From Candidatus Latescibacterota bacterium (GTDB taxonomy: Bacteria > Latescibacterota > UBA2968), in NCBI GenBank assembly GCA_965204375.1, contig OZ241986.1:960001-1024000 (forward strand): a stretch of 64,000 bases of DNA, written 5' to 3'. The notes under the pieces were generated by a model. It was not told the origin of the DNA. It did not search any database and saw nothing but the letters and a program-made list of their open reading frames with translations. This document shows, in pieces, positions 1 through 64,000 of the stretch; within the stretch, counting starts at the first letter, position 1; every line of letters begins with the position of its first letter. The translations under genes were made by a program, and so were the position numbers.

Positions 1-354
1 CCCAAAGCGGGTGCCGGATCGGTAGGTGGTGCCGATATCGAAAGGCGCGCCGACGAAGGCCACGTCATAATCGCCGACCTGACGCACATCTTCGAGGTAG
101 GGGAGTTTTAAAAAGGTGTTGATGCCCGACCAGTGGGGGAGCTCGCCCCGTTGAAAGCAGGAAATGTCGGGGTCAGCGATGGAATCTGATCCGGACAGGC
201 CAAATTCCAGACTGCGGGCAATTTCGTTGCGATATTGTGTGTCCGGAAGTTCGGATTCGGCATCCTGTGCAAGCCAGCCGTTGAGGTGGGAGATGTCGGG
301 GAGGTCGCGTTGATGCTCGCGGTAATTGGGGGCATGCGTGTCGTAAAATGGCAT
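1..354 (-). CDS. Ureohydrolase (arginase/agmatinase family), guanidine hydrolase GdmH-like; runs off the window edge
   Basis: Absent from the ORF track. Manual translation from ATG at 354 gives MPFYD...RGELPHWSGINTFLKLPYLEDVRQVGDYDVAFVGAPFDIGTTYRSGTRFG. GxPFDxGTTYRxGTRFG is the ureohydrolase motif; the GELPHxxGINTFLK extension resembles GdmH as I recall it. Confidence 0.8.
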   Translation of the reverse strand, partial: MPFYDTHAPNYREHQRDLPDISHLNGWLAQDAESELPDTQYRNEIARSLEFGLSGSDSIADPDISCFQRGELPHWSGINTFLKLPYLEDVRQVGDYDVAFVGAPFDIGTTYRSGTRFG

Positions 355-424
355 GAAGATTCTCGTGTGGCGTTTAGAGATCGGTCGGTGCCGAATTTTT
401 AAGATATCCGGCACCGACGATGTG

Positions 425-1405
425 TTATTTCAGTTCCATAATCAAGCTGGGATCGAAGTAGGTATCAATGTCCTGCGATTTTTCATAGACCTTGTTATCC
501 ACGTTGAATGTGTTGACCACTTCGCTGGATCCATAAACCGAATCTAACCCCTCGGCTTTGGCAAAGCGTTTTTTGGCCTGCTCTGCGGTGAGCAAGTAGG
601 TGCCTTCCAGGAGTGGGGCATAGTCTTCGGGGGTGAGGCCCACGCGGGCACTGAGGATTTTGAGGACTTCCTCGCGGTTGCTGTCGTCTTTGATGTAATC
701 TACAATGTCATACCAAATTTTGACGACTTTCTGCCAGTCTTCCCTGTTGGCCGCTAGGCTTTCGTTGCTTACGTAAAGCAGGTCATAAATGATGCCGGGC
801 GCATTGGCACTGGTGAAAATGGGCCGGGAGCCGGGCACGGTTTTGAGAGCCTGTCCGGAGTTGGGTTGCCAGGCCACGATGGCGTCGACCTGTTTGGAGG
901 CCAGACCCTGAGGGGTTTCGTGAGTGGGCATGTTGATCAGGGTGACGTCGCTTTCTTTCATGCCATTGGCTTCAAGGCCTTTGAGCAGCAAGAGGTGGCT
1001 GACAAAACCCAGTTCGACACCCACTTTCTTGCCTTTGAGTTGGGTGATTTTGCGAATGCCTGGTCTGCCAACGACCATGTCGTTGCCGTTGGAATAGTCG
1101 TTGATCAAGATGCCTTTGCAGGCTTTGCCTGTGGCACCTGTGACCAGGGCGTCTCCGTTGGTCATGCACACGGCATCTACTTTGCTGGCGGCAAAGGCGT
1201 CCATGGACGGCACATATTCAAACCAGATAAATTCCACATCGATACCGGCTTTTTTGAACCAACCCTTCTGGATGCCAACTTCCCAAGCGACCCAACCCGG
1301 CCAGTCGCTGTAGCCAATTTTGAGTTTGGCGGCCAACGAGGGAGAGGCAAAAAGCAGGGAGAACGCGCACCCGACAATGAGAAATAGGCGTGTGCCTTTT
1401 TTCAT
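425..1405 (-). CDS. ABC transporter substrate-binding protein (NitT/TauT-type; urea/guanidine-associated group)
   Basis: Signal peptide; [16 protein letters not shown] and NDYSNGND motifs; AAGGAG RBS; directly upstream of the ureohydrolase. Confidence 0.85.
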
Positions 1406-1777
1406 GGTAATCTCCTTATAGTTGTACAGCTCATAGCGTATATGACGAACAGATTTAAGTATAAAGCGAATATGTTTCTTGTAGATTTACTCGATGTGAA
1501 CGAAGGATTAAATTTGCTTCATATCTGCGGTCCAGGGGGTTGTGCCCAGTACACATGAGCATGACCTGGTCAATGGCGTTCCAGAGTGTATTGAGATTGG
1601 AGGTTTGGATACAAGGGCGCGTATTACAAAGAGGTGGGATTTGGTTGGGATAGAGAAAAGAAAAGAGGGGATCGGTACGTGTTTTAATCGGTCTGAAGCA
1701 GCCCGGCACAGCCGGTGGCAGGCTGGTAGGATGGGAGCGATAGGGGAGGGAATGGAGATGTGTGATGTGTATTCGGT

Positions 1778-3205
1778 TCACCAGTTCTGATCTATAATCA
1801 GAAATCCTTTTGCTTTACACAGTTCACTGTCTTTCCACCCGTAAAAGAGGAGCATGCCATCTCTTACATTTCCTTTTGGATCTTTAATCGGTTGGATATT
1901 GTTAAATTTCCAACCGGCATACTCCGGGGCATGTGGCGTCAAATCTCTCACCCTTTTCCAGGTAAATCCGCTATCGGTGGAGATCCACTCTTCAATATCT
2001 CCTCCACCTCTGGAGTCCATGTTGCCACGCGTTTCTTTTACAAATTTGTGATCACCTACTATCAGATAAGCATGTAGCGTGCCACTTTCATCCAGCCTGA
2101 GATAGCAACTGTTCCAATCATCAGTGGCAGGGGTGATAACCGTCTGTATCCATTCGTGATTGATATACCTCACATAATAGTAATTGCATCTGTCGGGCAC
2201 ATCTTCCGATAGCACATGCAAAAAGGCCGGATTATCATTTTCATCTATGACAATATCAGGTGGAACGCCTGCGCCTCTCCAATCGGTATCCCAGATTTTG
2301 CATTTGTCATTTGCAGTGCCAATATCAATGGGCGTTCTGACTGTCTCGCCATCAAAATTCGCGACCTCATGCGTTTGAAGGTTGATTTTTACATAATAGA
2401 GGTTGTATTTGAGGCCGAGATTCTTTTTGGTTCCATAACGAGGATTGTAAAACTTTTCTGGGATATCCTTTTTGTTGTCATCATAAGAACAAAATACGGC
2501 GTGCAAAAACTTTCCATCTTTACTCGGAAAGCAAGTGTGATAAGAAGACCACTCATTCAAGTCCATCGGATCATCTACTGTTGCCGTTTCTTCTCCCATG
2601 TTTAAATCTGTGACATCATTTTCAGGCCCCGACCAGGTCTTACCTTCATCGTCTGAAATTAAATATGACCACGAACTTCTGTGCTCTCCTGTTCGGAAAT
2701 AAACCACTTGCCTATTATTGTCTATGTGATAAACCGTAGGGTAAGAAAGCGAGTTTCTTATTTCAGGGGCTGGAGACCAGTCTTCTACACTGTTTCCAAT
2801 ATCCGCTACCTTTTTGGATATTAAATGTGTTCCTGGCGTTTTGTGACAACCCGACAAAATATGTAAAAAGTCATCATTGTCAGCCCAGATTACGGGGCAA
2901 TAATGCTGGTCGTTTGAGCCTTTGGTTCCCAACTGTAGGGGAGACGAAAAGGACTTTGTCTCGGGGTTAAAAGAGATAACAAAAGGATATGTCTTTTCCC
3001 TGGTCTCAGCATCCATTGGTGCCCCGCCATTATAAACGATATATACTCGATTGTTGATAAAGATGGCTTGAGGGCGCTGCCTTCTGTCATAGATCATTTT
3101 TAATTGTCCCCCACTTCCAAAGGGAACAACAGAAAAATCCGTTTGTTTCTCAGTATCCACAGCCTGACCTCCAAATGCAATCGGTGAAATAAGAAGGACT
3201 CTCAA
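1778..3205 (-). CDS. BNR-4 repeat-containing protein
   Basis: 475 aa; DQHYCP, SYPT, Asp-boxes SDDEGKTW and STDSGFTW; TTG start, N-terminus possibly truncated. Confidence 0.75.
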   Translation of the reverse strand: MRVLLISPIAFGGQAVDTEKQTDFSVVPFGSGGQLKMIYDRRQRPQAIFINNRVYIVYNGGAPMDAETREKTYPFVISFNPETKSFSSPLQLGTKGSNDQHYCPVIWADNDDFLHILSGCHKTPGTHLISKKVADIGNSVEDWSPAPEIRNSLSYPTVYHIDNNRQVVYFRTGEHRSSWSYLISDDEGKTWSGPENDVTDLNMGEETATVDDPMDLNEWSSYHTCFPSKDGKFLHAVFCSYDDNKKDIPEKFYNPRYGTKKNLGLKYNLYYVKINLQTHEVANFDGETVRTPIDIGTANDKCKIWDTDWRGAGVPPDIVIDENDNPAFLHVLSEDVPDRCNYYYVRYINHEWIQTVITPATDDWNSCYLRLDESGTLHAYLIVGDHKFVKETRGNMDSRGGGDIEEWISTDSGFTWKRVRDLTPHAPEYAGWKFNNIQPIKDPKGNVRDGMLLFYGWKDSELCKAKGFLIIDQNW

Positions 3206-3228
3206 TTTCCAGAAGTGCTACCATCTCA

Positions 3229-5151
3229 CTATTCTGCCTGTTTTGTAAAATCCAGGACCTTCTTGCGCGTTCCCTTGCTAATGGTGACGACCCCGCTATT
3301 CCACTCCGCATTGAGAAAGGGGCTTTCAAAGACTTTCTTTGGAGCGTAGTCAACAGGCTTGCCATTGATTGAGGGTACCGATTTGGTGCTGGTATCAAAG
3401 GTCAACTGATCGCCATAGATGGTTTTGTAGCGCAGCACCGTCCCATCCAGATGAACTTCACAGGCTTTCACCTTTTTTTTGAAGGCGTCGAAACTCGTGA
3501 CATCGCCCTTGGCCATGACTTCAATGATCACCGGTGCGTATTCATCATTGGGGATCATGGTCGCGTTTTCGGGAACAAAGCGATCCGTTTCAAACTCGCC
3601 ATCCATCCACTTGAAACCGCCTGTGGCCACGCGGATCGCCGCATAAGCGCCTTTGGCTTCCACATAGACCACGCCATCCTCTTCCACTGGCGCGCTCAAC
3701 CCGCTCTTCGACATCCAGATGATCATCTCGGCACCGTCCTTATGGTGCTTGAGCTTCTGGGTAATCAAGCTGCCTTTGCTCTGCACAGACCACTGTGCGT
3801 TCATGGCCACCCGGTTGTCTTTGGGGCGAACGATGGGAACAATACGCGCATCGTGTTCGCCGGCAAAGATCACGCCTTGCCAGCGGTTTTGCGCACTGAT
3901 CGCAGCCCAATCCTCTATGGGCCTCGCTTCCGTCATCGGCGTTCCCATGATGAAGGCGGGATCGCAGTAGCTGTAGCGCAGAATACCACCCCCATCGGTT
4001 CGCATCCTGGTCGGCATTTGCGTATCAGCAGTCTTCAAAGGCCGACCCGTTTTTCCCAGCCCCTGGGGGCGCTGCCGCACCTCGTAGCGTCCTCGTCCCG
4101 CCACGTCGATTGCGATATCGGCCACTACGGCTGGTGGTCGGTAGTCGCTGAGAGCCGCGTTCATGTCATGACCATAAACAGCAGGCTGCTTGCCGATGCC
4201 AAAATAGAACCAGGCCAGCGGCGCATTGCCATGCTCCCGGTTTTGCTTAAGCCCTTTCCAGAAATAGATGCGCGACCGTCCACCACCTTGAACGCCGTCA
4301 ATCTGTTCCTGCGCCCAATAGGCAAAATAAAGATCGAGCAACATCCCGGCCGACCGTCTCACTTGCGGGTCACCAAAGTCGTAGAAATTGTAGAATCCCT
4401 TGATCAGTGTGCTATTATAGCCGTCACTCATCATCTCGATGCACAGGCTTTTGCGCGCACGTTCACGGCAGTAAACCACAAAATACGCATTCCAGGCCCG
4501 ATAATGTTCCGCCGCTGTAGCGCCGTCATCATACTTGAGGTCCTTGTATTCGGGCCGATCTTTCGCGATCCTGGCAAACTGCCAGCAGACCGTAAAACTC
4601 ATGGCATGATGATTCTCTGACAGGTAGATGTGCCAGGTCTTAGATTTCTCGTATTCCGCCTTATCAAGCCGGGAAACCTTCCTGACGTACTCCCAGATCG
4701 GCTTGAGAGCGAGGGCTTCGGTCTTTTTGGTGATGCGATTACTACCGTTGGTGCCGTACATCTCAATCAGCCGCATGACGATCTCCGCATGCCAGTGAAA
4801 ACTGTCACGGTCATTGATGTCCAGGGGGTTGTCGAGATAGTGCTGGGCATTTTCGGCAAGTGCGGCATTGGCTTCTTCCAGCATCTCGTTCAGGTAGAGG
4901 CAACGTGCGGCAAACCCCACCATGGAATAGGAATAGGCCCGCACATAATTTCCCCGCCCGGGATCGAGTGGCTTCCGTTTCTTTGCCCGCACCAACGGCT
5001 TGCCGGATTCAGCGCAAAACATCGCATCCACTCGTTGTTCAAAGCCAGCTACGACCGCTTCGGGAGTTAAATTTTTCTCCACTGATTCAGCTCCTTGTGT
5101 CTGCCCAGTTATAAGTATAACGATCAGCATTATGCGGTTGATGATTCGCAT
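3229..5151 (-). CDS. Secreted hypothetical protein, possibly polysaccharide-lyase/heparinase-like; paralog of 5514-7613
   Basis: Likely start MRIINRIM with signal peptide. Shares SENH, WAQxQIxGxxGG, RWQG and KVFxSP motifs with the 5514-7613 protein. Fold is a guess. Confidence 0.65.
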   Translation of the reverse strand: MRIINRIMLIVILITGQTQGAESVEKNLTPEAVVAGFEQRVDAMFCAESGKPLVRAKKRKPLDPGRGNYVRAYSYSMVGFAARCLYLNEMLEEANAALAENAQHYLDNPLDINDRDSFHWHAEIVMRLIEMYGTNGSNRITKKTEALALKPIWEYVRKVSRLDKAEYEKSKTWHIYLSENHHAMSFTVCWQFARIAKDRPEYKDLKYDDGATAAEHYRAWNAYFVVYCRERARKSLCIEMMSDGYNSTLIKGFYNFYDFGDPQVRRSAGMLLDLYFAYWAQEQIDGVQGGGRSRIYFWKGLKQNREHGNAPLAWFYFGIGKQPAVYGHDMNAALSDYRPPAVVADIAIDVAGRGRYEVRQRPQGLGKTGRPLKTADTQMPTRMRTDGGGILRYSYCDPAFIMGTPMTEARPIEDWAAISAQNRWQGVIFAGEHDARIVPIVRPKDNRVAMNAQWSVQSKGSLITQKLKHHKDGAEMIIWMSKSGLSAPVEEDGVVYVEAKGAYAAIRVATGGFKWMDGEFETDRFVPENATMIPNDEYAPVIIEVMAKGDVTSFDAFKKKVKACEVHLDGTVLRYKTIYGDQLTFDTSTKSVPSINGKPVDYAPKKVFESPFLNAEWNSGVVTISKGTRKKVLDFTKQAE

Positions 5152-5164
5152 TATAAACACTCTG

Positions 5165-5479
5165 CTAATCCTGGTGAAAAACTTCCTGCAGCGGTATGCA
5201 GACCGGCGAGTTGTCGGGGTTGGTATCCATGATATCGGCCATGTAGGCCCACCACTTCTTGACGATTGCGGTCTCCGACAACTCATCTGCAGTATTGTCG
5301 TCGGCCAGCTTCTGTACGGCAAAGAGTGTCAGCGTCTCCTCATCGAGAAAAATTGAATAGTCCGAGACGCCAGCTTTGCCCAATTCTTCAGCCAGTTCCG
5401 GCCAAATTTCGTCGTGGCGCTTTTTGTACTCGGCTTTGTAACCGGGCTTCAGTTGCATCTTGAAAGCATTGCGTTGCAT
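5165..5479 (-). CDS. rhaM: L-rhamnose mutarotase
   Basis: 104 aa, MQRNAFKMQLKPG..EYKKRHDEIWPEL..DYSIFLD..KWWAYMADIM..EVFH; AGGAG RBS. Confidence 0.92.
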   Translation of the reverse strand: MQRNAFKMQLKPGYKAEYKKRHDEIWPELAEELGKAGVSDYSIFLDEETLTLFAVQKLADDNTADELSETAIVKKWWAYMADIMDTNPDNSPVCIPLQEVFHQD

Positions 5480-5513
5480 GATATTTTGCTCCTGACTTCG
5501 AGGATGAAGGGTT

Positions 5514-7613
5514 TTAGCATTCGTCCCTGGAATTGTTGTTAAAGTCGAGGTTGAGTTTGTAATCATCTTTGAAAATTTCAATCTGGCCGCTATCATACTT
5601 GGATTGGATATAAGGGCTGTCGAAAACTTTTGGGTGCTCATAATCGACATATTCGCCACCAATTGTAGGCACATCGCTTGTATTGGCCGCATTAAATACC
5701 ATTTCTTCCATGTCCGGTGCCGCACTCTTGTAAACCGCAACAATGCCTGTTTCTCTTGTGACGACGGTCCTGTGGAGTGTGAGATCGCCCTGAAAAATCA
5801 TACGCTTATAACTTTCCAACGTTGGGTGGTCTGCCTTGCGACCGGCTTCTATCAGAATGGGACTGTATCTGTTGGTCAGTTGCAAAATCGTCCGGTCGTT
5901 ATTGAATCTATAACTGTCTTTTCTAAGAACCACTTTGCCCCGGTAGCTGTCGGTCCCTTTTGCCCAGGCTTTAGCGTCGGCCTCTGCTTCCAAAAGAATA
6001 ACCCGTATTGCCACATAAACATTTTCCTTCTCTGCAAATATCCATCCATCTGTTTCATCAATACGATCCCATCCGTTGCCCAGGAATAACCCGAATTCCC
6101 GATCATACCGATTGTCATTGGCTGGATACCAGTCTGGATTGGATTGTGCCCAACGTCTTCTTTGTTGGGTGATCAGCACTTGCTTGTGCTGGACGCTGTG
6201 ATACACCAATTCCATGTCGTAGGCATTGTTACCATCGCTTTCTGCTTCGGGTGTATCCAGTGCAATGGTTGCCAGACGGGTGTTGGGATCTTTGGTCACC
6301 AGGCCTTGCCAGCGTCCGGCGGTTGATAGGTGGTTGTAAAGCGCATAAGGGTGATCCATCTGAGTACCCAGTATATAATCTGGCGTTACCCAGGTGTATT
6401 TGACAAACCGCGATGGTGTATCTCCCATCACGGAGCGCTCCGTGCCCAATGGACGAGGGCTGGTAGGCTCTTCTTCTCCAATGCCCCGAGAGAGATATGC
6501 AAATGACCCGAGCCGTTTTCGATCCAGAGCCAATTCCCATACGATTCTTGGCCAGGCGTAGTCGCTTAAGAGTTGCTGCGGATAGTTGAACGAGGTTTTG
6601 CCCTCACCACCCAGATAGAAAACGGCGAGGTCTGACATAGAATCGTACCCACCAGCAGTCTTGTGGTGGCGCGTTTTGGGACCACCTCGTAAACCTGCAA
6701 TTTGTAGCTGTGCCCAATCGGCCCACATCAGATCTAAAAACATGCCAATTTTCTTTTTTAGCCTCTTATCACCACAGAAATTGTAGAGCATAAGAATATA
6801 ACTGATGGTGTACTTCATATAGGTCGGCGAACCATTTTCAAGAAAGAATCCCCGCTTTGCACGCTCGGTGAAATAGTCATTGAGATAGGGCAACCAGGCA
6901 CCGTAATGATCGGCTGCGTTGTAAGATTTTCCATCCGCCCAATTTGCGCGCCCACCACCGTGTCGATCACTGTTGCCCTGCCCACAATAGCCCGACTCGC
7001 CGTATCCGATGCCATCTCCATAACCGAGGTCGGGATAAATGCGGTCAACATACTCGGGTTCATTGGCAAAAATACGCGCACTTAAAAGATTACAGGCTTT
7101 TGTATTCAGATCGTGATTTTCACTACCCGCGATCCACCAGGTGCTCTTTTTTGCGACGGAAATATCATTTTTGTACCTGGTTCGCGCCCATAATAAAGCC
7201 AGCAAAGTTTGCTCTGTTTCAGGCGTGAGTCGATTTGGCATCTGTGTACTTTTAGACCCAAACCAATTGTAGAATGTAATCAGCCTTGGATTGCGCCACA
7301 GGCTGTAGAGACTCTGCACGGGTTGTATGCCTTTCGCCTCACATTCTGCGAGATTTGCCAGTTCGGTTTGAAAATCTATCGTCAATTCTCTGTTGACTTC
7401 GTTTAGATTTTGGTTGAGCCACATCTGATCAAATAGCTGGCGGTCTTTGCCTGAAAAATCTGTTTTTGCACCTGCTTCAAAGGCTTGTTGAATGCGTTGT
7501 GGGCGCGTTTCCAATTCTTCTGCCATTAATTCGGTGATACGCTTTTCGACGGGTGAATCACCAAATTCCAGAAGGGATCGAAACCAACTGTTTTTAGCAT
7601 CTGCTTCGGGCAT
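5514..7613 (-). CDS. Hypothetical protein; paralog of 3229-5151
   Basis: About 700 aa; shared SENH, WAQLQIAGLRGG, GRWQG and KVFDSP motifs. Confidence 0.65.
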   Translation of the reverse strand: MPEADAKNSWFRSLLEFGDSPVEKRITELMAEELETRPQRIQQAFEAGAKTDFSGKDRQLFDQMWLNQNLNEVNRELTIDFQTELANLAECEAKGIQPVQSLYSLWRNPRLITFYNWFGSKSTQMPNRLTPETEQTLLALLWARTRYKNDISVAKKSTWWIAGSENHDLNTKACNLLSARIFANEPEYVDRIYPDLGYGDGIGYGESGYCGQGNSDRHGGGRANWADGKSYNAADHYGAWLPYLNDYFTERAKRGFFLENGSPTYMKYTISYILMLYNFCGDKRLKKKIGMFLDLMWADWAQLQIAGLRGGPKTRHHKTAGGYDSMSDLAVFYLGGEGKTSFNYPQQLLSDYAWPRIVWELALDRKRLGSFAYLSRGIGEEEPTSPRPLGTERSVMGDTPSRFVKYTWVTPDYILGTQMDHPYALYNHLSTAGRWQGLVTKDPNTRLATIALDTPEAESDGNNAYDMELVYHSVQHKQVLITQQRRRWAQSNPDWYPANDNRYDREFGLFLGNGWDRIDETDGWIFAEKENVYVAIRVILLEAEADAKAWAKGTDSYRGKVVLRKDSYRFNNDRTILQLTNRYSPILIEAGRKADHPTLESYKRMIFQGDLTLHRTVVTRETGIVAVYKSAAPDMEEMVFNAANTSDVPTIGGEYVDYEHPKVFDSPYIQSKYDSGQIEIFKDDYKLNLDFNNNSRDEC

Positions 7614-7614
7614 A

Positions 7615-9579
7615 CTATCTCTCTTCCTCCATTTCCAGTTGTAAATAATCGTACATAACGCCAAAATGAGGATAGTTCTGTCGTTGTCCGCGGTGTTGTT
7701 TCTGCGGGAGGAGGTCGAGCGTCAACACATTCTCTCCTGTACGCAACAGCGACGCATCAAATGTAATAAAGTGTTCACTGAAGCGCCCGTAGATGCCACT
7801 GCGGGGAAGCGCACTGTCATTCTCCAAACCGGTAATCTTATCCAGAGATTTGCCATTGAGGCCGATAGCGATTCCCCCATCGCGATTCACCGACGCCAGA
7901 GCGATTGTGAGGGTCGCACGCCCGGACATTGGCCTATCATCGCATTGAAATCGGACCTTCCAGGTAGGCAGTCGCCAGTTGCCCTCGCCAGTCCGATCAG
8001 CAGGCTGTATGCGGGGTTGCCATCCACCTTTCTCTTCCCAAATTGCCATATGTGCATAATTCCAGTCGCTTCGCGCTTTACTCTTGCCGATCGCGAAATC
8101 GACGTCCCCGGGAAAATCCTTCTGGTAATTGAACCATAGACCCCAGTGACGATGGTCATCTCCGCGTCGAAATTCAGCAGCGGTTCGGTCTGGTTTCCCG
8201 ACACGCCAGAGCAACTTGCCGAAGGAACGGGGTGACCACTGCAGACTGCCGAGTTTGACTTCGCCAGTTGTGTTGATCGTGACGTTATCTTTTCTAAATT
8301 CACCAATCATGTCAGGTGCAAACGCATAAAGCGTATATCTCCCTTTTCGAACAGCCGGTATTGCAAAGGAACCATCATTCGCCATTCTGGCACGGTAGAT
8401 GTAGTTCTCTGCGCCTTGCTGCTGCCAGTCCAGCCCTCGATATTCCCGGGGCCGCGCCAGAACGACCCATCCATTGCTGTGGTGTGTCAGACCCGTGTCT
8501 TTGAATCTTCCCGTAACCACAGTCCTGTTGATCGGGTACTCCGGATGTTCCAGCCAGCTATAGGGCCAGCGCTTTCGATGTTTTTCACCCTCGCGCTTTG
8601 CATCATCCCACAAATGCTGGGTATCTTCACCTTTGTTCATATAAACAAAAACCGGCCCGAAGATTTTCTCCCATTTACCGCTGACGTAATCCCCTCTGCT
8701 GCCGTAGTGGTGAGAATAAAGCAGCTTCAGGATGATCGGCCCCCGATCAGTCGCGTGGCTGGTATTGTGTTGCTTTGTCGGACCGCCGCAGAGGTATTCA
8801 TTGCTCGGCGTGACCATCCACACGCCCTGCTTTCCATTGTGCAAACCGTGTACAAGAGCCTCCTCAGTTGGAGATGACCAGTTATACTTTGTATCCATCT
8901 TTCCCGATTGAAGCGCATGTGTGGCATCCATCACCATGCCCTTTGCGCTGGATATTGCCTTGCTATCTGGAATTACACCAGAGAGTTTGTCATTGACCCT
9001 GATATTCACCATCGAATCATTTAAGCGCATCCCAAAACGGAGTTGTGTCAGCACTGCGTCGCCCGTATCCTCGGGTTTGCTGGCCACGACATAGTAATAG
9101 AATCCCGAATCACCCGCTCTCAAGACATAATGGCGTTCCATCTTGAACGGGAAACCTTTGGGTTGTTTGGGGGTGAATGAAATATCGACCATTTCCGTGT
9201 TATTGATGTGGACGTTAAACTCGGGGTTTTGGTCGCGCAAAAATTTTGCCCTTGCCCTCGACTCTTTACCCGCCATATAGTTTGTATCCGAATCATCGAC
9301 ATAACTGGCCAGGATGGTGAAATATCCAAACTGCCTGGGAGATAGGAGAGCGTCTCCCTGATGCGCCAGCGAGATAATCCGTCCAGACGACTTTTGGATT
9401 GTCATCGAAACGGAACTGTTCTCAAGGATGATTCTATTGCCAGATTCAACAAGCATCGAAACCTCGGCGAAAACAGGCGTGCTGATCATGCACTGGATGG
9501 ATAAAAGCAGACTACACGCCGTGAGTCTGCCAAACCCAATTTTTTTGAACATTTTGTGTCTTGCTATGAGGCGCTGCAT
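7615..9579 (-). CDS. Rhamnogalacturonan lyase (PL4)
   Basis: HYVLRAGDSGFY, TKYNWS, EYLCGGPTKQ, WEKIFGP, GKPDRTAAEF, DWNYAH, MYDYLQLE; signal peptide. Confidence 0.88.
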   Translation of the reverse strand: MQRLIARHKMFKKIGFGRLTACSLLLSIQCMISTPVFAEVSMLVESGNRIILENSSVSMTIQKSSGRIISLAHQGDALLSPRQFGYFTILASYVDDSDTNYMAGKESRARAKFLRDQNPEFNVHINNTEMVDISFTPKQPKGFPFKMERHYVLRAGDSGFYYYVVASKPEDTGDAVLTQLRFGMRLNDSMVNIRVNDKLSGVIPDSKAISSAKGMVMDATHALQSGKMDTKYNWSSPTEEALVHGLHNGKQGVWMVTPSNEYLCGGPTKQHNTSHATDRGPIILKLLYSHHYGSRGDYVSGKWEKIFGPVFVYMNKGEDTQHLWDDAKREGEKHRKRWPYSWLEHPEYPINRTVVTGRFKDTGLTHHSNGWVVLARPREYRGLDWQQQGAENYIYRARMANDGSFAIPAVRKGRYTLYAFAPDMIGEFRKDNVTINTTGEVKLGSLQWSPRSFGKLLWRVGKPDRTAAEFRRGDDHRHWGLWFNYQKDFPGDVDFAIGKSKARSDWNYAHMAIWEEKGGWQPRIQPADRTGEGNWRLPTWKVRFQCDDRPMSGRATLTIALASVNRDGGIAIGLNGKSLDKITGLENDSALPRSGIYGRFSEHFITFDASLLRTGENVLTLDLLPQKQHRGQRQNYPHFGVMYDYLQLEMEEER

Positions 9580-9594
9580 AACGAAATGTCTTGA

Positions 9595-9623
9595 TTGAGA
9601 TTCATTTTTGTATGTACTATTAT
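9595..9623 (+). promoter_or_regulatory. Putative sigma70 promoter for the sulfatase
   Basis: TTGAGA-17 bp-TATTAT in a divergent intergenic region. Confidence 0.5.
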
Positions 9624-9706
9624 ACCAGTAGTTCTACACTCACGTTGTCTTGCGCTACACCGATCAGGTAGCGCGGACTGAACTCAAAACAATGGGAAGA
9701 ATATAT

Positions 9707-11122
9707 ATGGCACAGGCACAAGGACGACCACACATACTCATTCTCACGGCGGACCAGCTACGGGCGGATTCCATGGGCTGTGCCGGTCATCCGCGGGTCA
9801 AAACGCCGGTCATCGACTCGCTTGCCAACGAGGGCATGCGGTTCAGCAATTGCCACACCGTGTCGCCGGTCTGTCAGCCAGCGCGCGTGTCGTTCATCAC
9901 TGGCACCTATCCCCACAACCACGGTATCTGGTACAACCGCGGCGAACTGCCGATCAACTATCCGACGCTGTTCTCCCAATTGCAGGACGCCGGCTATCAC
10001 ACGGCAACCGTGGGCAAGTCGCATCTCTGGAGCCACAAGAAGGTGTCTCATTTGCGCGAAGGCGAGCCGTATATGCAAGCGCTCGGTTTTGACGTCATCG
10101 ACGAACTCGGTGGACCGCGGGGGAGTCTCAACTCCGGTTCGTATTTCACCGACTATCTGCGCGAGAAGGGTTTGTACGAGCTCTTCGTCAGCGATACGCG
10201 CGAACGGGTTCGCGACCCAAAGATCGTCAGACCAGCGGCGTTTGAGGAGGACGATCACATGGACGGGTATGTGGGCAGGCGCTCGGTCGAGTTTGTCGAT
10301 TCTGCGCCCGGGGACTGCCCGACCTGTCTGTTCGTCAATTTCCCCGGGCCACATGATCCGTGGGACGCGCCCGGGAAGTACGCCACCATGTATGATCCGT
10401 CCGATTCGCCGCCCGCCATCGGCGTGCCACTACGCCCCGCCACGCTCCCCGACGAAGTCGCTCAGAAGGAGGATTTCAAGACGGAGCCTGGCTTGACCGC
10501 CGAAATCGCCGCCGCGATCCGGGCAAACTACGATGGCAAGATCACATTCGTCGATTACTGGTGCGGTGAGATCCTTGCGGCGTATGAACGACGCGGCTGG
10601 CTCGATGATCTCTGTGTCGTGTTCTGGTCCGATCACGGCGAAATGACCGGCGATCACGGCAGGGTGTTCAAACGCACCTTTCACGAATCTGCGTTGCGGG
10701 TCCCCCTGATCCTGCGCTGGCCCGGACGGATACCGTCCGGTACTGTCTGCGACGCACTGGTGGAAACCATCGATGTCGGCCCTGCCTTGCTGGAAGCCCT
10801 GGGGCTCGACCAGTTGCAGATGTCCCTTGGGCAGTCGCTGGGGCATTTGTTCGCGGAACCGACCGCACACCACCGCACCGAGGTGCTATCAGAGATCTTC
10901 TACGGTGGTTCGCGCAATACGATGGTGAAAAACGAACGCTACAAGTACGTCATAGATCAGCACGGCATGGGGTACATGCTGTACGACATACAGCAGGATC
11001 CGGATGAGCAGCACAATCTGATCGGCGATCCCGAGCATCGGGATACGGAGAACGAGATGCGGGACACGCTGCTTCGCCGCCTCGCGGCCAGCGCGTTTGT
11101 CATGGACAGCGTGAACTTGTGA
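9707..11122 (+). CDS. Formylglycine-dependent sulfatase (S1)
   Basis: ADQLR, CQPARVSFITG (CxPxR), GKSH, PHDP, SDHGEM. Confidence 0.92.
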   Translation: MAQAQGRPHILILTADQLRADSMGCAGHPRVKTPVIDSLANEGMRFSNCHTVSPVCQPARVSFITGTYPHNHGIWYNRGELPINYPTLFSQLQDAGYHTATVGKSHLWSHKKVSHLREGEPYMQALGFDVIDELGGPRGSLNSGSYFTDYLREKGLYELFVSDTRERVRDPKIVRPAAFEEDDHMDGYVGRRSVEFVDSAPGDCPTCLFVNFPGPHDPWDAPGKYATMYDPSDSPPAIGVPLRPATLPDEVAQKEDFKTEPGLTAEIAAAIRANYDGKITFVDYWCGEILAAYERRGWLDDLCVVFWSDHGEMTGDHGRVFKRTFHESALRVPLILRWPGRIPSGTVCDALVETIDVGPALLEALGLDQLQMSLGQSLGHLFAEPTAHHRTEVLSEIFYGGSRNTMVKNERYKYVIDQHGMGYMLYDIQQDPDEQHNLIGDPEHRDTENEMRDTLLRRLAASAFVMDSVNL

Positions 11123-11130
11123 AAACAGCC

Positions 11131-12057
11131 TCACATCGCAACGACTCTCTGATCAGAAGTACGCGTTTCGCTATTTTCATCCCCAAAAGCCGCGTTGTCT
11201 TCGTCATAATACCTGTTGTATCGTATGTTATTCCCTCCGCTTACCCACACGGCGCGAAACAGTGTTTGCCGTTTTGGCGGCATTGTAGCAATCACTTCTT
11301 TGGGTACGCTGCGACCTCCCCATCTGCTGTTTACGGCATTGTAGAGGTGAAACAAGCTCAACCGCTGGCGATTCTCATTTGTCCACCGAGTACCGGTATG
11401 GCATAGTGCTTCTGTGAAGATCAGCGCAGAACCTGCAGGGCACGTATATGTGTCCCAAATTTCGCTCTCACGGTTGCTCAATGACTCAGGTCGTTGAAAT
11501 GCTGCCTTGTGGCTGCCAGAAGCCAGCATGGTGCCCCCGTCACCCGGCTTGATCTCATTTAATTCCCAAACCACGCGTGTCAATCCCGAATGCACCTTGC
11601 CTGGAAGCATCTGATAGATGTGTGAATTTCCAATAAGATTGAAATAGCCGCTGCCACCGTGAGGCTTGAATTGATCGTATCCCGCCTCGCGATAGTCAGT
11701 GCGTGTGCGCTCAAATGTAAACCCATAACAGTCCTCGGTTGCCAACTGTTGACTTGAAACAATCTCATTCAAAATTCCGACAATCACGGGATGATCCAGC
11801 AGCACTTGAGAAGGCCCTCCCACCGGATTTCGTTCTTCTGGCGGAAGCGACTCAGGCTCCTTAACGAGCTTCATCTGGTGTTCGTGGATCTCTGCCAACT
11901 GATCGCCCTCAACCAATCCCGGTAGGCAAATCCAGCCCTTCATATCAAACAGGTACTTGTGCTCTTCGGCCATGGGAACGACCGGGAGTCCATCGGCATT
12001 GGTGGTCGGTAACATTTTGCCCACATCAGATTCCAGGTTTGGACGTCCTCGATTCAT
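11131..12057 (-). CDS. Phytanoyl-CoA dioxygenase (PhyH) family protein
   Basis: YLFDMKGW, LLDHP, GDGGT..SGSHK, AGSALIFTEALCH; AAGGAG RBS. Confidence 0.8.
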   Translation of the reverse strand: MNRGRPNLESDVGKMLPTTNADGLPVVPMAEEHKYLFDMKGWICLPGLVEGDQLAEIHEHQMKLVKEPESLPPEERNPVGGPSQVLLDHPVIVGILNEIVSSQQLATEDCYGFTFERTRTDYREAGYDQFKPHGGSGYFNLIGNSHIYQMLPGKVHSGLTRVVWELNEIKPGDGGTMLASGSHKAAFQRPESLSNRESEIWDTYTCPAGSALIFTEALCHTGTRWTNENRQRLSLFHLYNAVNSRWGGRSVPKEVIATMPPKRQTLFRAVWVSGGNNIRYNRYYDEDNAAFGDENSETRTSDQRVVAM

Positions 12058-12186
12058 TGCGTCTAACTCCTTTCTGTCATTGCGGTTCTCCTTCAGTTTG
12101 TTGGGATAAGGCATGTTAATACCACAATCGCTTGCTGGCAATTCAATTTGGCTAAACGCAGTATGAGCATGAGGATGATGTCCATT

Positions 12187-13305
12187 CTATGGCGTATCGA
12201 CCCACCAGTGAATGAGGTTGGTCAGGCTCAGTTCATACGCGTGCGATGATTGTATCAGCAGGCGGTTTTGCCTGTTGGGATTGTGTGAACCAACCGCGAT
12301 GCTGTTCGAATATGCGCCTGTCCCCGCCTCGCGCATCCTTAAAATGGTGCCATCATCCCAGTTAAGACCATCTTTTGAAGAATACAGAACAAAGTGACCT
12401 TTGTCCTTCTTCTCGCCCTGCAAATGTCCACTGCGTCCGGACATGAAATAACTGCCGTTTAGCACGGCCATCTGAGGATTCCGGATCTTCTTTTTAAAGT
12501 GTGCGATCTTCGGTTCGGACCAGGTGAGACCATCGTTGTCGCTTATCACATAGTCCATCGTGTCCTCAGCGTTCTTGTTGTATATGTATGTAATGATGCT
12601 TCCCGAAGCGAACTTCTCCATAGTGCCATACGATTTCCCGGTGGTGTCGAAGGGAAGCTCACTGCGCAGCTCGAATGTCCGACCGCTGTCTTTGCTCACG
12701 TACAACTGATACACGTGTTCGTCCTTGTTGCCCAGGAAGTTGATCTCATTGTCGTTCTTGAAGTGAAGCGCGAGTATCTCTCCGTTGTAATACCGCGCAT
12801 CGTAAAGCCTTCCCCGGTTGTCGCACAGTTCATACGGCTCACTCCAGGTGTGTCCTCCATCTTCACTGATGATATAGGTCGGGATCTGAAAACGCCTCCA
12901 AATGGCATCGTTTGTGATGTTACACACGAGGAAGAAGAGGACGATGTCGCCGTTGTCTGTCAGTACTGCTTTCTCGCCGAAGGCAGAAAATTTCTCGGTG
13001 TTGGGGCCACCTTCTTGCCCCTCGTCGAACAGGTTTTTTGAATAGTCGAGCACGATTGGCTCGCTCCAGGTTTCGCCGTAGTCGGTAGAACGCTTGTATT
13101 CCATCCATCCCACGGCCGAGTGACCTTTGTTGTCTTCGTTGCAGTTGGGATAAAAGGCGAGGATCTTCCCGTCTTCATACTCGACGAGTGCGTGTCCAAG
13201 ATTTCCACCTCTTTTTGCCGGAGAGTGATCGACGAAGAGAATCCCATCGTTCGGTGGATTTTTGGGTGTGATCTCATAATCTGCTTTGTTTGAGTTCACG
13301 TCCAT
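12187..13305 (-). CDS. Sialidase-like (BNR repeat) protein
   Basis: Asp-boxes STDYGETW, SEDGGHTW, SKDSGRTF, SDNDGLTW, SKDGLNW. Confidence 0.82.
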   Translation of the reverse strand: MDVNSNKADYEITPKNPPNDGILFVDHSPAKRGGNLGHALVEYEDGKILAFYPNCNEDNKGHSAVGWMEYKRSTDYGETWSEPIVLDYSKNLFDEGQEGGPNTEKFSAFGEKAVLTDNGDIVLFFLVCNITNDAIWRRFQIPTYIISEDGGHTWSEPYELCDNRGRLYDARYYNGEILALHFKNDNEINFLGNKDEHVYQLYVSKDSGRTFELRSELPFDTTGKSYGTMEKFASGSIITYIYNKNAEDTMDYVISDNDGLTWSEPKIAHFKKKIRNPQMAVLNGSYFMSGRSGHLQGEKKDKGHFVLYSSKDGLNWDDGTILRMREAGTGAYSNSIAVGSHNPNRQNRLLIQSSHAYELSLTNLIHWWVDTP

Positions 13306-13325
13306 AAGTGTCTCTCTGGGTGAAT

Positions 13326-14057
13326 TTAAGTGCCTTTGTAGATATTGGAAGAGTACATTTCAAAGCCTTCGGGGCCGGGGTAGCCATCGAAGAGTTTGCA
13401 TTCGGGCACATTGCCAACTGCGCCATTTTTGAGCCAGTCGATGAATATGGGGTCGGCATTGCGGTGTGCGAGTTCGGCGAGGCCCGACGCATGAAGGTCT
13501 TGAACGCGATCGGGATTTTGAGAAGCGATATTGTCCAAAGAGCCGTAGGGGGTGAGGATGCTGTCTTCGGGATTTGGGTGCCATTCGAGATAGCCTTCAC
13601 GATCGAAGACTGTAAAGTAACCGCGTTGAAGATGTCGCATCATTTTGCCGCGAGCCACGCCTGATAGGGCGATTTCGCGGTGGCCCATGCTGTTATTGCG
13701 CGCAGCGTTGAGGATGTCGTAACTTTCGATATTGTCGGGAATAGGCGCGCCTGATAGGTTGGCGATGGTGGCGAAGAAGTCCTGAGGTTGAAAGATCGCA
13801 GAACTGCGACCTGTGTCGCCTTCGGGTGTTTTGATGAAAAGTGGGATGTGGATTTCCTGTTCGCGAACGGGTGCGCCTTTGCCGATCATGACGTCGGTGC
13901 GATAGGGGATGGTGGGAAAGCTCGCTGCGAAGGCACGGTCGAAACACCAGGATTGTGAGGATAGGCGGTCGAGGTTGGGTGTTTCGATCCAGTCATTGCC
14001 GTTGGCGCCGATATAGTCGTAGCGCATGGTGTCGATGATTAAGAGAATGATGTTCAT
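13326..14057 (-). pseudogene. Sulfatase-like gene with large in-frame internal deletion
   Basis: Sulfatase N-terminus (IIDTMRYD, TPNLD, SFPTIPYRTDVM) runs straight into the C-terminal motif GKG..EQEIHIPLFIK near 13885. The core, including SDHG, is missing; 243 aa. Confidence 0.75.
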
Positions 14058-16273
14058 TGTAAATCTCTACCGGTATCAAATGCCCATCCGTCCCACATGT
14101 TGTCAACGGTCGCTGGCACATCCTCTCGGAAGTTTCGGGTATCGACCCACCACTGGCGGTTTGGTGCTGGTCCGTGCGATAGGTTAAAAAATGGCGTCAA
14201 ACCATCTCGTTGATACTCACAGGGAACGACGAGACGCACGACAGGTCGATCGCGCTCAGCAGAGCGATTGACACCTCCCCCGTGAATAAGGCGAGGGTGC
14301 CAGAAAACAACGTCTCCTGCTTTGCCGGAAAACTCCACTGGCGTGATTTCTCTCAGCGCATTGTCACGGGCTTTGCTATATGGCTCTGCGAGGTCGGGAT
14401 CAAGGGGACCGTAAACAGTACTGTGATACAGGTGACTCATGTAATGTGACCCCGGCCAGATTGTAAAGCCACCAGAGTGCGGAGGCACCGTATCTACAAA
14501 GACCATAGCAGACAATTGAGCCGCTGTATGGTCTCCATGGGGCGCCAAACGACTTTCTGAATTTGGCGGTTTTGGAAATATACAATAGACCCCGCGCACC
14601 CGGTTTGAACGCTTAACCGGCTCGCCGATAAACAATGAAACCAACTGCCGCATACGTGGGTGGTTGGCGATCTTATCGACAAAAAAAGGCTCTGTACCAA
14701 TTTTACGCGAGCGCATCTTCCAGGTACCGCGCGAAAACTGCCCTGCGTTTTCGGCATCCGCCTCTGTCCACTGCCCGTGTGGCGCATCGAACCACGTTTG
14801 CACATCGTCGCGCTTGACAATCTCACGCGGTACATTTTCCCACACGTAATCCACGATCCGGTCAAACGTCTCCTTCTCTTGCAGAAACCCGCGTTTCACA
14901 ATAAAACCATTCTCTTTAAAAAACGCGACTTCGGCTTCACTGAGGGTGGGATCTCCGTTTATAAATTCTGGATCGGGCAAGAGGGTTGGGTCTCCGTTCG
15001 CAAATTCTGGACCGACCAATACATGGGGCTCACGGATGACGACATCTTCGGAAATTCTGAGCGCGTGTAAACCGCTTCCTTCAAATGGCGGCACCAAAAG
15101 ATTGTAGAATTGTTGCGCTTTCTCCTTCTGATTCATACCTGCCAATTCGGCTTTCACAGGCTCAATATCCATATCTAAATAAAGGTAAGCGCCGAGCCTC
15201 ATACATCTAAATGCAGGCTCCCATGAAAAGGGTTGAATCTGTGGAAGCGTCCACTCGTGATCGCCCGTCCAGTAGGGATAAAGCCAATCAAAGGCGCGTC
15301 GCATGGATCGCCCATCGGTAGATTCAAAATTGGCGAGATCAATACCCCACTGTCGGCCAATTTCAGCGAGTTCTAAAAGAAGCTCCAAATTCATACTCGC
15401 GTATCCAAGTGCCTTTGTGCGTGCGAGTTCCAGAGGCTGTTGACCATCTGGCTCAATCTGATCGGCAATCCTTCTTTCTCCCACTCCTTTTAATATCATT
15501 CGCGCAAGATCTGATTGCCCTGCAAAAAGCGCGAATGTCACAACCTGAACATCATAAGCACTCGAATGGTTATTGCCATGACGCGCTTCGTCAACTCCAT
15601 AAGGATGCTTCAACATCCATTCGAGAAACGCATGAAACCAGGCCTGCAAATCTTCCATATCTTTTTGGGACCAGTTTTTAGAGTCGCGCAAAAAACTGAC
15701 CGCGGGGAGCATCTCGCGTGCAAATGCAGCCGTCTCAATAAGCCCGATACCTCGCCCTTCGCATATCCCGGGTATGGCCTGCCCAAACAAAAGGTTTGGG
15801 TTCATTCTGGTTTCGGGATTCATAAACCATGTTCGCAACAACAATGCAGCATGAGTTGCGTAGTCTTCTCGATGTGTAAAACCATACGCAAACCCCAGCG
15901 TTTTCACCGTTGAAATGAATTTTGCCAACAAAGGGCGGTCCGTTTTCTCGACCTCGGGATTGACCTCGCCATCTCGTCGGATATAAGGCAAACCGTCAGG
16001 CTTATCGGGGTCTGGCCACCAGTAAGGCCCAACACTCATGTAATCGTGTTTGTCACCACTGGAAGGCAAGATCGGTTTGTTCACAATGGTCAGCGGTTCC
16101 TGCTTCAAAGCGGCATCCGCTTTCACAAGCAAGGCTTTAAGGGCTTGCCCACACGGGTTATCTTCCTGTTTGCTCAACGAGCGTGCCCGCTTGATGTAAT
16201 CGGGATCTACTGTAAATATGGGTTCAGCAGGTGAAAACGCCTTGAGCAGATCAGCTTCTTTGTCCGGATACAT
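14054..16273 (-). CDS. Alginate lyase domain fused to a C-terminal PhyH-family dioxygenase domain
   Basis: N-half: SGDKHDYMSVGPYWWPDP, RMNPNL, NNH, GQQPLELART. C-half: FFKENGFIV, PHGD, GGFTIWPGSH, GDVVFWHPRLIH. Confidence 0.85.
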   Translation of the reverse strand: MYPDKEADLLKAFSPAEPIFTVDPDYIKRARSLSKQEDNPCGQALKALLVKADAALKQEPLTIVNKPILPSSGDKHDYMSVGPYWWPDPDKPDGLPYIRRDGEVNPEVEKTDRPLLAKFISTVKTLGFAYGFTHREDYATHAALLLRTWFMNPETRMNPNLLFGQAIPGICEGRGIGLIETAAFAREMLPAVSFLRDSKNWSQKDMEDLQAWFHAFLEWMLKHPYGVDEARHGNNHSSAYDVQVVTFALFAGQSDLARMILKGVGERRIADQIEPDGQQPLELARTKALGYASMNLELLLELAEIGRQWGIDLANFESTDGRSMRRAFDWLYPYWTGDHEWTLPQIQPFSWEPAFRCMRLGAYLYLDMDIEPVKAELAGMNQKEKAQQFYNLLVPPFEGSGLHALRISEDVVIREPHVLVGPEFANGDPTLLPDPEFINGDPTLSEAEVAFFKENGFIVKRGFLQEKETFDRIVDYVWENVPREIVKRDDVQTWFDAPHGQWTEADAENAGQFSRGTWKMRSRKIGTEPFFVDKIANHPRMRQLVSLFIGEPVKRSNRVRGVYCIFPKPPNSESRLAPHGDHTAAQLSAMVFVDTVPPHSGGFTIWPGSHYMSHLYHSTVYGPLDPDLAEPYSKARDNALREITPVEFSGKAGDVVFWHPRLIHGGGVNRSAERDRPVVRLVVPCEYQRDGLTPFFNLSHGPAPNRQWWVDTRNFREDVPATVDNMWDGWAFDTGRDLQ
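14942..15011. repeat. Degenerate tandem repeat (39-bp period) at the lyase/PhyH junction
   Basis: gagggtgggatctccgtttataaattctgga (14942) versus gagggttgggtctccgttcgcaaattctgga (14981); encodes PEFxNGDPTL twice. Confidence 0.8.
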
Positions 16274-16537
16274 GTGAATGCTCCTGTTTCGAGTTGGTCA
16301 TGGTATCGTCTGTGATGTTACAAGTGATCGGTTAATATGAATACAATATTGGGCTGCTTTGTACTGGCCACAAAGACCTCCTTTGATTACTGGCTGAGGC
16401 ACACCCGTTGTCGAGTGGCGATTTCCTTCACCATCGACAGTGGGCGAGATGTAAAATCATCTTTGAACAGTTTCTAAACTTTGTTAAGTTTTTGTTATGA
16501 TCTTGCCCTGTTCCCAACCCTATTGAGGCTTAAGTCT

Positions 16538-17590
16538 ATGGCTGATCCCGAAATTCTGGTGCTGGGCGGTCCCGAGCGCGATCTCTATCTGGCCCCGGCC
16601 GATCTGGAGCGCCTGGATAGCTTTGCGAATTGGACGTGGCTCCCCTGTGAAGCGGGCCAGGTCCAGCCCGGTCACCAGGCCGAATTGTCGCGACGGCTGG
16701 CGTCCGTCCAGGCCCTGATCGTCTATTCGGGGGCGCCCTACATCGGCCCCGAATTCATGGAACAAGCCCCCGAGCTACGCCTCATCGGCGAATTGAACGG
16801 CGATCGTTTCGCCGAGCGCATCGACGTGGAGGCGGCCTGGCAACGAGATATCCGCGTTGTCGATACCACCAATGGCTCGTCCTACCCTGTCTCTGAGTGG
16901 GCCCTGGGCCTTATTCTCGTATCGTTGCGCAACGCCGGTTATTATCTGCGCCGCTACCTGGAGGGAAATTGCCGCAAAACCCGCGACAACCCCAGCTTCC
17001 TGCGCGGCGAACTCACCGGCAAGACCGTGGGTCTGATCGGCTGCGGCCATGCTGGCCGTCGCCTAATAGAATTGCTGCGCCCTTTCCGGGTCGCCATCCA
17101 GGTTTACGACCCCTACCTGCCTGGAACCATGGCCGAAGCCCTGGGCTTTTTCCTGACCTCACTCGAACAGGTCCTGTCGAGTTCCGATGCGATTGTCTGT
17201 CTGGCCCCGCTGACCCCCGGGACCCAGGGCATGATCGGTCGGGTCGAACTGGATCTGATCCCCTCGGGGACTGTACTGGTCAATGTCTCCCGCGGTCCTA
17301 TCATCGATTCGGTCGCTCTGGTGGAACGCCTCAAGCGCGGCGATATTATCGCCGGCCTCGATGTTTTCGATCCCGATCCTATCCCCGACGGCCACGAAAT
17401 AACCGGGCTGGACAATGTATTCCTTACGCCCCATATCGCCGGCGTCACCCGGGCCGCCTACTGGCGCTTTTTCGAGCTGATGGTAGATGAGTTGGACCGC
17501 TTTTTTCACGGCTTTGAGCCCTATTTCGAATTGACCCAGCGCACCCTGGATGACCGCAGTGGCCGGCCCCCCGCCACTCATTTGTTCTGA
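16538..17590 (+). CDS. D-2-hydroxyacid dehydrogenase family protein
   Basis: GKTVGLIGCGHAG, YDPY, LVNVSRG, AGLDVFDPDP, LTPHIAG. Confidence 0.88.
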   Translation: MADPEILVLGGPERDLYLAPADLERLDSFANWTWLPCEAGQVQPGHQAELSRRLASVQALIVYSGAPYIGPEFMEQAPELRLIGELNGDRFAERIDVEAAWQRDIRVVDTTNGSSYPVSEWALGLILVSLRNAGYYLRRYLEGNCRKTRDNPSFLRGELTGKTVGLIGCGHAGRRLIELLRPFRVAIQVYDPYLPGTMAEALGFFLTSLEQVLSSSDAIVCLAPLTPGTQGMIGRVELDLIPSGTVLVNVSRGPIIDSVALVERLKRGDIIAGLDVFDPDPIPDGHEITGLDNVFLTPHIAGVTRAAYWRFFELMVDELDRFFHGFEPYFELTQRTLDDRSGRPPATHLF

Positions 17591-17744
17591 ACACGCTTTC
17601 CAGATCGCTCACGGTTTTCCATCCACGCCCCATAATAACCCCGTCCATCCAAAAAGGCAACAACCTCATAGCACATAAAGTAGGGATAGCCGTGATCGGG
17701 CGTCCAGTCCTTCTTGCGAAACTATGGTCTTCATTTTTTATGTT

Positions 17745-18728
17745 TTAAATCTCTTTGGGTGAAAGCAGAAAATGGTCGAACCACGCGACCATCTGCTCGA
17801 AGTACTCAACGAGAAAGCGATGATTGCCGTCGGGTTGATAGACTTTGAAACGATCATCGTGCCCTGTTGATGCATAGGCTTTTTGTACAACGGGTATAAG
17901 GGCATCGACGCCTTGACGCGGCATGTCTTCGTCCCGGGTGGGCGAGATCATCATAAAAGGTCGCGGGGGCATGCAGGTGGCTACGACGCACGGATGATCA
18001 AAATGACACAGGAAGTTAGGGATGTAGTAATAAGCACTGTGTCGTTCGTTGTCGCCGTGGTGAATGACGCTGGCCAGGCTACCAAGGCCACCACAGACAG
18101 TTACGCCTGCCGCGATCCAGGGAGCACACGCCATCGAATACCAGGTTGCGTTGCCGCCAAGCGACATGCCTGTCAGGCCAATGCGGCTTTTGTCAACGCC
18201 ATTTATCGCGCAAAGGATTCGAGCGGCTCTGAGTGTTTCTTCGACCAGAATGCCCATCTGGCTTCGTCCATAAGGAGCCAGGAGCTTGCTCTCGGTTGCC
18301 CATTCTTCAATGCTACGGCGCCTTCCTTCTGTGCCCTTGATCGAGATGGCCAGTGTGGTGAACCCTCTGCGTGTAAGTTCACGTCCCCAGCCGATCAATG
18401 GACCATCGGGAGATTGATGGAATTGTGGATGAGCGACCCGTTCTGCAGAACCGGACGTGCCAGAAATGCATACGATTCCCGGTCGCAATTTTCCAGTATG
18501 TCTAAGCGGTTCCATGAGGATGGCAGGAACGGTTTCGCGCAGTGAGTTCTGGTAGCTCAGGTGGGTGACGCGAATGTCTTCGGTTTCTCGCGTTTCTGAA
18601 GTTGTGAAATCTACATTGTCTGGGACTGTAACCAGCCCCAGAAGCTCTATGAGCTTTGCACGGATATCTGAGTCGGCAAGGTCAGATGTGGATGCTGGCT
18701 GGATGTCGGGTGGTATGATAGGTGACAT
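17745..18728 (-). CDS. Alpha/beta hydrolase (dienelactone hydrolase/esterase-like)
   Basis: RIGLTGMSLGG nucleophile elbow; C-terminal DGNH. Confidence 0.8.
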   Translation of the reverse strand: MSPIIPPDIQPASTSDLADSDIRAKLIELLGLVTVPDNVDFTTSETRETEDIRVTHLSYQNSLRETVPAILMEPLRHTGKLRPGIVCISGTSGSAERVAHPQFHQSPDGPLIGWGRELTRRGFTTLAISIKGTEGRRRSIEEWATESKLLAPYGRSQMGILVEETLRAARILCAINGVDKSRIGLTGMSLGGNATWYSMACAPWIAAGVTVCGGLGSLASVIHHGDNERHSAYYYIPNFLCHFDHPCVVATCMPPRPFMMISPTRDEDMPRQGVDALIPVVQKAYASTGHDDRFKVYQPDGNHRFLVEYFEQMVAWFDHFLLSPKEI

Positions 18729-18759
18729 ATCGAGAAACCTTTGATTCATTGGTTGCGGG

Positions 18760-19794
18760 CTACTCAAACCAATGAGGGGATTGTGGGCGCTTCGTGCGAA
18801 TCGACTCCAGTGCCGCCTCACAGATAGAAACGATGCGTGCACCCCATCGAGCCGGGATCGGATTACTGATTTTGCCGTCGAGCAGATTCAGATAATCGAC
18901 CACAGAGCGTCCCCAGCCGTGTCCTCCAATCACTTCATGGGCAGATGATTCTTCAATTGGAACTGGCTCATGGCCACGGCGGAAGAGTTGGCCTTTCCAC
19001 AACGTGCCCTCGGTGCCATATACGGCCAAAAAACCACCGCCCATTCCCTCGCCCATGCCATGTCCGGAGCAGCCGCTTGTCACAAAGACTTTGCCTGTGA
19101 CGCCATTTTCAAATTGAAGGATCACAATGTAACAGTCATCATCTGGAAACACCGGAATGCTGAGCTTATTGCTATAGGCATAGACCTCCGCAACCGGGGA
19201 TTCGACCGTCCACAAAATCAGATCAAGTGGGTGGCAGCCGCCGCCCAGCAGGATATTCTGGGGATTTTGCTGATCAATGCGCCAGGGTGTGTGGTTTTTG
19301 CCCTCGGGTGAATAATGACTCCACATGTCGTGGATGTAATCGCCCTGGACAAAGAAAACATCGCCAATCTCGCCGGATTGGGCCATCAGCACCATTTCGT
19401 GCCAGGGATGCAGGTAGCGCATGGTTTGGTCGGTCATGACGTGCCGGCCACTTTTTGCCTCCGCGTCGAGGATGCGTTGGGCATCTGCCACTGTGGTTGC
19501 AAGCGGTTTTTCCACCAGGACGTGGCAGCCCTGCTCCAATGCCAGGACAGTCTGGTCGGCGTGCAGGTGATCCGGTCCTGCCACGACTACAACATCGGGC
19601 TGCGTTTCTCGCAAGAGTCGAGCGTACTCGTGACCAGTCGAGGCATCCGGATATTGTTCCTGCATAATGTCCAACTGCGCTGGCTGTGGATCGACGAGAC
19701 CCACAATTTCTCCACATCCATCGGCGGCGGCTACCTGAGCCACGTTACGGCCAGCGCTTCCACAGCCGCTAATCAAGAATTTGTAACGCTTCAT
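18760..19794 (-). CDS. Gfo/Idh/MocA oxidoreductase
   Basis: GCGSAG, HVLVEKP, GGGCHPLD, YGTEG. Confidence 0.9.
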   Translation of the reverse strand: MKRYKFLISGCGSAGRNVAQVAAADGCGEIVGLVDPQPAQLDIMQEQYPDASTGHEYARLLRETQPDVVVVAGPDHLHADQTVLALEQGCHVLVEKPLATTVADAQRILDAEAKSGRHVMTDQTMRYLHPWHEMVLMAQSGEIGDVFFVQGDYIHDMWSHYSPEGKNHTPWRIDQQNPQNILLGGGCHPLDLILWTVESPVAEVYAYSNKLSIPVFPDDDCYIVILQFENGVTGKVFVTSGCSGHGMGEGMGGGFLAVYGTEGTLWKGQLFRRGHEPVPIEESSAHEVIGGHGWGRSVVDYLNLLDGKISNPIPARWGARIVSICEAALESIRTKRPQSPHWFE

Positions 19795-19854
19795 GGCAAA
19801 GACCTCAATAATGGTTCCATGTGCCCTCCATTGCCTCTGAAATTTGAACGTTCA

Positions 19855-20640
19855 CTACCTTCTTTTTTTATTAATTTCAGCGATGGTATCGCCGGTTATT
19901 TTGACAGTGTGGGTATCTACTCGCTCAACGTCCTCACGGGTAGCTCTGGCCTCGGCACTGGTAGCGGACTGATATTCGGTCGCGAAAATATACGGAGATG
20001 GGATTGTATAAGGTGCGATTTCTCCGATCCGCCCCATGGCCTTGCGCGCGCCCTCCCGGATCAAATCTCGAGCTTTAGTGGGGGAGAGGGAGAGGGCAGC
20101 CGTGCGGCTGAGCCCCTCTTTTACGACAACGCCTTCGATGGTGGGAACGTAACGTCGGGCTTCATCTACAGCAGCCTGATCCCCGCTGACAAAAACCGTG
20201 GGCACGCCAACCTCACCGGCATGAGCCATGTTGAAACCAATTTCGCCGATCAGTTCATCGTTCAACCAGCAGTTGGCAATGCTTCGGGAACTCCAACTGT
20301 GACACAGCACACCATCAGGGGTGTTCTCCATCGCGTGATGGCCATACAAAAACTGCGCCTCAAATGTCAATCCCATCTCCCACGCAGAACCTCTGGGGCG
20401 GCCGTATATCACCCGGGCTTCGCGGTGGATATGTTCGATATTGATTCCACCACTGCCGTGTCCATCCAGCACGATAGGGTCTGTGGCGCCTCCTTCCATA
20501 GCACCGTCTATGAGGGCGTTGATCTCCAGAGTGGCGAGATATTTGGCCTGTTCGTTGTCGCGCCCCCCGTCGTAAGTTTGAGTTTTGAAATCTACGACGC
20601 CGGCAGTGCCCTCCAGATCGCATAAGATAAGAATTCTCAT
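19855..20640 (-). CDS. M55 family D-aminopeptidase (DppA-like)
   Basis: DLEGTAGV, DGHGSG, GHHA, GVLCHS, GEIG, VFVSGD. Confidence 0.88.
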   Translation of the reverse strand: MRILILCDLEGTAGVVDFKTQTYDGGRDNEQAKYLATLEINALIDGAMEGGATDPIVLDGHGSGGINIEHIHREARVIYGRPRGSAWEMGLTFEAQFLYGHHAMENTPDGVLCHSWSSRSIANCWLNDELIGEIGFNMAHAGEVGVPTVFVSGDQAAVDEARRYVPTIEGVVVKEGLSRTAALSLSPTKARDLIREGARKAMGRIGEIAPYTIPSPYIFATEYQSATSAEARATREDVERVDTHTVKITGDTIAEINKKRR

Positions 20641-20766
20641 GGAAAGTCTCCTGATGAACATGGCGGAAGATGTTTTACGTTATCAAAGTACATGATTGTG
20701 GGGCGATCCTGCAAGCAGAGATGCGCCCGCCTCTCTTCCAACGAGAGATGCTCCGTCCAATTGCGT

Positions 20767-20795
20767 TTGACTCCGGCATGGTCACTTCCTATCTT
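20767..20795 (+). promoter_or_regulatory. Putative sigma70 promoter
   Basis: TTGACT-17 bp-TATCTT upstream of the 20851 gene. Confidence 0.5.
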
Positions 20796-20850
20796 GCCCC
20801 TGAAAGATATTTTGCTACCTGAATCGTTTTTTTAGAGGAGGATCGGAAGG

Positions 20851-22116
20851 ATGGCGGTTAAACCGGATTTTCGCAAACCAGCGCCGGAAGGGGTGGTGGA
20901 GCAGACCGGCATCGGTTCCGGTACAGGCAATGGGATGGTGGCTTTAGACGACGGCTCCCTGATGATGGTTGTGGGGAGCCACTGCCATATCTCGACCGAC
21001 GGCGGCCAGACCTGGGGCGAGTCGCGACCGCTGAACTGCGAGGCGATGGGAAGTTCTTCCAACCTGTCGTGTATAGAGCTGCAGTCGGGCAAGCTGGCAC
21101 TGGCGCACCGGGGCAGGGAGGAGGCGGGAAGGGGGACGGAAATGTTCAACTGGAATCCCTTTTATTTTTCGGTGTCGGAAGACGACGGCCAGACCTGGGC
21201 GGGCGCGTGGCCGATGAGTCTGCTGGGTGGGCCGTACCACGATGCAATGATTCAGCTGTCGAGCGGGCGGCTGCTGATGCCCAGCCGGATCTGTCACAGC
21301 AACAACCAGCATCCGGGTTTGGAATACGAGCGGGTGAGCAGTTACGGGATCTGGAAGGGGCTGCGGTTGCAGGTAAGCGGACATTATCACTATCCAGAGG
21401 TAGATATCGCCGCGGTGAGTTATTCGGACGACGAGGGACAGACGTGGCAGCAGTGTCAGGGGCAGTTGATGGGCTGGTTCGACGCGGAGGGCATTCCCAA
21501 CGGGCGCGGAGGAATCACGGCGGTGGATGAACCGAGCGTGGCGGAATGCGCGGATGGGCGGGTGGTGCTGATGGCGCGATCCACAGTGGGGCGGCTGGTA
21601 CAGAGCGCCAGCGAAGATGGCGGCCAGACCTGGACGCCGATTTTGCCGAGCGATCTGGCGAGTTCGTATTCGCCGCCGAGGTTGCGGCGGATTCCGAGCA
21701 CGGGCGACTTACTGTGTGTGTGGAACCAGGTGTCGCGGGATGAGATCAAACGGGGCTATCGGCGGGGGAGACTGTCGGCGGCGATTTCCAGGGACAGTGG
21801 TGCGAGTTGGGAGCGGTTCAAGACTATCGAGGTGAGCGACGGTATGGAGGACATGGAGCGGGTGGTGCCGCAAGAGCCGATTACGCCGGTGGTTGGGCTG
21901 CCCGAATTGGGCACGCTGCCAGAGGGTTTTGCCACCTTCGACTACCCCAATGTGTGGTTTGCGAACGATAAGGTGTTCCTGACCTACCATCGAAGCTGGG
22001 TCGAAGTAGATGAGGACGCCGGAGAAGCGGTGACACTGGGGGAACGGAAAGGGAGGGCGAGGAAACCGCGCGAGATGGTGCTGCGCATTTATCCATTGGC
22101 GGCGTTTTACCGCTGA
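20851..22116 (+). CDS. Sialidase-like (BNR repeat) protein
   Basis: Asp-boxes STDGGQTW, SEDDGQTW, SDDEGQTW, SEDGGQTW, SRDSGASW; DYP. Confidence 0.82.
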   Translation: MAVKPDFRKPAPEGVVEQTGIGSGTGNGMVALDDGSLMMVVGSHCHISTDGGQTWGESRPLNCEAMGSSSNLSCIELQSGKLALAHRGREEAGRGTEMFNWNPFYFSVSEDDGQTWAGAWPMSLLGGPYHDAMIQLSSGRLLMPSRICHSNNQHPGLEYERVSSYGIWKGLRLQVSGHYHYPEVDIAAVSYSDDEGQTWQQCQGQLMGWFDAEGIPNGRGGITAVDEPSVAECADGRVVLMARSTVGRLVQSASEDGGQTWTPILPSDLASSYSPPRLRRIPSTGDLLCVWNQVSRDEIKRGYRRGRLSAAISRDSGASWERFKTIEVSDGMEDMERVVPQEPITPVVGLPELGTLPEGFATFDYPNVWFANDKVFLTYHRSWVEVDEDAGEAVTLGERKGRARKPREMVLRIYPLAAFYR

Positions 22117-22124
22117 AATGTCGT

Positions 22125-23363
22125 TTATTCTATTTTTGTATAGTCTGAAGTGAGCGTTAAACCACCCGACTTCACATTCATAAAGCAGGCAGTTGTTCCC
22201 TCGGGCTGCGTGGCGGTTACCACCCACTGATCAGCCTTTCTCTTCAGCTTTGCAGGTGATTCGAACCACTTCCTGTTACCGGTTATCCCAGTATCAGTAG
22301 TTGATATTAGAATGGCCTCATCCAAAGGCCTTGATGATTCAAAAATCACTGTGAACTGCCCGTTCTCTGTCTCGGACGAAATTTGCCTGGCCCAGAGTTT
22401 GCCCTCTTTGATAACGCTGTCTGCGAAGGCATAGCTATCCGGCGGTTTCATGCCGGCCTGGTGTCCGTGTTTCATGTCGGGGATCAGACATACCATGTAG
22501 GGCCCAGATACCGTGCGATAGCAGGAAGCCTGTTTGTCCAATGGAAAGTGTTGATCTCCCGGCCAGGAGAGCCAGAGGGTCGGGGTTTCCACTTTTTTTA
22601 AGCGCAGCACAGGATCCCAGACCTCTTTGTAAAGGTCATTATCTCCAAGCGCCCTGCCGTATTGATTGGCCGCCTGGGATAGGTTCCCGCATCCGTACGT
22701 CAAAATGGCAAAAGCGAAGCGGTCGTCGATACCGATAACAGTGCTTGCAATAATGCCTCCCCAGGAGATACCCATCAGGCCGACTTTCGTACTATCTACC
22801 TGCGGCAGGGAACGAAGTAGCGAGTTAGCGAGGATTGCATCGGCAACGGCGTGATATATCCACTGTTCTTCAATCGGTTTGTCGGAGTCCCCGTAAATAC
22901 CTGCGCGAACTGGTCCTGACCAGGGATGTTTTTTCCACCTGTTGCGCCTATTGTCGCCGGGTTTCCCGGGATCCCGTTCATCTATCTGCCCTTCCACTGC
23001 GATACTGATTGCCGCGTATCCGCGGGCATTCCACTTTTCAACCCACTCCTTAAAGGCGGTTCCGCCACCGCCATGGACTAACAGGATCCCCGGGACCTTG
23101 TGGTTCGACGATGCATCCTCAGGGATACCGATCCAGGCATAGACGCGGGTTGGTTTTCCCTCGTACATAAGCGCATCAAAGTAGATCGTCTTCAATTCCC
23201 CTGCGCCAATACTGACAATTTGCTCTTTTTCATTGCGGACAACCGGCGCGTCTGTCAGCTCAGCCAGTGCGAGTATTTTTGTTTCCTCTGTGCGGTAATC
23301 AGCTTGCACGCTCAAAGTCCTCAGCATTGCTGTAAAAATAACCGTCCATTTAATCATTCTCAT
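22125..23363 (-). CDS. Secreted alpha/beta hydrolase (acetylxylan esterase-like)
   Basis: Signal peptide; LVHGGGG, GLMGISWGG, WDP, DQHFP, HGH. Confidence 0.8.
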   Translation of the reverse strand: MRMIKWTVIFTAMLRTLSVQADYRTEETKILALAELTDAPVVRNEKEQIVSIGAGELKTIYFDALMYEGKPTRVYAWIGIPEDASSNHKVPGILLVHGGGGTAFKEWVEKWNARGYAAISIAVEGQIDERDPGKPGDNRRNRWKKHPWSGPVRAGIYGDSDKPIEEQWIYHAVADAILANSLLRSLPQVDSTKVGLMGISWGGIIASTVIGIDDRFAFAILTYGCGNLSQAANQYGRALGDNDLYKEVWDPVLRLKKVETPTLWLSWPGDQHFPLDKQASCYRTVSGPYMVCLIPDMKHGHQAGMKPPDSYAFADSVIKEGKLWARQISSETENGQFTVIFESSRPLDEAILISTTDTGITGNRKWFESPAKLKRKADQWVVTATQPEGTTACFMNVKSGGLTLTSDYTKIE

Positions 23364-23423
23364 TTGAAGGGCTTCCGCTTCATCGAAGTATCATAACTTT
23401 TTCCTATTTCCCTTAATCCCGAA

Positions 23424-24461
23424 TTAGTCGAGTCTCCCTTGATAGCAGGCATCATCCCACAGGGTCGCGCGGAAGCGTGGCTCATTACCCGTTAGTACTG
23501 CAACCGCATCCTTGCACGCATCGGTGAAACAACGTCGATGGCAGAAATCCGTGCCTCCTGCGATATGTGGGGTTGCCAATACGTTGGGATGCCGACGAAA
23601 CCATGCATCGGGCGGGGGAGGTTCCGGTGCGAACACATCAATCGCCGCAGCAATCTCCCCGGCCTCAATGCGTTCCCACAGCGCGTCCTGCTCAACCACT
23701 GCCATGCGCGTAACAAGCACGAACAAAGCACCCCGTGGCAAGGCGTTGATGACTTCTCTGCTGATAATCTGCTGGGTTGTTGGCGTTGGAGGAAGGCCGA
23801 CGACGAAGATTTCACTGGACGCAGCCAGTTCCACGAGTGACAGGGCGCGCTCGACACCGTGTGCTGCAAGTGCGGCATCTGCGACATAGGGGTCGTAGCT
23901 TCTCGTGGTACACCTGAATGGCGCAATCAGTTCGGCGTAACGCCGGTTGATGCTGCCGAATCCGGCGAGTCCCACACGCCTGCCTGTCAGGTCACCGTGG
24001 ACAAAGCCCGGCTTGTTCCACGCATGAGACTTCCATTTGCCCTGGCGTGCGAGGTAGAGCGATTCGGGGATATCGCGAATGAGATTGAGTGTCATGGCGA
24101 GCGCAAACTCGGCAACCGATGGCGTCATGCTGCGCGAAGTATCAATAAGCGGGATGTCGCGGTCTGCCAACTCCTGCAGGTCAACCCAATCATTGAAGCG
24201 ATTGTCAAACGTTCCCGCCAGGACCTTCATCCGCTCGGCAGATTGCCAATCTTTAGGGGTGGTTGCAGGACGATGCCAGGGGCCTATCACAATACCATCG
24301 GCAATGGGAAAACGCTTGAGGAATCGCGTGAATGCTTCCTTGTCCTGTTGATCAGTTTGGCGGATGATTTCGACTTCGCCATGAGCCTCAAGGAACGCAC
24401 AGCCTTCGTCGGTGTACTTCCGCTGTCGATGGGAATCCGTCTCGAACACAAGAAAGTGCAT
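23424..24461 (-). CDS. D-2-hydroxyacid dehydrogenase family protein
   Basis: GRRVGLAGFGSI, YDPY, AAIDVFAPEP, TPHIAG; GGAGG RBS. Confidence 0.85.
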   Translation of the reverse strand: MHFLVFETDSHRQRKYTDEGCAFLEAHGEVEIIRQTDQQDKEAFTRFLKRFPIADGIVIGPWHRPATTPKDWQSAERMKVLAGTFDNRFNDWVDLQELADRDIPLIDTSRSMTPSVAEFALAMTLNLIRDIPESLYLARQGKWKSHAWNKPGFVHGDLTGRRVGLAGFGSINRRYAELIAPFRCTTRSYDPYVADAALAAHGVERALSLVELAASSEIFVVGLPPTPTTQQIISREVINALPRGALFVLVTRMAVVEQDALWERIEAGEIAAAIDVFAPEPPPPDAWFRRHPNVLATPHIAGGTDFCHRRCFTDACKDAVAVLTGNEPRFRATLWDDACYQGRLD

Positions 24462-24537
24462 GGACTTACCTCCAAATACTTTGCTAATATCAGTTTTGTG
24501 GAAAATGGGCGACTGTCTCGCCGATTGCCTCCCGTGT

Positions 24538-25620
24538 CTATTCACCATTCGACAGCCGTGCGACCTCCCCGCGCAGTCGGGCATTCTCTGTTACGATCTT
24601 GCCAGTGCGAACGTCTTCCTCTCTGAACTTTGCCATGAAAACCGCTCCGTTTGGCGTGCGATTGTAATCATAAATGATGTAGATTGTTCCATCGCCTGCC
24701 TGCACGCCATCGGGATAGGTGACCTTCTCCCTTTCATCCAGCATGAGTTCGCCCTGCCACGTCTGGCCTTCATCGTCGGATACAAACGCCACTAGTTTCT
24801 CGCGTCTCGTCTTTTCGGTCATGGATCCATGCTTGACCAATAACAATGCGCCAGATTTCAAACGACGCACAAAAAACCGGGTGGTCGGATGTGGTATTTT
24901 AAGACGTTCAACGGGCGACCATGTCTTTCCATGATCGTAAGAAACTGTCTGGCCGATGCCACGGACCCGCACCAGCATCCAGAGTGAGCCATCCTTTCGT
25001 TCAACAATCATCGGTTCATCAGGGCCCCGCAATTCCGCGTTATCAATATTGGCAGTACCACGAAGCTCGAAGGTCTTGCCCTGATCGCGCGAGGCGTAGA
25101 CCTTGATGCTGTTGTCAGTCTTCCATACAGACGAGGTAAAGAGCCAGTCGCCATCCGATAGTACCGTTGGTTTGTTTAGCATAATGCCATTGCCCAATCG
25201 ACGCGGTTTCGTCCATGTTGGATTCTCAGCATCTGGATTGCTGGTGACAATGGTCCATATGCCGTAACGGCCATCTTGTTGACCAAGACTCTGTCCCCAG
25301 AAAACCCACATCCGATCCTGGGGATCGATCCAGATGGAAGCGGACATAGCCCGAACGTCCCTACAGGGCAGTATCATGACTTTTGGATCTGACCAGGTGT
25401 GCCCATCGTCATCACTCCGAATCAAGACTTGGTAGTTTCGCGGGCTTTCGACATCCCGCCCGTAAACTGCCCACAACCGTCCCTTAGTAGTGCGTTCGAT
25501 GCTTGGCACGCCCTGTCGTGTGGTCGGCGGCACATGCTGTTTCCACGGATTGACAATAACCGTCGCCGGTTCGAGTGCAATATCGGCATCACGCTGTTTC
25601 TCAGGTTCTGCATCTGTCAT
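24538..25620 (-). CDS. Sialidase-like (BNR repeat) protein
   Basis: RQGVPSI, SDDDGHTW, SRDQGKTF, SYDHGKTW, SDDEGQTW, TYPD. Confidence 0.82.
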   Translation of the reverse strand: MTDAEPEKQRDADIALEPATVIVNPWKQHVPPTTRQGVPSIERTTKGRLWAVYGRDVESPRNYQVLIRSDDDGHTWSDPKVMILPCRDVRAMSASIWIDPQDRMWVFWGQSLGQQDGRYGIWTIVTSNPDAENPTWTKPRRLGNGIMLNKPTVLSDGDWLFTSSVWKTDNSIKVYASRDQGKTFELRGTANIDNAELRGPDEPMIVERKDGSLWMLVRVRGIGQTVSYDHGKTWSPVERLKIPHPTTRFFVRRLKSGALLLVKHGSMTEKTRREKLVAFVSDDEGQTWQGELMLDEREKVTYPDGVQAGDGTIYIIYDYNRTPNGAVFMAKFREEDVRTGKIVTENARLRGEVARLSNGE

Positions 25621-25805
25621 GTTGTTTTCCTCAATTGTTTTGGGGCGTGCGATTCCCGCAAAAACGCAAAGGTCACAAATAGTGCAAAGAATGCCGAAAG
25701 GACTGCCAACAACATCGGCAATACGGGAAGGTTGACGAGAGTACTCAGGAAGATGATGAACGCCATCAAGCCGATGGCATACATCCTGTGCAGGTCAGAT
25801 GTCAT
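25617..25805 (-). pseudogene. Collapsed copy of the MFS gene at 31169-32368
   Basis: 25715-25805 matches 32278-32368 and 25638-25712 matches 31208-31282 with a few substitutions. 331 codons are removed in frame. Confidence 0.92.
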
Positions 25806-25930
25806 TACCCTTCCTCTATAGGGTAGTTGGATCGTTGGTATAAAAAACATTGTTCACAACAGTGTTATCCCTCCCTGTTGGAGCAGGGATATTTTTCTGA
25901 TCAAGATAGTCCACCCATACCATATCGTTC

Positions 25931-26719
25931 TCAGCCTGCGAAGTCCTGGATTCTTTGATATACGCTCAATTTGGCCTGATCCAATTCCTGCCCATACTCC
26001 TGGAAAAACAAAGGAATCCACTCATTGCCAAGGTTTCTGCGAATGGTGTAACAGACTGCGACAAAGTCGAGATACCGATCTCCGACTCCTGCATAGCCCA
26101 AATCAATGTAGCCACTTATACGGCCATCGTGGATCATAACGTTGGGCAGGCAATAATCCCCGTGGGTGAATACCATGTCCTCTGGCGGGAGGTCGGTCCG
26201 TATGCTGTCCAGCTCATCCCGAAGAACCTTCCTCGTTTCACCATTTGGTATCTGACTATCTAACACACCTGCGTCAATCAGGTCTGTCGTCCACACAAGA
26301 TAGTGCTCAAAACGGCGATCCAATGGGCACGAGTTGACAGGTATCGCGTGAATCTCGCGAAGTCCATGGGCAAACAGGCGTACGAGGCCAGGAATATCAC
26401 TTTTGGCGTCTTTATGGATACCAGAGACACCAGCGATTCGGGTCATGAGCAGATACTGAGTACTATCCTCCTCGTGGTAGCAAACCACGCGAGGCACACT
26501 CAATTTGCCGTGCAGCCAGGACATGGCGGCCTTTTCAGCGAGAAGGTCAGGCTCCTGCGGCACAGCAAGCGAATCTCTGACTTTGAGGAACAAGCCGCGT
26601 TTACTCGGGTGGGTAAATGAGAATACATCGGCGCACGATGCTGTCCTGAGATTGTTGCCATTTGAGGTGAAACTCTTCAGGTGGACTTGAACCGAATTTG
26701 GTAGATCCTGGTTTTTCAA
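25931..26719 (-). CDS. Aminoglycoside 3'-phosphotransferase-like protein
   Basis: LFLK, WLHGKLSVPRV, VFTHGDYCLPNV, GYIDLGYAGVGDRYLD. Likely TTG start at 26719, directly after GTTAGCC; also in frame with the upstream phosphatase stub (ORF to 26917). Confidence 0.85.
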   Translation of the reverse strand: MKNQDLPNSVQVHLKSFTSNGNNLRTASCADVFSFTHPSKRGLFLKVRDSLAVPQEPDLLAEKAAMSWLHGKLSVPRVVCYHEEDSTQYLLMTRIAGVSGIHKDAKSDIPGLVRLFAHGLREIHAIPVNSCPLDRRFEHYLVWTTDLIDAGVLDSQIPNGETRKVLRDELDSIRTDLPPEDMVFTHGDYCLPNVMIHDGRISGYIDLGYAGVGDRYLDFVAVCYTIRRNLGNEWIPLFFQEYGQELDQAKLSVYQRIQDFAG

Positions 26720-26744
26720 GGCTAACCTGTCTTTGAGAGTTACG

Positions 26745-26896
26745 TTGACGATTGTCTTTAACTGGGGGAGGTTATCCTGGGTCGAGATTTCATCCAGAGC
26801 CCCACTTCGATAGAGGATGCTTGACTTGAAGAACTCAGACCCAAGAATTTGATTCAAGCTGTTTCCAACATCGCGAAAGTTTTTCACTCCGAGCAT
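26745..26896 (-). pseudogene. N-terminal stub of a tyrosine-phosphatase (Y_phosphatase3-like) gene
   Basis: LGVKNFRDVG...LYRSGALD...KTIVN is the typical N-terminus; the catalytic HCxxGxDR loop is absent. Confidence 0.7.
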
Positions 26897-26913
26897 ATCA
26901 CTACCCAGTTCAG

Positions 26914-27513
26914 TCAAACCAGGATTCCTCTGGAGACCAGATAGGATTCGAGTGTCTCTACGGTTGTGTAGTGATGGGTATTCAGCCCAACGGAAATGGC
27001 AGTTTCGACGTTTGGCAGCCTGTCGTCGATGAACAGGGATTCCTCTGCAGCAACGCGCATGGTTCGCAGCACATGTGTGAACGCCCGAGGATCACTCTTG
27101 GTGAATCCAGTCTCATATGAATAGAACTGCCGCTCAAAGACCTTCAAAAAAGGGTAATTTTGTCTGACGAAATAACTCCATTCTCTTGCATGATCTGACA
27201 GGATGACTACATCCATCTTCTCTACCAATGATGTAACGAGTGCGATTGCGCGATTGTCGGATCGAAGAAGGTTCCGCCTTATAATTTCTTTCATCTCCTC
27301 TACAGTGATTGGCCAGGAGTTATCGGAGATTATTTCGCTAAAATACTCGTCCTCTGTTATACGCCCCACAAACAAAGTTGCGAGCAGATTCCCACCAAAG
27401 CATGGCAGGATTTCATCTTGTGGGATTCCCAGTATTGGCTGAAGTTCTACTTCTATTCCGTACAGGCCAGAAATAAGTACCTCAGAGAGATCGGAGATGA
27501 TGAGCCTTATCAT
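26914..27513 (-). CDS. HAD-superfamily hydrolase
   Basis: ISDLSEVL, ILSD, KSDP, LFIDD..NV..A..VG. Confidence 0.8.
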   Translation of the reverse strand: MIRLIISDLSEVLISGLYGIEVELQPILGIPQDEILPCFGGNLLATLFVGRITEDEYFSEIISDNSWPITVEEMKEIIRRNLLRSDNRAIALVTSLVEKMDVVILSDHAREWSYFVRQNYPFLKVFERQFYSYETGFTKSDPRAFTHVLRTMRVAAEESLFIDDRLPNVETAISVGLNTHHYTTVETLESYLVSRGILV

Positions 27514-27687
27514 AGGGCTGTGATTCTTTCGGCAAATAAGCCTTGGAGTTTCAAAATCGGACCGTAGTGCTTTACCAACATAACCCCCATTTTATTTTCA
27601 TATTATGATCTCTCCTACTTTTTCGTAGGAACTTCTTAAGTTGGGAATCTGCATATAGCATTTATCCTAATCTAAACAGAAGCCAGT

Positions 27688-28284
27688 TTACCACTTATCC
27701 AGATTGCGATGAAAAAAACTCATAATAACTCTGGAATCTGGTCTATCCATATACGCCATGTCTGAAAAATAACATCTACTATCAGGATCACACATTATCG
27801 AATTGAGAGGCGCACCAGGCATAGTTTTTTGGCTTTGATTGGCAGTAAATAGCACTTCCATTTGCCAACTATGAAGAAGGGGAGTAGCCTCACTGTGAAC
27901 CAGAGCAATGCAATTGTGCCAGGTGCCAAAAGTTGAGCCACCAACAGAACGTATTTTTTTTATATAATGGTCAATAATCTGCTGATCTGTGATCTCTTGC
28001 TCTTGGGAACAAATTCGCCGGACAAAGACGTTAGGTTGCTCCTTATTTGACAATCCAGTGATCACCAGTCCAGAATCAATTGCAAAAGATGGGAGGTCCG
28101 ATGTTTGATAATAAGCTATTGCCTTTTTAATAGCATTCTTTTCAGGGGTATCACCGTCTTCGGTTACATCTAATTTTAATCCTAATTGGATAGGGTCTAT
28201 AATTTCAATTGAAAACGGTGATAAAATATGTCTAACATGACGAATTTTTTCTTTATTGGCTGTTCCAAATAAAATCTTCTTCAT
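27688..28284 (-). CDS. Non-canonical purine NTP pyrophosphatase (HAM1/ITPase family)
   Basis: FGTANKEK, EDGDTPEKNAIKKA, IDSGLVI; AT-rich. Confidence 0.8.
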   Translation of the reverse strand: MKKILFGTANKEKIRHVRHILSPFSIEIIDPIQLGLKLDVTEDGDTPEKNAIKKAIAYYQTSDLPSFAIDSGLVITGLSNKEQPNVFVRRICSQEQEITDQQIIDHYIKKIRSVGGSTFGTWHNCIALVHSEATPLLHSWQMEVLFTANQSQKTMPGAPLNSIMCDPDSRCYFSDMAYMDRPDSRVIMSFFHRNLDKW

Positions 28285-28311
28285 TAAGAATTAAACCTCT
28301 GTAGTAAATTT

Positions 28312-29328
28312 TCACTCCTGCCTGCTGGACAGTAGCCTATATTCAAGAAATTTCTCTTGAACCAACCCTTTTGCGAAGAGGTCCTTGCTCAGATCAAAGC
28401 CTTCCTTGATCGAATCTGTTCGTCCAAAACAGTAGAAAGCTGCACCGGCATTCAAACAGACCAGATCCAGAATCGATTTGGGGGTTTGGTGCTGTAAAAG
28501 AGATAGGAAGATTTCTGCATTCTCATCACTATCACCACCTGGAATCTTACTGTAATCCCGTTTAGCTATCCCAAAATCTGAAGGTGAAATCTGGTATTCC
28601 CTAATCACACCTTCGGCCACTTCAAAGATATGAGTGTGCCCAGAAATGGAGATCTCATCAATCCCTGGCTCTCCGACAACAATCATGAAGCGTTTACGCC
28701 CAAGATGGCGGAGTACTTCTACCAGTTGTCTGCCCATATCGACATCAATTGTTCCGAGTATTTGATATTGAGGATTGGCAGGATTGCATAACGGAGCGCT
28801 GAGATTGAAAATCGTTCTTCTGTCAACCATTTGTCTGGCGGTCACCACTTTTTTCATTACTGGATGGTATGTGCGGGCAAACAGAAAACACACATTTGTC
28901 CTCTTGAAAATGTCCTCCAAACGGTCATCTCTGAAATCAAACTCGCAGTCGAGTTTTTCCAGCAAATCAAAGCTACCATTCGGTCTCTTTGAGCCTTTAT
29001 TGCCGTGTTTCACAACCGGAACACCGCCAGCAGATAAAACGAATGCGGCGGTTGTCGATACGTTGAATCGATTTAGACCGCTTCCACCTGTTCCACACGA
29101 ATCAATGGCTTTGGAAGGGAGAGGAACAGGTTTCGACTTAGCCAATAAAGCTCTCGAAAATCCGAGAATTTCATCGGCAGTCTCGCCCTTCTCAGAGAAC
29201 GCTATGAGCAGTTTTGCGATCTGTTCGTCTGGTACATTACTTTCCAGGATTGCACTCAGACAGTGTTCAGCCTCATCGGCCTGGAGAGATTCACCTTCTC
29301 TGAGTTTATCGATGTATTTCGAGATCAT
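28312..29328 (-). CDS. trpD: Anthranilate phosphoribosyltransferase
   Basis: DSCGTGGSG..FNVSTT, VKHGNK, FLFARTYHP, RTIFN, GIDEIS, LNAGAA. Confidence 0.9.
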   Translation of the reverse strand: MISKYIDKLREGESLQADEAEHCLSAILESNVPDEQIAKLLIAFSEKGETADEILGFSRALLAKSKPVPLPSKAIDSCGTGGSGLNRFNVSTTAAFVLSAGGVPVVKHGNKGSKRPNGSFDLLEKLDCEFDFRDDRLEDIFKRTNVCFLFARTYHPVMKKVVTARQMVDRRTIFNLSAPLCNPANPQYQILGTIDVDMGRQLVEVLRHLGRKRFMIVVGEPGIDEISISGHTHIFEVAEGVIREYQISPSDFGIAKRDYSKIPGGDSDENAEIFLSLLQHQTPKSILDLVCLNAGAAFYCFGRTDSIKEGFDLSKDLFAKGLVQEKFLEYRLLSSRQE

Positions 29329-29358
29329 AGGGAGGTGTTTCCTTAACGCATCAGCAAT

Positions 29359-31176
29359 CTACATATCGATCTCAACGATTGACCACATGGCCAGTTCATC
29401 TACGCTGACCTTTATTGCCTCCTCCGTGGCACCGTATTCAAGTTTTTTCGGTTCTTTGCCAGGGGCGTGAACGGTTATCTTGTACGGACTTGAGCCATAC
29501 AGCAAATCGTTCCTTACCGTGAGTTCAATATTCTTTTGTACGGTGATTCTATCAGTGTCTGGATTGTGTTCTCTATTCAGGAGATGAATTGCCAGATTGC
29601 CTGTCTCCGGGTGTCTTCTGACATTCGCCCATACGGCAGGATTGCTGACTGACACTGCAGGCAAGTACTCTGAAAGGAGCTCATCTACCTCAGTGGTATT
29701 TTTGGCAAGATGGGCTTTCCCTGTCTTGATCAGGTCGTCAACGAGCGACTTCTGAGAACCTTGCAGATAGGATTCAGACGGGACTATGACCTTTCTGAAC
29801 GCCGAAAGATCTCCATCTTCAAGGTGTTCGCGGTAGAAATACGGATCGCCAGCGACTGCAAGCGAGAACTGTATGTTCTTGTCCCAGAGCTGGGCACAGA
29901 TGTCATCGAACTGAATTCTGTATGGTTCGGAACCCAGATGCATCTTGCCAAATGACGGCAGGTAAGCGTAGTTATCGTAAATTAGAGCAATACCCTCATT
30001 AAAAGACTCGTATCCGTCGAAGAGGCGTGCGTTGTCCTTTATGAACTGATAGATTGGTCCAAACGCATCGGGGTCGCCTTCATGGAACGGCGTGCCAGCC
30101 CATCGGTAGATTACCGGCGCAGTGTGGTGTCCGCCAAGCGTATAAGTGCCGCAAATCCAAAGTTTCATCTCATTCTCGTTCTTGTACTCTCCGGCTTTCA
30201 GTTTTTTGTGATCATCAATCGACGGGCACGCCACATAAGGCTTTCCAACAGCGTCGGCTATCTTCAGAACCCGGGCCAGCGAACGCGACATCGTCTTGTT
30301 TGCCCATTCACCGGCATGGTAATGGGTCTCTCCAAGGAAGTAATCTACAAACTCGGCGGTGTAAAGATTGTAGGGAGCGAGATCCCAGGCGTTGGCGGTT
30401 ATCACAACGGGTTCCGGAGCATTTGCCCTGATCAGCGTAGCAAGTTCGCGCCCATACCTGACGCCTGAGAGCATCTGGAAGAATGTGTAATCTCTGCCAA
30501 ACGGTATCGCATTCTGGTTCCACTTCCAACCGAAAGAAGACACATTGCCGACGAGTTTTTTTACCGTCTCGCGATGGTTGTAGGTGTCCAGATCATCAAC
30601 ACCAAGCCTGGTCAGTTCTTCCTGCGTGTACTTGTTCCGCAGATAGTCGCGGAATTTCTCTGTACAGGAATCACAGTAACAGATGGCGTCGCGGACATGA
30701 GGGCCAAGGTTCCCTCCGGAACCGATTGGTTCGTCGATGTGAAACCCCTTTATACCGTCCTTGGCTTTTTGGATCAGCCACTGCTTCTGCCAGCCTGGTT
30801 TGTTCGCGCACATCCGCCATAGCGTGGCATCGGGAAATCCGGAACCCACCGCCTTGACTCTCTTGCCTGTGAAATCTTCGCAGACTTTCTGTCCGCCGAA
30901 GGAAGATGGGTCCTCGAGTGCCTTTCCTCCCCAAACGCCTGCGCTCAGGGTCATGTGAGTACCAATTCCCATAGCATGTATTGTGGGGATTTTGGGGTCT
31001 CTCACCGAACACCATCCGATGTTATCTACACGGTACTTCTCCAGAACGTCGAGATTGTCCGCCGATAGAGGCGGATGAAGGCTGATCACATCTGAACGTT
31101 CAAGAGCGAGAACCGGCCCTGACAAGCCAATAACGAATGCTAATACAACTGTCGAAAACGAAAAAAGACTATCCAC
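29359..31176 (-). CDS. Secreted hypothetical protein, possibly glycoside-hydrolase-like
   Basis: About 600 aa; signal-like N-terminus, GFHIDEP, CYCDSC..KFRDYL, C-terminal IHLLN; start uncertain. Confidence 0.6.
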   Translation of the reverse strand: MDSLFSFSTVVLAFVIGLSGPVLALERSDVISLHPPLSADNLDVLEKYRVDNIGWCSVRDPKIPTIHAMGIGTHMTLSAGVWGGKALEDPSSFGGQKVCEDFTGKRVKAVGSGFPDATLWRMCANKPGWQKQWLIQKAKDGIKGFHIDEPIGSGGNLGPHVRDAICYCDSCTEKFRDYLRNKYTQEELTRLGVDDLDTYNHRETVKKLVGNVSSFGWKWNQNAIPFGRDYTFFQMLSGVRYGRELATLIRANAPEPVVITANAWDLAPYNLYTAEFVDYFLGETHYHAGEWANKTMSRSLARVLKIADAVGKPYVACPSIDDHKKLKAGEYKNENEMKLWICGTYTLGGHHTAPVIYRWAGTPFHEGDPDAFGPIYQFIKDNARLFDGYESFNEGIALIYDNYAYLPSFGKMHLGSEPYRIQFDDICAQLWDKNIQFSLAVAGDPYFYREHLEDGDLSAFRKVIVPSESYLQGSQKSLVDDLIKTGKAHLAKNTTEVDELLSEYLPAVSVSNPAVWANVRRHPETGNLAIHLLNREHNPDTDRITVQKNIELTVRNDLLYGSSPYKITVHAPGKEPKKLEYGATEEAIKVSVDELAMWSIVEIDM

Positions 31177-32368
31177 TGCTCTGCCCCCTGTGGGAAGGAT
31201 CGGTCGATTTTGGGGCGTGCGATTCCCGCAAAAACGCAAAGATCACAAAGAGTGCAAAGAATGCCGGAAGGACTGCCAACAATAATGGATAGGCCATTTC
31301 GCCTGTCATCCCGAGCGCTACTACTCCAAGCAGCGGAGCGATCAACAAAGAGAGATCCATAAGGGAATCAAATGCCCCCATGGCGGCTCCTATATATGAC
31401 GTGTCAAATGTCTCCGAAGCGTACACGAATGATAATAAGTATGGAACTGCATTTGTAAGACAGAAGAGAACGTAGAATCCTATCAGCAGGGATAGACTGT
31501 CGGCATAGACCAGTCCCGCGCCCGATAGGACCAGGAGCCCAAGAGATGCAAGAACCCAAAGCTTTCGTCCCACCTTCTCAGAGATTACCCCGGTGAAGTA
31601 TGAGGACACACTGAATGCAAATGAACCGGTTGCCAGAATTAGTCCGATCTCCCATGCATCGAGTCCCAGCATCTCGCCCTTTGTCGGCACAAACACTCCG
31701 AAAATCCCGAAGGCAAACAGGCCCGCAAACCCCATCAGGAGATAGACGAATACGCGACTGTTCCCAAAGGTTGCACCAAGGCTGCGAAAAACGCCCAGAT
31801 TGTGCTCCGATGAGGCCCGTTCTCCACCCTTGATCAAATAAAAAGCAGCACAGAAGGCCACGAATGAGAGAAGTCCGTCCACGAGGAATGGAGCCCGGAG
31901 CGAAGCCAACGAAAGTACAGCTCCAAGGGCGGGACCAACTACGAAAGACAGTCCCTGGCTGCTTCTGAGAATCCCGAAGAACCGCCCCGGAGCATCCTTG
32001 CCAAGCGTTGAAGTGATTGCCAGGAGAGCGGGCATCGAGATAGCATCAGCGACACCGCCGAGAACTCGAAGAACGACCAGATGGACCCAATCGTTCGCAA
32101 TCAGACACAAAAGGGATGAAACTGAACCGAGGGCTGTACCTACCAGAATGAGACGTTGCCGTGAGAAGCGATCCGCAAGGGCACCTGCGAAGAATTGGGC
32201 GACTACCACTGTGGCAAGGGCCGCCGACACGACTATGGGTATCTGGTACGTTTTGGCCCCGAGTTCTGTGCTGAGTCTCGGCAATACGGGAAGGCTGACG
32301 AGAGTACTGAGGAAGATGATGAACGCCATCAAGCCGATGGCATACATTCTATGCAGGTCAGATGTCAT
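31169..32368 (-). CDS. MFS transporter
   Basis: GALADRFSRQR motif A, LRVLGG, VGPALGA; hydrophobic throughout. Confidence 0.9.
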   Translation of the reverse strand: MTSDLHRMYAIGLMAFIIFLSTLVSLPVLPRLSTELGAKTYQIPIVVSAALATVVVAQFFAGALADRFSRQRLILVGTALGSVSSLLCLIANDWVHLVVLRVLGGVADAISMPALLAITSTLGKDAPGRFFGILRSSQGLSFVVGPALGAVLSLASLRAPFLVDGLLSFVAFCAAFYLIKGGERASSEHNLGVFRSLGATFGNSRVFVYLLMGFAGLFAFGIFGVFVPTKGEMLGLDAWEIGLILATGSFAFSVSSYFTGVISEKVGRKLWVLASLGLLVLSGAGLVYADSLSLLIGFYVLFCLTNAVPYLLSFVYASETFDTSYIGAAMGAFDSLMDLSLLIAPLLGVVALGMTGEMAYPLLLAVLPAFFALFVIFAFLRESHAPKSTDPSHRGQSSG

Positions 32369-32446
32369 TATCTATGCCTTGTCAATTAGCTACAGAAGAT
32401 ATATTGAGCCGCCGATCCAAATCTCATAACGGTCTCAGCAGGCCGT

Positions 32447-33439
32447 TTACGTCGTTAAGATGTTGTCGATTGTCCGCAGTTCGTCCTCGGTGAAATTCAG
32501 GTTGTCGAGGACACCGACGCTGTCCTCGATTTGTTCGGGGCGGCTAGCTCCACAAAGCGCCGTCGTGACCGCATCTTGTCGAAGGACCCAGGCGATGGCC
32601 ATCTGGGCGAGGGTCTGACCGCGGGCGCAGGCGTGGTCGTTGAGCTTGCTGATTTTGCCGATGGTTTTTTCGTCGAGGCGATTTTTGAGCGGGTGACCCG
32701 GGCGAGCGGCGCGGGAGTCTGTGGGAATGCCGTCCAGGTATTTATCCGTGAGCATGCCGCTGTTGAGGATGGAGAAGGCGATGCAGCCGATGCCTTCCTC
32801 GCGCAGTACGTCGAAGAGGCCATTGTTTTCGGGTTGTCGGGTAAGCAGATTGTATTTGGGCTGATGGATCAGGCAGGGCGTACCTGAGTCGCGCAAGATT
32901 TGCGCGGCCTCTCTGGTTTTACCGGGCGGATAATTAGAGATGCCAACATAGAGGGCGCGACCTGAACGGACGGCAAAATCGAGGGCACCCATGGTTTCTT
33001 CAAGCGGCGTGTCGGGATCGGGGCGATGGTGGTAGAAGATATCGACATAATCTACCCCCAGGCGTTTGAGACTTTGATCGAGGCTGGCAACGAGGTATTT
33101 CCGCGAGCCAAAATTGCCATAGGGTCCGGGCCACATATCAAATCCGGCTTTGGTGGAGATGATCAGTTCGTCCCGGTAGGGCGATAGGTCGAGTTGGAGG
33201 ATGCGACCGAGGGTCTCTTCGGCAGAGCCATAGGGCGGTCCATAGTTGTTGGCCAGGTCCAGGTGTGTGATGCCGTGGTCGAAGGCGGTGCGCACCGTAG
33301 CACGCCCGGTTTCAAATATATCGACGCCGCCAAAATTATGCCACAGACCGAGAGAGATCAGGGGTAGTTGAATGCCGCTATTGCCGCATCGTCTATATAT
33401 TATGTTATCGTAACGCGATTGGGATGGGAAGTCGGACAT
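32447..33439 (-). CDS. Aldo/keto reductase (L-glyceraldehyde 3-phosphate reductase-like)
   Basis: ISLGLWHNFG, DLANNYGPPYGSAE, ISTKAG, VDIFYHHRPD, LIHQPKY. Confidence 0.92.
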   Translation of the reverse strand: MSDFPSQSRYDNIIYRRCGNSGIQLPLISLGLWHNFGGVDIFETGRATVRTAFDHGITHLDLANNYGPPYGSAEETLGRILQLDLSPYRDELIISTKAGFDMWPGPYGNFGSRKYLVASLDQSLKRLGVDYVDIFYHHRPDPDTPLEETMGALDFAVRSGRALYVGISNYPPGKTREAAQILRDSGTPCLIHQPKYNLLTRQPENNGLFDVLREEGIGCIAFSILNSGMLTDKYLDGIPTDSRAARPGHPLKNRLDEKTIGKISKLNDHACARGQTLAQMAIAWVLRQDAVTTALCGASRPEQIEDSVGVLDNLNFTEDELRTIDNILTT

Positions 33440-33480
33440 GAAGGCTCCTTTGCTATAGAATGGTTTGTTCACTCCTCATT

Positions 33481-33528
33481 AGTTGATCGCCGAAAGAATC
33501 GCCCGCTTGGAGGCGGTTAAACCAGCTA
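33481..33528 (-). repeat. 48-bp remnant matching the 3' region of the phosphotransferase at 39213-40103
   Basis: Matches 39261-39309 with one substitution and one 1-bp indel. Confidence 0.88.
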
Positions 33529-33577
33529 ACGTGTTAGTGCCCCGAACCACGCAGCGGTTCGGGGCACTGTGTTAGCA
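33524..33577 (-). other. attC-like site downstream of higA
   Basis: Minus strand TGCTAAC...GTTAGCT flanking a perfect 13-bp inverted repeat AGTGCCCCGAACC/GGTTCGGGGCACT; 54 bp, short for an attC. Confidence 0.65.
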
Positions 33578-33600
33578 GACGTTGTCCTTCAAGGAACGAG

Positions 33601-33909
33601 TTACCCATCTCTATCCGGGTGCGGTCGCACTTCTCGCTCCAAGCGGTCCGATAGCTCGTCCTCTGCTACATCTAGTGCATAGTCCATCTGAATGCCCATC
33701 CAGAATTTGGGTGACATGTTGAAGTAGCGAGCGAGCCTCAGGGCCGTATCAGCAGTAATACCTCGTTTTCCCAACACAATCTCGTTTATACGTCGGGGCG
33801 CCACACCGATGGAGAGCGCGAGGTGGTTTTGACTCAGATTCATCGGCTTGAGGAACTCTTCCAACAACACTTCCCCGGGATGAACAGGAGCCAATTTCTG
33901 AGCACACAT
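33601..33909 (-). CDS. higA: HigA antitoxin
   Basis: HPGEVLLEEFLKP..RINEIVLGKRGITADTALRLARYF..FWMGIQ. Confidence 0.93.
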   Translation of the reverse strand: MCAQKLAPVHPGEVLLEEFLKPMNLSQNHLALSIGVAPRRINEIVLGKRGITADTALRLARYFNMSPKFWMGIQMDYALDVAEDELSDRLEREVRPHPDRDG

Positions 33910-33921
33910 AGGTCTGTCTCC

Positions 33922-34203
33922 TTAGTGATAGTCCACAATCTCAACGTTGTAGGCATCCCCATTTCGCCAGGTGAAACAGATTCGCCATTGGTCGTTGATT
34001 CGAATGCTATACTGGCCTGCCCGATCGCCACGAAGTTTCTCGAGGCGATTAGCTGGTGGCACCCGAAGATCAGCTAATGTCGTTGAACGATTGAGCATGC
34101 GAAGCTTGCGAAGGGCGGTCTGTTGAATATCGCTGGGTAGCTTTCCAGATCGGGTGCGTTGGAATATTCGTCGGGTTTCTCGATCTCTGAAGGATCGTAT
34201 CAT
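33922..34203 (-). CDS. higB: HigB toxin (RelE superfamily)
   Basis: MIRSF..LRVPPANRLEKLRGDRAGQYSIRINDQWRICF..VEIVDYH. Confidence 0.93.
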   Translation of the reverse strand: MIRSFRDRETRRIFQRTRSGKLPSDIQQTALRKLRMLNRSTTLADLRVPPANRLEKLRGDRAGQYSIRINDQWRICFTWRNGDAYNVEIVDYH

Positions 34204-34210
34204 GCATACA

Positions 34211-34239
34211 ATATATAACGTTAAGCATTAAACGACAAG
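34211..34239 (-). promoter_or_regulatory. higBA promoter with overlapping imperfect palindrome (putative operator)
   Basis: Minus strand TTGTCG-17 bp-TATATT a few bases before the ATG; the spacer region CGTTTAATGCTTAACG is an imperfect palindrome. Confidence 0.55.
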
Positions 34240-34294
34240 CGTTATACTTGACGGAAATACAACCTATGGCGAAATTTGCTATAGAATCGTTTGC

Positions 34295-34744
34295 TCACGC
34301 CTCATCGCGTAATGCCAGATGAAAGCCATGCCAGTCATCGAGGTCATTGAGGTCGGTTCCGAGCCACTCTTTGCCAGACTGGGGCAACCCAAGAACCTCA
34401 AGCATTTCGCTTCGGCCAGGCTCTGGCTTGGGGAACGAGAGGATGCGTTCGTTGAATTGGTCAATCGCCTCCGGGGTCAGGCTTCCCGGTTTCGCATTTT
34501 CCTTCACCCAGGCCTCGAACGCCAGGTAGTCCGGTTGCGACGCGCTTACGAAAGCGACAGCGGTGGTCGAATCAATTCCCAGAGCGTCGAGTAGCAGGCC
34601 ATCGAATCCCCCTTCACCCGCTCTGTATTCATCTGCCAATTTGCCCTTTGCCGACAGACGCATTTTCAACCATAACCTCGGAAGATGAACTATGCCCAAC
34701 GGGCCTTTCGTCCGGGTGCTGATGAGTGGAATATATGTCTCCAT
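34295..34744 (-). CDS. DUF5069-like protein
   Basis: GPLGIVHLPRLWLK..FD..LL..LGID..LNDLDD; AAGGAG RBS. Confidence 0.65.
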   Translation of the reverse strand: METYIPLISTRTKGPLGIVHLPRLWLKMRLSAKGKLADEYRAGEGGFDGLLLDALGIDSTTAVAFVSASQPDYLAFEAWVKENAKPGSLTPEAIDQFNERILSFPKPEPGRSEMLEVLGLPQSGKEWLGTDLNDLDDWHGFHLALRDEA

Positions 34745-34837
34745 TGCGAGTATCTCCTTATTAGTGATTATTGTGGCCGAAGGCCGCAGTCAGCAAAATA
34801 GGCCGGTTTGGATCTCATAAGAAACGGTAAGGGGAGA

Positions 34838-35623
34838 TCAGTGCCGGGTTTCGACCGTCTTTCCGAAGCCTCCGTAGAGCGCGAACAGACCTTTCTTCCA
34901 AAGCACATCAACGCTCTCAAACCCGACTTTTGATAGCAGAGAGAGATGATGTGGAATATCCAATGGAGAATCTTCTATCAAAGAGTTCTTCAGGATCGGC
35001 TCAACTCTATCTTCTGGAAAGTTCCGTCGGAGCAACTCTGCCCAATCCTCGAATCCAAGCATGGTCAGTTCTGCTTTTGAGCCGTGAACGTGATCAAGGC
35101 ACAAAAAGCATCCGCCTGGCTTGATCCAATTGAGAATCCGTGTGTATAGACCCTCGTATTCCGATTCTAGCCTGCCATGACACAGCGCATACGATGAGAC
35201 CACACAATCGAACGAATCGGCTTCAAGTTGTACGTCATCATCAGCGAATAAATCCCCGGCAACGGTTCTGAACTCAGCACCGATCTCCTCCAGCTGTCTC
35301 GCTGCTTCCGTCAGAAGCTTTTCCGATACATCCACGAGCGTAACCTGGCTCTGGGGAAACCGCTCCAAAACAAGCTTCGAGAGCCTGCCCGTTCCAGCTC
35401 CCAGGTCCAGAACAGAAGGGGCGGGGGGAACAAGGGTGGCCATAGTTCGGAACATGAGATCGTGCGTGTACTGAAAGTCGGGTGAGACCTTGCTCGCATT
35501 TGGGAAAAAATTGAAAGCGTCGATCACATCCCGAAAACCTTGGTTAACCTGCTCCCGCGTCTCCTTGATGGCAATTCCTTGATCCAGCATATCCCGAATC
35601 TCTGAAAACGCATGATCGTCCAT
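34838..35623 (-). CDS. Class I SAM-dependent methyltransferase
   Basis: VLDLGAGTG, VDVS, FDCVVSSYALCH, IKPGG. Confidence 0.88.
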   Translation of the reverse strand: MDDHAFSEIRDMLDQGIAIKETREQVNQGFRDVIDAFNFFPNASKVSPDFQYTHDLMFRTMATLVPPAPSVLDLGAGTGRLSKLVLERFPQSQVTLVDVSEKLLTEAARQLEEIGAEFRTVAGDLFADDDVQLEADSFDCVVSSYALCHGRLESEYEGLYTRILNWIKPGGCFLCLDHVHGSKAELTMLGFEDWAELLRRNFPEDRVEPILKNSLIEDSPLDIPHHLSLLSKVGFESVDVLWKKGLFALYGGFGKTVETRH

Positions 35624-35628
35624 TCTAA

Positions 35629-36083
35629 GTCTCCATAATGTCTCTACGGTTCTGCTGTGTCCTCGCCTTCCTGCATGCTCAGTCACACGCTTGCTGCTCA
35701 AAGTTCCTCACGATCATTCCACGCGCTTTCTCGAAGCCAAGTCTTCCGTAGAATCTCTGGACCTCCTGGTCACAGATCAGGTCAATCATGTAGAGATCTT
35801 TGAGTTTTCGGACCATGCGTCTGACCAGATTAGATCCGATGCCTTTCTCTTGCCATTCCGGCAGCACCTCAAGATGTGGGATATAGGCGCACGAAACACC
35901 GTCCGATATGGCGCTGATGAAGCCAATCACCTTCCCCTCAGAAGAGACTGCAAGAACCACGTAGTCGCTTCCCTTTAGGATTCTTAGATGCGTCTCGGGG
36001 GAGGGAGGGTTAGGCCATCCGACAAAGAACCCCTTTAGGTTGTTTGATTCGATCCCGTCGGCAGTGTCTTGATATATAATCTG
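35629..36083. repeat. 455-bp direct repeat, copy 1 (GNAT gene plus downstream spacer)
   Basis: Matches 40302-40756 with about ten substitutions counted by eye. Confidence 0.95.
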
Positions 36084-36086
36084 CAT
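35679..36086 (-). CDS. GNAT acetyltransferase
   Basis: VIGFISAISDG, LEVLPEWQEKGIGS, FYGRLGF. Confidence 0.9.
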   Translation of the reverse strand: MQIIYQDTADGIESNNLKGFFVGWPNPPSPETHLRILKGSDYVVLAVSSEGKVIGFISAISDGVSCAYIPHLEVLPEWQEKGIGSNLVRRMVRKLKDLYMIDLICDQEVQRFYGRLGFEKARGMIVRNFEQQACD

Positions 36087-36088
36087 TG

Positions 36089-37744
36089 TCAGCAGCGCCT
36101 CGCCAGGGTTGGAGACCAGTCACTGGAGAGCCAATCTTTCCATCGACGTGCCAAATCCATTCGCGCATCTCGCAGCGAGTTTGAATGGGGTATTTTCCCT
36201 GGTTCTGGAGGTGAGTTAAGCGGGAATTGCTGTCCTGTTATTGCTTCTAACGCATCTCTTCTGGCCGTGAAGTTCGCTACGCGACCCATTTGGGCGTCTT
36301 CTTCAAGGCCAGCGGCGATTTCTGCGGTAAAATCTGGATAAGCCATTCTTGCGGCCAGTAGAAGCGATTGATAACGAACATCTAAGCTCGTGTCGTTGAA
36401 GAGATTGGAGAATGACGTTTTACAATCGAGCCACAAATTCTGGCACTTTTGCAGCGAGTAAACGCCCGCCATCCGGACGTTCGGCGAAGCATCTCGGAAC
36501 GCGTCCTGTATATGGTTCGCGTTTATCTGATCCGGTTCGGTTGCCAGAGCACATAAGGCTGCTGTGCGAACCTCTGCTATAGAGTGTTTTACGTGCTTAC
36601 TTATTGGCTCTATTGCTTGAGGCGGGATGGCATCTCCAAGAAAAGAAAGGATTGCATCCTTCACTTCCTCATGATCAGTGCTGTTGAGTTTTGCCAATCT
36701 ATGCTGTAGGGGGCGGTTCCGCCACGATGACCAGTTTTGGAAGGGGGCAATCGAAGGCTCAGGGGTACTCTCTGTTTCTTTGATTGCCAGCGCATCACGC
36801 ACGGATACGAGGCCAGCACGCAGTTCTGACCATTGAGGTTCTTTCTTTGATGAAGCGATGAGCGCTGCTTTCATTTCCGAGGCTGTCCAATTGGGGTGGG
36901 CTTGCCACAAACAGGCGGCTGCTCCAAGCAGAATTGGTCCTGCGAAGGATGTGCCATTTGTGCGGGCATAGCCATCTGGAAGGCTGTCTATTTTCGCATA
37001 AAGGAGTTGCGCGATCTCTACATCAGGGAGGGCAATGTTCGCCGCAGGTGCCAGAATTTGAGGAACCCATTTTCCCTCAAATGTCGTTCCACGGCATCCT
37101 TGATACATTTCGGCTCGAGATGGATCTCCGCTCGGTGGGATTATGATGCCACCCACAGATAGCACAGAAGGGGATGCGGTCTGCGCTACAGAAGCAGTCT
37201 GGTCAGGTACATTACCCGATCCCGAGATGACAAGTACGCCTTTCTCGGCCAGTTCTTCGCACAAAATGCGAACCGGTTCCATCTGCCAGGGGAGAATGCC
37301 TGAGTCTGTCCGAAATGAGCGCGCTGCCATAACCGCTCGAATCTCGTACTTTCGCCAATTGTCCCGAACCCATTCCAGAGCTTTCATATCTGGTAAATAT
37401 TTATCAGGATTCGATTTATGCTCTGGGAAGTACATACCAATGAGAAACAGGTCTGCTTCTGGTGCTACACCTGTGTATAATCCCTGCGATGCAGCCCCTG
37501 ACCCAGCAGCACCAGCGGCGACACGCAGCGCGTGCGAACTACCTGCTGCCCAGGGTTCGGGTTCTGAATAAAACACTTCGGGGTGTGGTTCAGAATCCAT
37601 CACATGTACTATGTGGGTTGTACGGTGTCTATTTGTACTGATGTCGGGATGATTTGAAAATCTTCCATCGACAACAGCAATACGGACACCTTTCCCCGTA
37701 AGCTCAACAGGAACTTGCAGAAAGTCTCGCAGTGTTGGCCACAC
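36089..37744 (-). CDS. S8 (subtilisin-like) peptidase with C-terminal HEAT-like repeats
   Basis: GKGVRIAVVDG, H region SSHA, GVAPEA, GSGN, NGTSFAGP; then EVRTAAL, NVRMAGV and DVRYQS repeats. Confidence 0.82.
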   Translation of the reverse strand: MWPTLRDFLQVPVELTGKGVRIAVVDGRFSNHPDISTNRHRTTHIVHVMDSEPHPEVFYSEPEPWAAGSSHALRVAAGAAGSGAASQGLYTGVAPEADLFLIGMYFPEHKSNPDKYLPDMKALEWVRDNWRKYEIRAVMAARSFRTDSGILPWQMEPVRILCEELAEKGVLVISGSGNVPDQTASVAQTASPSVLSVGGIIIPPSGDPSRAEMYQGCRGTTFEGKWVPQILAPAANIALPDVEIAQLLYAKIDSLPDGYARTNGTSFAGPILLGAAACLWQAHPNWTASEMKAALIASSKKEPQWSELRAGLVSVRDALAIKETESTPEPSIAPFQNWSSWRNRPLQHRLAKLNSTDHEEVKDAILSFLGDAIPPQAIEPISKHVKHSIAEVRTAALCALATEPDQINANHIQDAFRDASPNVRMAGVYSLQKCQNLWLDCKTSFSNLFNDTSLDVRYQSLLLAARMAYPDFTAEIAAGLEEDAQMGRVANFTARRDALEAITGQQFPLNSPPEPGKIPHSNSLRDARMDLARRWKDWLSSDWSPTLARRC

Positions 37745-37822
37745 TATGAATTACTCCTCAAGAAGAGATGATTTTTTTGCGCGATTTTTCGGGTGTTGTG
37801 TTTCTCTTTTCGATTGGACATT

Positions 37823-38317
37823 TTACACAAAATCAGAGGAAAGCGCTCCCAAATATCCAACTCGCTTTTCGGGATCCCGGTATTGAATCAGTTCGTAGTG
37901 CCCAATCATAAATCCTTGTGCTTCCCAGAATTTCAAGGCTTCTGGATTGTCCCGTCGGACATTTAAATCGATCCGATCAATTCCCAGGCTATCGGTAATT
38001 TCTATGGCTGATTTTACCAGGAACGTCCCAATGCCTCTCCTGCGCCTGGCAGGAACAACGTAGAAGTCGTTTATCTCTGCTCTGGTGCCAGAGATGGAGA
38101 ATGAAATAAATCCCACTGGGGATCCTTCGCTTAGCCCCCAAAATACCCTTGTTTCAGTGCTGGACAGGGGAAATCGATCTGCGAAATACGAATCCCGACT
38201 ATCAGGTGTACATACCGTATCTGCATGTGGCATGATCTCCAGCCAGTAAGCTTCGACGAGTGGACGAAATCGGTTCTGGTCGGCTGGAATTACCCGTTCG
38301 AAATTGATGCGTTCCAT
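37823..38317 (-). CDS. GNAT acetyltransferase
   Basis: FYVVPARRRRGIG, NPEALKFWEAQGF. Confidence 0.88.
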   Translation of the reverse strand: MERINFERVIPADQNRFRPLVEAYWLEIMPHADTVCTPDSRDSYFADRFPLSSTETRVFWGLSEGSPVGFISFSISGTRAEINDFYVVPARRRRGIGTFLVKSAIEITDSLGIDRIDLNVRRDNPEALKFWEAQGFMIGHYELIQYRDPEKRVGYLGALSSDFV

Positions 38318-38366
38318 AATAAATCAGACTCGTTCTATATATCATTTCTGCCTATTAAATCGTCTG

Positions 38367-39116
38367 TTACACTTCCTCTATTTTGAAATACCTGTAGAAG
38401 TGCTGAATGCCGCATTCAGGCCGCAGAACCTCGTAGGTAAAGCAACGTTCGCATTTTTCAGGTGAGTCGGCTATGGCGATTGCGGTTTGGAACCGGGTAA
38501 TCGCCTCAATATCCGGGCGGAACCCGCCGCGCAGAAACTGACCCCACAGTGCCCAGAACTGAAGCTCATATCCAACAGGCTTGGCCGAAGCGAGGTACTC
38601 GGGTGGAAACAGACGGCGATAGGCATCGATGTTGTAGAGCCACGAGCCTCCACGCACAGTCTCTGCCTCCGTATGCCTCTCCCTTACGTCTCGAAGAAGA
38701 CGGGTTAGCTCACGATGTCTGACACCGACACGTTCAAGGCTCAGAGCGCCCTTCCCAGAAGTATCGGCGTTGCGAAAGTGAAGACGGACCGTGGGCTCGT
38801 CATGGAAAGGGTAGCTATACCAGAAGCACCCGAAGCCGTCCAGGGGATTGATCGATGGTTCGTCTTTCTCGCGTTCGAGATAGTGGTCGTAGGCCCAGCG
38901 ATCCGGCTCACTCGTATTTCGTAGTCCTCTCAAAAAGTTCTGCCAAGCCTCACTTTCTTGCGATGTCTCTTTTGTGACTCGAATGTTCAAAAGTGTCCGA
39001 AGGATTGTGCAGTCGATCAGGGTATCTTTCAGGGGGCTATGAGACAATTCGGACATACGTCTGGCAAAGGCCAGTTGGACCGAGATGAACTCATATGGTA
39101 GGCCGAGTTTGGGCAT
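38367..39116 (-). CDS. Hypothetical protein
   Basis: 249-aa ORF colinear with neighbours; protein-like segments (LHF, GGSWLYN..YRRLFP, WGQF). Confidence 0.7.
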   Translation of the reverse strand: MPKLGLPYEFISVQLAFARRMSELSHSPLKDTLIDCTILRTLLNIRVTKETSQESEAWQNFLRGLRNTSEPDRWAYDHYLEREKDEPSINPLDGFGCFWYSYPFHDEPTVRLHFRNADTSGKGALSLERVGVRHRELTRLLRDVRERHTEAETVRGGSWLYNIDAYRRLFPPEYLASAKPVGYELQFWALWGQFLRGGFRPDIEAITRFQTAIAIADSPEKCERCFTYEVLRPECGIQHFYRYFKIEEV

Positions 39117-39212
39117 TTACGATGTACCTGAAAATACTGGAATAGACCTTTGCTTGGCGAAAAATTCCTTCAAACGACAATCCCAAGCGTTGGGCGGCCG
39201 CACGCGATGCTT

Positions 39213-40103
39213 TCATTGCACCTGCCCCATAGGCCATTCTGAGGTCGGCCTACCTTCCCAAGTTGATCGCCGAAAGAATCGCCCGCTTGGAGGACGGCTA
39301 AACCAGCTACTAATTGCGATTCCCCAAAAGTGCTCAAAGGATCTGTCTTTTAGATTCGCGTCACCGAAGTCGTAGTGCGACAGGACCTCGTCGAGGAATG
39401 ACTCTCCGTAAATCCAGAACCCATAGAAATCCTTAGCGGGATCCGTGATTTCGATGTCCCCCCAGTCTATAATCCCAGTAAGTCTTCCGGTCGAGGGGTC
39501 ATGATAGATGTGTTTGTACCAGAGGTCGTTGTGAGCCAGCACAGGCTTGTATGAATGATTGATGCTTTCACTTTTTTCGATCCATGCTTCGAAAACATCG
39601 CGGACCTCACGTTGAAGCTCATCTGCTCGTTCAGCGAATAACTCCTTCCACATCCTGCGTCGCCTAACCGATGCGTCGCCCTCTTCTACGCCGAGGCTCC
39701 GTGCCTTCGCGACCGGGTAGCTGTGGAGTTCGCTGATGAAAACACCCAGCCTCTGAGCGGCCTCGCTGCGGTTTGCCTTGGAAAGTCTCCAAAACCGCCA
39801 CGGCGAGAGTCGAGTCCCCGGAATTGTGTGGTATCCCGCAAAATCTGACGCCTCCGGCACGAATGCATAGTCGGGAATGGGAATGGCATTCAGCCTGCTT
39901 CTAAGTGCCCCCAGAACGGTTCGCTCCCGCGTCAGATTCGTATCTTCATCGTTCTCGAACCGGAAAGCGATGCCATTGTCCAACAGAATCATTACATGAT
40001 CGGGATCGGCAATGGTCTGAACTCTTCGGTAATTTTCCCACATGAGATATGGAAAGGCGTCTCTAATTCTCTCCAAGTAGTGGCTGGAAACCAATGGGGG
40101 CAT
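39213..40103 (-). CDS. Aminoglycoside-phosphotransferase-family protein
   Basis: LAHNDL, GIIDWGD, DPAKDF; GGAGG RBS; GCCCAAC (RYYYAAC) 17 bp after the stop. Confidence 0.85.
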   Translation of the reverse strand: MPPLVSSHYLERIRDAFPYLMWENYRRVQTIADPDHVMILLDNGIAFRFENDEDTNLTRERTVLGALRSRLNAIPIPDYAFVPEASDFAGYHTIPGTRLSPWRFWRLSKANRSEAAQRLGVFISELHSYPVAKARSLGVEEGDASVRRRRMWKELFAERADELQREVRDVFEAWIEKSESINHSYKPVLAHNDLWYKHIYHDPSTGRLTGIIDWGDIEITDPAKDFYGFWIYGESFLDEVLSHYDFGDANLKDRSFEHFWGIAISSWFSRPPSGRFFRRSTWEGRPTSEWPMGQVQ

Positions 40104-40138
40104 GGGGGCCTCCAAAGAGAATTAACTGCCGCGATTTC

Positions 40139-40182
40139 CGCTAACGTTCTCTCGGGCTGAGAACAGCCGTAGGCAGTTAGGC
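40139..40182 (-). other. Shortened attC-like site
   Basis: Minus strand GCCTAAC...GTTAGCG, 44 bp; internal arms do not pair end to end, consistent with internal deletion. Confidence 0.6.
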
Positions 40183-40201
40183 GGAGGCGCGAATCCGATT
40201 T

Positions 40202-40286
40202 TTACCAGACCCGCGTCCCTTTGTATTCGAAATGAATCCCAAGCATTTCAATTATGTTCTGCAGCCTGATCAGTCATCTTGGTCAT
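40202..40286 (-). pseudogene. Collapsed gene of unknown function
   Basis: AGAGG RBS + ATG (MTKMTDQ) joined out of frame to a protein-like tail RLQNIIEMLGIHFEYKGTRVW*, followed by the attC-like site. Confidence 0.5.
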
Positions 40287-40301
40287 GAATTGCCTCTTTA
40301 G

Positions 40302-40756
40302 GTCTCCACAATGTCTCTACGGTTCTGCTGTGTCCCCACCTTCCTGCATGCTCAGTCACACGCTTGCTGCTCAAAGTTCCTCACGATCATTCCACAAGCT
40401 TTCTCGAAGCCAAGTCTCCCGTAGAATCTCTGGACCTCCTGGTCACAGATCAGGTCAATCATGTAGAGATCTTTGAGCTTTCGAACCATGCGTCTGACCA
40501 GATTAGATCCGATGCCTTTCTCTTGCCATTCCGGCAGCACCTCAAGATGTGGGATATAGGCGCACGAAACACCGTCCGATATGGCGCTGATGAAGCCAAT
40601 CACCTTCCCCTCAGAAGAGACTGCAAGAACCACGTAGTCGCTTCCCTTTAGGATTCTTAGATGCGTCTCGGGGGAGGGAGGGTTAGGCCATCCGACAAAG
40701 AACCCCTTTAGGTTGTTTGATTCGATCCCGTCGGCAGTGTCTTGATATGTAATCTG
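40302..40756. repeat. 455-bp direct repeat, copy 2
   Basis: Matches 35629-36083. Confidence 0.95.
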
Positions 40757-40780
40757 AATCGAAATTTGCTGCGCATCCAT
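40352..40780 (-). CDS. GNAT acetyltransferase, second copy with a different N-terminus
   Basis: Near-identical to 35679-36086, but begins MDAQQISIQITY instead of MQIIY. Confidence 0.88.
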   Translation of the reverse strand: MDAQQISIQITYQDTADGIESNNLKGFFVGWPNPPSPETHLRILKGSDYVVLAVSSEGKVIGFISAISDGVSCAYIPHLEVLPEWQEKGIGSNLVRRMVRKLKDLYMIDLICDQEVQRFYGRLGFEKACGMIVRNFEQQACD

Positions 40781-40920
40781 TATTTTTTAAGACAGTCCTT
40801 TCCTTTTATCCTGATATTATGACTCTCTTCAGCAGAGATCCAAATGGCGCTCCACTTGTATCAGTCAACCCATGTCGTCTTTGAAGTAAAAACCCTTATC
40901 TCGTCCTCCAGACTCTTTAG

Positions 40921-42651
40921 CCTGAAAAATTCATAAAAAAGGTAGTTTCCTTATTCAAGTCATTGTATTATTATAGGTTATCACCATAACCATTGTACAA
41001 TAGACTTGGAGGAAACTACCATGGGGTCACAAGATAAACATCGCAAGGTTCCTTTGGCAAGCATTTTCGGCAAACGTGTCAATATCGCCTTTGATGGGGG
41101 CATTCTCACCAGCGATAGCGGCGCGTTATTGCTTCGAGAAGTAGAGGCAAAATCTGGCATTTTAACACGCATGAGTGCTGCGATCACGGATCGTCGGCAT
41201 AAGAGTTATGTGAGGCACTCCGTCGCAGAGTTGGTCAAGCAACGGGTGTTCCAGATAGCCTGTGGGTATGAAGATGGCAATGATTGTGATGCCTTACGCA
41301 GCGATCCGGGTATCAAGGCCGCCTGTGGTGTCTTGCCGCTTTCAGGTAAAGACTTGGGCAGTCAACCCACGATGAGCCGGTTTGAGAACCAGATCAGGCG
41401 AAGCGACTTGTATCGGATTGCCCGTGCCTTCCTCGATTGTTTTATCGCTTCGTATAAAAAGCCGCCCGAGGCGATCATCTTAGATATTGATGATACACAG
41501 GATACGGTTTATGGGACCCAGCAGTTGTCCCTATTCAATGGCTATTACAATGCCTACACCTATCAGCCCTTGCATATTTATGAGGGACAAACCGGTAAGT
41601 TGATCACTACGATATTGCGTCCCGGTATCCGTCCGACCGGCCAACAGATAGTCGCCATTATCAAGCGTTTGGTGGCCTATCTGCGTCAGGCTTGGCCTGA
41701 TGTGGCGATCATCTTGCGGGGTGATGCCCACTTTTCTTGTCCGCAAGTCCATCACCTTTGTGAGACTGATGACCTGTATTTTATCTTAGGACAGACCAGC
41801 AATGCCAAGCTTTGTGAGGCGGCACAACCCCTTATCGCGCAGGCCAAAAGGCTTTATGCACATACAAAGGAGGCCGTGCGTCTTTTTACCTCGTTTTCCT
41901 ATCAGGCAAAGAGTTGGAACAAGGCACAACGCATCGTATGCAAGGTCGAAATCAGTGACCGAGGCCAAAACACACGCTTTGTCGTGACCAACCTGAAAAG
42001 TTCAATGGCGTCCTTTATCTATCAAAGCGTCTATTGTGCGCGCGGACAGATGGAAAACTTCATTAAAAATCACAAAACCTTTCTCCACTCTGACCGCACA
42101 TCCTGTCACAGCTTTACTGCCAATCAGTTCCGCCTCTTTCTCCATTCTGCCGCCTATGTCTTGATACAGACATTGGCGCAAATAGGATTCAATGGCACAA
42201 GGTGGATAAACGCGCAGGTCAATACCATTCAAAATCGCTTCCTCAAAGTCGCAGGACGCGTCTGTGAGTTGAATACGAGGATCACCTTCCATCTGCCTGT
42301 GTCCTTTCCTTTGCAACACGTCTATGATAAAATCCTGCACAATCTGGCAAAGGCGTTTCCCTAACCCAAAACGCAGGAGGGCAGAGATGGCAAGCAGAAG
42401 GCAGACAACATCACTGGCGCAACAGACACAGACACCGCCTTGTGCTGGGCAAAGACTCGGCAGGCAAGGGCAAGGGGGAACCTGTGGCCTTTTTGACTAC
42501 CACAGGCACGCACAACCAATGACATTGACCTGTCAGACCCGGTAAAAATACAATCGGGAGCGACAAAAACAGAAAATCACGGACAGAGGGCTTACAACAT
42601 CGAAATGATGACATAAATAGCCTATTCATAAACTTTCATGAATTAGTCGGG
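40921..42651 (+). mobile_element. IS1380-family insertion sequence
   Basis: Imperfect terminal IRs CCTGAAAAATTCATAAAA versus CCCGACTAATTCATGAAA (reverse complement); TTAG direct repeats at 40917-40920 and 42652-42655. Confidence 0.9.
41021..42364 (+). CDS. IS1380-family DDE transposase
   Basis: FDGGILTSDSG, GYEDGND, SQPTMSRFEN, ILDIDDT, LRGDAHF, YCARGQMENFIK. Confidence 0.93.
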   Translation: MGSQDKHRKVPLASIFGKRVNIAFDGGILTSDSGALLLREVEAKSGILTRMSAAITDRRHKSYVRHSVAELVKQRVFQIACGYEDGNDCDALRSDPGIKAACGVLPLSGKDLGSQPTMSRFENQIRRSDLYRIARAFLDCFIASYKKPPEAIILDIDDTQDTVYGTQQLSLFNGYYNAYTYQPLHIYEGQTGKLITTILRPGIRPTGQQIVAIIKRLVAYLRQAWPDVAIILRGDAHFSCPQVHHLCETDDLYFILGQTSNAKLCEAAQPLIAQAKRLYAHTKEAVRLFTSFSYQAKSWNKAQRIVCKVEISDRGQNTRFVVTNLKSSMASFIYQSVYCARGQMENFIKNHKTFLHSDRTSCHSFTANQFRLFLHSAAYVLIQTLAQIGFNGTRWINAQVNTIQNRFLKVAGRVCELNTRITFHLPVSFPLQHVYDKILHNLAKAFP

Positions 42652-42654
42652 TTA

Positions 42655-43583
42655 GAAGCTGTTTTAAAATTATGGAGAAATAAAAAAAAGAGTTGAAAAA
42701 GCGTATTCATCAGTCCAAATTTAGGGTATCCAAAAACCTTAAAAAGAAAGGACATGCGATGAATACGCCAAGACAATATCCGACAAATGTCACCCAAGCG
42801 CAATGGCAACTGCTGATCCCCTTGTTGCCCAAACGCAAATGGCAAAAAGGAGGTCCCGGACGTCCACCTGCCAATTTGCGACGCGTGTTTGATGGCATCC
42901 TGTATCTGACGAAGACGGGCTGCCAATGGCGCATGCTGCCTCATACCTTTGGCTGTTGGCAAACCGTGTATGGCTATTTCAACAAATGGCGCGAGCAAGA
43001 CATCTTTCAGCAGGTGCAACAAGCACTCTCACGTAGGGAGCGCAAACGGCAAGGGCGCAAGCCTGACGCATCAGCAGGCTGTATTGACAGCCAAAGTGTT
43101 AAGACAGCAACACAAGCAGACTCAAAGGGTTACGATGCGGGAAAGAAGATCAATGGACGAAAACGCCATCTGCTTGTCGATACCCTCGGACTGGTCATCA
43201 GCACCTATGTCTCACCGGCTAATCTCCAAGATCGTGATGGCCTCAAAAAGGTGCTCAATCAGTATTTTGAAACAGGCGTGACACGCTTACGCAAGCTGTG
43301 GGTTGATGGCGGATATCGCGGCGAAGACCTCAAGGAATGGGTCGCTGATAGAAAACAAACACATAAGATTGATCTTGAGGTCGTTACCCCAAAAGGGGAA
43401 GGCTTTCAAATAGTCAAACGCCGTTGGGTCATTGAACGCACCTTTGCTTGGTTATTCAATTTCCGCCGACTGTCAAAGGATTATGAACGCTTAACGGACA
43501 ACAGTGAAGCCTTTATTCACATCGGTATGATTTATCTCTTAATTAACAGACTTGCTTAAACGCCAGGGTTTTAAAACAGCTTC
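42655..43583 (+). mobile_element. IS5-family insertion sequence (IS1031-like)
   Basis: Perfect 15-bp IRs GAAGCTGTTTTAAAA / TTTTAAAACAGCTTC; TTA direct repeats at 42652-42654 and 43584-43586. Confidence 0.92.
42759..43559 (+). CDS. IS5-family transposase
   Basis: TGCQWRMLP, IDSQSVK, GYDAGKKINGRKRHLLVDTLG, WVDGGY, RWVIERTFAW. Confidence 0.93.
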   Translation: MNTPRQYPTNVTQAQWQLLIPLLPKRKWQKGGPGRPPANLRRVFDGILYLTKTGCQWRMLPHTFGCWQTVYGYFNKWREQDIFQQVQQALSRRERKRQGRKPDASAGCIDSQSVKTATQADSKGYDAGKKINGRKRHLLVDTLGLVISTYVSPANLQDRDGLKKVLNQYFETGVTRLRKLWVDGGYRGEDLKEWVADRKQTHKIDLEVVTPKGEGFQIVKRRWVIERTFAWLFNFRRLSKDYERLTDNSEAFIHIGMIYLLINRLA

Positions 43584-43668
43584 TTAGAGATTCCTCAAGT
43601 TCTTTAATCTCAGGCTCCGACGCATTCATGAGTCGCAGATTCTCCAATCGAAGCTGTGAACAGCCACA

Positions 43669-44487
43669 CTATATTTCGTCAATAACATCCTTGACTTTAC
43701 GTACACCATCTTCGCTTATCTTCCAGGTCAATCCAAGTCGTGAACCGATTTCCCTGCGCTGTTCCTCATGTAGTTCCGCCAGGTTATAGTAAGCCTTCTT
43801 GAGGGAATTCCGTGTTGGCTGAGGGAATAGGGTAGCAAATCGGACGGCCAGGTGCGATGGCATCCGCTGCTCGAACTGCCTGGGCGTGAATTTGTGTTCT
43901 CCCTGCAGATATGCATGCCATTTCTCCACGATGTCGCGTAGATCGGCAAACGACCAAGCTGCGGAATAGTACTCACCACGCTTCGTGTGCAAAACAACAT
44001 ACACAAGCCAGGCCCAGAGACGTTCGTCTTCATGGATCAACAGTTCCTTACTCGGAGTCGGCCTACTCTGGACGCGTCCTTCATCATTCGACGTCTGGCA
44101 CCACTCTTCAAGCCTGTCTGACTTCGACCAGATAAGGTGAAAGGGTGCTCCCTCCCAACCGGGTAGGTCCTCCTCTATATACAGATTGATGTCTGCTTTG
44201 ACGCAGGGCTCGAAAAGATAGATAACGAAATAGTTCTTGATGTGATCCGCATCAAATCGGTGGAACCACGGCTCGGTCGCCCAGTGCCACCTTTCAGACC
44301 AGACAGTATCTCGGTTTTTCTGAGAATCAAGAACGACCCCTAAATCAAGGTCGGATTGCTCGTCCATCTCCCCGGTAGCCTGACTTCCGCTGGCGAAAAT
44401 GCCGATGACTCCGTCTATGTCTCTGAAGTGTCGCAGCAGACTGTCAAAAATGCGTCTGTGCTCAGGGAGATTGGCTGTATCGAGCAT
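43669..44487 (-). CDS. Pol-beta-type nucleotidyltransferase (antibiotic adenylyltransferase-like architecture)
   Basis: GSQATGEMDEQSDLDL followed by a helical C-terminal domain (KRGEYY). Confidence 0.78.
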   Translation of the reverse strand: MLDTANLPEHRRIFDSLLRHFRDIDGVIGIFASGSQATGEMDEQSDLDLGVVLDSQKNRDTVWSERWHWATEPWFHRFDADHIKNYFVIYLFEPCVKADINLYIEEDLPGWEGAPFHLIWSKSDRLEEWCQTSNDEGRVQSRPTPSKELLIHEDERLWAWLVYVVLHTKRGEYYSAAWSFADLRDIVEKWHAYLQGEHKFTPRQFEQRMPSHLAVRFATLFPQPTRNSLKKAYYNLAELHEEQRREIGSRLGLTWKISEDGVRKVKDVIDEI

Positions 44488-44521
44488 TAGAAGAATCCTT
44501 TGCCAGTATTTTGTGGCTGTC

Positions 44522-44620
44522 TGTTAATGTCCTGGGGTTTGCGAACCCCGAACGAAGCGAAAGGTTGTCCGATAGAGCCAAGCGGCGAATGGCGCGTAGC
44601 GCAATACCGTGCTGTTAGAT
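44522..44620 (-). other. Degenerate or chimeric attC-like site
   Basis: ATCTAAC (RYYYAAC) 10 bp after the methyltransferase stop, then GC-rich partial hairpins; ends at a degenerate core ATTAACA. Confidence 0.55.
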
Positions 44621-44630
44621 GAAGTGCGAT

Positions 44631-45446
44631 CTATCGCTTTCTTGATATTACGAATAAGACATTGTCGCTAGCAAAGTCGTTCGCTTCGACTATATCGCCT
44701 TGCGTTGAACTTATGTCGAAGCCATTCGTTGCCAATAGGCTCTCGATCTCGCTTTCGGTGAAATAGTGGTCCCATGTGATGAACTCCTTTGGATCTTGCC
44801 TATCCTCCAGTACTAATGTTCGTATTCCCCAAGCTCTCTGGTCCGGAAAGTGTTTGCTCTCGTCCAACAAGAAGTGCGAAGATCTCGCCCAAAATCCACT
44901 ACCGGAAACGTAGTTCCAGTCTCGTGATTCGTATTTGCTGTCGCTCAAGCGTGGCCCAAATATGTCGAAGAGAAACAATCCGTCCTTTACGAGATGTTCA
45001 TGAACGCGACTCAGAAACGTCATTTGTTCACGCGGCAAGAGAGCACCAAAGTCGCAATAGATGCAGATAGCCGCGTCATACATGCCTTCAATAGGATCAG
45101 AGAGATAGTCTCCGCATTCATAGTGGATCCGAAGACCGCTCTTTCGGGCACTCTTCTTGGCGTACTCAATAGAAACCGGATTAATGTCCATGCCGGTTAC
45201 GCTGAACCCTTTGGCTGCCAGCCTGGTTGCGTATAAGCCTGGACCACACCCCAGATCCAGGATGCGTTTTGCTCCTTTACATTGCTTCGCCACCCAGTCA
45301 ATCGTTTTGCTGATGATATGAGGCTTTCGACTGGCCCCATCTGAATCTGGATCCAGGTGAGCAGAGAGCATCGCTTTAGATACATGCGGATCCGTCCAGA
45401 TATTCGCATTCCCCCGGCGGCTGTATATAAGTGTGCTCGGAAACAT
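44631..45446 (-). CDS. Class I SAM-dependent methyltransferase
   Basis: ILDLGCGPGLY, VTGMD, YDAAICIYCDFG. Confidence 0.88.
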   Translation of the reverse strand: MFPSTLIYSRRGNANIWTDPHVSKAMLSAHLDPDSDGASRKPHIISKTIDWVAKQCKGAKRILDLGCGPGLYATRLAAKGFSVTGMDINPVSIEYAKKSARKSGLRIHYECGDYLSDPIEGMYDAAICIYCDFGALLPREQMTFLSRVHEHLVKDGLFLFDIFGPRLSDSKYESRDWNYVSGSGFWARSSHFLLDESKHFPDQRAWGIRTLVLEDRQDPKEFITWDHYFTESEIESLLATNGFDISSTQGDIVEANDFASDNVLFVISRKR

Positions 45447-45607
45447 GGGTTCCTCTTTGTGCAGGAAGATAAGTTTCATGTGATTAGACAAATAGGATAG
45501 GGGTCAGGTTTTCCGACTGAGCTACTTAAGGGAAAGTTAGCAATTGAAGGTATTGCTTTTGTGCGCGATTTGGCAGGGTGGGATTTGGGCACTGTTTTTG
45601 CGATTCA

Positions 45608-46309
45608 TCAGGGCTTCCGACCAAAGCCGATGAAGACATTGTCCCAGGATTCCCCCAACTCGGAGACTCTGAGTATCCGGGAGTCGTGAAATCCAGCTTC
45701 CACGAAGAGATCTTGAACTTCCGATTCGTCAAAGTAGTGCCAGAAGACAGGATCTTTTTTACCTTCCTTCAAGACCACATCTCCGTCATCCAGCCCCTGC
45801 TGGTTGATGCGCTTATATCTGGAATCGGCTTCTAATAGTCTTAGCGTTCTCGTCCGATCGTGGACAGTGAGGGATGAAAGGCCCCCGGCGACGAGTATGC
45901 GGAACGCTTCCTGGAGCAGGGTCTGGCGAGCTTCTCTTGAAGGAACGTTCGCGAGAATTTGGCTCCAGAAAATGACGATGTCGTAAGTCCTGTCCGGCTC
46001 TGGGATATTGGTACCGTTTGTCAGCTCAAATTCCACATAACTGTGTCTTTGGTTAGCGATACTCCTGGCTGCCGTGATCATATTTTCAGATATGTCAATT
46101 CCTTTGACTCTGTATCCGAGCGTCTCAAGAGCGAACGCCTCGCGTCCTGCTCCGCATCCGACGACCAGGACTTTACCCGAGATAGGGAAGAACTGGTCGA
46201 TAGCAGCCTTTTCATACTTACGAAGGCCCTCAGCAACTCTCTGAGTGTACTTTTCGACAGCATCGGCCGTAGAGTAATTCGCGAGAACTCCATCTGTGAG
46301 TGCGGCCAT
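45608..46309 (-). CDS. Class I SAM-dependent methyltransferase
   Basis: VLVVGCGAGRE, GIDIS, RILVAGG; AAGGAG RBS. Confidence 0.87.
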   Translation of the reverse strand: MAALTDGVLANYSTADAVEKYTQRVAEGLRKYEKAAIDQFFPISGKVLVVGCGAGREAFALETLGYRVKGIDISENMITAARSIANQRHSYVEFELTNGTNIPEPDRTYDIVIFWSQILANVPSREARQTLLQEAFRILVAGGLSSLTVHDRTRTLRLLEADSRYKRINQQGLDDGDVVLKEGKKDPVFWHYFDESEVQDLFVEAGFHDSRILRVSELGESWDNVFIGFGRKP

Positions 46310-46322
46310 GCGTGCTCCTTAA

Positions 46323-47636
46323 TCAGGCATCAAAATAACTGAGTCGATCGCCTTCTGCTTCCCAGAGTTCTTCAAACATTTTTCGGATGTCGGGTAAAGA
46401 TACGACGGATGCAGTAAGTGGGTCCAATGCACAAGCATGGAATGCCGCTTCTTTATCTTTTTCCATTGCAGCTTTGACGGAGAGTTCTTGTACGGAGATG
46501 TTGGTCATGTTTAATGCAGCGCACTGAGGTGGGAGTTCACCAACGTAACAGGGATGAATGCCTTCTCTATCGACCATGCAGGGTACTTCAACACAGCATT
46601 CGTCGGGAAGATTGGTGATAGATCCGTTGTTCATGACGTTGCCGTTGAAGACAAATGGGACACCTGTGATTTTTGCTTCTATGATTGAAGAAGCGTATTC
46701 GTGGGATGCTTGCAGTTTTGGGACTTCGGCTTCGGTATCGTTGTCTGTGATGCCTGTGTCTTTCATCCAGGAACGTTTGCGGCCTTCGGGCAATTCCATA
46801 TAGACGGGATCGCGTTCTGGCAGGTTGTAGATGTCCCGCAATTCCTGAGTGCGCTGGAAGTAGGGGAGGTATTCTGAATTGTGTCGGGTGCTTTCGGTGA
46901 CAAAATAGCCAAATTGCTTCATCATCTCGACCCGCACCAGGTCGTCTTTGAAACTGGGATGGGTGTCAACGGCTTTGAAGATGCGAGGGTACAGGTCTTC
47001 GCCATCTTTGTTGAATTTTAGAATCCAGGCCTGGTGGTTAATCCCTGCAACGAGGTAACTCACATCTTCGTAAGGAACGTCAATGCCATTTGCCAGTTTT
47101 TTTGTCGTGCCCTGTACGCTGTGGCAGAGGCCGACGTTTTGGATGGATGAACCGATAGAATGCATCCAGGTGAGCATGGCCATGGGGTTGGTATAATTTA
47201 ACATGAGTGCATCGGGGCAGTGTTTTTCCATGCTTTTGCAAAATGATAGGTGCTCGTGTGCGGTGCGAAGATAACGGAACACACCTCCCACGCCTACTGT
47301 GTCGGCGACAGTTTGGTTAATGCCGTACTTTTTGGGGATGTTGATTTCAGATGCGTAAGGTTCGCCCCAGTAGGCTGCGCCCCCAATGGATACGGCAGTG
47401 ACGACAAAATCTGCGCCGGGCAATAATTCTTCGCGATCAGTGCTGGCGATGCATTTGCCGGGGAGTCCATGGCCATCAATGGCGCGGTTCACGTAATCGT
47501 GTACCTGAGTCAATCGCTCTTCGTTGATATCACAGAGTGCGATTGTGGAATCGTTTAATAATTCACGAGATAAAATATCGATGGACAGTCGGCTTCCGAA
47601 TCCACTGCCAGCACCAATGATTACAATTTTTGCCAT
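46323..47636 (-). CDS. melA: GH4 NAD-dependent alpha-galactosidase-like glycosidase
   Basis: IIGAGS, DTVGVGG, LNYTNPM, VGLCHSVQGT, AGINHQAW, TESTRHNSEYLPYF, VEVPC. Confidence 0.88.
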   Translation of the reverse strand: MAKIVIIGAGSGFGSRLSIDILSRELLNDSTIALCDINEERLTQVHDYVNRAIDGHGLPGKCIASTDREELLPGADFVVTAVSIGGAAYWGEPYASEINIPKKYGINQTVADTVGVGGVFRYLRTAHEHLSFCKSMEKHCPDALMLNYTNPMAMLTWMHSIGSSIQNVGLCHSVQGTTKKLANGIDVPYEDVSYLVAGINHQAWILKFNKDGEDLYPRIFKAVDTHPSFKDDLVRVEMMKQFGYFVTESTRHNSEYLPYFQRTQELRDIYNLPERDPVYMELPEGRKRSWMKDTGITDNDTEAEVPKLQASHEYASSIIEAKITGVPFVFNGNVMNNGSITNLPDECCVEVPCMVDREGIHPCYVGELPPQCAALNMTNISVQELSVKAAMEKDKEAAFHACALDPLTASVVSLPDIRKMFEELWEAEGDRLSYFDA

Positions 47637-47681
47637 TAAAACCTCCAGTATTAAAAGGTAATGAAATCAGCGAGTGAGGAA

Positions 47682-48542
47682 TCAGGAAAACACCGGTGCC
47701 TGGAACACATCCTCGAATTCACCGCGGTCCTTCGCCCGCTGATACTCCCACTCGTAGGGCGATTCCCTAAGCCTGCTGGGCCCGTTCCTTACATCGTGTC
47801 CGATGTCGCTTTGCCTGGGGTAATGGCTGTAGATCATGAGCCTCCGCGGACGACCGGAAATATTCGGTCTGGAGTTGTGGACCAGCACCGAATGGAAGAG
47901 CATGACGGAGCCGGGCGGCGCCAACAGGTCGATTCCCCCCTCGAAATCGATCAAATCCGGTAGCACTTCCCACCCCCTTTTGTTGGGCGGTCGGTGATGT
48001 TCCAGGTGCTTTTTGTGACTCCCCGGCCAGACGTGAAGCGGTCCGGACGATTCGTCGCATGAATCCATGGTCACGGCCGAAGATATGATCTCTTGCGGGT
48101 AATCCTGCGCCAGATAATACGCCCAATCGTTGTGGACCGGAAACCGGTCTTCGCGATCGACCAATGGGATGCCCTCGATCGCTTCGGGTAGCGGCTCTTT
48201 GTAGTTCAGCTTCTCCTCCATGAGCATCGGCTCGTCACCCATGAGCTGACGCATGGGTCCGATGAGTCGTTCGTCGGCAGACACTTCGGCCAGGAACAGC
48301 GACAGGTCGTTAATGGGTTGGATCTTGCGCACCATCGGCCCGGTAGATGTCTGCAGAATATCGAGTCGCCCGCTTTTTCGCCCGTTGGCCAGGGAAGAGT
48401 TGATGATGAGCTCGAGTATCCGGTCCGCTTCATGTTGCATGCGAGCGACTTCCTCGACGTTGAATGCCTGTGGGAGCACCAGGTAACCGTTCTCGCGGAA
48501 GTGCTCCAGGTCTTCGCCTGTGAGTTCCGTTTTCACCGCCAT
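47682..48542 (-). CDS. Phytanoyl-CoA dioxygenase (PhyH) family protein
   Basis: FRENGYL, HND, GPLHVWPGSH, GSVMLFHSVLVHNS. Confidence 0.88.
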   Translation of the reverse strand: MAVKTELTGEDLEHFRENGYLVLPQAFNVEEVARMQHEADRILELIINSSLANGRKSGRLDILQTSTGPMVRKIQPINDLSLFLAEVSADERLIGPMRQLMGDEPMLMEEKLNYKEPLPEAIEGIPLVDREDRFPVHNDWAYYLAQDYPQEIISSAVTMDSCDESSGPLHVWPGSHKKHLEHHRPPNKRGWEVLPDLIDFEGGIDLLAPPGSVMLFHSVLVHNSRPNISGRPRRLMIYSHYPRQSDIGHDVRNGPSRLRESPYEWEYQRAKDRGEFEDVFQAPVFS

Positions 48543-48579
48543 TCCCTCCTCCTTTGGTTGGTTTTTATTGTTTGCTTAC

Positions 48580-48617
48580 AAAAAATCCCCGCCAGATAGA
48601 TTTACCCGATAGGGATT
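48580..48617 (-). terminator. Rho-independent terminator downstream of hicA
   Basis: Minus strand ATCCCTATCGGGTA-AATC-TATCTGGCGGGGAT-TTTTT, with G:U pairs and one mismatch. Confidence 0.6.
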
Positions 48618-48645
48618 GAGTAATTAAACTGTTTAGAACATTACC

Positions 48646-48861
48646 TTACAGATCATCGGGAGTCAAGCCCGTGCGTTTCGCAATTCGAGATAACATGCGT
48701 GGGCCTATTTCATCTCGATCATGAAATGCAAATACGTAATTTGGCCACCCGGGGCGAGCTAAAATTCGATGAGAAGTGCCTGACTGACGTTTTATAGTCC
48801 ACCCCATTCGCAGAAGAGCCGCCAAAACCTGCCGCGCTTTTGTTGATGGCCATCGATTCAT
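48646..48861 (-). CDS. hicA: HicA toxin
   Basis: ALLRMGW..RQSGTSHRIL..H..EIGPRMLSRI. Confidence 0.88.
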   Translation of the reverse strand: MNRWPSTKARQVLAALLRMGWTIKRQSGTSHRILARPGWPNYVFAFHDRDEIGPRMLSRIAKRTGLTPDDL

Positions 48862-49058
48862 ACTGATCCTGCAAAGACTTCACCTAATTCTGGGATTTCT
48901 TCACCGTGTTCTAGACGATCAGCTATCACTCGCAAGGCCAATGCTTTTACTTTCAAAATGGCTTCTTTTTTATTCTCTCCATAAACCATCACGCCAGGCA
49001 ATTCTGTTACTTCAGCAAGCCATCGGCCGTCTTCTTCTTTTTCCGTTTCTATATTCAT
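48858..49058 (-). CDS. hicB: Short HicB-family antitoxin
   Basis: EEDGRWLAEVTELPGVMVYG..EA; ATGA overlap with hicA. Confidence 0.88.
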   Translation of the reverse strand: MNIETEKEEDGRWLAEVTELPGVMVYGENKKEAILKVKALALRVIADRLEHGEEIPELGEVFAGSV

Positions 49059-49313
49059 GACTATAATCTCCTGGTGCCATAAAGCCTGTGATCGCCTTTA
49101 GCAAATATATCGACCTTTTTAGGGTTAAGCAAGACACTATGCAGCTTCTCTGCTTCTATGGGAGATAACTTCATTGATGACCACCACTCTTAACCAATAA
49201 GAGATCGCTACGATGCATAAATTACATACTCCTGATTCTTTTTGTCAAAGCGAATGTCTAATTGAGTGAGATAATTGTTTCCGACATTTTTTAGCATTTC
49301 GACTATGTGAATC

Positions 49314-50348
49314 TCACAACTCTTCTTTCGACCGACCTGGCACCCGCCTGTTTACAATGTCCTGTCCCGTTTGTCCTAACTCGTTCGTTTTGGGCCAGGA
49401 TTTGTCGAGATATCTCTTTGCCTGGGCCTCAAACGCCTTGTATTCGTCGGCGCTGATCTTCCCGTCATGATCCCTATCAATGAATGGGAAGAGCCATTCA
49501 AAATCGGGTCTGTCACTGGCCCATTCATGCCAGGAAGACCACTCCTTTTGGGATGTGGCGTATTTCTCCTGGTAATTGAGCTGCACAACCCTCCTCATGG
49601 CAATGTCTATCAGTTCCTCTTCCCAACTCAGGAATTCATCGCCATTAAGATTTGCCCGGTGCCAATCGGGGTGTGGGAACTCCTCATAAGAAACGTAGCC
49701 GTCCTTGTTTCTGTCTAATTTCCACCAATAGGTTTTGGCATTTTGCAAGCGTTCAGGTTCTATGCTAGCTTCCAGTTGCTCAATTCCTTTAAGCCGTTGT
49801 ACCTGTGCAGACTGCCGCCCCTCCTCCGTCAGCAAGTGCTGATAGTCGGCCAGCGCCTCTCGTTTAACCATTAGCATAGTTCCGTAGTGACCACCCTGAT
49901 TGATTAATTGACCCGTGGCGGTTCTCCTGTCACCGGCAATCACTGCCGTAAAAATTGCCCAGGTTCTGGTTCCTGCCTGACGCTCTAAAACCATCATGCT
50001 GTGGGGACTCCCCTTATACCATTTGCCTGTAATGTTGCCCCGCAAAATCCTTTCAGCGATAGGTCTGATTGTCGAGGGCGGATCGAAGGGGTGTTTGAGT
50101 TGCCCATTGATCCCAGTGATTGCCTCTCCGTCCTGCTTCAGTTTCAGATACATGATGCCATTCCCTGTCGGGGCATTCAGAAACATGGTCGTGAAGCAGA
50201 CCCATTCTCCGGATACGTCAACGCCGCCATCTTGTCCTCCTGTTTGTTTGGGCAAAATCGCCTGGCGGTTCGCGATTCTGTCTTCCAGATTGAGGTGCTT
50301 GATGATGGCCATTTCAAGTTCCGGGGTGAATGATTTCTCAGGCTTCAT
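49314..50348 (-). CDS. EF-hand-containing hypothetical protein
   Basis: DRNKDGYVSYEE, NLNGDEFLSWEE, DRDHDGKISADE; GGAGAG RBS before MKPEK. Confidence 0.72.
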   Translation of the reverse strand: MKPEKSFTPELEMAIIKHLNLEDRIANRQAILPKQTGGQDGGVDVSGEWVCFTTMFLNAPTGNGIMYLKLKQDGEAITGINGQLKHPFDPPSTIRPIAERILRGNITGKWYKGSPHSMMVLERQAGTRTWAIFTAVIAGDRRTATGQLINQGGHYGTMLMVKREALADYQHLLTEEGRQSAQVQRLKGIEQLEASIEPERLQNAKTYWWKLDRNKDGYVSYEEFPHPDWHRANLNGDEFLSWEEELIDIAMRRVVQLNYQEKYATSQKEWSSWHEWASDRPDFEWLFPFIDRDHDGKISADEYKAFEAQAKRYLDKSWPKTNELGQTGQDIVNRRVPGRSKEEL

Positions 50349-50390
50349 TCTCGCTCTCCTTCCAAAGCATGTTTTATCAAACAGCCCGTA

Positions 50391-50457
50391 AAACCCACAC
50401 CCTTCAGGTGTGGGTCGCATGGCGAAGGGCTTCTGGTTCCCTGCTTTCGCAGGGACA
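50391..50457. repeat. Two short palindromes (IS200/IS605-end-like and REP-like)
   Basis: ACCCACACC-CTTCA-GGTGTGGGT and TCCCTGC-TTTC-GCAGGGA. Confidence 0.5.
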
Positions 50458-50580
50458 TGCTTATGGTGTGGTGCTTTAGCATTGGGCATATCGCTCAAGG
50501 CGATAGGAGTGGTGGAGCGGTGTACAAGTGCGCCAGCACTTCATTATTGTGATTCGTCCGTTAATTTTACAAAAAATAGC

Positions 50581-50770
50581 TTGACAAAATACGCTCATAA
50601 GTATATATTTTTATTATGTTTAAGTCCATAAAATACAGACTGCGCCCGACGAAAAAGCAAGAGAAAGTCTTGCTGGCACATGCTGCCATAAACATTTTGA
50701 CGTTGGGGCTACAACGTCAGGCGACCTAACCGCCAAGAAGCCCAACTGCTCTATCGTTGGGAGTAGTCAC
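50581..50770 (+). mobile_element. Miniature IS200/IS605 (tnpB) remnant: promoter, collapsed tnpB and right end
   Basis: TTGACA-17 bp-TATATT; 37-aa ORF 50616-50729; then AGAAGCCCAAC..GTTGGGAGTAGTCAC right-end hairpin and TCAC terminus. Confidence 0.8.
50616..50729 (+). pseudogene. tnpB: tnpB collapsed to its first 22 and last 15 codons
   Basis: MFKSIKYRLRPTKKQEKVLLAH (N-terminal KYRLxPTxxQ) fused in frame to AAINILTLGLQRQAT* (C-terminal NAAxNI). Confidence 0.8.
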
Positions 50771-52191
50771 CTCTGCAAACATGACGGATCTACTTCCACA
50801 GAATTTGCTGTGTGTTTGTCCAGTTGATCAGACAATTGGTGGACAACATCTGCATATTCTGGATCTCGTGCTATATTTGTGAATTCTTCTGGATCAGCGT
50901 ACACATCTGCGAGGAAGATGTCTTCATCTTCAGATTTCGGTTTTTCGCCATCAAGCAACACATTTTTATCAAGGCGATACTGGCTCGTGCGTATGCAGCT
51001 TCGCCGCGGCCAACCGCGATCACCATACCAATCGCCACGGCCACCATTGGGTGCCATCTTGCTGAATGGCCGGCCATATCCGATTGTAGAGTAGATACAG
51101 TCGGGTGGTGGATCAGTGAAAAGATCGCGGCCTTTGAATTGCGAAGGTGTTTCGATGCTGGTAAAAGAAAAGAGTGTTCGTGCAATGTCCAGACTGTCGC
51201 AGATGTCATCCCGCACTTGCTCTGCAGGTATGGTGCCTGGCCAGGAGATTAGAAGTGGTACGCGATGCACTGTGGGCGTGTAAGTCAGTTTTTCGAAGGC
51301 GCCTGTCTCGCCAAGTGGATTGCCGTGGTCCGCACCAAATACGATGAGGGTTTGTTCCTGGCGACCAGTTTCCTCAAGAAACTCTAAGATCCGTCCGACT
51401 TGCGTGTCAATCCAGGCGACCTGTGCGTAGTAGTGAAGGCGTCCCGCACGGAGTTTTTCGAGATCCATTCTGGCCACACCAAAAACTTCGGCAACGCGTT
51501 TTTCAAATGCAGAGAGGGTGTCGGGCAGCGGATCGGGCAGGCCGGGGTCTTGATCGTCGAGAAGCTTTACATATTGTGCGGGAGGTAATACCGGTGTGTG
51601 GGGCTGAAGAAGGGAAATGCGCACGAGATAAGGGGAGGTTGCTGTTTGGAGCCAGTGTAAGGCATTTTCAACGACTGAGTCGGGAGGATAGGGTTCATCG
51701 TCTGGAAAAATACCGCCGTTCATGCCGCCGTAGGGCGAGCGGATCATCTGCACAGCGTCTTCGCCAAGATGTTCCCAGATTTTCATTTCACCACCCGTTC
51801 CGTCGTGGTATTGGAAGATTTCATGCCCTGGATTGGCACCTGGACGTATTTCGGGGGCAACATGGATCTTTCCAAAATTGGCAGTTGAATAGCCGTTCTG
51901 TGAAAATACGTTAGGGAAAGTTTGCAGGATACGGGGCAACCGGAAATTTGGCCATGCACCTTCATTGTTGTACACGCCTGTGTCTTCGGGATATAGACCA
52001 GTTAGCGTGCAATATCTGGAGGCAACACAAACAGGCGCATTGCAAAAGTTATTTGTGAATCGCACACCGCTGCTCGCCAAACGGTCGAGATTTGGCGTGC
52101 GCAACTGCAATCTGGGATGCCCATAACAGTCCAGCGCATCGGTGCGCAGTTCGTCACAGTAAATCCAGATAATATCAGGTTTTTCAGGCAT
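50767..52191 (-). CDS. Sulfatase (S1-like)
   Basis: CDELR, TPNLD, CVASR (CxAxR variant), GKIH, PHTP, ADHG. Confidence 0.88.
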   Translation of the reverse strand: MPEKPDIIWIYCDELRTDALDCYGHPRLQLRTPNLDRLASSGVRFTNNFCNAPVCVASRYCTLTGLYPEDTGVYNNEGAWPNFRLPRILQTFPNVFSQNGYSTANFGKIHVAPEIRPGANPGHEIFQYHDGTGGEMKIWEHLGEDAVQMIRSPYGGMNGGIFPDDEPYPPDSVVENALHWLQTATSPYLVRISLLQPHTPVLPPAQYVKLLDDQDPGLPDPLPDTLSAFEKRVAEVFGVARMDLEKLRAGRLHYYAQVAWIDTQVGRILEFLEETGRQEQTLIVFGADHGNPLGETGAFEKLTYTPTVHRVPLLISWPGTIPAEQVRDDICDSLDIARTLFSFTSIETPSQFKGRDLFTDPPPDCIYSTIGYGRPFSKMAPNGGRGDWYGDRGWPRRSCIRTSQYRLDKNVLLDGEKPKSEDEDIFLADVYADPEEFTNIARDPEYADVVHQLSDQLDKHTANSVEVDPSCLQR

Positions 52192-52212
52192 AAAAAGTTC
52201 GGCCTTTGTTTT

Positions 52213-53487
52213 TTAGATGTCTTTTTTGGGGACAACTGCGCCGTGTAGCACGAGTAGGTCGTGTAAATCAGAAAGCGGAACGTCGCGGGGTGTTGTTTCC
52301 AAACGCACAGATACTGCTGCTGCAGCACCCGCTGCCTGTCCCATAGCCATTGAGGATGCCTGTACTCGCAAAGCAGAATTTGCAAGTCGGTCACTGCTCA
52401 CACTGCGTCCAGCGACGAGTAAATTATGACTGTTTTTAGGGATCAGTGCGCGTAGAGGAACTGTCGCAACGGTGCCTTCAGACAGTGGTTGGGGCTTTAC
52501 ACCGTCTTTGTCATGGAGGTCAATTGGATAAAAAGAGTACGATACAGCGTCCTCAAAATGTCGGCCACTGGTATAATCATCGTGGGTTATCTGCACCTCT
52601 CCAACAATGCGATAGGTTTCGCGCACAGCGGTTTCTGCCTGCGCTTTTAAAACGCGGGCATTTTCGCATCCAGGCAGTGAACGTACAAACCGCAAAATCC
52701 GCAACAAAGATTGTCGCCCTGCAATGTTGGTTTTTGTATGCCTGTCAGAGGTCGATGCATCAGCGCCAAATACGTGCTGGGCATTTTCTCCGCCTTTTCC
52801 AAGGTAGCCGATGAACCGTGCGCGCGGATTGCTTACATCGCCGTGTTGTAATCGGCCATCTTTCATGGCTGCGATAAACTGTCTCTGAATGACATCTTCG
52901 TCCAGCGTATCAACATCATAACCACCCAGTTTAAAAATCAATGTGCCCGGTTGTGTTTCTTCTTCGCGCAAACGAGGAAAACCGATCTGGCCCACAATAT
53001 TTGCGCCGCCGGTGCAGTCAATTAGCTGTTTGGTCAGGATGGTGCGCCGCAGGTTTTTTCCGACAGTCTCGATTTTCCAACCTCTGTCTGTTTCTAAAAC
53101 TTGCGTCGGTATTTCATAAAAGTGCAATTGCACGCCTGCTCGAGTACAGGCTTCTTCTGCAAGTGCCGCATATACAGGGCCATTGATGCGTATCTGGTGC
53201 ATCCAATGGCGCTCAGGAGCGACTGAAAAATCCGGCAGTTGGCCACTGTCAAGTGCTACTGCTTTTATAACCAGTTCCCATCCAATGCCCGCGACAATCT
53301 GCTTTCCCCAGGCATGAAAAAGTCCGGGGAAGGAAACGCCGCCTGTTGTGGTGACACCACCGAGTTGACTGCCAGATTCAACCAGAGCTGTGCGAAGTCC
53401 CGCGCGACCCGCTTGTATGGCAGCAATCGTACCCGCTGTGCCTCCTCCAACTACGAGCACATCTACCTCGTCTTTTATATGCTCCAT
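52213..53487 (-). CDS. FAD-dependent oxidoreductase
   Basis: VVGGGTAG, IDCTG, RETYRIVG, LLVAGRSVS, MAMGQAAG. Confidence 0.88.
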   Translation of the reverse strand: MEHIKDEVDVLVVGGGTAGTIAAIQAGRAGLRTALVESGSQLGGVTTTGGVSFPGLFHAWGKQIVAGIGWELVIKAVALDSGQLPDFSVAPERHWMHQIRINGPVYAALAEEACTRAGVQLHFYEIPTQVLETDRGWKIETVGKNLRRTILTKQLIDCTGGANIVGQIGFPRLREEETQPGTLIFKLGGYDVDTLDEDVIQRQFIAAMKDGRLQHGDVSNPRARFIGYLGKGGENAQHVFGADASTSDRHTKTNIAGRQSLLRILRFVRSLPGCENARVLKAQAETAVRETYRIVGEVQITHDDYTSGRHFEDAVSYSFYPIDLHDKDGVKPQPLSEGTVATVPLRALIPKNSHNLLVAGRSVSSDRLANSALRVQASSMAMGQAAGAAAAVSVRLETTPRDVPLSDLHDLLVLHGAVVPKKDI

Positions 53488-53574
53488 ATTTTCTGCTTTC
53501 TTTTAAAAAACGAACCTTTAGTTCGGAAAATATGTGGGATGCTTGATGGATTGGCAATCTCTTTATGTTGTCGA

Positions 53575-54561
53575 TCACGGCTTCCAGGCGAATCGACCAT
53601 ATCGAGGCGTTTTTGGAGGCACGATCGGTAACTCCTCCCACCCGGACCTGGTTTCAACCATGATTTTCGGGCCACCCTTTTTAGGATCTGGAAAAGCCCG
53701 AGTCACAAATCCATCGGGAGACCATGTGGGATCATCACCACGCCCTGCTTTTCGCTTATTATTCCCATCACTATCGACAACCCATACATTCCAGGTTTCG
53801 CCGATCAGCTTGTCTCTTTCGCGATCTTGTCTCCCTGTGAATTTGCTCATATGGATCATCTCCACACCTTCCCAATGGGCGATCCACTTGCCATCCGGTG
53901 ACCAGGCAGGGACTTTTTGTTCGATGGGAAGCTTGAGGGTCTCGTCATGTTCAGCAGACGTTGGTGAAATTGGTTTGGCATCACTGCCATCGAGATTGCT
54001 CAACCAAACCCTGTAGTTGCCGCTTCGATTTGAAACAAAGGCCACCTTTGTTCCTTTCGGCGAGACAACGGCCATCGAATTGCTGAACTTAATTTGTTGA
54101 GGATCGCTGAACAATCGCCTCGATTCCATGGTCTCCGTGTTCATGATGTGCAACTGGCTGTTTTCAGCGGGGTCTTTTCCTGGTTTGAATATCATCCATA
54201 CGATGTGTTTAGAATCAGGAAACCAGGAAGGTATCAAATTTCTCCCCGATTCTGTGAGTGCTTTCTGATTACTGCCATCAAAGTTGGAGATCCAAAGAGC
54301 CATTCCTTTTTCGCTCTGTTGCACAAATACAATTTTACTGCCGTCAGGAGACACGGCAGGCATCATACATTCATGATTGGAATTTGTAATTTGGCGCCTG
54401 GATGAACCGTCCGCCTTGATGTGATAGAGTTGTAGTATGTTATTCTCATCAGGGCAACTGACAATAATCTCACGCATTTGAGACTCTCCAGCAAACAAAC
54501 CATCTGACACGCAAGCAATCGTAAAAATAGCCAGGATCAATATTAAGAATGATTTCATCAT
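53575..54561 (-). CDS. Secreted TolB-like (PD40 repeat) protein
   Basis: Signal peptide; PAVSPDG, PSWFPDS, VSPKG, PAWSPDG, PTWSPDG. Confidence 0.82.
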   Translation of the reverse strand: MMKSFLILILAIFTIACVSDGLFAGESQMREIIVSCPDENNILQLYHIKADGSSRRQITNSNHECMMPAVSPDGSKIVFVQQSEKGMALWISNFDGSNQKALTESGRNLIPSWFPDSKHIVWMIFKPGKDPAENSQLHIMNTETMESRRLFSDPQQIKFSNSMAVVSPKGTKVAFVSNRSGNYRVWLSNLDGSDAKPISPTSAEHDETLKLPIEQKVPAWSPDGKWIAHWEGVEMIHMSKFTGRQDRERDKLIGETWNVWVVDSDGNNKRKAGRGDDPTWSPDGFVTRAFPDPKKGGPKIMVETRSGWEELPIVPPKTPRYGRFAWKP

Positions 54562-54673
54562 ACGTGTGAGAATCACCCCGGCAACGCCTGCTTTTACGTA
54601 ATGTGATGGCATCATTAAACGGTCCGTCGTATTGTGAAAATCTCAAGAGAAAGTCTAATCATCTTCGCTTGTA

Positions 54674-54877
54674 TCAGTCAACCCATTTCGTCTTTGAAGT
54701 AAAGTCTTTGATCTCTTCTTCCAGGTCCCTCAGAGATTCCTCAAGTTTCTTTATTTTCGCCTCCGGTGCATCCTTAAGTCGCGAGTTCTCCAATCGAAGT
54801 TGCAGGATTTCACGCTGCGTAACATAGCCGTAGCCTTTGAGTTGAGTTACAAGATTCGGGAACCCAATATACTGCAT
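54674..54877 (-). pseudogene. Probable 3' fragment of an unknown gene
   Basis: Homologous to the IS-split fragment at 40861/43665; no clear RBS and the frame stays open upstream (PSSFLNWD). Confidence 0.6.
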
Positions 54878-54926
54878 GTCCCAGTTCAGGAAGGAAGAGG
54901 GGGTCGGGTTGGCTGATTCTCGCCTT

Positions 54927-55904
54927 TCAATCTATGCCTTCGATTGCCGCCTCGCCCATACGAATCGCCGCATCAGGGAGAGCGAGTATTCGGTCTTCCA
55001 ATCCCCAGGTTCTCCGATTAGGCGACTTCGGCCCCCATTTCCGGTGGAGCTGGCAGAGGCGCTTGGCATAGTAGGCCGCGAAGATGAGCGGGAGTGCGGC
55101 ACGTTCATCAGCCAGGGGAGGCCGGATTGAAAAGTACCCCTCCACGAACCGCTGCATTTCCTCATCTGTAAGCTGTCGACCTGCGGTCCCCATCAGCCAT
55201 TGCATCCGAACCATCACTACATCCTCAAGCGCCGGAGCGAAGTGAGCCGAATTGAAGTCGGTAAATCGGACCTCACCTGACGGGGAAGCAATCGTGTTCC
55301 AGCTTCGCACATCTCCACGACAGAAGAGCCACCGGACGTTCATCTTGTTCGGCGTGTTATTCAACTGTGCTCGAAGCCGAGTGACAGCATCTGCCCCGTT
55401 CGAGGAGAACGTCGTCCTCTCGCAATACTCGAGAGCATCAGAGATGTACCTCTGCGCATCTTTGACTTCTGAACGGTAGGCTGGAAAGTCTTCGCTCGCA
55501 TCGTGAACCCGTGCTAGAGCCTCCCCCACGTTGCGGAGAGTATCGACGCGATCTACGACCTCTCCTTCCAAGATGCTCTCCACCGAAATCACCAGGTCTC
55601 GAACGGACTTATAGAGGCTACCATCCGTGGTTGGACGGATGTCAGGACACGGCGCGCCGCGATCGGCAAGGTGTCGAACGAACTCCACAATGGTTTTGGG
55701 ATGGGTCGAGCCGTCCCACCCCGGATTCACGCGGAACACAACGCGTCCGTCCCGCAGACTATCACAAAAGAAGACGCACCGCGAATTCGCCCTGCGGACG
55801 CTGGTTACTTCCAGATCCCAGAATCGCTTGCAGAGATCCATAATTTCTGGCTGATCAGGCAGCGGGCCCGTTTCGTCTCTAGATCTGGGATAGCGTGGTT
55901 CCAT
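54927..55904 (-). CDS. Phosphotransferase (APH/homoserine kinase II-like)
   Basis: VFRV, ALARVH, CRGDVRSWN, FTDF. Confidence 0.78.
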   Translation of the reverse strand: MEPRYPRSRDETGPLPDQPEIMDLCKRFWDLEVTSVRRANSRCVFFCDSLRDGRVVFRVNPGWDGSTHPKTIVEFVRHLADRGAPCPDIRPTTDGSLYKSVRDLVISVESILEGEVVDRVDTLRNVGEALARVHDASEDFPAYRSEVKDAQRYISDALEYCERTTFSSNGADAVTRLRAQLNNTPNKMNVRWLFCRGDVRSWNTIASPSGEVRFTDFNSAHFAPALEDVVMVRMQWLMGTAGRQLTDEEMQRFVEGYFSIRPPLADERAALPLIFAAYYAKRLCQLHRKWGPKSPNRRTWGLEDRILALPDAAIRMGEAAIEGID

Positions 55905-55991
55905 TGGTTTTCTCGGTCCAGGACTGGCCGTAGCGGCGCATTGCAGGTAACGGCCTGCGGTTGCCTATTAAGAGCAAGATAAATGCTGAAG

Positions 55992-56025
55992 AAAATCCCC
56001 GTCAGATAACCTACTGAACGGGGAT
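55992..56025 (-). terminator. Rho-independent terminator-like hairpin
   Basis: Minus strand ATCCCCGTTCAG-TAGGTTAT-CTGACGGGGAT-TTT; shares an arm with the 48580 hairpin. Confidence 0.6.
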
Positions 56026-56055
56026 CTATATCACGAAACAGGTTCTATGATAAAC

Positions 56056-56265
56056 TCAGGTAACCCGCTCTCTTCGTTCACTTGGATGAAGCGAAAGATA
56101 CTCTCTCACCTCGAGATTCATCCGATCTATTTCGGCCAGATAGCCGCCTGCCGATAACCAATAGTTCTGTGGATTGGTTTCAACCTGTCGAAGCTTTTCT
56201 ACTTGTCGCTGAAAATACTGGATGCGTTCCTTGGTCGCCTCAAGTTCCTGATCGTTCTGAATCAT
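56056..56265 (-). CDS. Small helical hypothetical protein, possible antitoxin-type partner
   Basis: 69 aa, MIQNDQELEATKERIQYF..EIDRMNLEVREYL; GAGGTG RBS; overlaps the end of the upstream remnant. Confidence 0.7.
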   Translation of the reverse strand: MIQNDQELEATKERIQYFQRQVEKLRQVETNPQNYWLSAGGYLAEIDRMNLEVREYLSLHPSERRERVT

Positions 56266-56339
56266 CGCTGATCACCTCTACTATTCCACGTCGTGTCTGG
56301 TAAATCACCATTATGATCGAATTCAGGCCAATTCTTCAT
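56240..56339 (-). pseudogene. Collapsed DUF6932-like gene
   Basis: ATG at 56339 gives MKNWPEFDHNGDLP, joined out of frame to TRRGIVEVISDDSERSGT*. Both match the termini of DUF6932-type proteins as I recall them. Confidence 0.55.
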
Positions 56340-56738
56340 CTGGAGTCAGGTCTTCCAGAATAATCTGTTCGGTTCGGCTTCGGTTTGGCTACTATTATAC
56401 AATATAGCTTTCTATACAGGGCATTTCCAGCGAAATTTTTTTCTATTCTATGCTCAAGTATTTGGATGAAGAGCCGAATAGTTCAAAGCCGTGCATAGTC
56501 GTGTGATGCAGCGTGCTCACTTCGTTACGGCGGTAGAAGCTCTGTGGAGAGGTCCCCCGAGAAACCTCTCGCTTTGATTTGCGCCACGAAGCCATCGATC
56601 TCTGCCTTGAAATAGCTGGCCATCGAGGACAGTGACCGAATCGCTCTGCGCTCTTGAGGCGGCGAAGTCTCGCCATCTTTCCAGACTTTCCTCTATCCGG
56701 CAGGCCTCGCCTTGCCACTCCTATTGTTTTTCGTCTTC

Positions 56739-58285
56739 TTATTCATACCGTAGAGCATCTACTGGATTGGAAATTGCGGCCCTTACGGTCTGAGAACTCA
56801 CTGTCATCAGCGCAATCACAAGCGATAGAACCCCTCCTAGCAGAAACGGCCAAATGCCAAGTTGAATTCGATAGACAAAGTCTTGCAGCCACGCATTCAT
56901 AGTATAATACACAACAGGCCAGGCAATGATATTCGCAATGATGATCAGTGTCATAAAATCTTTAGAAAGTAAGAAGATGAGATCGGGTATGGAAGCGCCG
57001 AGTACTTTGCGGATACCAATCTCTTTTGTCCGCTGGGTTACAGTAAAAGATGCCAGTCCGAACAGCCCCAAACAGGCTACCAGGATCGCTAACCCTGATA
57101 CCAGATTCAGTACTCGGTTCAGACGTACTTCCTCCCGATAGCTAAGTGCGATCATTCCGTCCACAAAGTTGAATCTCGGCGGTTGATGAGGTATCCATTT
57201 CGACCAAGTGTTCCGCAAAAATGTCATGGTTTCCTGGACACTGTTTGGACTGATGCGAAAGGAGAAACGTCTCTGTCGAATCGCTTGCTGTCCTCAAATC
57301 CAAATTGCGGCCCTCAACAAGCTCCATACCGAAAGTGTCCAAGAAATGTTCATCAATACCGAACACCACAACGTTCCGCTCATTGTTTGGATCGCCTTCC
57401 AAGTAAACAGTGGACACATCCTTCACTTCCACCGGGACACGCTGAGATGCAGACATTTTCAAGATGTTGGGATGTTGCAGGAAAGACCGTTTGACGGCTT
57501 CATACTGGTTTAGTAGAGACGGATCTTGGTTCAAGATGGGAGTTCGAACGATGTAATCTTGGTCAAAACCTAGATCCCGGTTTCTGATAAACTCCATTTG
57601 CTGATCTATGACCAGGGTACTGAGAATGAGACAAATTGAAACGGTAAACTGAAAAATGATGAGCCCTTTTCGAAAACCAATACGTCTTGTGCCAGTTCTT
57701 ATCGTTCCTTTTAAAGTTTCTACCGGTTGAACGGCAGAGAGAAAGAAAGCCGGATAACTGCCCGCAATGATGCCGACAATCAGGGCGAGACCCACAAGGC
57801 TCAGGAACATCATACCCTGACTGGTAGCTTCCAAAGTCAAGTTCATCGGAAACGACTGTTGCCTGGTCACCAGTGTATTAAATGTAGGCAACATGAGTTT
57901 GGCCAATCCATAAGCGAAGACAAGTGCCATCAAGGACAGCAAAATGGACTCCCCTTGAAATTGTACAATCAGTTGCCGCCGGAAGGCACCGACCACTTTT
58001 CGCATACCCACCTCTTTCGCCCGATCCGCTGACCGAGCCGTGGCCAGGTTCATAAAGTTGATGCAGGCAATCAACTTTTCCTGCAGGATGTTTGATCTCT
58101 CTCCAGACTTTGAAAATCCTGTGTCCATTGGGATGGTAACTGGCATGTTTGAATTCGTCCTGAATAAAAAGCAGGATTAAAATGCCACAGGCCATCCCCA
58201 CCGACAGCCCGAGGGTGTTGATTACAGAATAGGTTTTGTGGCGTATCAGATTTCGGATGGCAACAGTAAGATAATTTCTGAGCAT
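56739..58285 (-). pseudogene. MacB/FtsX-like ABC permease with two internal deletions and frameshifts
   Basis: MLRNYLTVAIRN..INTLGL (58285) joins LIACINFMNLATARS near 58070, which joins SFRISPN..ACLGLFGL..RTKEIGIRKVLGAS..NPVDALRYE near 57260. About 1.55 kb against roughly 2.4 kb usual for this family. Confidence 0.85.
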
Positions 58286-58372
58286 GGTTTCCTCCCGTGA
58301 ATTCGGTTCTCGCAACTATCTATTGTGTCGTGAAAAAGGCTGTTCATATCGATCTTGATTTTTGTTTTTTTC

Positions 58373-58416
58373 TCATATATTTTTTAGAAATACATCATAT
58401 ATTTTTTAGAAACACA
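58373..58416. repeat. 22-bp tandem duplication in a promoter region
   Basis: tcatatattttttagaaataca / tcatatattttttagaaacaca, just after a TTGATT -35-like box. Confidence 0.8.
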
Positions 58417-58506
58417 AACCTAATCAGATAGAGAGCTTGTCTGACCCGTGCGCGTGTTCAGCGCAGCACCAGGCTCGCCCGAACGCTCTATCAGAGGAGA
58501 AACTGA

Positions 58507-60030
58507 ATGGCTGGCAAAACCCATCCAGAAACACTGCTTGACCTGCTCGAATCGGGCGCGCCGTCGCACCCGGCTATCGTGGCCCCCGGCGGGCCTATTG
58601 TGAACTACGACTCGTTGCGGCGTCAGGTGTGGACGCTTGCGGCGCAACTCCGCGCTATGGGCATAGATCGTGGTGACAGGGTAGCCATCGTCCTGCCCAA
58701 CGGCATAGAAGCGATTGTGACATTTTTGGCGGTCGCTGCGGTTGGCACGGCGGCTCCGCTGAACCCCGCCTACAGGCCCGCAGAGTTCGAGTTCTACTTG
58801 GACGACACCAACGCCACGGCGCTCATCACCTCGGACGACGGAGGCGAGGAGGCCCGCAGTGCTGCCCCGGCCTCGGTGATGGATATCCGGGCCGCGCTCG
58901 ACGAAGAGGGCCGCGTCAGTCTGACGGGATCCGGAGCCGTAGCGGAGGGGCGCGAAATCGCTCCGTCAGAGCCTGACGACGTGGCACTCGTGCTGCACAC
59001 CAGCGGGACGACCAGTCGTCCCAAGCGCGTGCCGCTGGCGCACCGGAATCTCACTGCATCCGTCGAGAACATCGTCGAGACCTACGACCTGTCCGACAGA
59101 GACGTATCGCTCTGCGTCATGCCGCTGTTTCACGTGCACGGGCTGATGGCATCCACGCTCTCGACTCTGCACTCGGGCGGGACCGTGGTCGTGCCGCCGC
59201 GCTTCAACCCGCTGGGGTTCTGGCCGCTCGTCGATGAGTATGAAGTCACGTGGTTTTCCGCGGTGCCGACGATGTTCCGGGCACTGCTGTCCAGGGCCCG
59301 GAGTGGGCGTGCGTCCCAGAATGCGGATAGACTGCGCTTCATCCGCTCGTGCAGCGCTGCCCTCGCCCCGGCTACAATGCAGCAGATGGAGTCGATTTTC
59401 GGTGTACCGGTGATCGAGGCCTATGGCATGACAGAGGCCGCACACCAGATGGCGTCGAACCCCCTGCCTCCTGACAATCGCATCCCCGGCTCAGTCGGAC
59501 AAGGGACTGGCGTGAAGATCGGGATTATGGACGAAGTGGGCGAGTTTCAGACGCCGGGTACGGTTGGCGAGGTGGTGATCAGTGGCCCCAACGTGATCCG
59601 GGGATACGAGTCCAATCCCGAGGCGAACGCTTCTTCGTTTGTCGGTGCTTGGTTCAGGACCGGAGACCAGGGCGAGCTTGACGAGAACGGTGTGCTGACG
59701 TTGCGGGGCCGGATCAAAGAACTCATCAACCGCAGTGGCGAGAAAATTTCTCCGGTCGAGATCGACGAGGTGCTGCTGTCGCACCCCGCTGTATCGGAGG
59801 CCGTGTCGTTCGGCGTCCCACACCCCACCCACGGAGAGGAGCCTGCCGCGGCGATCGTTCTCGGATCCGAGGCAACGGAGAAGGATCTGATCGCCCACTG
59901 CCGGCAGAGCTTGGCCTCCTTCAAGGTCCCGCGCAAAATTCACATCGTAGATACCATCCCGCGGACGGCAACGGGTAAGGTGCAGCGCCGGATCGTCGCG
60001 GAGGTTATCACCGGAGGGCCTTCGACGTGA
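58507..60030 (+). CDS. Acyl-CoA synthetase, oxalate-CoA ligase-like
   Basis: LHTSGTTSRPKRVPL, PLFHVHGL, FIRSCSA, EAYGMTEAAHQMASNPLPP, WFRTGDQG, TATGKVQR. Confidence 0.88.
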   Translation: MAGKTHPETLLDLLESGAPSHPAIVAPGGPIVNYDSLRRQVWTLAAQLRAMGIDRGDRVAIVLPNGIEAIVTFLAVAAVGTAAPLNPAYRPAEFEFYLDDTNATALITSDDGGEEARSAAPASVMDIRAALDEEGRVSLTGSGAVAEGREIAPSEPDDVALVLHTSGTTSRPKRVPLAHRNLTASVENIVETYDLSDRDVSLCVMPLFHVHGLMASTLSTLHSGGTVVVPPRFNPLGFWPLVDEYEVTWFSAVPTMFRALLSRARSGRASQNADRLRFIRSCSAALAPATMQQMESIFGVPVIEAYGMTEAAHQMASNPLPPDNRIPGSVGQGTGVKIGIMDEVGEFQTPGTVGEVVISGPNVIRGYESNPEANASSFVGAWFRTGDQGELDENGVLTLRGRIKELINRSGEKISPVEIDEVLLSHPAVSEAVSFGVPHPTHGEEPAAAIVLGSEATEKDLIAHCRQSLASFKVPRKIHIVDTIPRTATGKVQRRIVAEVITGGPST

Positions 60031-61010
60031 GGTTTGCATTGGTCGGTGCCGGAGCTATTGGGGCCTACCTGGGTGCTAAGCTCAGCGTGGCCGGTCACGA
60101 AGTCTTCCTGATCGCGCGTGGTTCGCATCTTCAAGCCATGCAGTCGCGCGGCGTCAGCGTGCGGAGTCCAGAAGGCGACATCAAGGCCCGTCCCACCGCA
60201 ACGGACGACTACAGTCTGGTGGGCGAGGTTGACTTCGTCTTTCTCACGGTGAAGGCCCACAGTCTGCCAGAGATCGCTCCCAAGCTGGGACCGCTTCTCG
60301 GGCCGGAGACGGCTGTTGTATCGACCCAAAACGGAATCCCGTGGTGGTACTTCCAGGGTCACGGCGGCCCCTGGGACGGAAGGCGAATCGAGAGGTTGGA
60401 TCCGAACGAGGTCGTCTCTTCCGCCATTCCCGCCGAGCGCGTCATCGGATGCATCGTCTATCCTTCGGCTTCCATTGCCGAGCCAGGGGTGATCGAGCAT
60501 GTGGAGGGCAACAGGTTCGCGATCGGCGAGCCGGATGGCTCGACCAGCGACAGGTGCAGAAGGCTGGCCGACGCCTTGAAGAAATCAGGCCTTCGCTGCC
60601 CGATCAGGTCCCGGATACGGGGAGACATGTGGGTCAAGCTGCTGGGGAATGTCGCCTTTAATCCCATCAGCGCGCTGACTCGCGCGACGCTGGTCGAGAT
60701 CGCCACGCATCCCGAAGCCCGCGCTCTGGCTCACTCCGTCATGGAGGAGGCCGACGCGGTGGCCCGCGCCCTTGGCGTGAGGGTGCCAATCTCGGTCGAG
60801 CGGCGCATCGCCGGAGCTGTCGCCGTGGGCGAGCACAAGACCTCTATGCTTCAGGACTTGGAGACCGGTAGGCCGATGGAACTCGAAGCCGTTGTGGGCG
60901 CTGTCATCGAGCTTGGAGAGATGCTCGACGTTCCCGTGCCCAACACCAGGGCCGTGTACGCGGCCACCAGGCTCCTGGACGAGATCGCTACGAGGAACAG
61001 GACGGTCTAA
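60027..61010 (+). CDS. Ketopantoate reductase family protein (possible oxalyl-CoA reductase)
   Basis: GAGAIG, QNGIPWWYF, WVKLLGN, KTSMLQD, E; GTGA overlap with the ligase. Confidence 0.85.
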   Translation: MRFALVGAGAIGAYLGAKLSVAGHEVFLIARGSHLQAMQSRGVSVRSPEGDIKARPTATDDYSLVGEVDFVFLTVKAHSLPEIAPKLGPLLGPETAVVSTQNGIPWWYFQGHGGPWDGRRIERLDPNEVVSSAIPAERVIGCIVYPSASIAEPGVIEHVEGNRFAIGEPDGSTSDRCRRLADALKKSGLRCPIRSRIRGDMWVKLLGNVAFNPISALTRATLVEIATHPEARALAHSVMEEADAVARALGVRVPISVERRIAGAVAVGEHKTSMLQDLETGRPMELEAVVGAVIELGEMLDVPVPNTRAVYAATRLLDEIATRNRTV

Positions 61011-62071
61011 CCGACGTATGAGCCGGTGAGTTCGCTGGATACGCAATCCGGCTCCTTCGAGACCACCTCGGCCCATATGGATGCTGTTTGATCCAGTGAC
61101 AACTTGAGTTGAGACTTGTGTAGATCCTCATTGAGGAGCCACGAACCAATTTCCCCAGTACGAACTGCATACCACGTATAGGCATACAGGACATCGCGTT
61201 TGTCATCGAGTTCCGTGATCTCCTCGCCCACGGCCAGGCGGGATGGATACGATGTGATGTGCCGCTCCACAACATTAGCGGGAGCCTTGGCGTACCTTGC
61301 TTCTACCTCATCCGCCGTAAGAGAGAACAGGCGAATGAGGCGATTCGCAATTCCTTCTTCCTGGTGCTCGCGAGCTAGAACGCAAAAACGAGTGAAAGCC
61401 CTTCCAAAGGACCGATCTCCATGCCCCCACCTTTCCTTCAGATATGGGATTATCACACGTGCGAGTTCCTGTATAGAGATCCCTGCCTCAATCAGACTAC
61501 CTGCCTCCAGATGTGACTGAACTCGCTGAGCGAGACTGGTTACACGTCTGATTCGCTCGATTTGGCGTGCCCGGACAACCGATGGGTCAAATCGACCATT
61601 GGAAAGTAGCACAACAAATGCAGGAGTATCGCAATCCTCAGACGCGTGAACTGATTGACCGAGGTGGCTCTTGTCGGTCGCATGGAAAGTCCTCTCGTTG
61701 GCCATCAACTCATCTAAGTGACGCTTGCCTTTGATCAAGTCGTCTGCCTCGTCGGCTGTAAAATGAAGTCGGCCTGCGTCAACAGACGTCGGCCATGTGT
61801 CTCGAGCCCACTCCCTTGTGATGGACAAAGCAAGCTCGTCCACTCTTTTTGGAAGACTGTCGTCCGCCACTCTGGTAGTAATGTAGATGAGGTCTATATC
61901 TGATATAGGCCACGCCATTCCTCGCCCAACGCTACCCCCTAGAATCACACCTGCAACGCCAGGAACAGATGCGATCCGTTCGATGGCTTCAACGGTTCGC
62001 TCCTGTAGAATGAGTTCCCAGTTTTCCAGGTGCGCTTGGAAGAGATCAGTTCTAAACAAAATCGAACTCAC
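61007..62071 (-). CDS. Nucleotidyltransferase-domain protein
   Basis: GVILGGSVGRG..SDIDL; GTG start 4 bp after a GTTATGC core-like site. Confidence 0.75.
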   Translation of the reverse strand: MSSILFRTDLFQAHLENWELILQERTVEAIERIASVPGVAGVILGGSVGRGMAWPISDIDLIYITTRVADDSLPKRVDELALSITREWARDTWPTSVDAGRLHFTADEADDLIKGKRHLDELMANERTFHATDKSHLGQSVHASEDCDTPAFVVLLSNGRFDPSVVRARQIERIRRVTSLAQRVQSHLEAGSLIEAGISIQELARVIIPYLKERWGHGDRSFGRAFTRFCVLAREHQEEGIANRLIRLFSLTADEVEARYAKAPANVVERHITSYPSRLAVGEEITELDDKRDVLYAYTWYAVRTGEIGSWLLNEDLHKSQLKLSLDQTASIWAEVVSKEPDCVSSELTGSYVG

Positions 62072-62075
62072 TTTC

Positions 62076-62100
62076 GCATAACTACGGGATTAACGAACTG
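62076..62100 (-). other. 3' half of an attC-like site
   Basis: Minus strand CAGTTCGTTAATCCCGTA-GTTATGC immediately before the CDS start; no matching 5' half seen. Confidence 0.4.
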
Positions 62101-62238
62101 TTACGGTAATTTATACCAAATCTATGTATCTCCGACCTTGCGGGAATTCTTCTCTTCAGAGGTTGTATCCCGAACATGTTCGCAGATGCTTCCTCTGGAG
62201 GCATCATTTCTATTCAGAACCCGCCTCCTTTAGCACCA

Positions 62239-63366
62239 TCACACCGTCGTCTCCAAATACACCTTCAACGCTGCAGCCAGATCGCGTCCAAATACACGCG
62301 CCAGTTCTGGACTTGTATTCAGATCGCCCACATTGGCATAGGGAAACTCAATTGCCGTTGCCAATTGAACGCCCGGTAATTCACTCGCCCACCGACCAAA
62401 GCTCTTGCCAACTGCATAATTCTCTGCCGTATTCCACTCCACGCCAAAGGGCAAATTATCCGCTGCATAAAAGGGCAAGCCTCCCGTTCGTTCCGCTTCC
62501 AAAATATGCGAAAACCGCATCTGTTCCTGCCAGTGGGCTTCTGACTCAGACCCCACCAGATAAATCGTCTCATTTCGATTCCTGCGAATCCACGGACAGT
62601 GCAGATCAATCGCTACCTTCAGTTTGCCAGCGTTCCAATCCGGTACCCTTTCTCGAATCACAGCCGTTTCAATATGCACACTCTCCCCGACATAATCCCG
62701 GTTGTGATCCCGCGGCTTCCGATTCTTCCCCTGATCGCCATCCTCCACACCGTCTTTATCTACAAACGGAATCACCAGACATTCAACCCGTCCCTGAAAC
62801 CAGCGCCCCAAATCACCCTCACCAAGTATCGCCGCCATCATGCCTTCCAGCACATATGACTGCATCATCTCACAGCAGTGGTGTCGCGCCGTAATCAACA
62901 CGCGCAGATCCGCCCCACCGTCCAGCCGCCCCACATACAACATCTCAACATCACGTCCTTTGTGCGTCTCGCACAACGTCTCAGCCACCAGATAATCCGA
63001 ATCCACATACGACGCCAAAAACCGGTCCAGATCGGCCTGCACATACGGCATCCCAAAACTGAACCGCACATCATCCGCGTCATTCGCAAACGCATACACA
63101 AACGACTGTCCATCCACCGCATCATTACCCAACCAGCGCCACGTCATCCCACCGTCTTCACTCATCCCAGGACCACGCGTGCCAATCACATTGCTGCCGG
63201 TAAAGTGAAACCGCACGGTTCGGCCTGCTGCGCCACGCACCCGAAAATACCAGTAGAACCAATCGCGATCCGTATCGCGCAGATCCTGCTGAACAAACAC
63301 ATCATCACCGTCAATTCGCTCAGCGATGATATTCCCACCCGGAAAATCACAATCTATCATAATCAT
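62239..63366 (-). CDS. M14-family zinc carboxypeptidase-like protein
   Basis: DFPGGN, WFYWYF, ARHHCCE, DGVEDG, DHNR, IDLHCP, IEFPY. Confidence 0.85.
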   Translation of the reverse strand: MIMIDCDFPGGNIIAERIDGDDVFVQQDLRDTDRDWFYWYFRVRGAAGRTVRFHFTGSNVIGTRGPGMSEDGGMTWRWLGNDAVDGQSFVYAFANDADDVRFSFGMPYVQADLDRFLASYVDSDYLVAETLCETHKGRDVEMLYVGRLDGGADLRVLITARHHCCEMMQSYVLEGMMAAILGEGDLGRWFQGRVECLVIPFVDKDGVEDGDQGKNRKPRDHNRDYVGESVHIETAVIRERVPDWNAGKLKVAIDLHCPWIRRNRNETIYLVGSESEAHWQEQMRFSHILEAERTGGLPFYAADNLPFGVEWNTAENYAVGKSFGRWASELPGVQLATAIEFPYANVGDLNTSPELARVFGRDLAAALKVYLETTV

Positions 63367-63485
63367 TGAACACGCTTCTTTATGATGTCGATTTGCATTT
63401 ACTCCTCCACTATCCATTGGATCCGTCAGTGCTTCGTAATCTGAGGATGCTGATAGGGGTTGGTTTTTGTCTTGTTTTAGGCACT

Positions 63486-63935
63486 CTATTTAAGTGCAAA
63501 TTCTAATAAGGGAATAGTGCGCCCCGGAATCGCCCCTGAAGGTACTTCTCCAATTCGAACGGAACCTCTTGACAAATAAAATGATTCCGCATACGGATCT
63601 GAGTGGATAGACATTTTGTGAAAACCTAACTGCCTCGCTTGATCAATCGCATGATCCCAAAGTCTCTTCCCATATCCCTGGTCTATTTTGCTTGGCTCTA
63701 TAAATAAATCAGACAGTTCGAGTTCATTCTCTCTGGTTTTTAGCCTATAAAAGCCGACGACCTGTTCCATTTCTTCTATCACATAGACGGTGTGATGGCT
63801 AATGTCTTGTTGGGTATAAGTTAGATCCTGGCGGCATGCTTCAAGAAAATCTGCATCGTAGTTCCAATGCGCTTTTGAGCGCACTGCAAGGCTACTCAAT
63901 TTTTCATTTTCTTCAGCTTTTGCAGTTCTGATCAT
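63486..63935 (-). CDS. GNAT acetyltransferase
   Basis: RSKAHWNY, LFIEP..DQGYGKRL, SDPYAESFY. Confidence 0.88.
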   Translation of the reverse strand: MIRTAKAEENEKLSSLAVRSKAHWNYDADFLEACRQDLTYTQQDISHHTVYVIEEMEQVVGFYRLKTRENELELSDLFIEPSKIDQGYGKRLWDHAIDQARQLGFHKMSIHSDPYAESFYLSRGSVRIGEVPSGAIPGRTIPLLEFALK

Positions 63936-64000
63936 TGGAGTGATCCCGATAAGTTGGGAGAAGGCCGAACCGCTCTTGAAAAGAATCCCCGCCAGAAAAC

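Follow-up and report, generated by a model that had tools for sequence, protein, structure and literature searches.

The locus analysed here raises the question whether a co-oriented collection of unrelated genes, separated by what look like scars of deleted genes, needs a dedicated system for its formation or belongs to a known type of gene array. The window, a stretch of 64 kb, comes from an uncultured Latescibacterota genome assembled as a single contig of 6.34 Mb; the relatives of this organism are sponge-associated. In the initial annotation, a capture-and-prune system separate from integrons was proposed. Our analysis indicates that the window probably represents most of the cassette array of a sedentary chromosomal integron, which has lost its integrase and is eroding. 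The array spans window coordinates 22,000 to ~79,500 (~57 kb) and therefore extends beyond the 64-kb window.

Gene content and orientation

The reported strand bias was reproduced: after Pfam curation of the ORFs, about 50 of the 55 non-IS genes lie on the minus strand, where the greedy ORF call before curation had placed 49 of 66 ORFs. Also reproduced was the long one-strand run, which is interrupted solely by two IS elements. By a crude ORF caller, co-orientation ranks at about the 90th percentile of the 64-kb windows of the genome, and longer single-strand runs are present elsewhere in it. The strand bias alone is therefore unexceptional. Pfam assignments agree with the description of the neighbours as unrelated, since they include a trpD-like gene, GH4, HigBA, HicAB, sulfatases, three APH-type kinases, five GNATs and three methyltransferases. 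Diverged repeated segments, likewise described before, were found in the window.

22125..58146, minus strand: main co-oriented run of one-gene modules (cassettes and relics), from ORFs, Pfam and congener blocks
33601..34203, minus strand: HigB-HigA toxin-antitoxin cassette (HigB-like toxin 75.7 bits, HTH_3 partner)
35626..36086, minus strand: GNAT gene, duplicated at 40299-40759 (97.6% identity)
40912..43588, plus strand: IS1380-type element (40912-42654) abutting an IS5-type element (42651-43588), with ~20 and 5 other genome copies
48646..49058, minus strand: HicA gene (48646-48861, 47.9 bits) after a 66-aa ORF (48858-49058)
58297..61025, plus strand: two-gene module of an AMP-binding enzyme and an ApbA/PanE-type reductase, on the strand opposite to the array
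Plus-strand non-IS genes, complete list: sulfatase 9650-11122; 2-Hacid_dh 16481-17590; BNR 20851-22116; AMP-binding 58507-60030; ApbA 60027-61010

HigBA and HicAB each consist of two small neighbouring genes, for a toxin and an antitoxin, that carry family domains, as in type II toxin-antitoxin systems; the 66-aa partner of HicA is weakly HicB/UPF0150-like, with scores under the cut-off (UPF0150 17.6, HicB_lk 15.2 bits). The HigBA cassette reaches an RNA contig depth of 260 in run X18, and in one relative (G010) higB alone is missing from it. The IS1380/IS5 pair interrupts the 3' relic of a 186-aa gene (40855-40911 and 43583-43656). The AMP-binding/ApbA module, with a GC content of 0.585-0.589, is found with identical ends at another chromosomal locus in the congeners G006 and G051, and the equivalent place in the window genome (3,818,837/3,818,913) is empty.

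Stubs, scar spacers and deletions

At least six genes had been described as a 5' stub joined to a 3' stub. Four such two-ended stubs were verified (the first four lines below) and the count of six was not upheld. The remaining relics are one-ended or internal fragments, such as an APH piece and 3' pieces of the 186-aa gene.

13326..14057, minus strand: sulfatase lacking 710 bp internally, deleted between 7-bp repeats (TTTGCCG); paralogue at genome positions 806804-809408
25617..25850, minus strand: MFS transporter stub, 93 nt of the 5' end fused to 75 nt of the 3' end; intact copy at 31169-32368, 996 bp missing
50372..50774, strand not given: repeated (IS) element of ~1.37 kb, ends kept, ~1 kb of the middle deleted
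56465..56721, minus strand: LRR-type gene in two joined pieces; intact 536-aa copy at 74098-75708, 1049 bp missing
33481..33528, minus strand: internal fragment of an APH-type kinase, 48 nt, equal to 39261-39309
54620..54891, minus strand: 3' relic (67-aa ORF) of the 186-aa gene, intact at window coordinates 65479-66039
19795..19854, minus strand: scar spacer; 39 nt derive from a 497-aa gene that G008 and G010 carry
25851..25930, minus strand: scar spacer, 66 of 80 nt derived from a gene of ~390 codons that 6 of 7 relatives have (96.6-100% identity)
39117..39212, minus strand: scar spacer with 68 nt of a gene whose reading frame is open in G010 and G015
34275..34305, minus strand: 31-nt copy of the leader preceding the aldo/keto reductase gene (33449-33479)

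The last of these features corresponds to an orphan start of the earlier description; in G002 the genes flanking it are directly adjacent. Of the 39 array spacers, 13 contain a fragment of a gene that relatives have in intact form and that is absent here. The same genes were deleted repeatedly. G010 carries a separate MFS stub at the same array position with different breakpoints, so the gene was stubbed independently in two species, and the 497-aa gene was deleted in the window genome and in G018 at different junctions. A sponge metagenome of another study shows one more deletion inside a gene, of 891 bp with 8 nt shared, and has lost an S8 peptidase gene almost exactly.

The deletions that left scars range from 0.3 to 6 kb, and the microhomology check gave junctions with 0-31 bp homology or short filler. 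Such junctions match those of common illegitimate or short-homology deletion. A dedicated pruning machinery is not needed; the genes were pruned by ordinary deletions, which recurred independently in different species. With regard to scar density, 4 of 22 genome-wide low-copy signatures of a deleted paralogue fall inside this 1% of the genome, although these events are not independent of one another and one of the four is due to an IS that inserted into the partner copy.

Recombination sites and the recombinase of relatives

A first attC heuristic gave no enrichment in the array (8 per 50 kb versus a mean of 6.9) and was unspecific, with 19 matches in 50 kb on plasmid R100. The matches given below are those of a covariance model built from 11 sites of four relatives, which in the alignment have the canonical boxes R'' (CTAAC) and R' (GTTAG) in common. 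It is our own model and not that of IntegronFinder, and with an effective number of 2.99 its E-values are rough. In the arrays of relatives, all 78 model matches lie on the array strand (78/78). Genomes of the sister family carry 25 matches in 60 kb (G037), 14 in 40 kb (G039) and 17 in 40 kb (G019), and arrays of the window genome's own genus 0-6 each. The window genome has four, at window coordinates 33524, 40139, 44522 and 78808, all in array orientation and each directly behind the 3' end of a gene; one is good and three are degraded. The model gave no matches on 93 kb of flanks and controls, and genome-wide two matches pass an E-value of 0.01, both in the array. Broken attC-like sites, as suspected from the sequence before, are represented in the window by three model matches, two degenerate and one shortened.

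33524..33577, minus strand: shortened attC, 3' of higA, R'' GCTAAC...R' GTTAGC (21.3 bits, E 0.003; 24 model positions missing)
40139..40231, minus strand: weak degenerate attC-like site, 3' of the GNAT gene (14.5 bits, E 0.33, alone not significant)
44522..44620, minus strand: degenerate attC, 3' of a methyltransferase gene, R' CATTAAC (29.1 bits, E 1.3e-5)

The shortened site forms a hairpin of -21.2 kcal/mol, and the sequences of G008 and the window genome part directly after its GTTA. In the weak site, GCCTAAC...GTTAGCG is recognised by eye, and the site at 44522..44620 is one of the two that pass genome-wide. The sites are imperfect palindromes with R''/R' boxes, on one strand and 3' of cassettes, which is how attC sites are characterised. 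Two observations count against the integron reading, namely the shortness of most spacers here, which leave no room for an attC site, and the lack of enrichment with the first heuristic. A CALIN is a cluster of attC sites lacking an integron-integrase (PMC4889954). Unlike in CALIN, the matches of the window genome are farther apart (4.3-34 kb) than the 4-kb clustering rule of IntegronFinder allows (PMC4889954); in the closest pair, 4.3 kb apart, 2.7 kb of the gap is IS and one member has the E-value of 0.33.

In G010, an intact tyrosine recombinase gene separates the array from the conserved flank gene, in the order recombinase, site, 218-aa ORF and an attC of 75.8 bits (locus L060). This IntI-like recombinase is also found at the array head in G039 and G019. 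The conserved element directly 3' of the gene ends in ATTACCGTAAC-TGTTC-GKTAAT-CCC-GTAGTTA in relatives, and beyond GTAGTTA the downstream sequence differs among all site copies, giving a precise edge. The window genome retains relics of both parts.

62075..62241, minus strand: attI-like element, last codons of the lost recombinase plus a conserved element of ~150 nt (89.8% identity to the G010 counterpart)
61007..62071, minus strand: 354-aa gene that comes first behind the internal site, without a Pfam match, recent inter-family transfer

The element was matched to the 3' end of the intact G010 recombinase gene and the element downstream of it. Its site core, ATTACCGTAAC-AGTTC-GTTAAT, lies at 62089-62110 and the element terminates in GTAGTTA. 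Three copies of the core occur in the 6.34 Mb of the host genome, two of them in the array on the array strand, and one of these two marks the upstream boundary of the array. Recombinase relics are located at window coordinates 62128-62319 (tblastn) and 68440-68523. In both G010 and the window genome this candidate attI is followed by an ORF and an attC. The earlier view of a locus distinct from integrons and without a recombinase is not supported, because relatives have the IntI-like recombinase, the attI-like site and canonical attC sites, which were lost here. The host genome has no integron integrase (best TIGR02249 segment 88.6 bits); its two PF00589 genes are Xer-like and far from the array, as are two reverse transcriptases, and no Ku was found.

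The best model for the recombinase is the integron-integrase TIGR02249 (197 and 214 bits, versus 175 and 194 for XerC), with scores under the TIGR02249 cut-off of 265 bits. A canonical IntI from the order can be aligned with it from end to end (35% identity), with 45 gap positions inside the IntI-specific region; positions 175-235 of the integrase model are unmatched as well, and the region is thus missing. A paper cited by PMC4889954 reportedly calls this domain necessary for activity, so the recombinase may be inactive on attC sites. In G030, six identical copies of a 51% relative are present; the recombinase family therefore includes self-mobile elements, which counts against the integron reading. 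A canonical IntI occurs in 2 of 53 genomes of the order, and such an enzyme could have built the arrays and then been lost. We infer instead that the short recombinase built them.

Compared with sedentary chromosomal integrons and CALIN, the array is similar in its co-oriented, mostly one-gene, unrelated cassettes including toxin-antitoxin pairs, and in attC sites with ends of the RYYYAAC / GTTRRRY type on one strand; like integrons it has, in relatives, a tyrosine recombinase of the IntI/Xer branch at its head, and like CALIN it has lost the integrase in the window genome (PMC4889954). It differs from both in the loss of most attC sites from this genus and in the many spacers that consist of pieces of genes. 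An integron integrase is defined by PF00589 and intI_Cterm (PMC4889954), and unlike in integrons the recombinase of the relatives is without the IntI-specific region. Near attC sites, recombinases of this kind always co-localised with fewer than three sites according to PMC4889954, whereas here one heads arrays with 14-17 model-predicted attC sites (G039, G019). A recombinase without the IntI-specific domain at the head of attC-rich arrays is a new feature. The gene order is a further difference. The recombinase is transcribed in the direction of the cassettes, with the putative insertion site at its 3' end, unlike in the known integrons. This 3' position of the element differs from that of attI in class 1 integrons.

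Array turnover and possible origin

Seven congeners carry the same genes at 90-98% identity in one-gene blocks of differing order, and their arrays have 40-56% of their length in common with the window genome. These arrays are 81-96% co-oriented, which holds for the unshared content too. Control regions are collinear in 7-17.5-kb blocks, and on the right flank collinearity begins at window coordinate ~79,584 (in G018 a 10-kb block at 92.6%). Variable content thus lies between conserved collinear flanks, as in a flexible island. Third-codon identity ranges from 64% to 99% in modules versus 82-93% in flanks. This mixed divergence and a 97% identical gene of another family bear out the proposed intake of foreign DNA. 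The segment 61017-62082 has matches of 87-97% identity in eight family-f2 genomes, and a search of 20 other genomes of the genus did not find it; one inter-family transfer thus adjoins the attI-like site. Between G008 and G018 the arrays show many gene-sized differences despite 96-97% identity, among them a 1.75-kb two-gene difference exactly at a site copy; the indels carry filler of 4-32 nt and lack a second copy of the site, unlike a clean site-specific insertion.

In the history that we propose, an IntI-like tyrosine recombinase would formerly have been located at the upstream end of the array in this lineage, and probably still is in some relatives. It would have put promoterless one-gene cassettes, each with a terminal attC, into the attI-like site 3' of its own gene. 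Such insertion would lead to a long, co-oriented and dense set of unrelated accessory genes, with acetyl-, methyl- and phospho-transferases, NUDIX proteins, reductases, glycan-degrading enzymes and toxin-antitoxin pairs as putative cargo. In the window genome, the recombinase gene has since been deleted, the majority of attC sites have been lost or damaged, and redundant or dispensable cassettes are being removed through ordinary deletions of 0.3-6 kb, with 0-31 bp homology or a few filler bases at the junctions. As genes are tens of bases apart, tolerated deletions would be those that stay within one dispensable gene or excise it near-exactly, and the array may be rich in 5'+3' stubs and gene-fragment spacers because only such deletions are tolerated. 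Selection on neighbouring genes thus appears to have shaped the stubs. Content still turns over without the recombinase, by duplication, by IS insertion and probably by exchange among the array variants that related species carry, in which orientation is preserved; homologous recombination probably drives the present-day exchange.

Two other known phenomena resemble the locus. Deletional decay of dispensable bacterial DNA leaves pseudogene relics in intergenic DNA, and the array shares with it kb-scale deletions at short or no homology, intergenic gene remnants and independent losses across lineages; unlike in shrinking genomes, the decay is confined to one hypervariable array of a large 6.3 Mb genome. 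Flexible ('additive') genomic islands or transfer hotspots, which can be without mobile-element genes, likewise have conserved flanks, species-variable content and module exchange among relatives, whereas the array here is strictly co-oriented and one-gene modular, with integron-type sites. An island unrelated to integrons, turning over by homologous recombination, deletion and IS, would have received the attC-like hairpins and recombinase relics from an unrelated element once inserted there. We regard this as unlikely. It would account for arrays that vary though 19 of 21 genus genomes lack the recombinase (which also counts against the integron reading), for junction overlap and filler that vary with no common motif, for modules of mixed divergence and for four attC matches among ~50 genes. 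It is at odds with the 14-25 attC per 40-60 kb on one strand in the homologous array of the sister family, with the recombinase and site exactly at the array head by the conserved flank and then an ORF and attC, with the site relic at the array boundary of the window genome and with co-orientation of 81-96% that extends to unshared content. Somewhat less probable still is a tandem accretion, in which the short recombinase travels on circles together with its site and several cargo genes, these circles integrate site by site at the array head, redundant recombinase copies decay and attC sites play no part. It leaves one-gene modules with a 3' attC and the gene-by-gene shuffling among congeners unexplained, although 5'-truncated recombinase and site units do occur within arrays (three in G037, three in G039, two in G019), relics of both lie at two places in the window genome's array, the unit has a precise right and a variable left edge, and G030 has the six identical copies.

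The capture-and-prune proposal itself stands with respect to foreign-DNA intake and deletional scarring, and falls with respect to a new dedicated machine or a non-integron system. Programmed short-homology trimming of acquired DNA by a dedicated system is quite improbable: the integron parts in relatives account for the capture side, junctions are heterogeneous, and no candidate machinery was found in the host genome (two Xer-like recombinases and two reverse transcriptases are distant, Ku is absent). In its favour are the enrichment of scars (the 4 of 22 signatures), the repeated and independent deletion of the same genes, and the many deletion ends near gene ends, which selection on tightly packed neighbours would also produce. 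Least probable is an assembly artefact in which strains that co-exist in the metagenome were merged into one chimeric consensus. The relatives are labelled as metagenome-assembled genomes, contigs of two runs break at repeated places, and none of the public contigs listed bridges the MFS-stub junction, which counts against integron decay as well; but sample contigs of X1 and X2 cover 22001-40900 with 0 differences and bridge the DUF5069/higB junction, seven independent congeners have like arrays, stubs and scars, and the genome is one 6.34-Mb contig.

A decaying integron array therefore remains our preferred reading. A bolder idea, which we consider less likely than not, is that the short IntI-like recombinase represents a new class of functional integron integrase that dispenses with the additional domain, is oriented like its cassettes and inserts them at a site by the 3' end of the gene encoding it. 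In that case, the arrays of Latescibacterota would represent a second integron architecture, and this genus would show its natural decay after loss of the integrase.

Gene content and orientation of the array

The source genome consists of a single contig of 6.34 Mb with 50.8% G+C, and its relatives in the genus are 'Candidatus Latescibacterota' metagenome-assembled genomes. Sponge metagenomes are among the sequencing runs containing the window sequence. Pfam scans were applied to 60 window ORFs, which were taken from a crude greedy caller and not from a gene finder. They revealed a left part that is rich in glycan-degrading enzymes, with sulfatases, BNR/sialidase-like proteins, a PL4-type lyase and an alginate lyase-PhyH fusion. 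From about 22 kb on, small and medium-sized genes without functional relation are densely packed, all on the minus strand. The Pfam assignments in this array comprise three APH-type kinases, five GNATs, three SAM methyltransferases, HAD, Ham1, a trpD-like transferase, an MFS transporter, an aldo/keto reductase, HigBA, HicA with a small partner ORF that is weakly HicB-like, an S8 peptidase, GH4, PhyH, an EF-hand protein, a sulfatase, an FAD oxidoreductase and a PD40 protein. Only five non-IS genes of the window lie on the plus strand, three of them in the left part.

Plus-strand features of the array
40912-43588, plus strand, two IS elements (IS1380-type and IS5-type)
58507-61010, plus strand, AMP-binding and ApbA genes

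The right flank is collinear with the congeners from window coordinate ~79,584 (positions beyond 64,000 are extended rightward), with a 10-kb block of 92.6% identity in the congener G018. The array is therefore about 57 kb long and extends past the window. A promoter and terminator scan was uninformative. In an RNA run, the contig carrying HigBA (window 33601-34312) has a depth of 260, compared with 2-24 for neighbouring array genes (contigs only). The sulfatase complement of the genome is very large, since whole-genome tblastn with the window sulfatase at 50767-52191 gave 162 matches that cover half the query or more at E <= 1e-8. Beyond the window, one uninterrupted reading frame of ~42 kb (genome 2,326,560-2,368,796, minus strand) is filled by internal repeats with 75-92% identity.

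The co-oriented run of unrelated genes described in the initial annotation is present, but its strand bias is not exceptional on its own: with the crude ORF caller, window co-orientation reaches about the 90th percentile of 64-kb windows in the genome, and longer one-strand runs exist elsewhere. Replication-strand bias was rejected as the cause of co-orientation. The whole genome has no global strand bias (crude ORF caller), and with dnaA at 4.669 Mb and the cumulative GC skew at its minimum near 5.15 Mb and its maximum near 1.65 Mb, the array genes are head-on to the inferred fork. The local GC skew is reversed within the window.

Gene order and gene remnants in comparison with congeners

Window 22001-41000 was searched in 30 relatives, and the extended locus was compared with seven complete or near-complete congeners. 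Array genes occur in the congeners at 90-98% identity as separate one-gene blocks, whose order varies by species and whose ends are located a few to a few tens of bases from the ORF ends. The array length shared with this genome is 40-56% per congener (at least 86% identity). All seven congener arrays are 81-96% co-oriented (G008 37/41 ORFs, G018 27/30, G015 42/49, G010 46/50, G016 36/40, G004 24/25, G002 26/32). In five of five relatives, the 19-kb controls from 3.0 and 1.5 Mb remain collinear, in blocks of 7-17.5 kb with 89-94% identity, and a control at 5.6 Mb is more broken with its order kept. The only breaks in otherwise collinear core control regions are interspersed repeats of ~85-170 nt (regions L042:1310-1453 and L043:12266-12446), which number in the dozens in every one of five relatives.

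Third-codon identity is 82-93% in the flank genes. Within the array, the lowest values are 64-69% (APH1 in five genomes, unk239 in G015) and the highest 95-99% (GH4, PD40, unk392 and GNAT2, as well as unk239 in G010 and G016). The array modules therefore have mixed histories, as expected under interspecies exchange. The AMP-binding and ApbA module (58297-61025) is found with the same two ends at another locus in two congeners, G006 (L048) and G051 (L049), and this locus is empty in the genome studied here. The module ends show neither a target duplication nor a terminal inverted repeat.

When the window was compared with itself and with the remaining genome, stubs and recurring segments of the kind noted initially proved real.

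Gene remnants and repeated segments
25617-25850, MFS stub, a 234-bp ORF that joins 93 nt from the 5' end and 75 nt from the 3' end of the MFS gene, whose full copy is at 31169-32368
13326-14057, internally deleted 'sulfatase', paralogue of genome 806804-809408
50372-50774, two ends of a ~1.37-kb element (self/genome comparison)
56465-56721, two joined pieces left of an LRR-type 536-aa gene (genome comparison)
33481-33528, 48-nt internal piece of an APH gene
34275-34305 and 33449-33479, duplicated 31-nt leader

A 186-aa gene has left three relics, with the intact copy just outside the window, and a GNAT gene is duplicated with 97.6% identity (self-comparison). In the MFS stub ~1 kb is missing, with a junction homology of 0-1 nt plus 2 odd bases. 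The sulfatase at 13326-14057 lost 710 bp between two TTTGCCG copies. The signature of a deleted paralogue, scanned as two adjacent matches here that are far apart in a low-copy partner, was found at 22 places genome-wide, four of them in this 1% of the genome; these four are not independent events, and one reflects an IS in the partner copy. Contigs of two samples match much of 22001-40900 without differences. Public contigs end at repeats, and none of them spans the MFS-stub junction (contigs only).

Gene debris was also found between the genes. We compared 39 array spacers of at least 25 nt with the seven relatives, accepting as source genes only frames with 120 or more open codons in at least one of them. 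A gene piece of 20-128 nt with 87-100% identity, from a gene absent from this genome, was detected in 13 of the 39 spacers, some of which are short frame-end matches that may be shared untranslated sequence.

Clear examples of scar spacers
25851-25930, 66 nt of a ~390-codon gene found in six relatives
39117-39212, 68-nt gene piece
66040-66266 (window coordinate), 128-nt gene piece
19795-19854, 39 nt of a 497-aa gene

Deletions recur independently across species. The congener G010 carries a separate MFS stub with breakpoints that differ from those of this genome, and in the same congener higB is gone and higA is kept. The 497-aa gene was lost in G018 too, at another junction. In sponge metagenome contigs of another study, a 2-Hacid_dh gene has an 891-bp internal deletion with 8 shared bases, and the S8 gene is lost save 14 nt at each end.

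The junctions of rearranged modules show 1-31 nt overlap or 0-55 nt unrelated filler, with no common motif among them. A shared boundary motif was dropped as a candidate: k-mers in 40 spacers are no more recurrent than in shuffles, apart from fragments of a single repeated gene. A 27-nt reductase leader has only two occurrences. Three module ends (32423 and 34814 on the minus strand, 61010 on the plus strand) are followed directly on the 3' side by the motif ACCG-N1-6-TATGAG; it was defined after seeing these cases and has 39 genome copies, ~0.4 expected per 64 kb, and is no more than a pointer to a possible secondary site.

Recombinase genes and recombination sites

Only two tyrosine recombinases occur in this genome, both Xer-like (3.37 and 4.26 Mb). 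No integron integrase and no Ku were found in this genome, and its two reverse transcriptases are located far from the array. A 150-nt element at 62079-62231, between two array genes, recurs in relatives and is joined in the sister family to the 3' end of a tyrosine recombinase gene. Intact genes of this short, IntI-like recombinase are located at the array head in the sister-family genomes G039 and G019, and in G010, of the same genus, exactly between the conserved flank gene and the array. Within the genus, 2 of 21 genomes carry an intact copy (G005 and G010). The genome studied here contains recombinase relics at 62128-62319 and 68440-68523. A small ORF at window coordinate 79536-79970, which we take to be DUF2442-like, stands at the array head in place of the lost recombinase. 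In G039 (L058:2850-3357) two small ORFs, presumably DUF4160- and DUF2442-like, lie upstream of the recombinase.

The short recombinase scored best with the integron-integrase model TIGR02249, at 197 and 214 bits (cut-off 265); NF040815 'XerA/integron integrase' gave 191 and 218.6 bits (cut-off 220) and XerC 175 and 194 bits (cut-off 335). A full-length alignment with a canonical IntI from the same order gives 35% identity, and all 45 gap positions are inside the stretch holding the IntI-specific region. The short recombinase lacks that region. The additional domain is reportedly necessary for IntI activity, according to the title of reference 17 of PMC4889954. Of 53 genomes of the order, two contain a canonical IntI above the cut-off, neither of them in the genus. 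In the genome G031, a canonical IntI is followed ~400 nt on by a short recombinase at both of two loci (C1:2493564-2495721 and 2158606-2160406). The genome G030 contains six identical copies of a 314-aa recombinase with 51% identity to the array recombinase, which points to a self-mobile element.

The element 3' of the recombinase resembles an attI site. It ends in ATTACCGTAAC-TGTTC-GKTAAT-CCC-GTAGTTA, and all copies diverge downstream of the GTAGTTA end. The site core has three copies in the genome (<= 2 mismatches).

Copies of the attI-like site core
62089, minus strand, within the window
79489 (window coordinate), minus strand, array upstream boundary
816731 (genome), minus strand

The gene after site 62089 (61017-62082) is 97% identical to a gene in a genome of another family and occurs at 87-95% identity in seven more genomes; it was not found in the other 20 genus genomes searched. 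Site copies are also located 3' of a reductase gene in G004, G008 and G018, and a 1.75-kb two-gene difference between G008 and G018 starts exactly at this copy.

For attC sites, a first heuristic (AAC...GTT ends plus folding) showed no enrichment and was unspecific on plasmid R100, though the aadA1 attC was found. It was replaced by a stricter TAAC...GTTA scan and a covariance model. Rfam gave no match on the window. The stricter hairpin scan revealed in relatives a family of 83-122-nt imperfect palindromes, and 11 aligned sites, none from this genome, have invariant TAACA and ACGTTA ends. The covariance model R1 was built from these 11 sites only. It detected 78 sites in the relatives' arrays, all on the array strand: 25 in 60 kb in G037, 14 in 40 kb in G039, 17 in 40 kb in G019 and 2 in G023, and 6, 5, 3, 2, 2, 0 and 0 in the genus arrays. 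In three whole sister-family genomes it found 32, 23 and 22 sites, mostly in one-strand clusters of 100-150 kb. The order in G010 is recombinase, attI-like site, 218-aa ORF and attC (75.8 bits). In the genome studied here R1 gave four matches, each just 3' of a gene.

R1 matches in this genome
78808-78912 (window coordinate), array strand, 48.8 bits, after the first GNAT past the boundary site
44522-44620, array strand, 29.1 bits, R' degenerate
33524-33577, array strand, 21.3 bits, shortened
40139-40231, array strand, attC-like, 14.5 bits, E 0.33

No match was detected in 93 kb of flanks and controls, and genome-wide only 78808-78912 and 44522-44620 passed E 0.01 (150 of 2567 first-look candidates scored). 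Nor did R1 detect an attC site up to 10 kb from the first G031 IntI locus. Homologues of a 249-aa array gene (42% identity) are located in long co-oriented runs of a Poribacteria MAG (L039) and a Chloroflexota MAG (L040), one run with four GNATs and methyltransferases, the other with DUF5069, PhyH, BNR, glyoxalase and NUDIX. Neither run has an R1 match or a recombinase match in the 17-21 kb examined.

A probable cassette array in decay

We read the locus as a chromosomal integron-type cassette array, which has mostly lost recombinase and attC sites in the genus and has been worn by ordinary deletion. A distinct 'capture-and-prune system', as proposed initially, is not upheld, since relatives carry an IntI-like recombinase, an attI-like site and a family of attC sites. 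Directional insertion of cassettes would leave an inherited co-orientation, and exchange between array variants by recombination would preserve it. We infer that the stub pattern comes from tight packing, under which only deletions inside one dispensable gene would spare the neighbours.

The short recombinase may have built the arrays, but the canonical IntI found in two genomes of the order could have built them instead. The missing IntI-specific region of the short recombinase speaks against the integron reading. So does the multi-copy relative of this recombinase in G030. Arrays vary even in genomes without the recombinase, and recent indels carry filler with no second site copy, which also speaks against that reading. 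The attC matches here are sparse and spaced beyond the 4-kb rule of IntegronFinder (PMC4889954), R1 rests on few sites, and the MFS-stub junction is left unbridged by public contigs. According to PMC4889954, recombinases without the IntI-specific profile near attC always co-localised with fewer than three sites and are not IntI. In contrast, the short recombinase described here, without that region, adjoins dozens of attC sites detected with R1, which conflicts with the rule of that paper that such recombinases are not integron integrases. In the literature searched, at the level of abstracts, no paper connects integrons with Latescibacterota or with sponge symbionts beyond passing co-mentions, in resistome and survey papers for the former and in reviews and surveys for the latter.

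What appeared to be a new 'capture-and-prune system' is thereby recast in testable and largely known terms, as an integron late in its life. Eight congeners and the sister family offer a stepwise view of cassette-array decay. In the view from this comparison, the integrase is lost first, then the attC sites, and then cassettes turn into stubs and spacers; meanwhile the decaying array keeps its orientation and still exchanges modules. This bears on the origin of CALIN elements and on the share of gene debris in the 'intergenic' DNA of such arrays.
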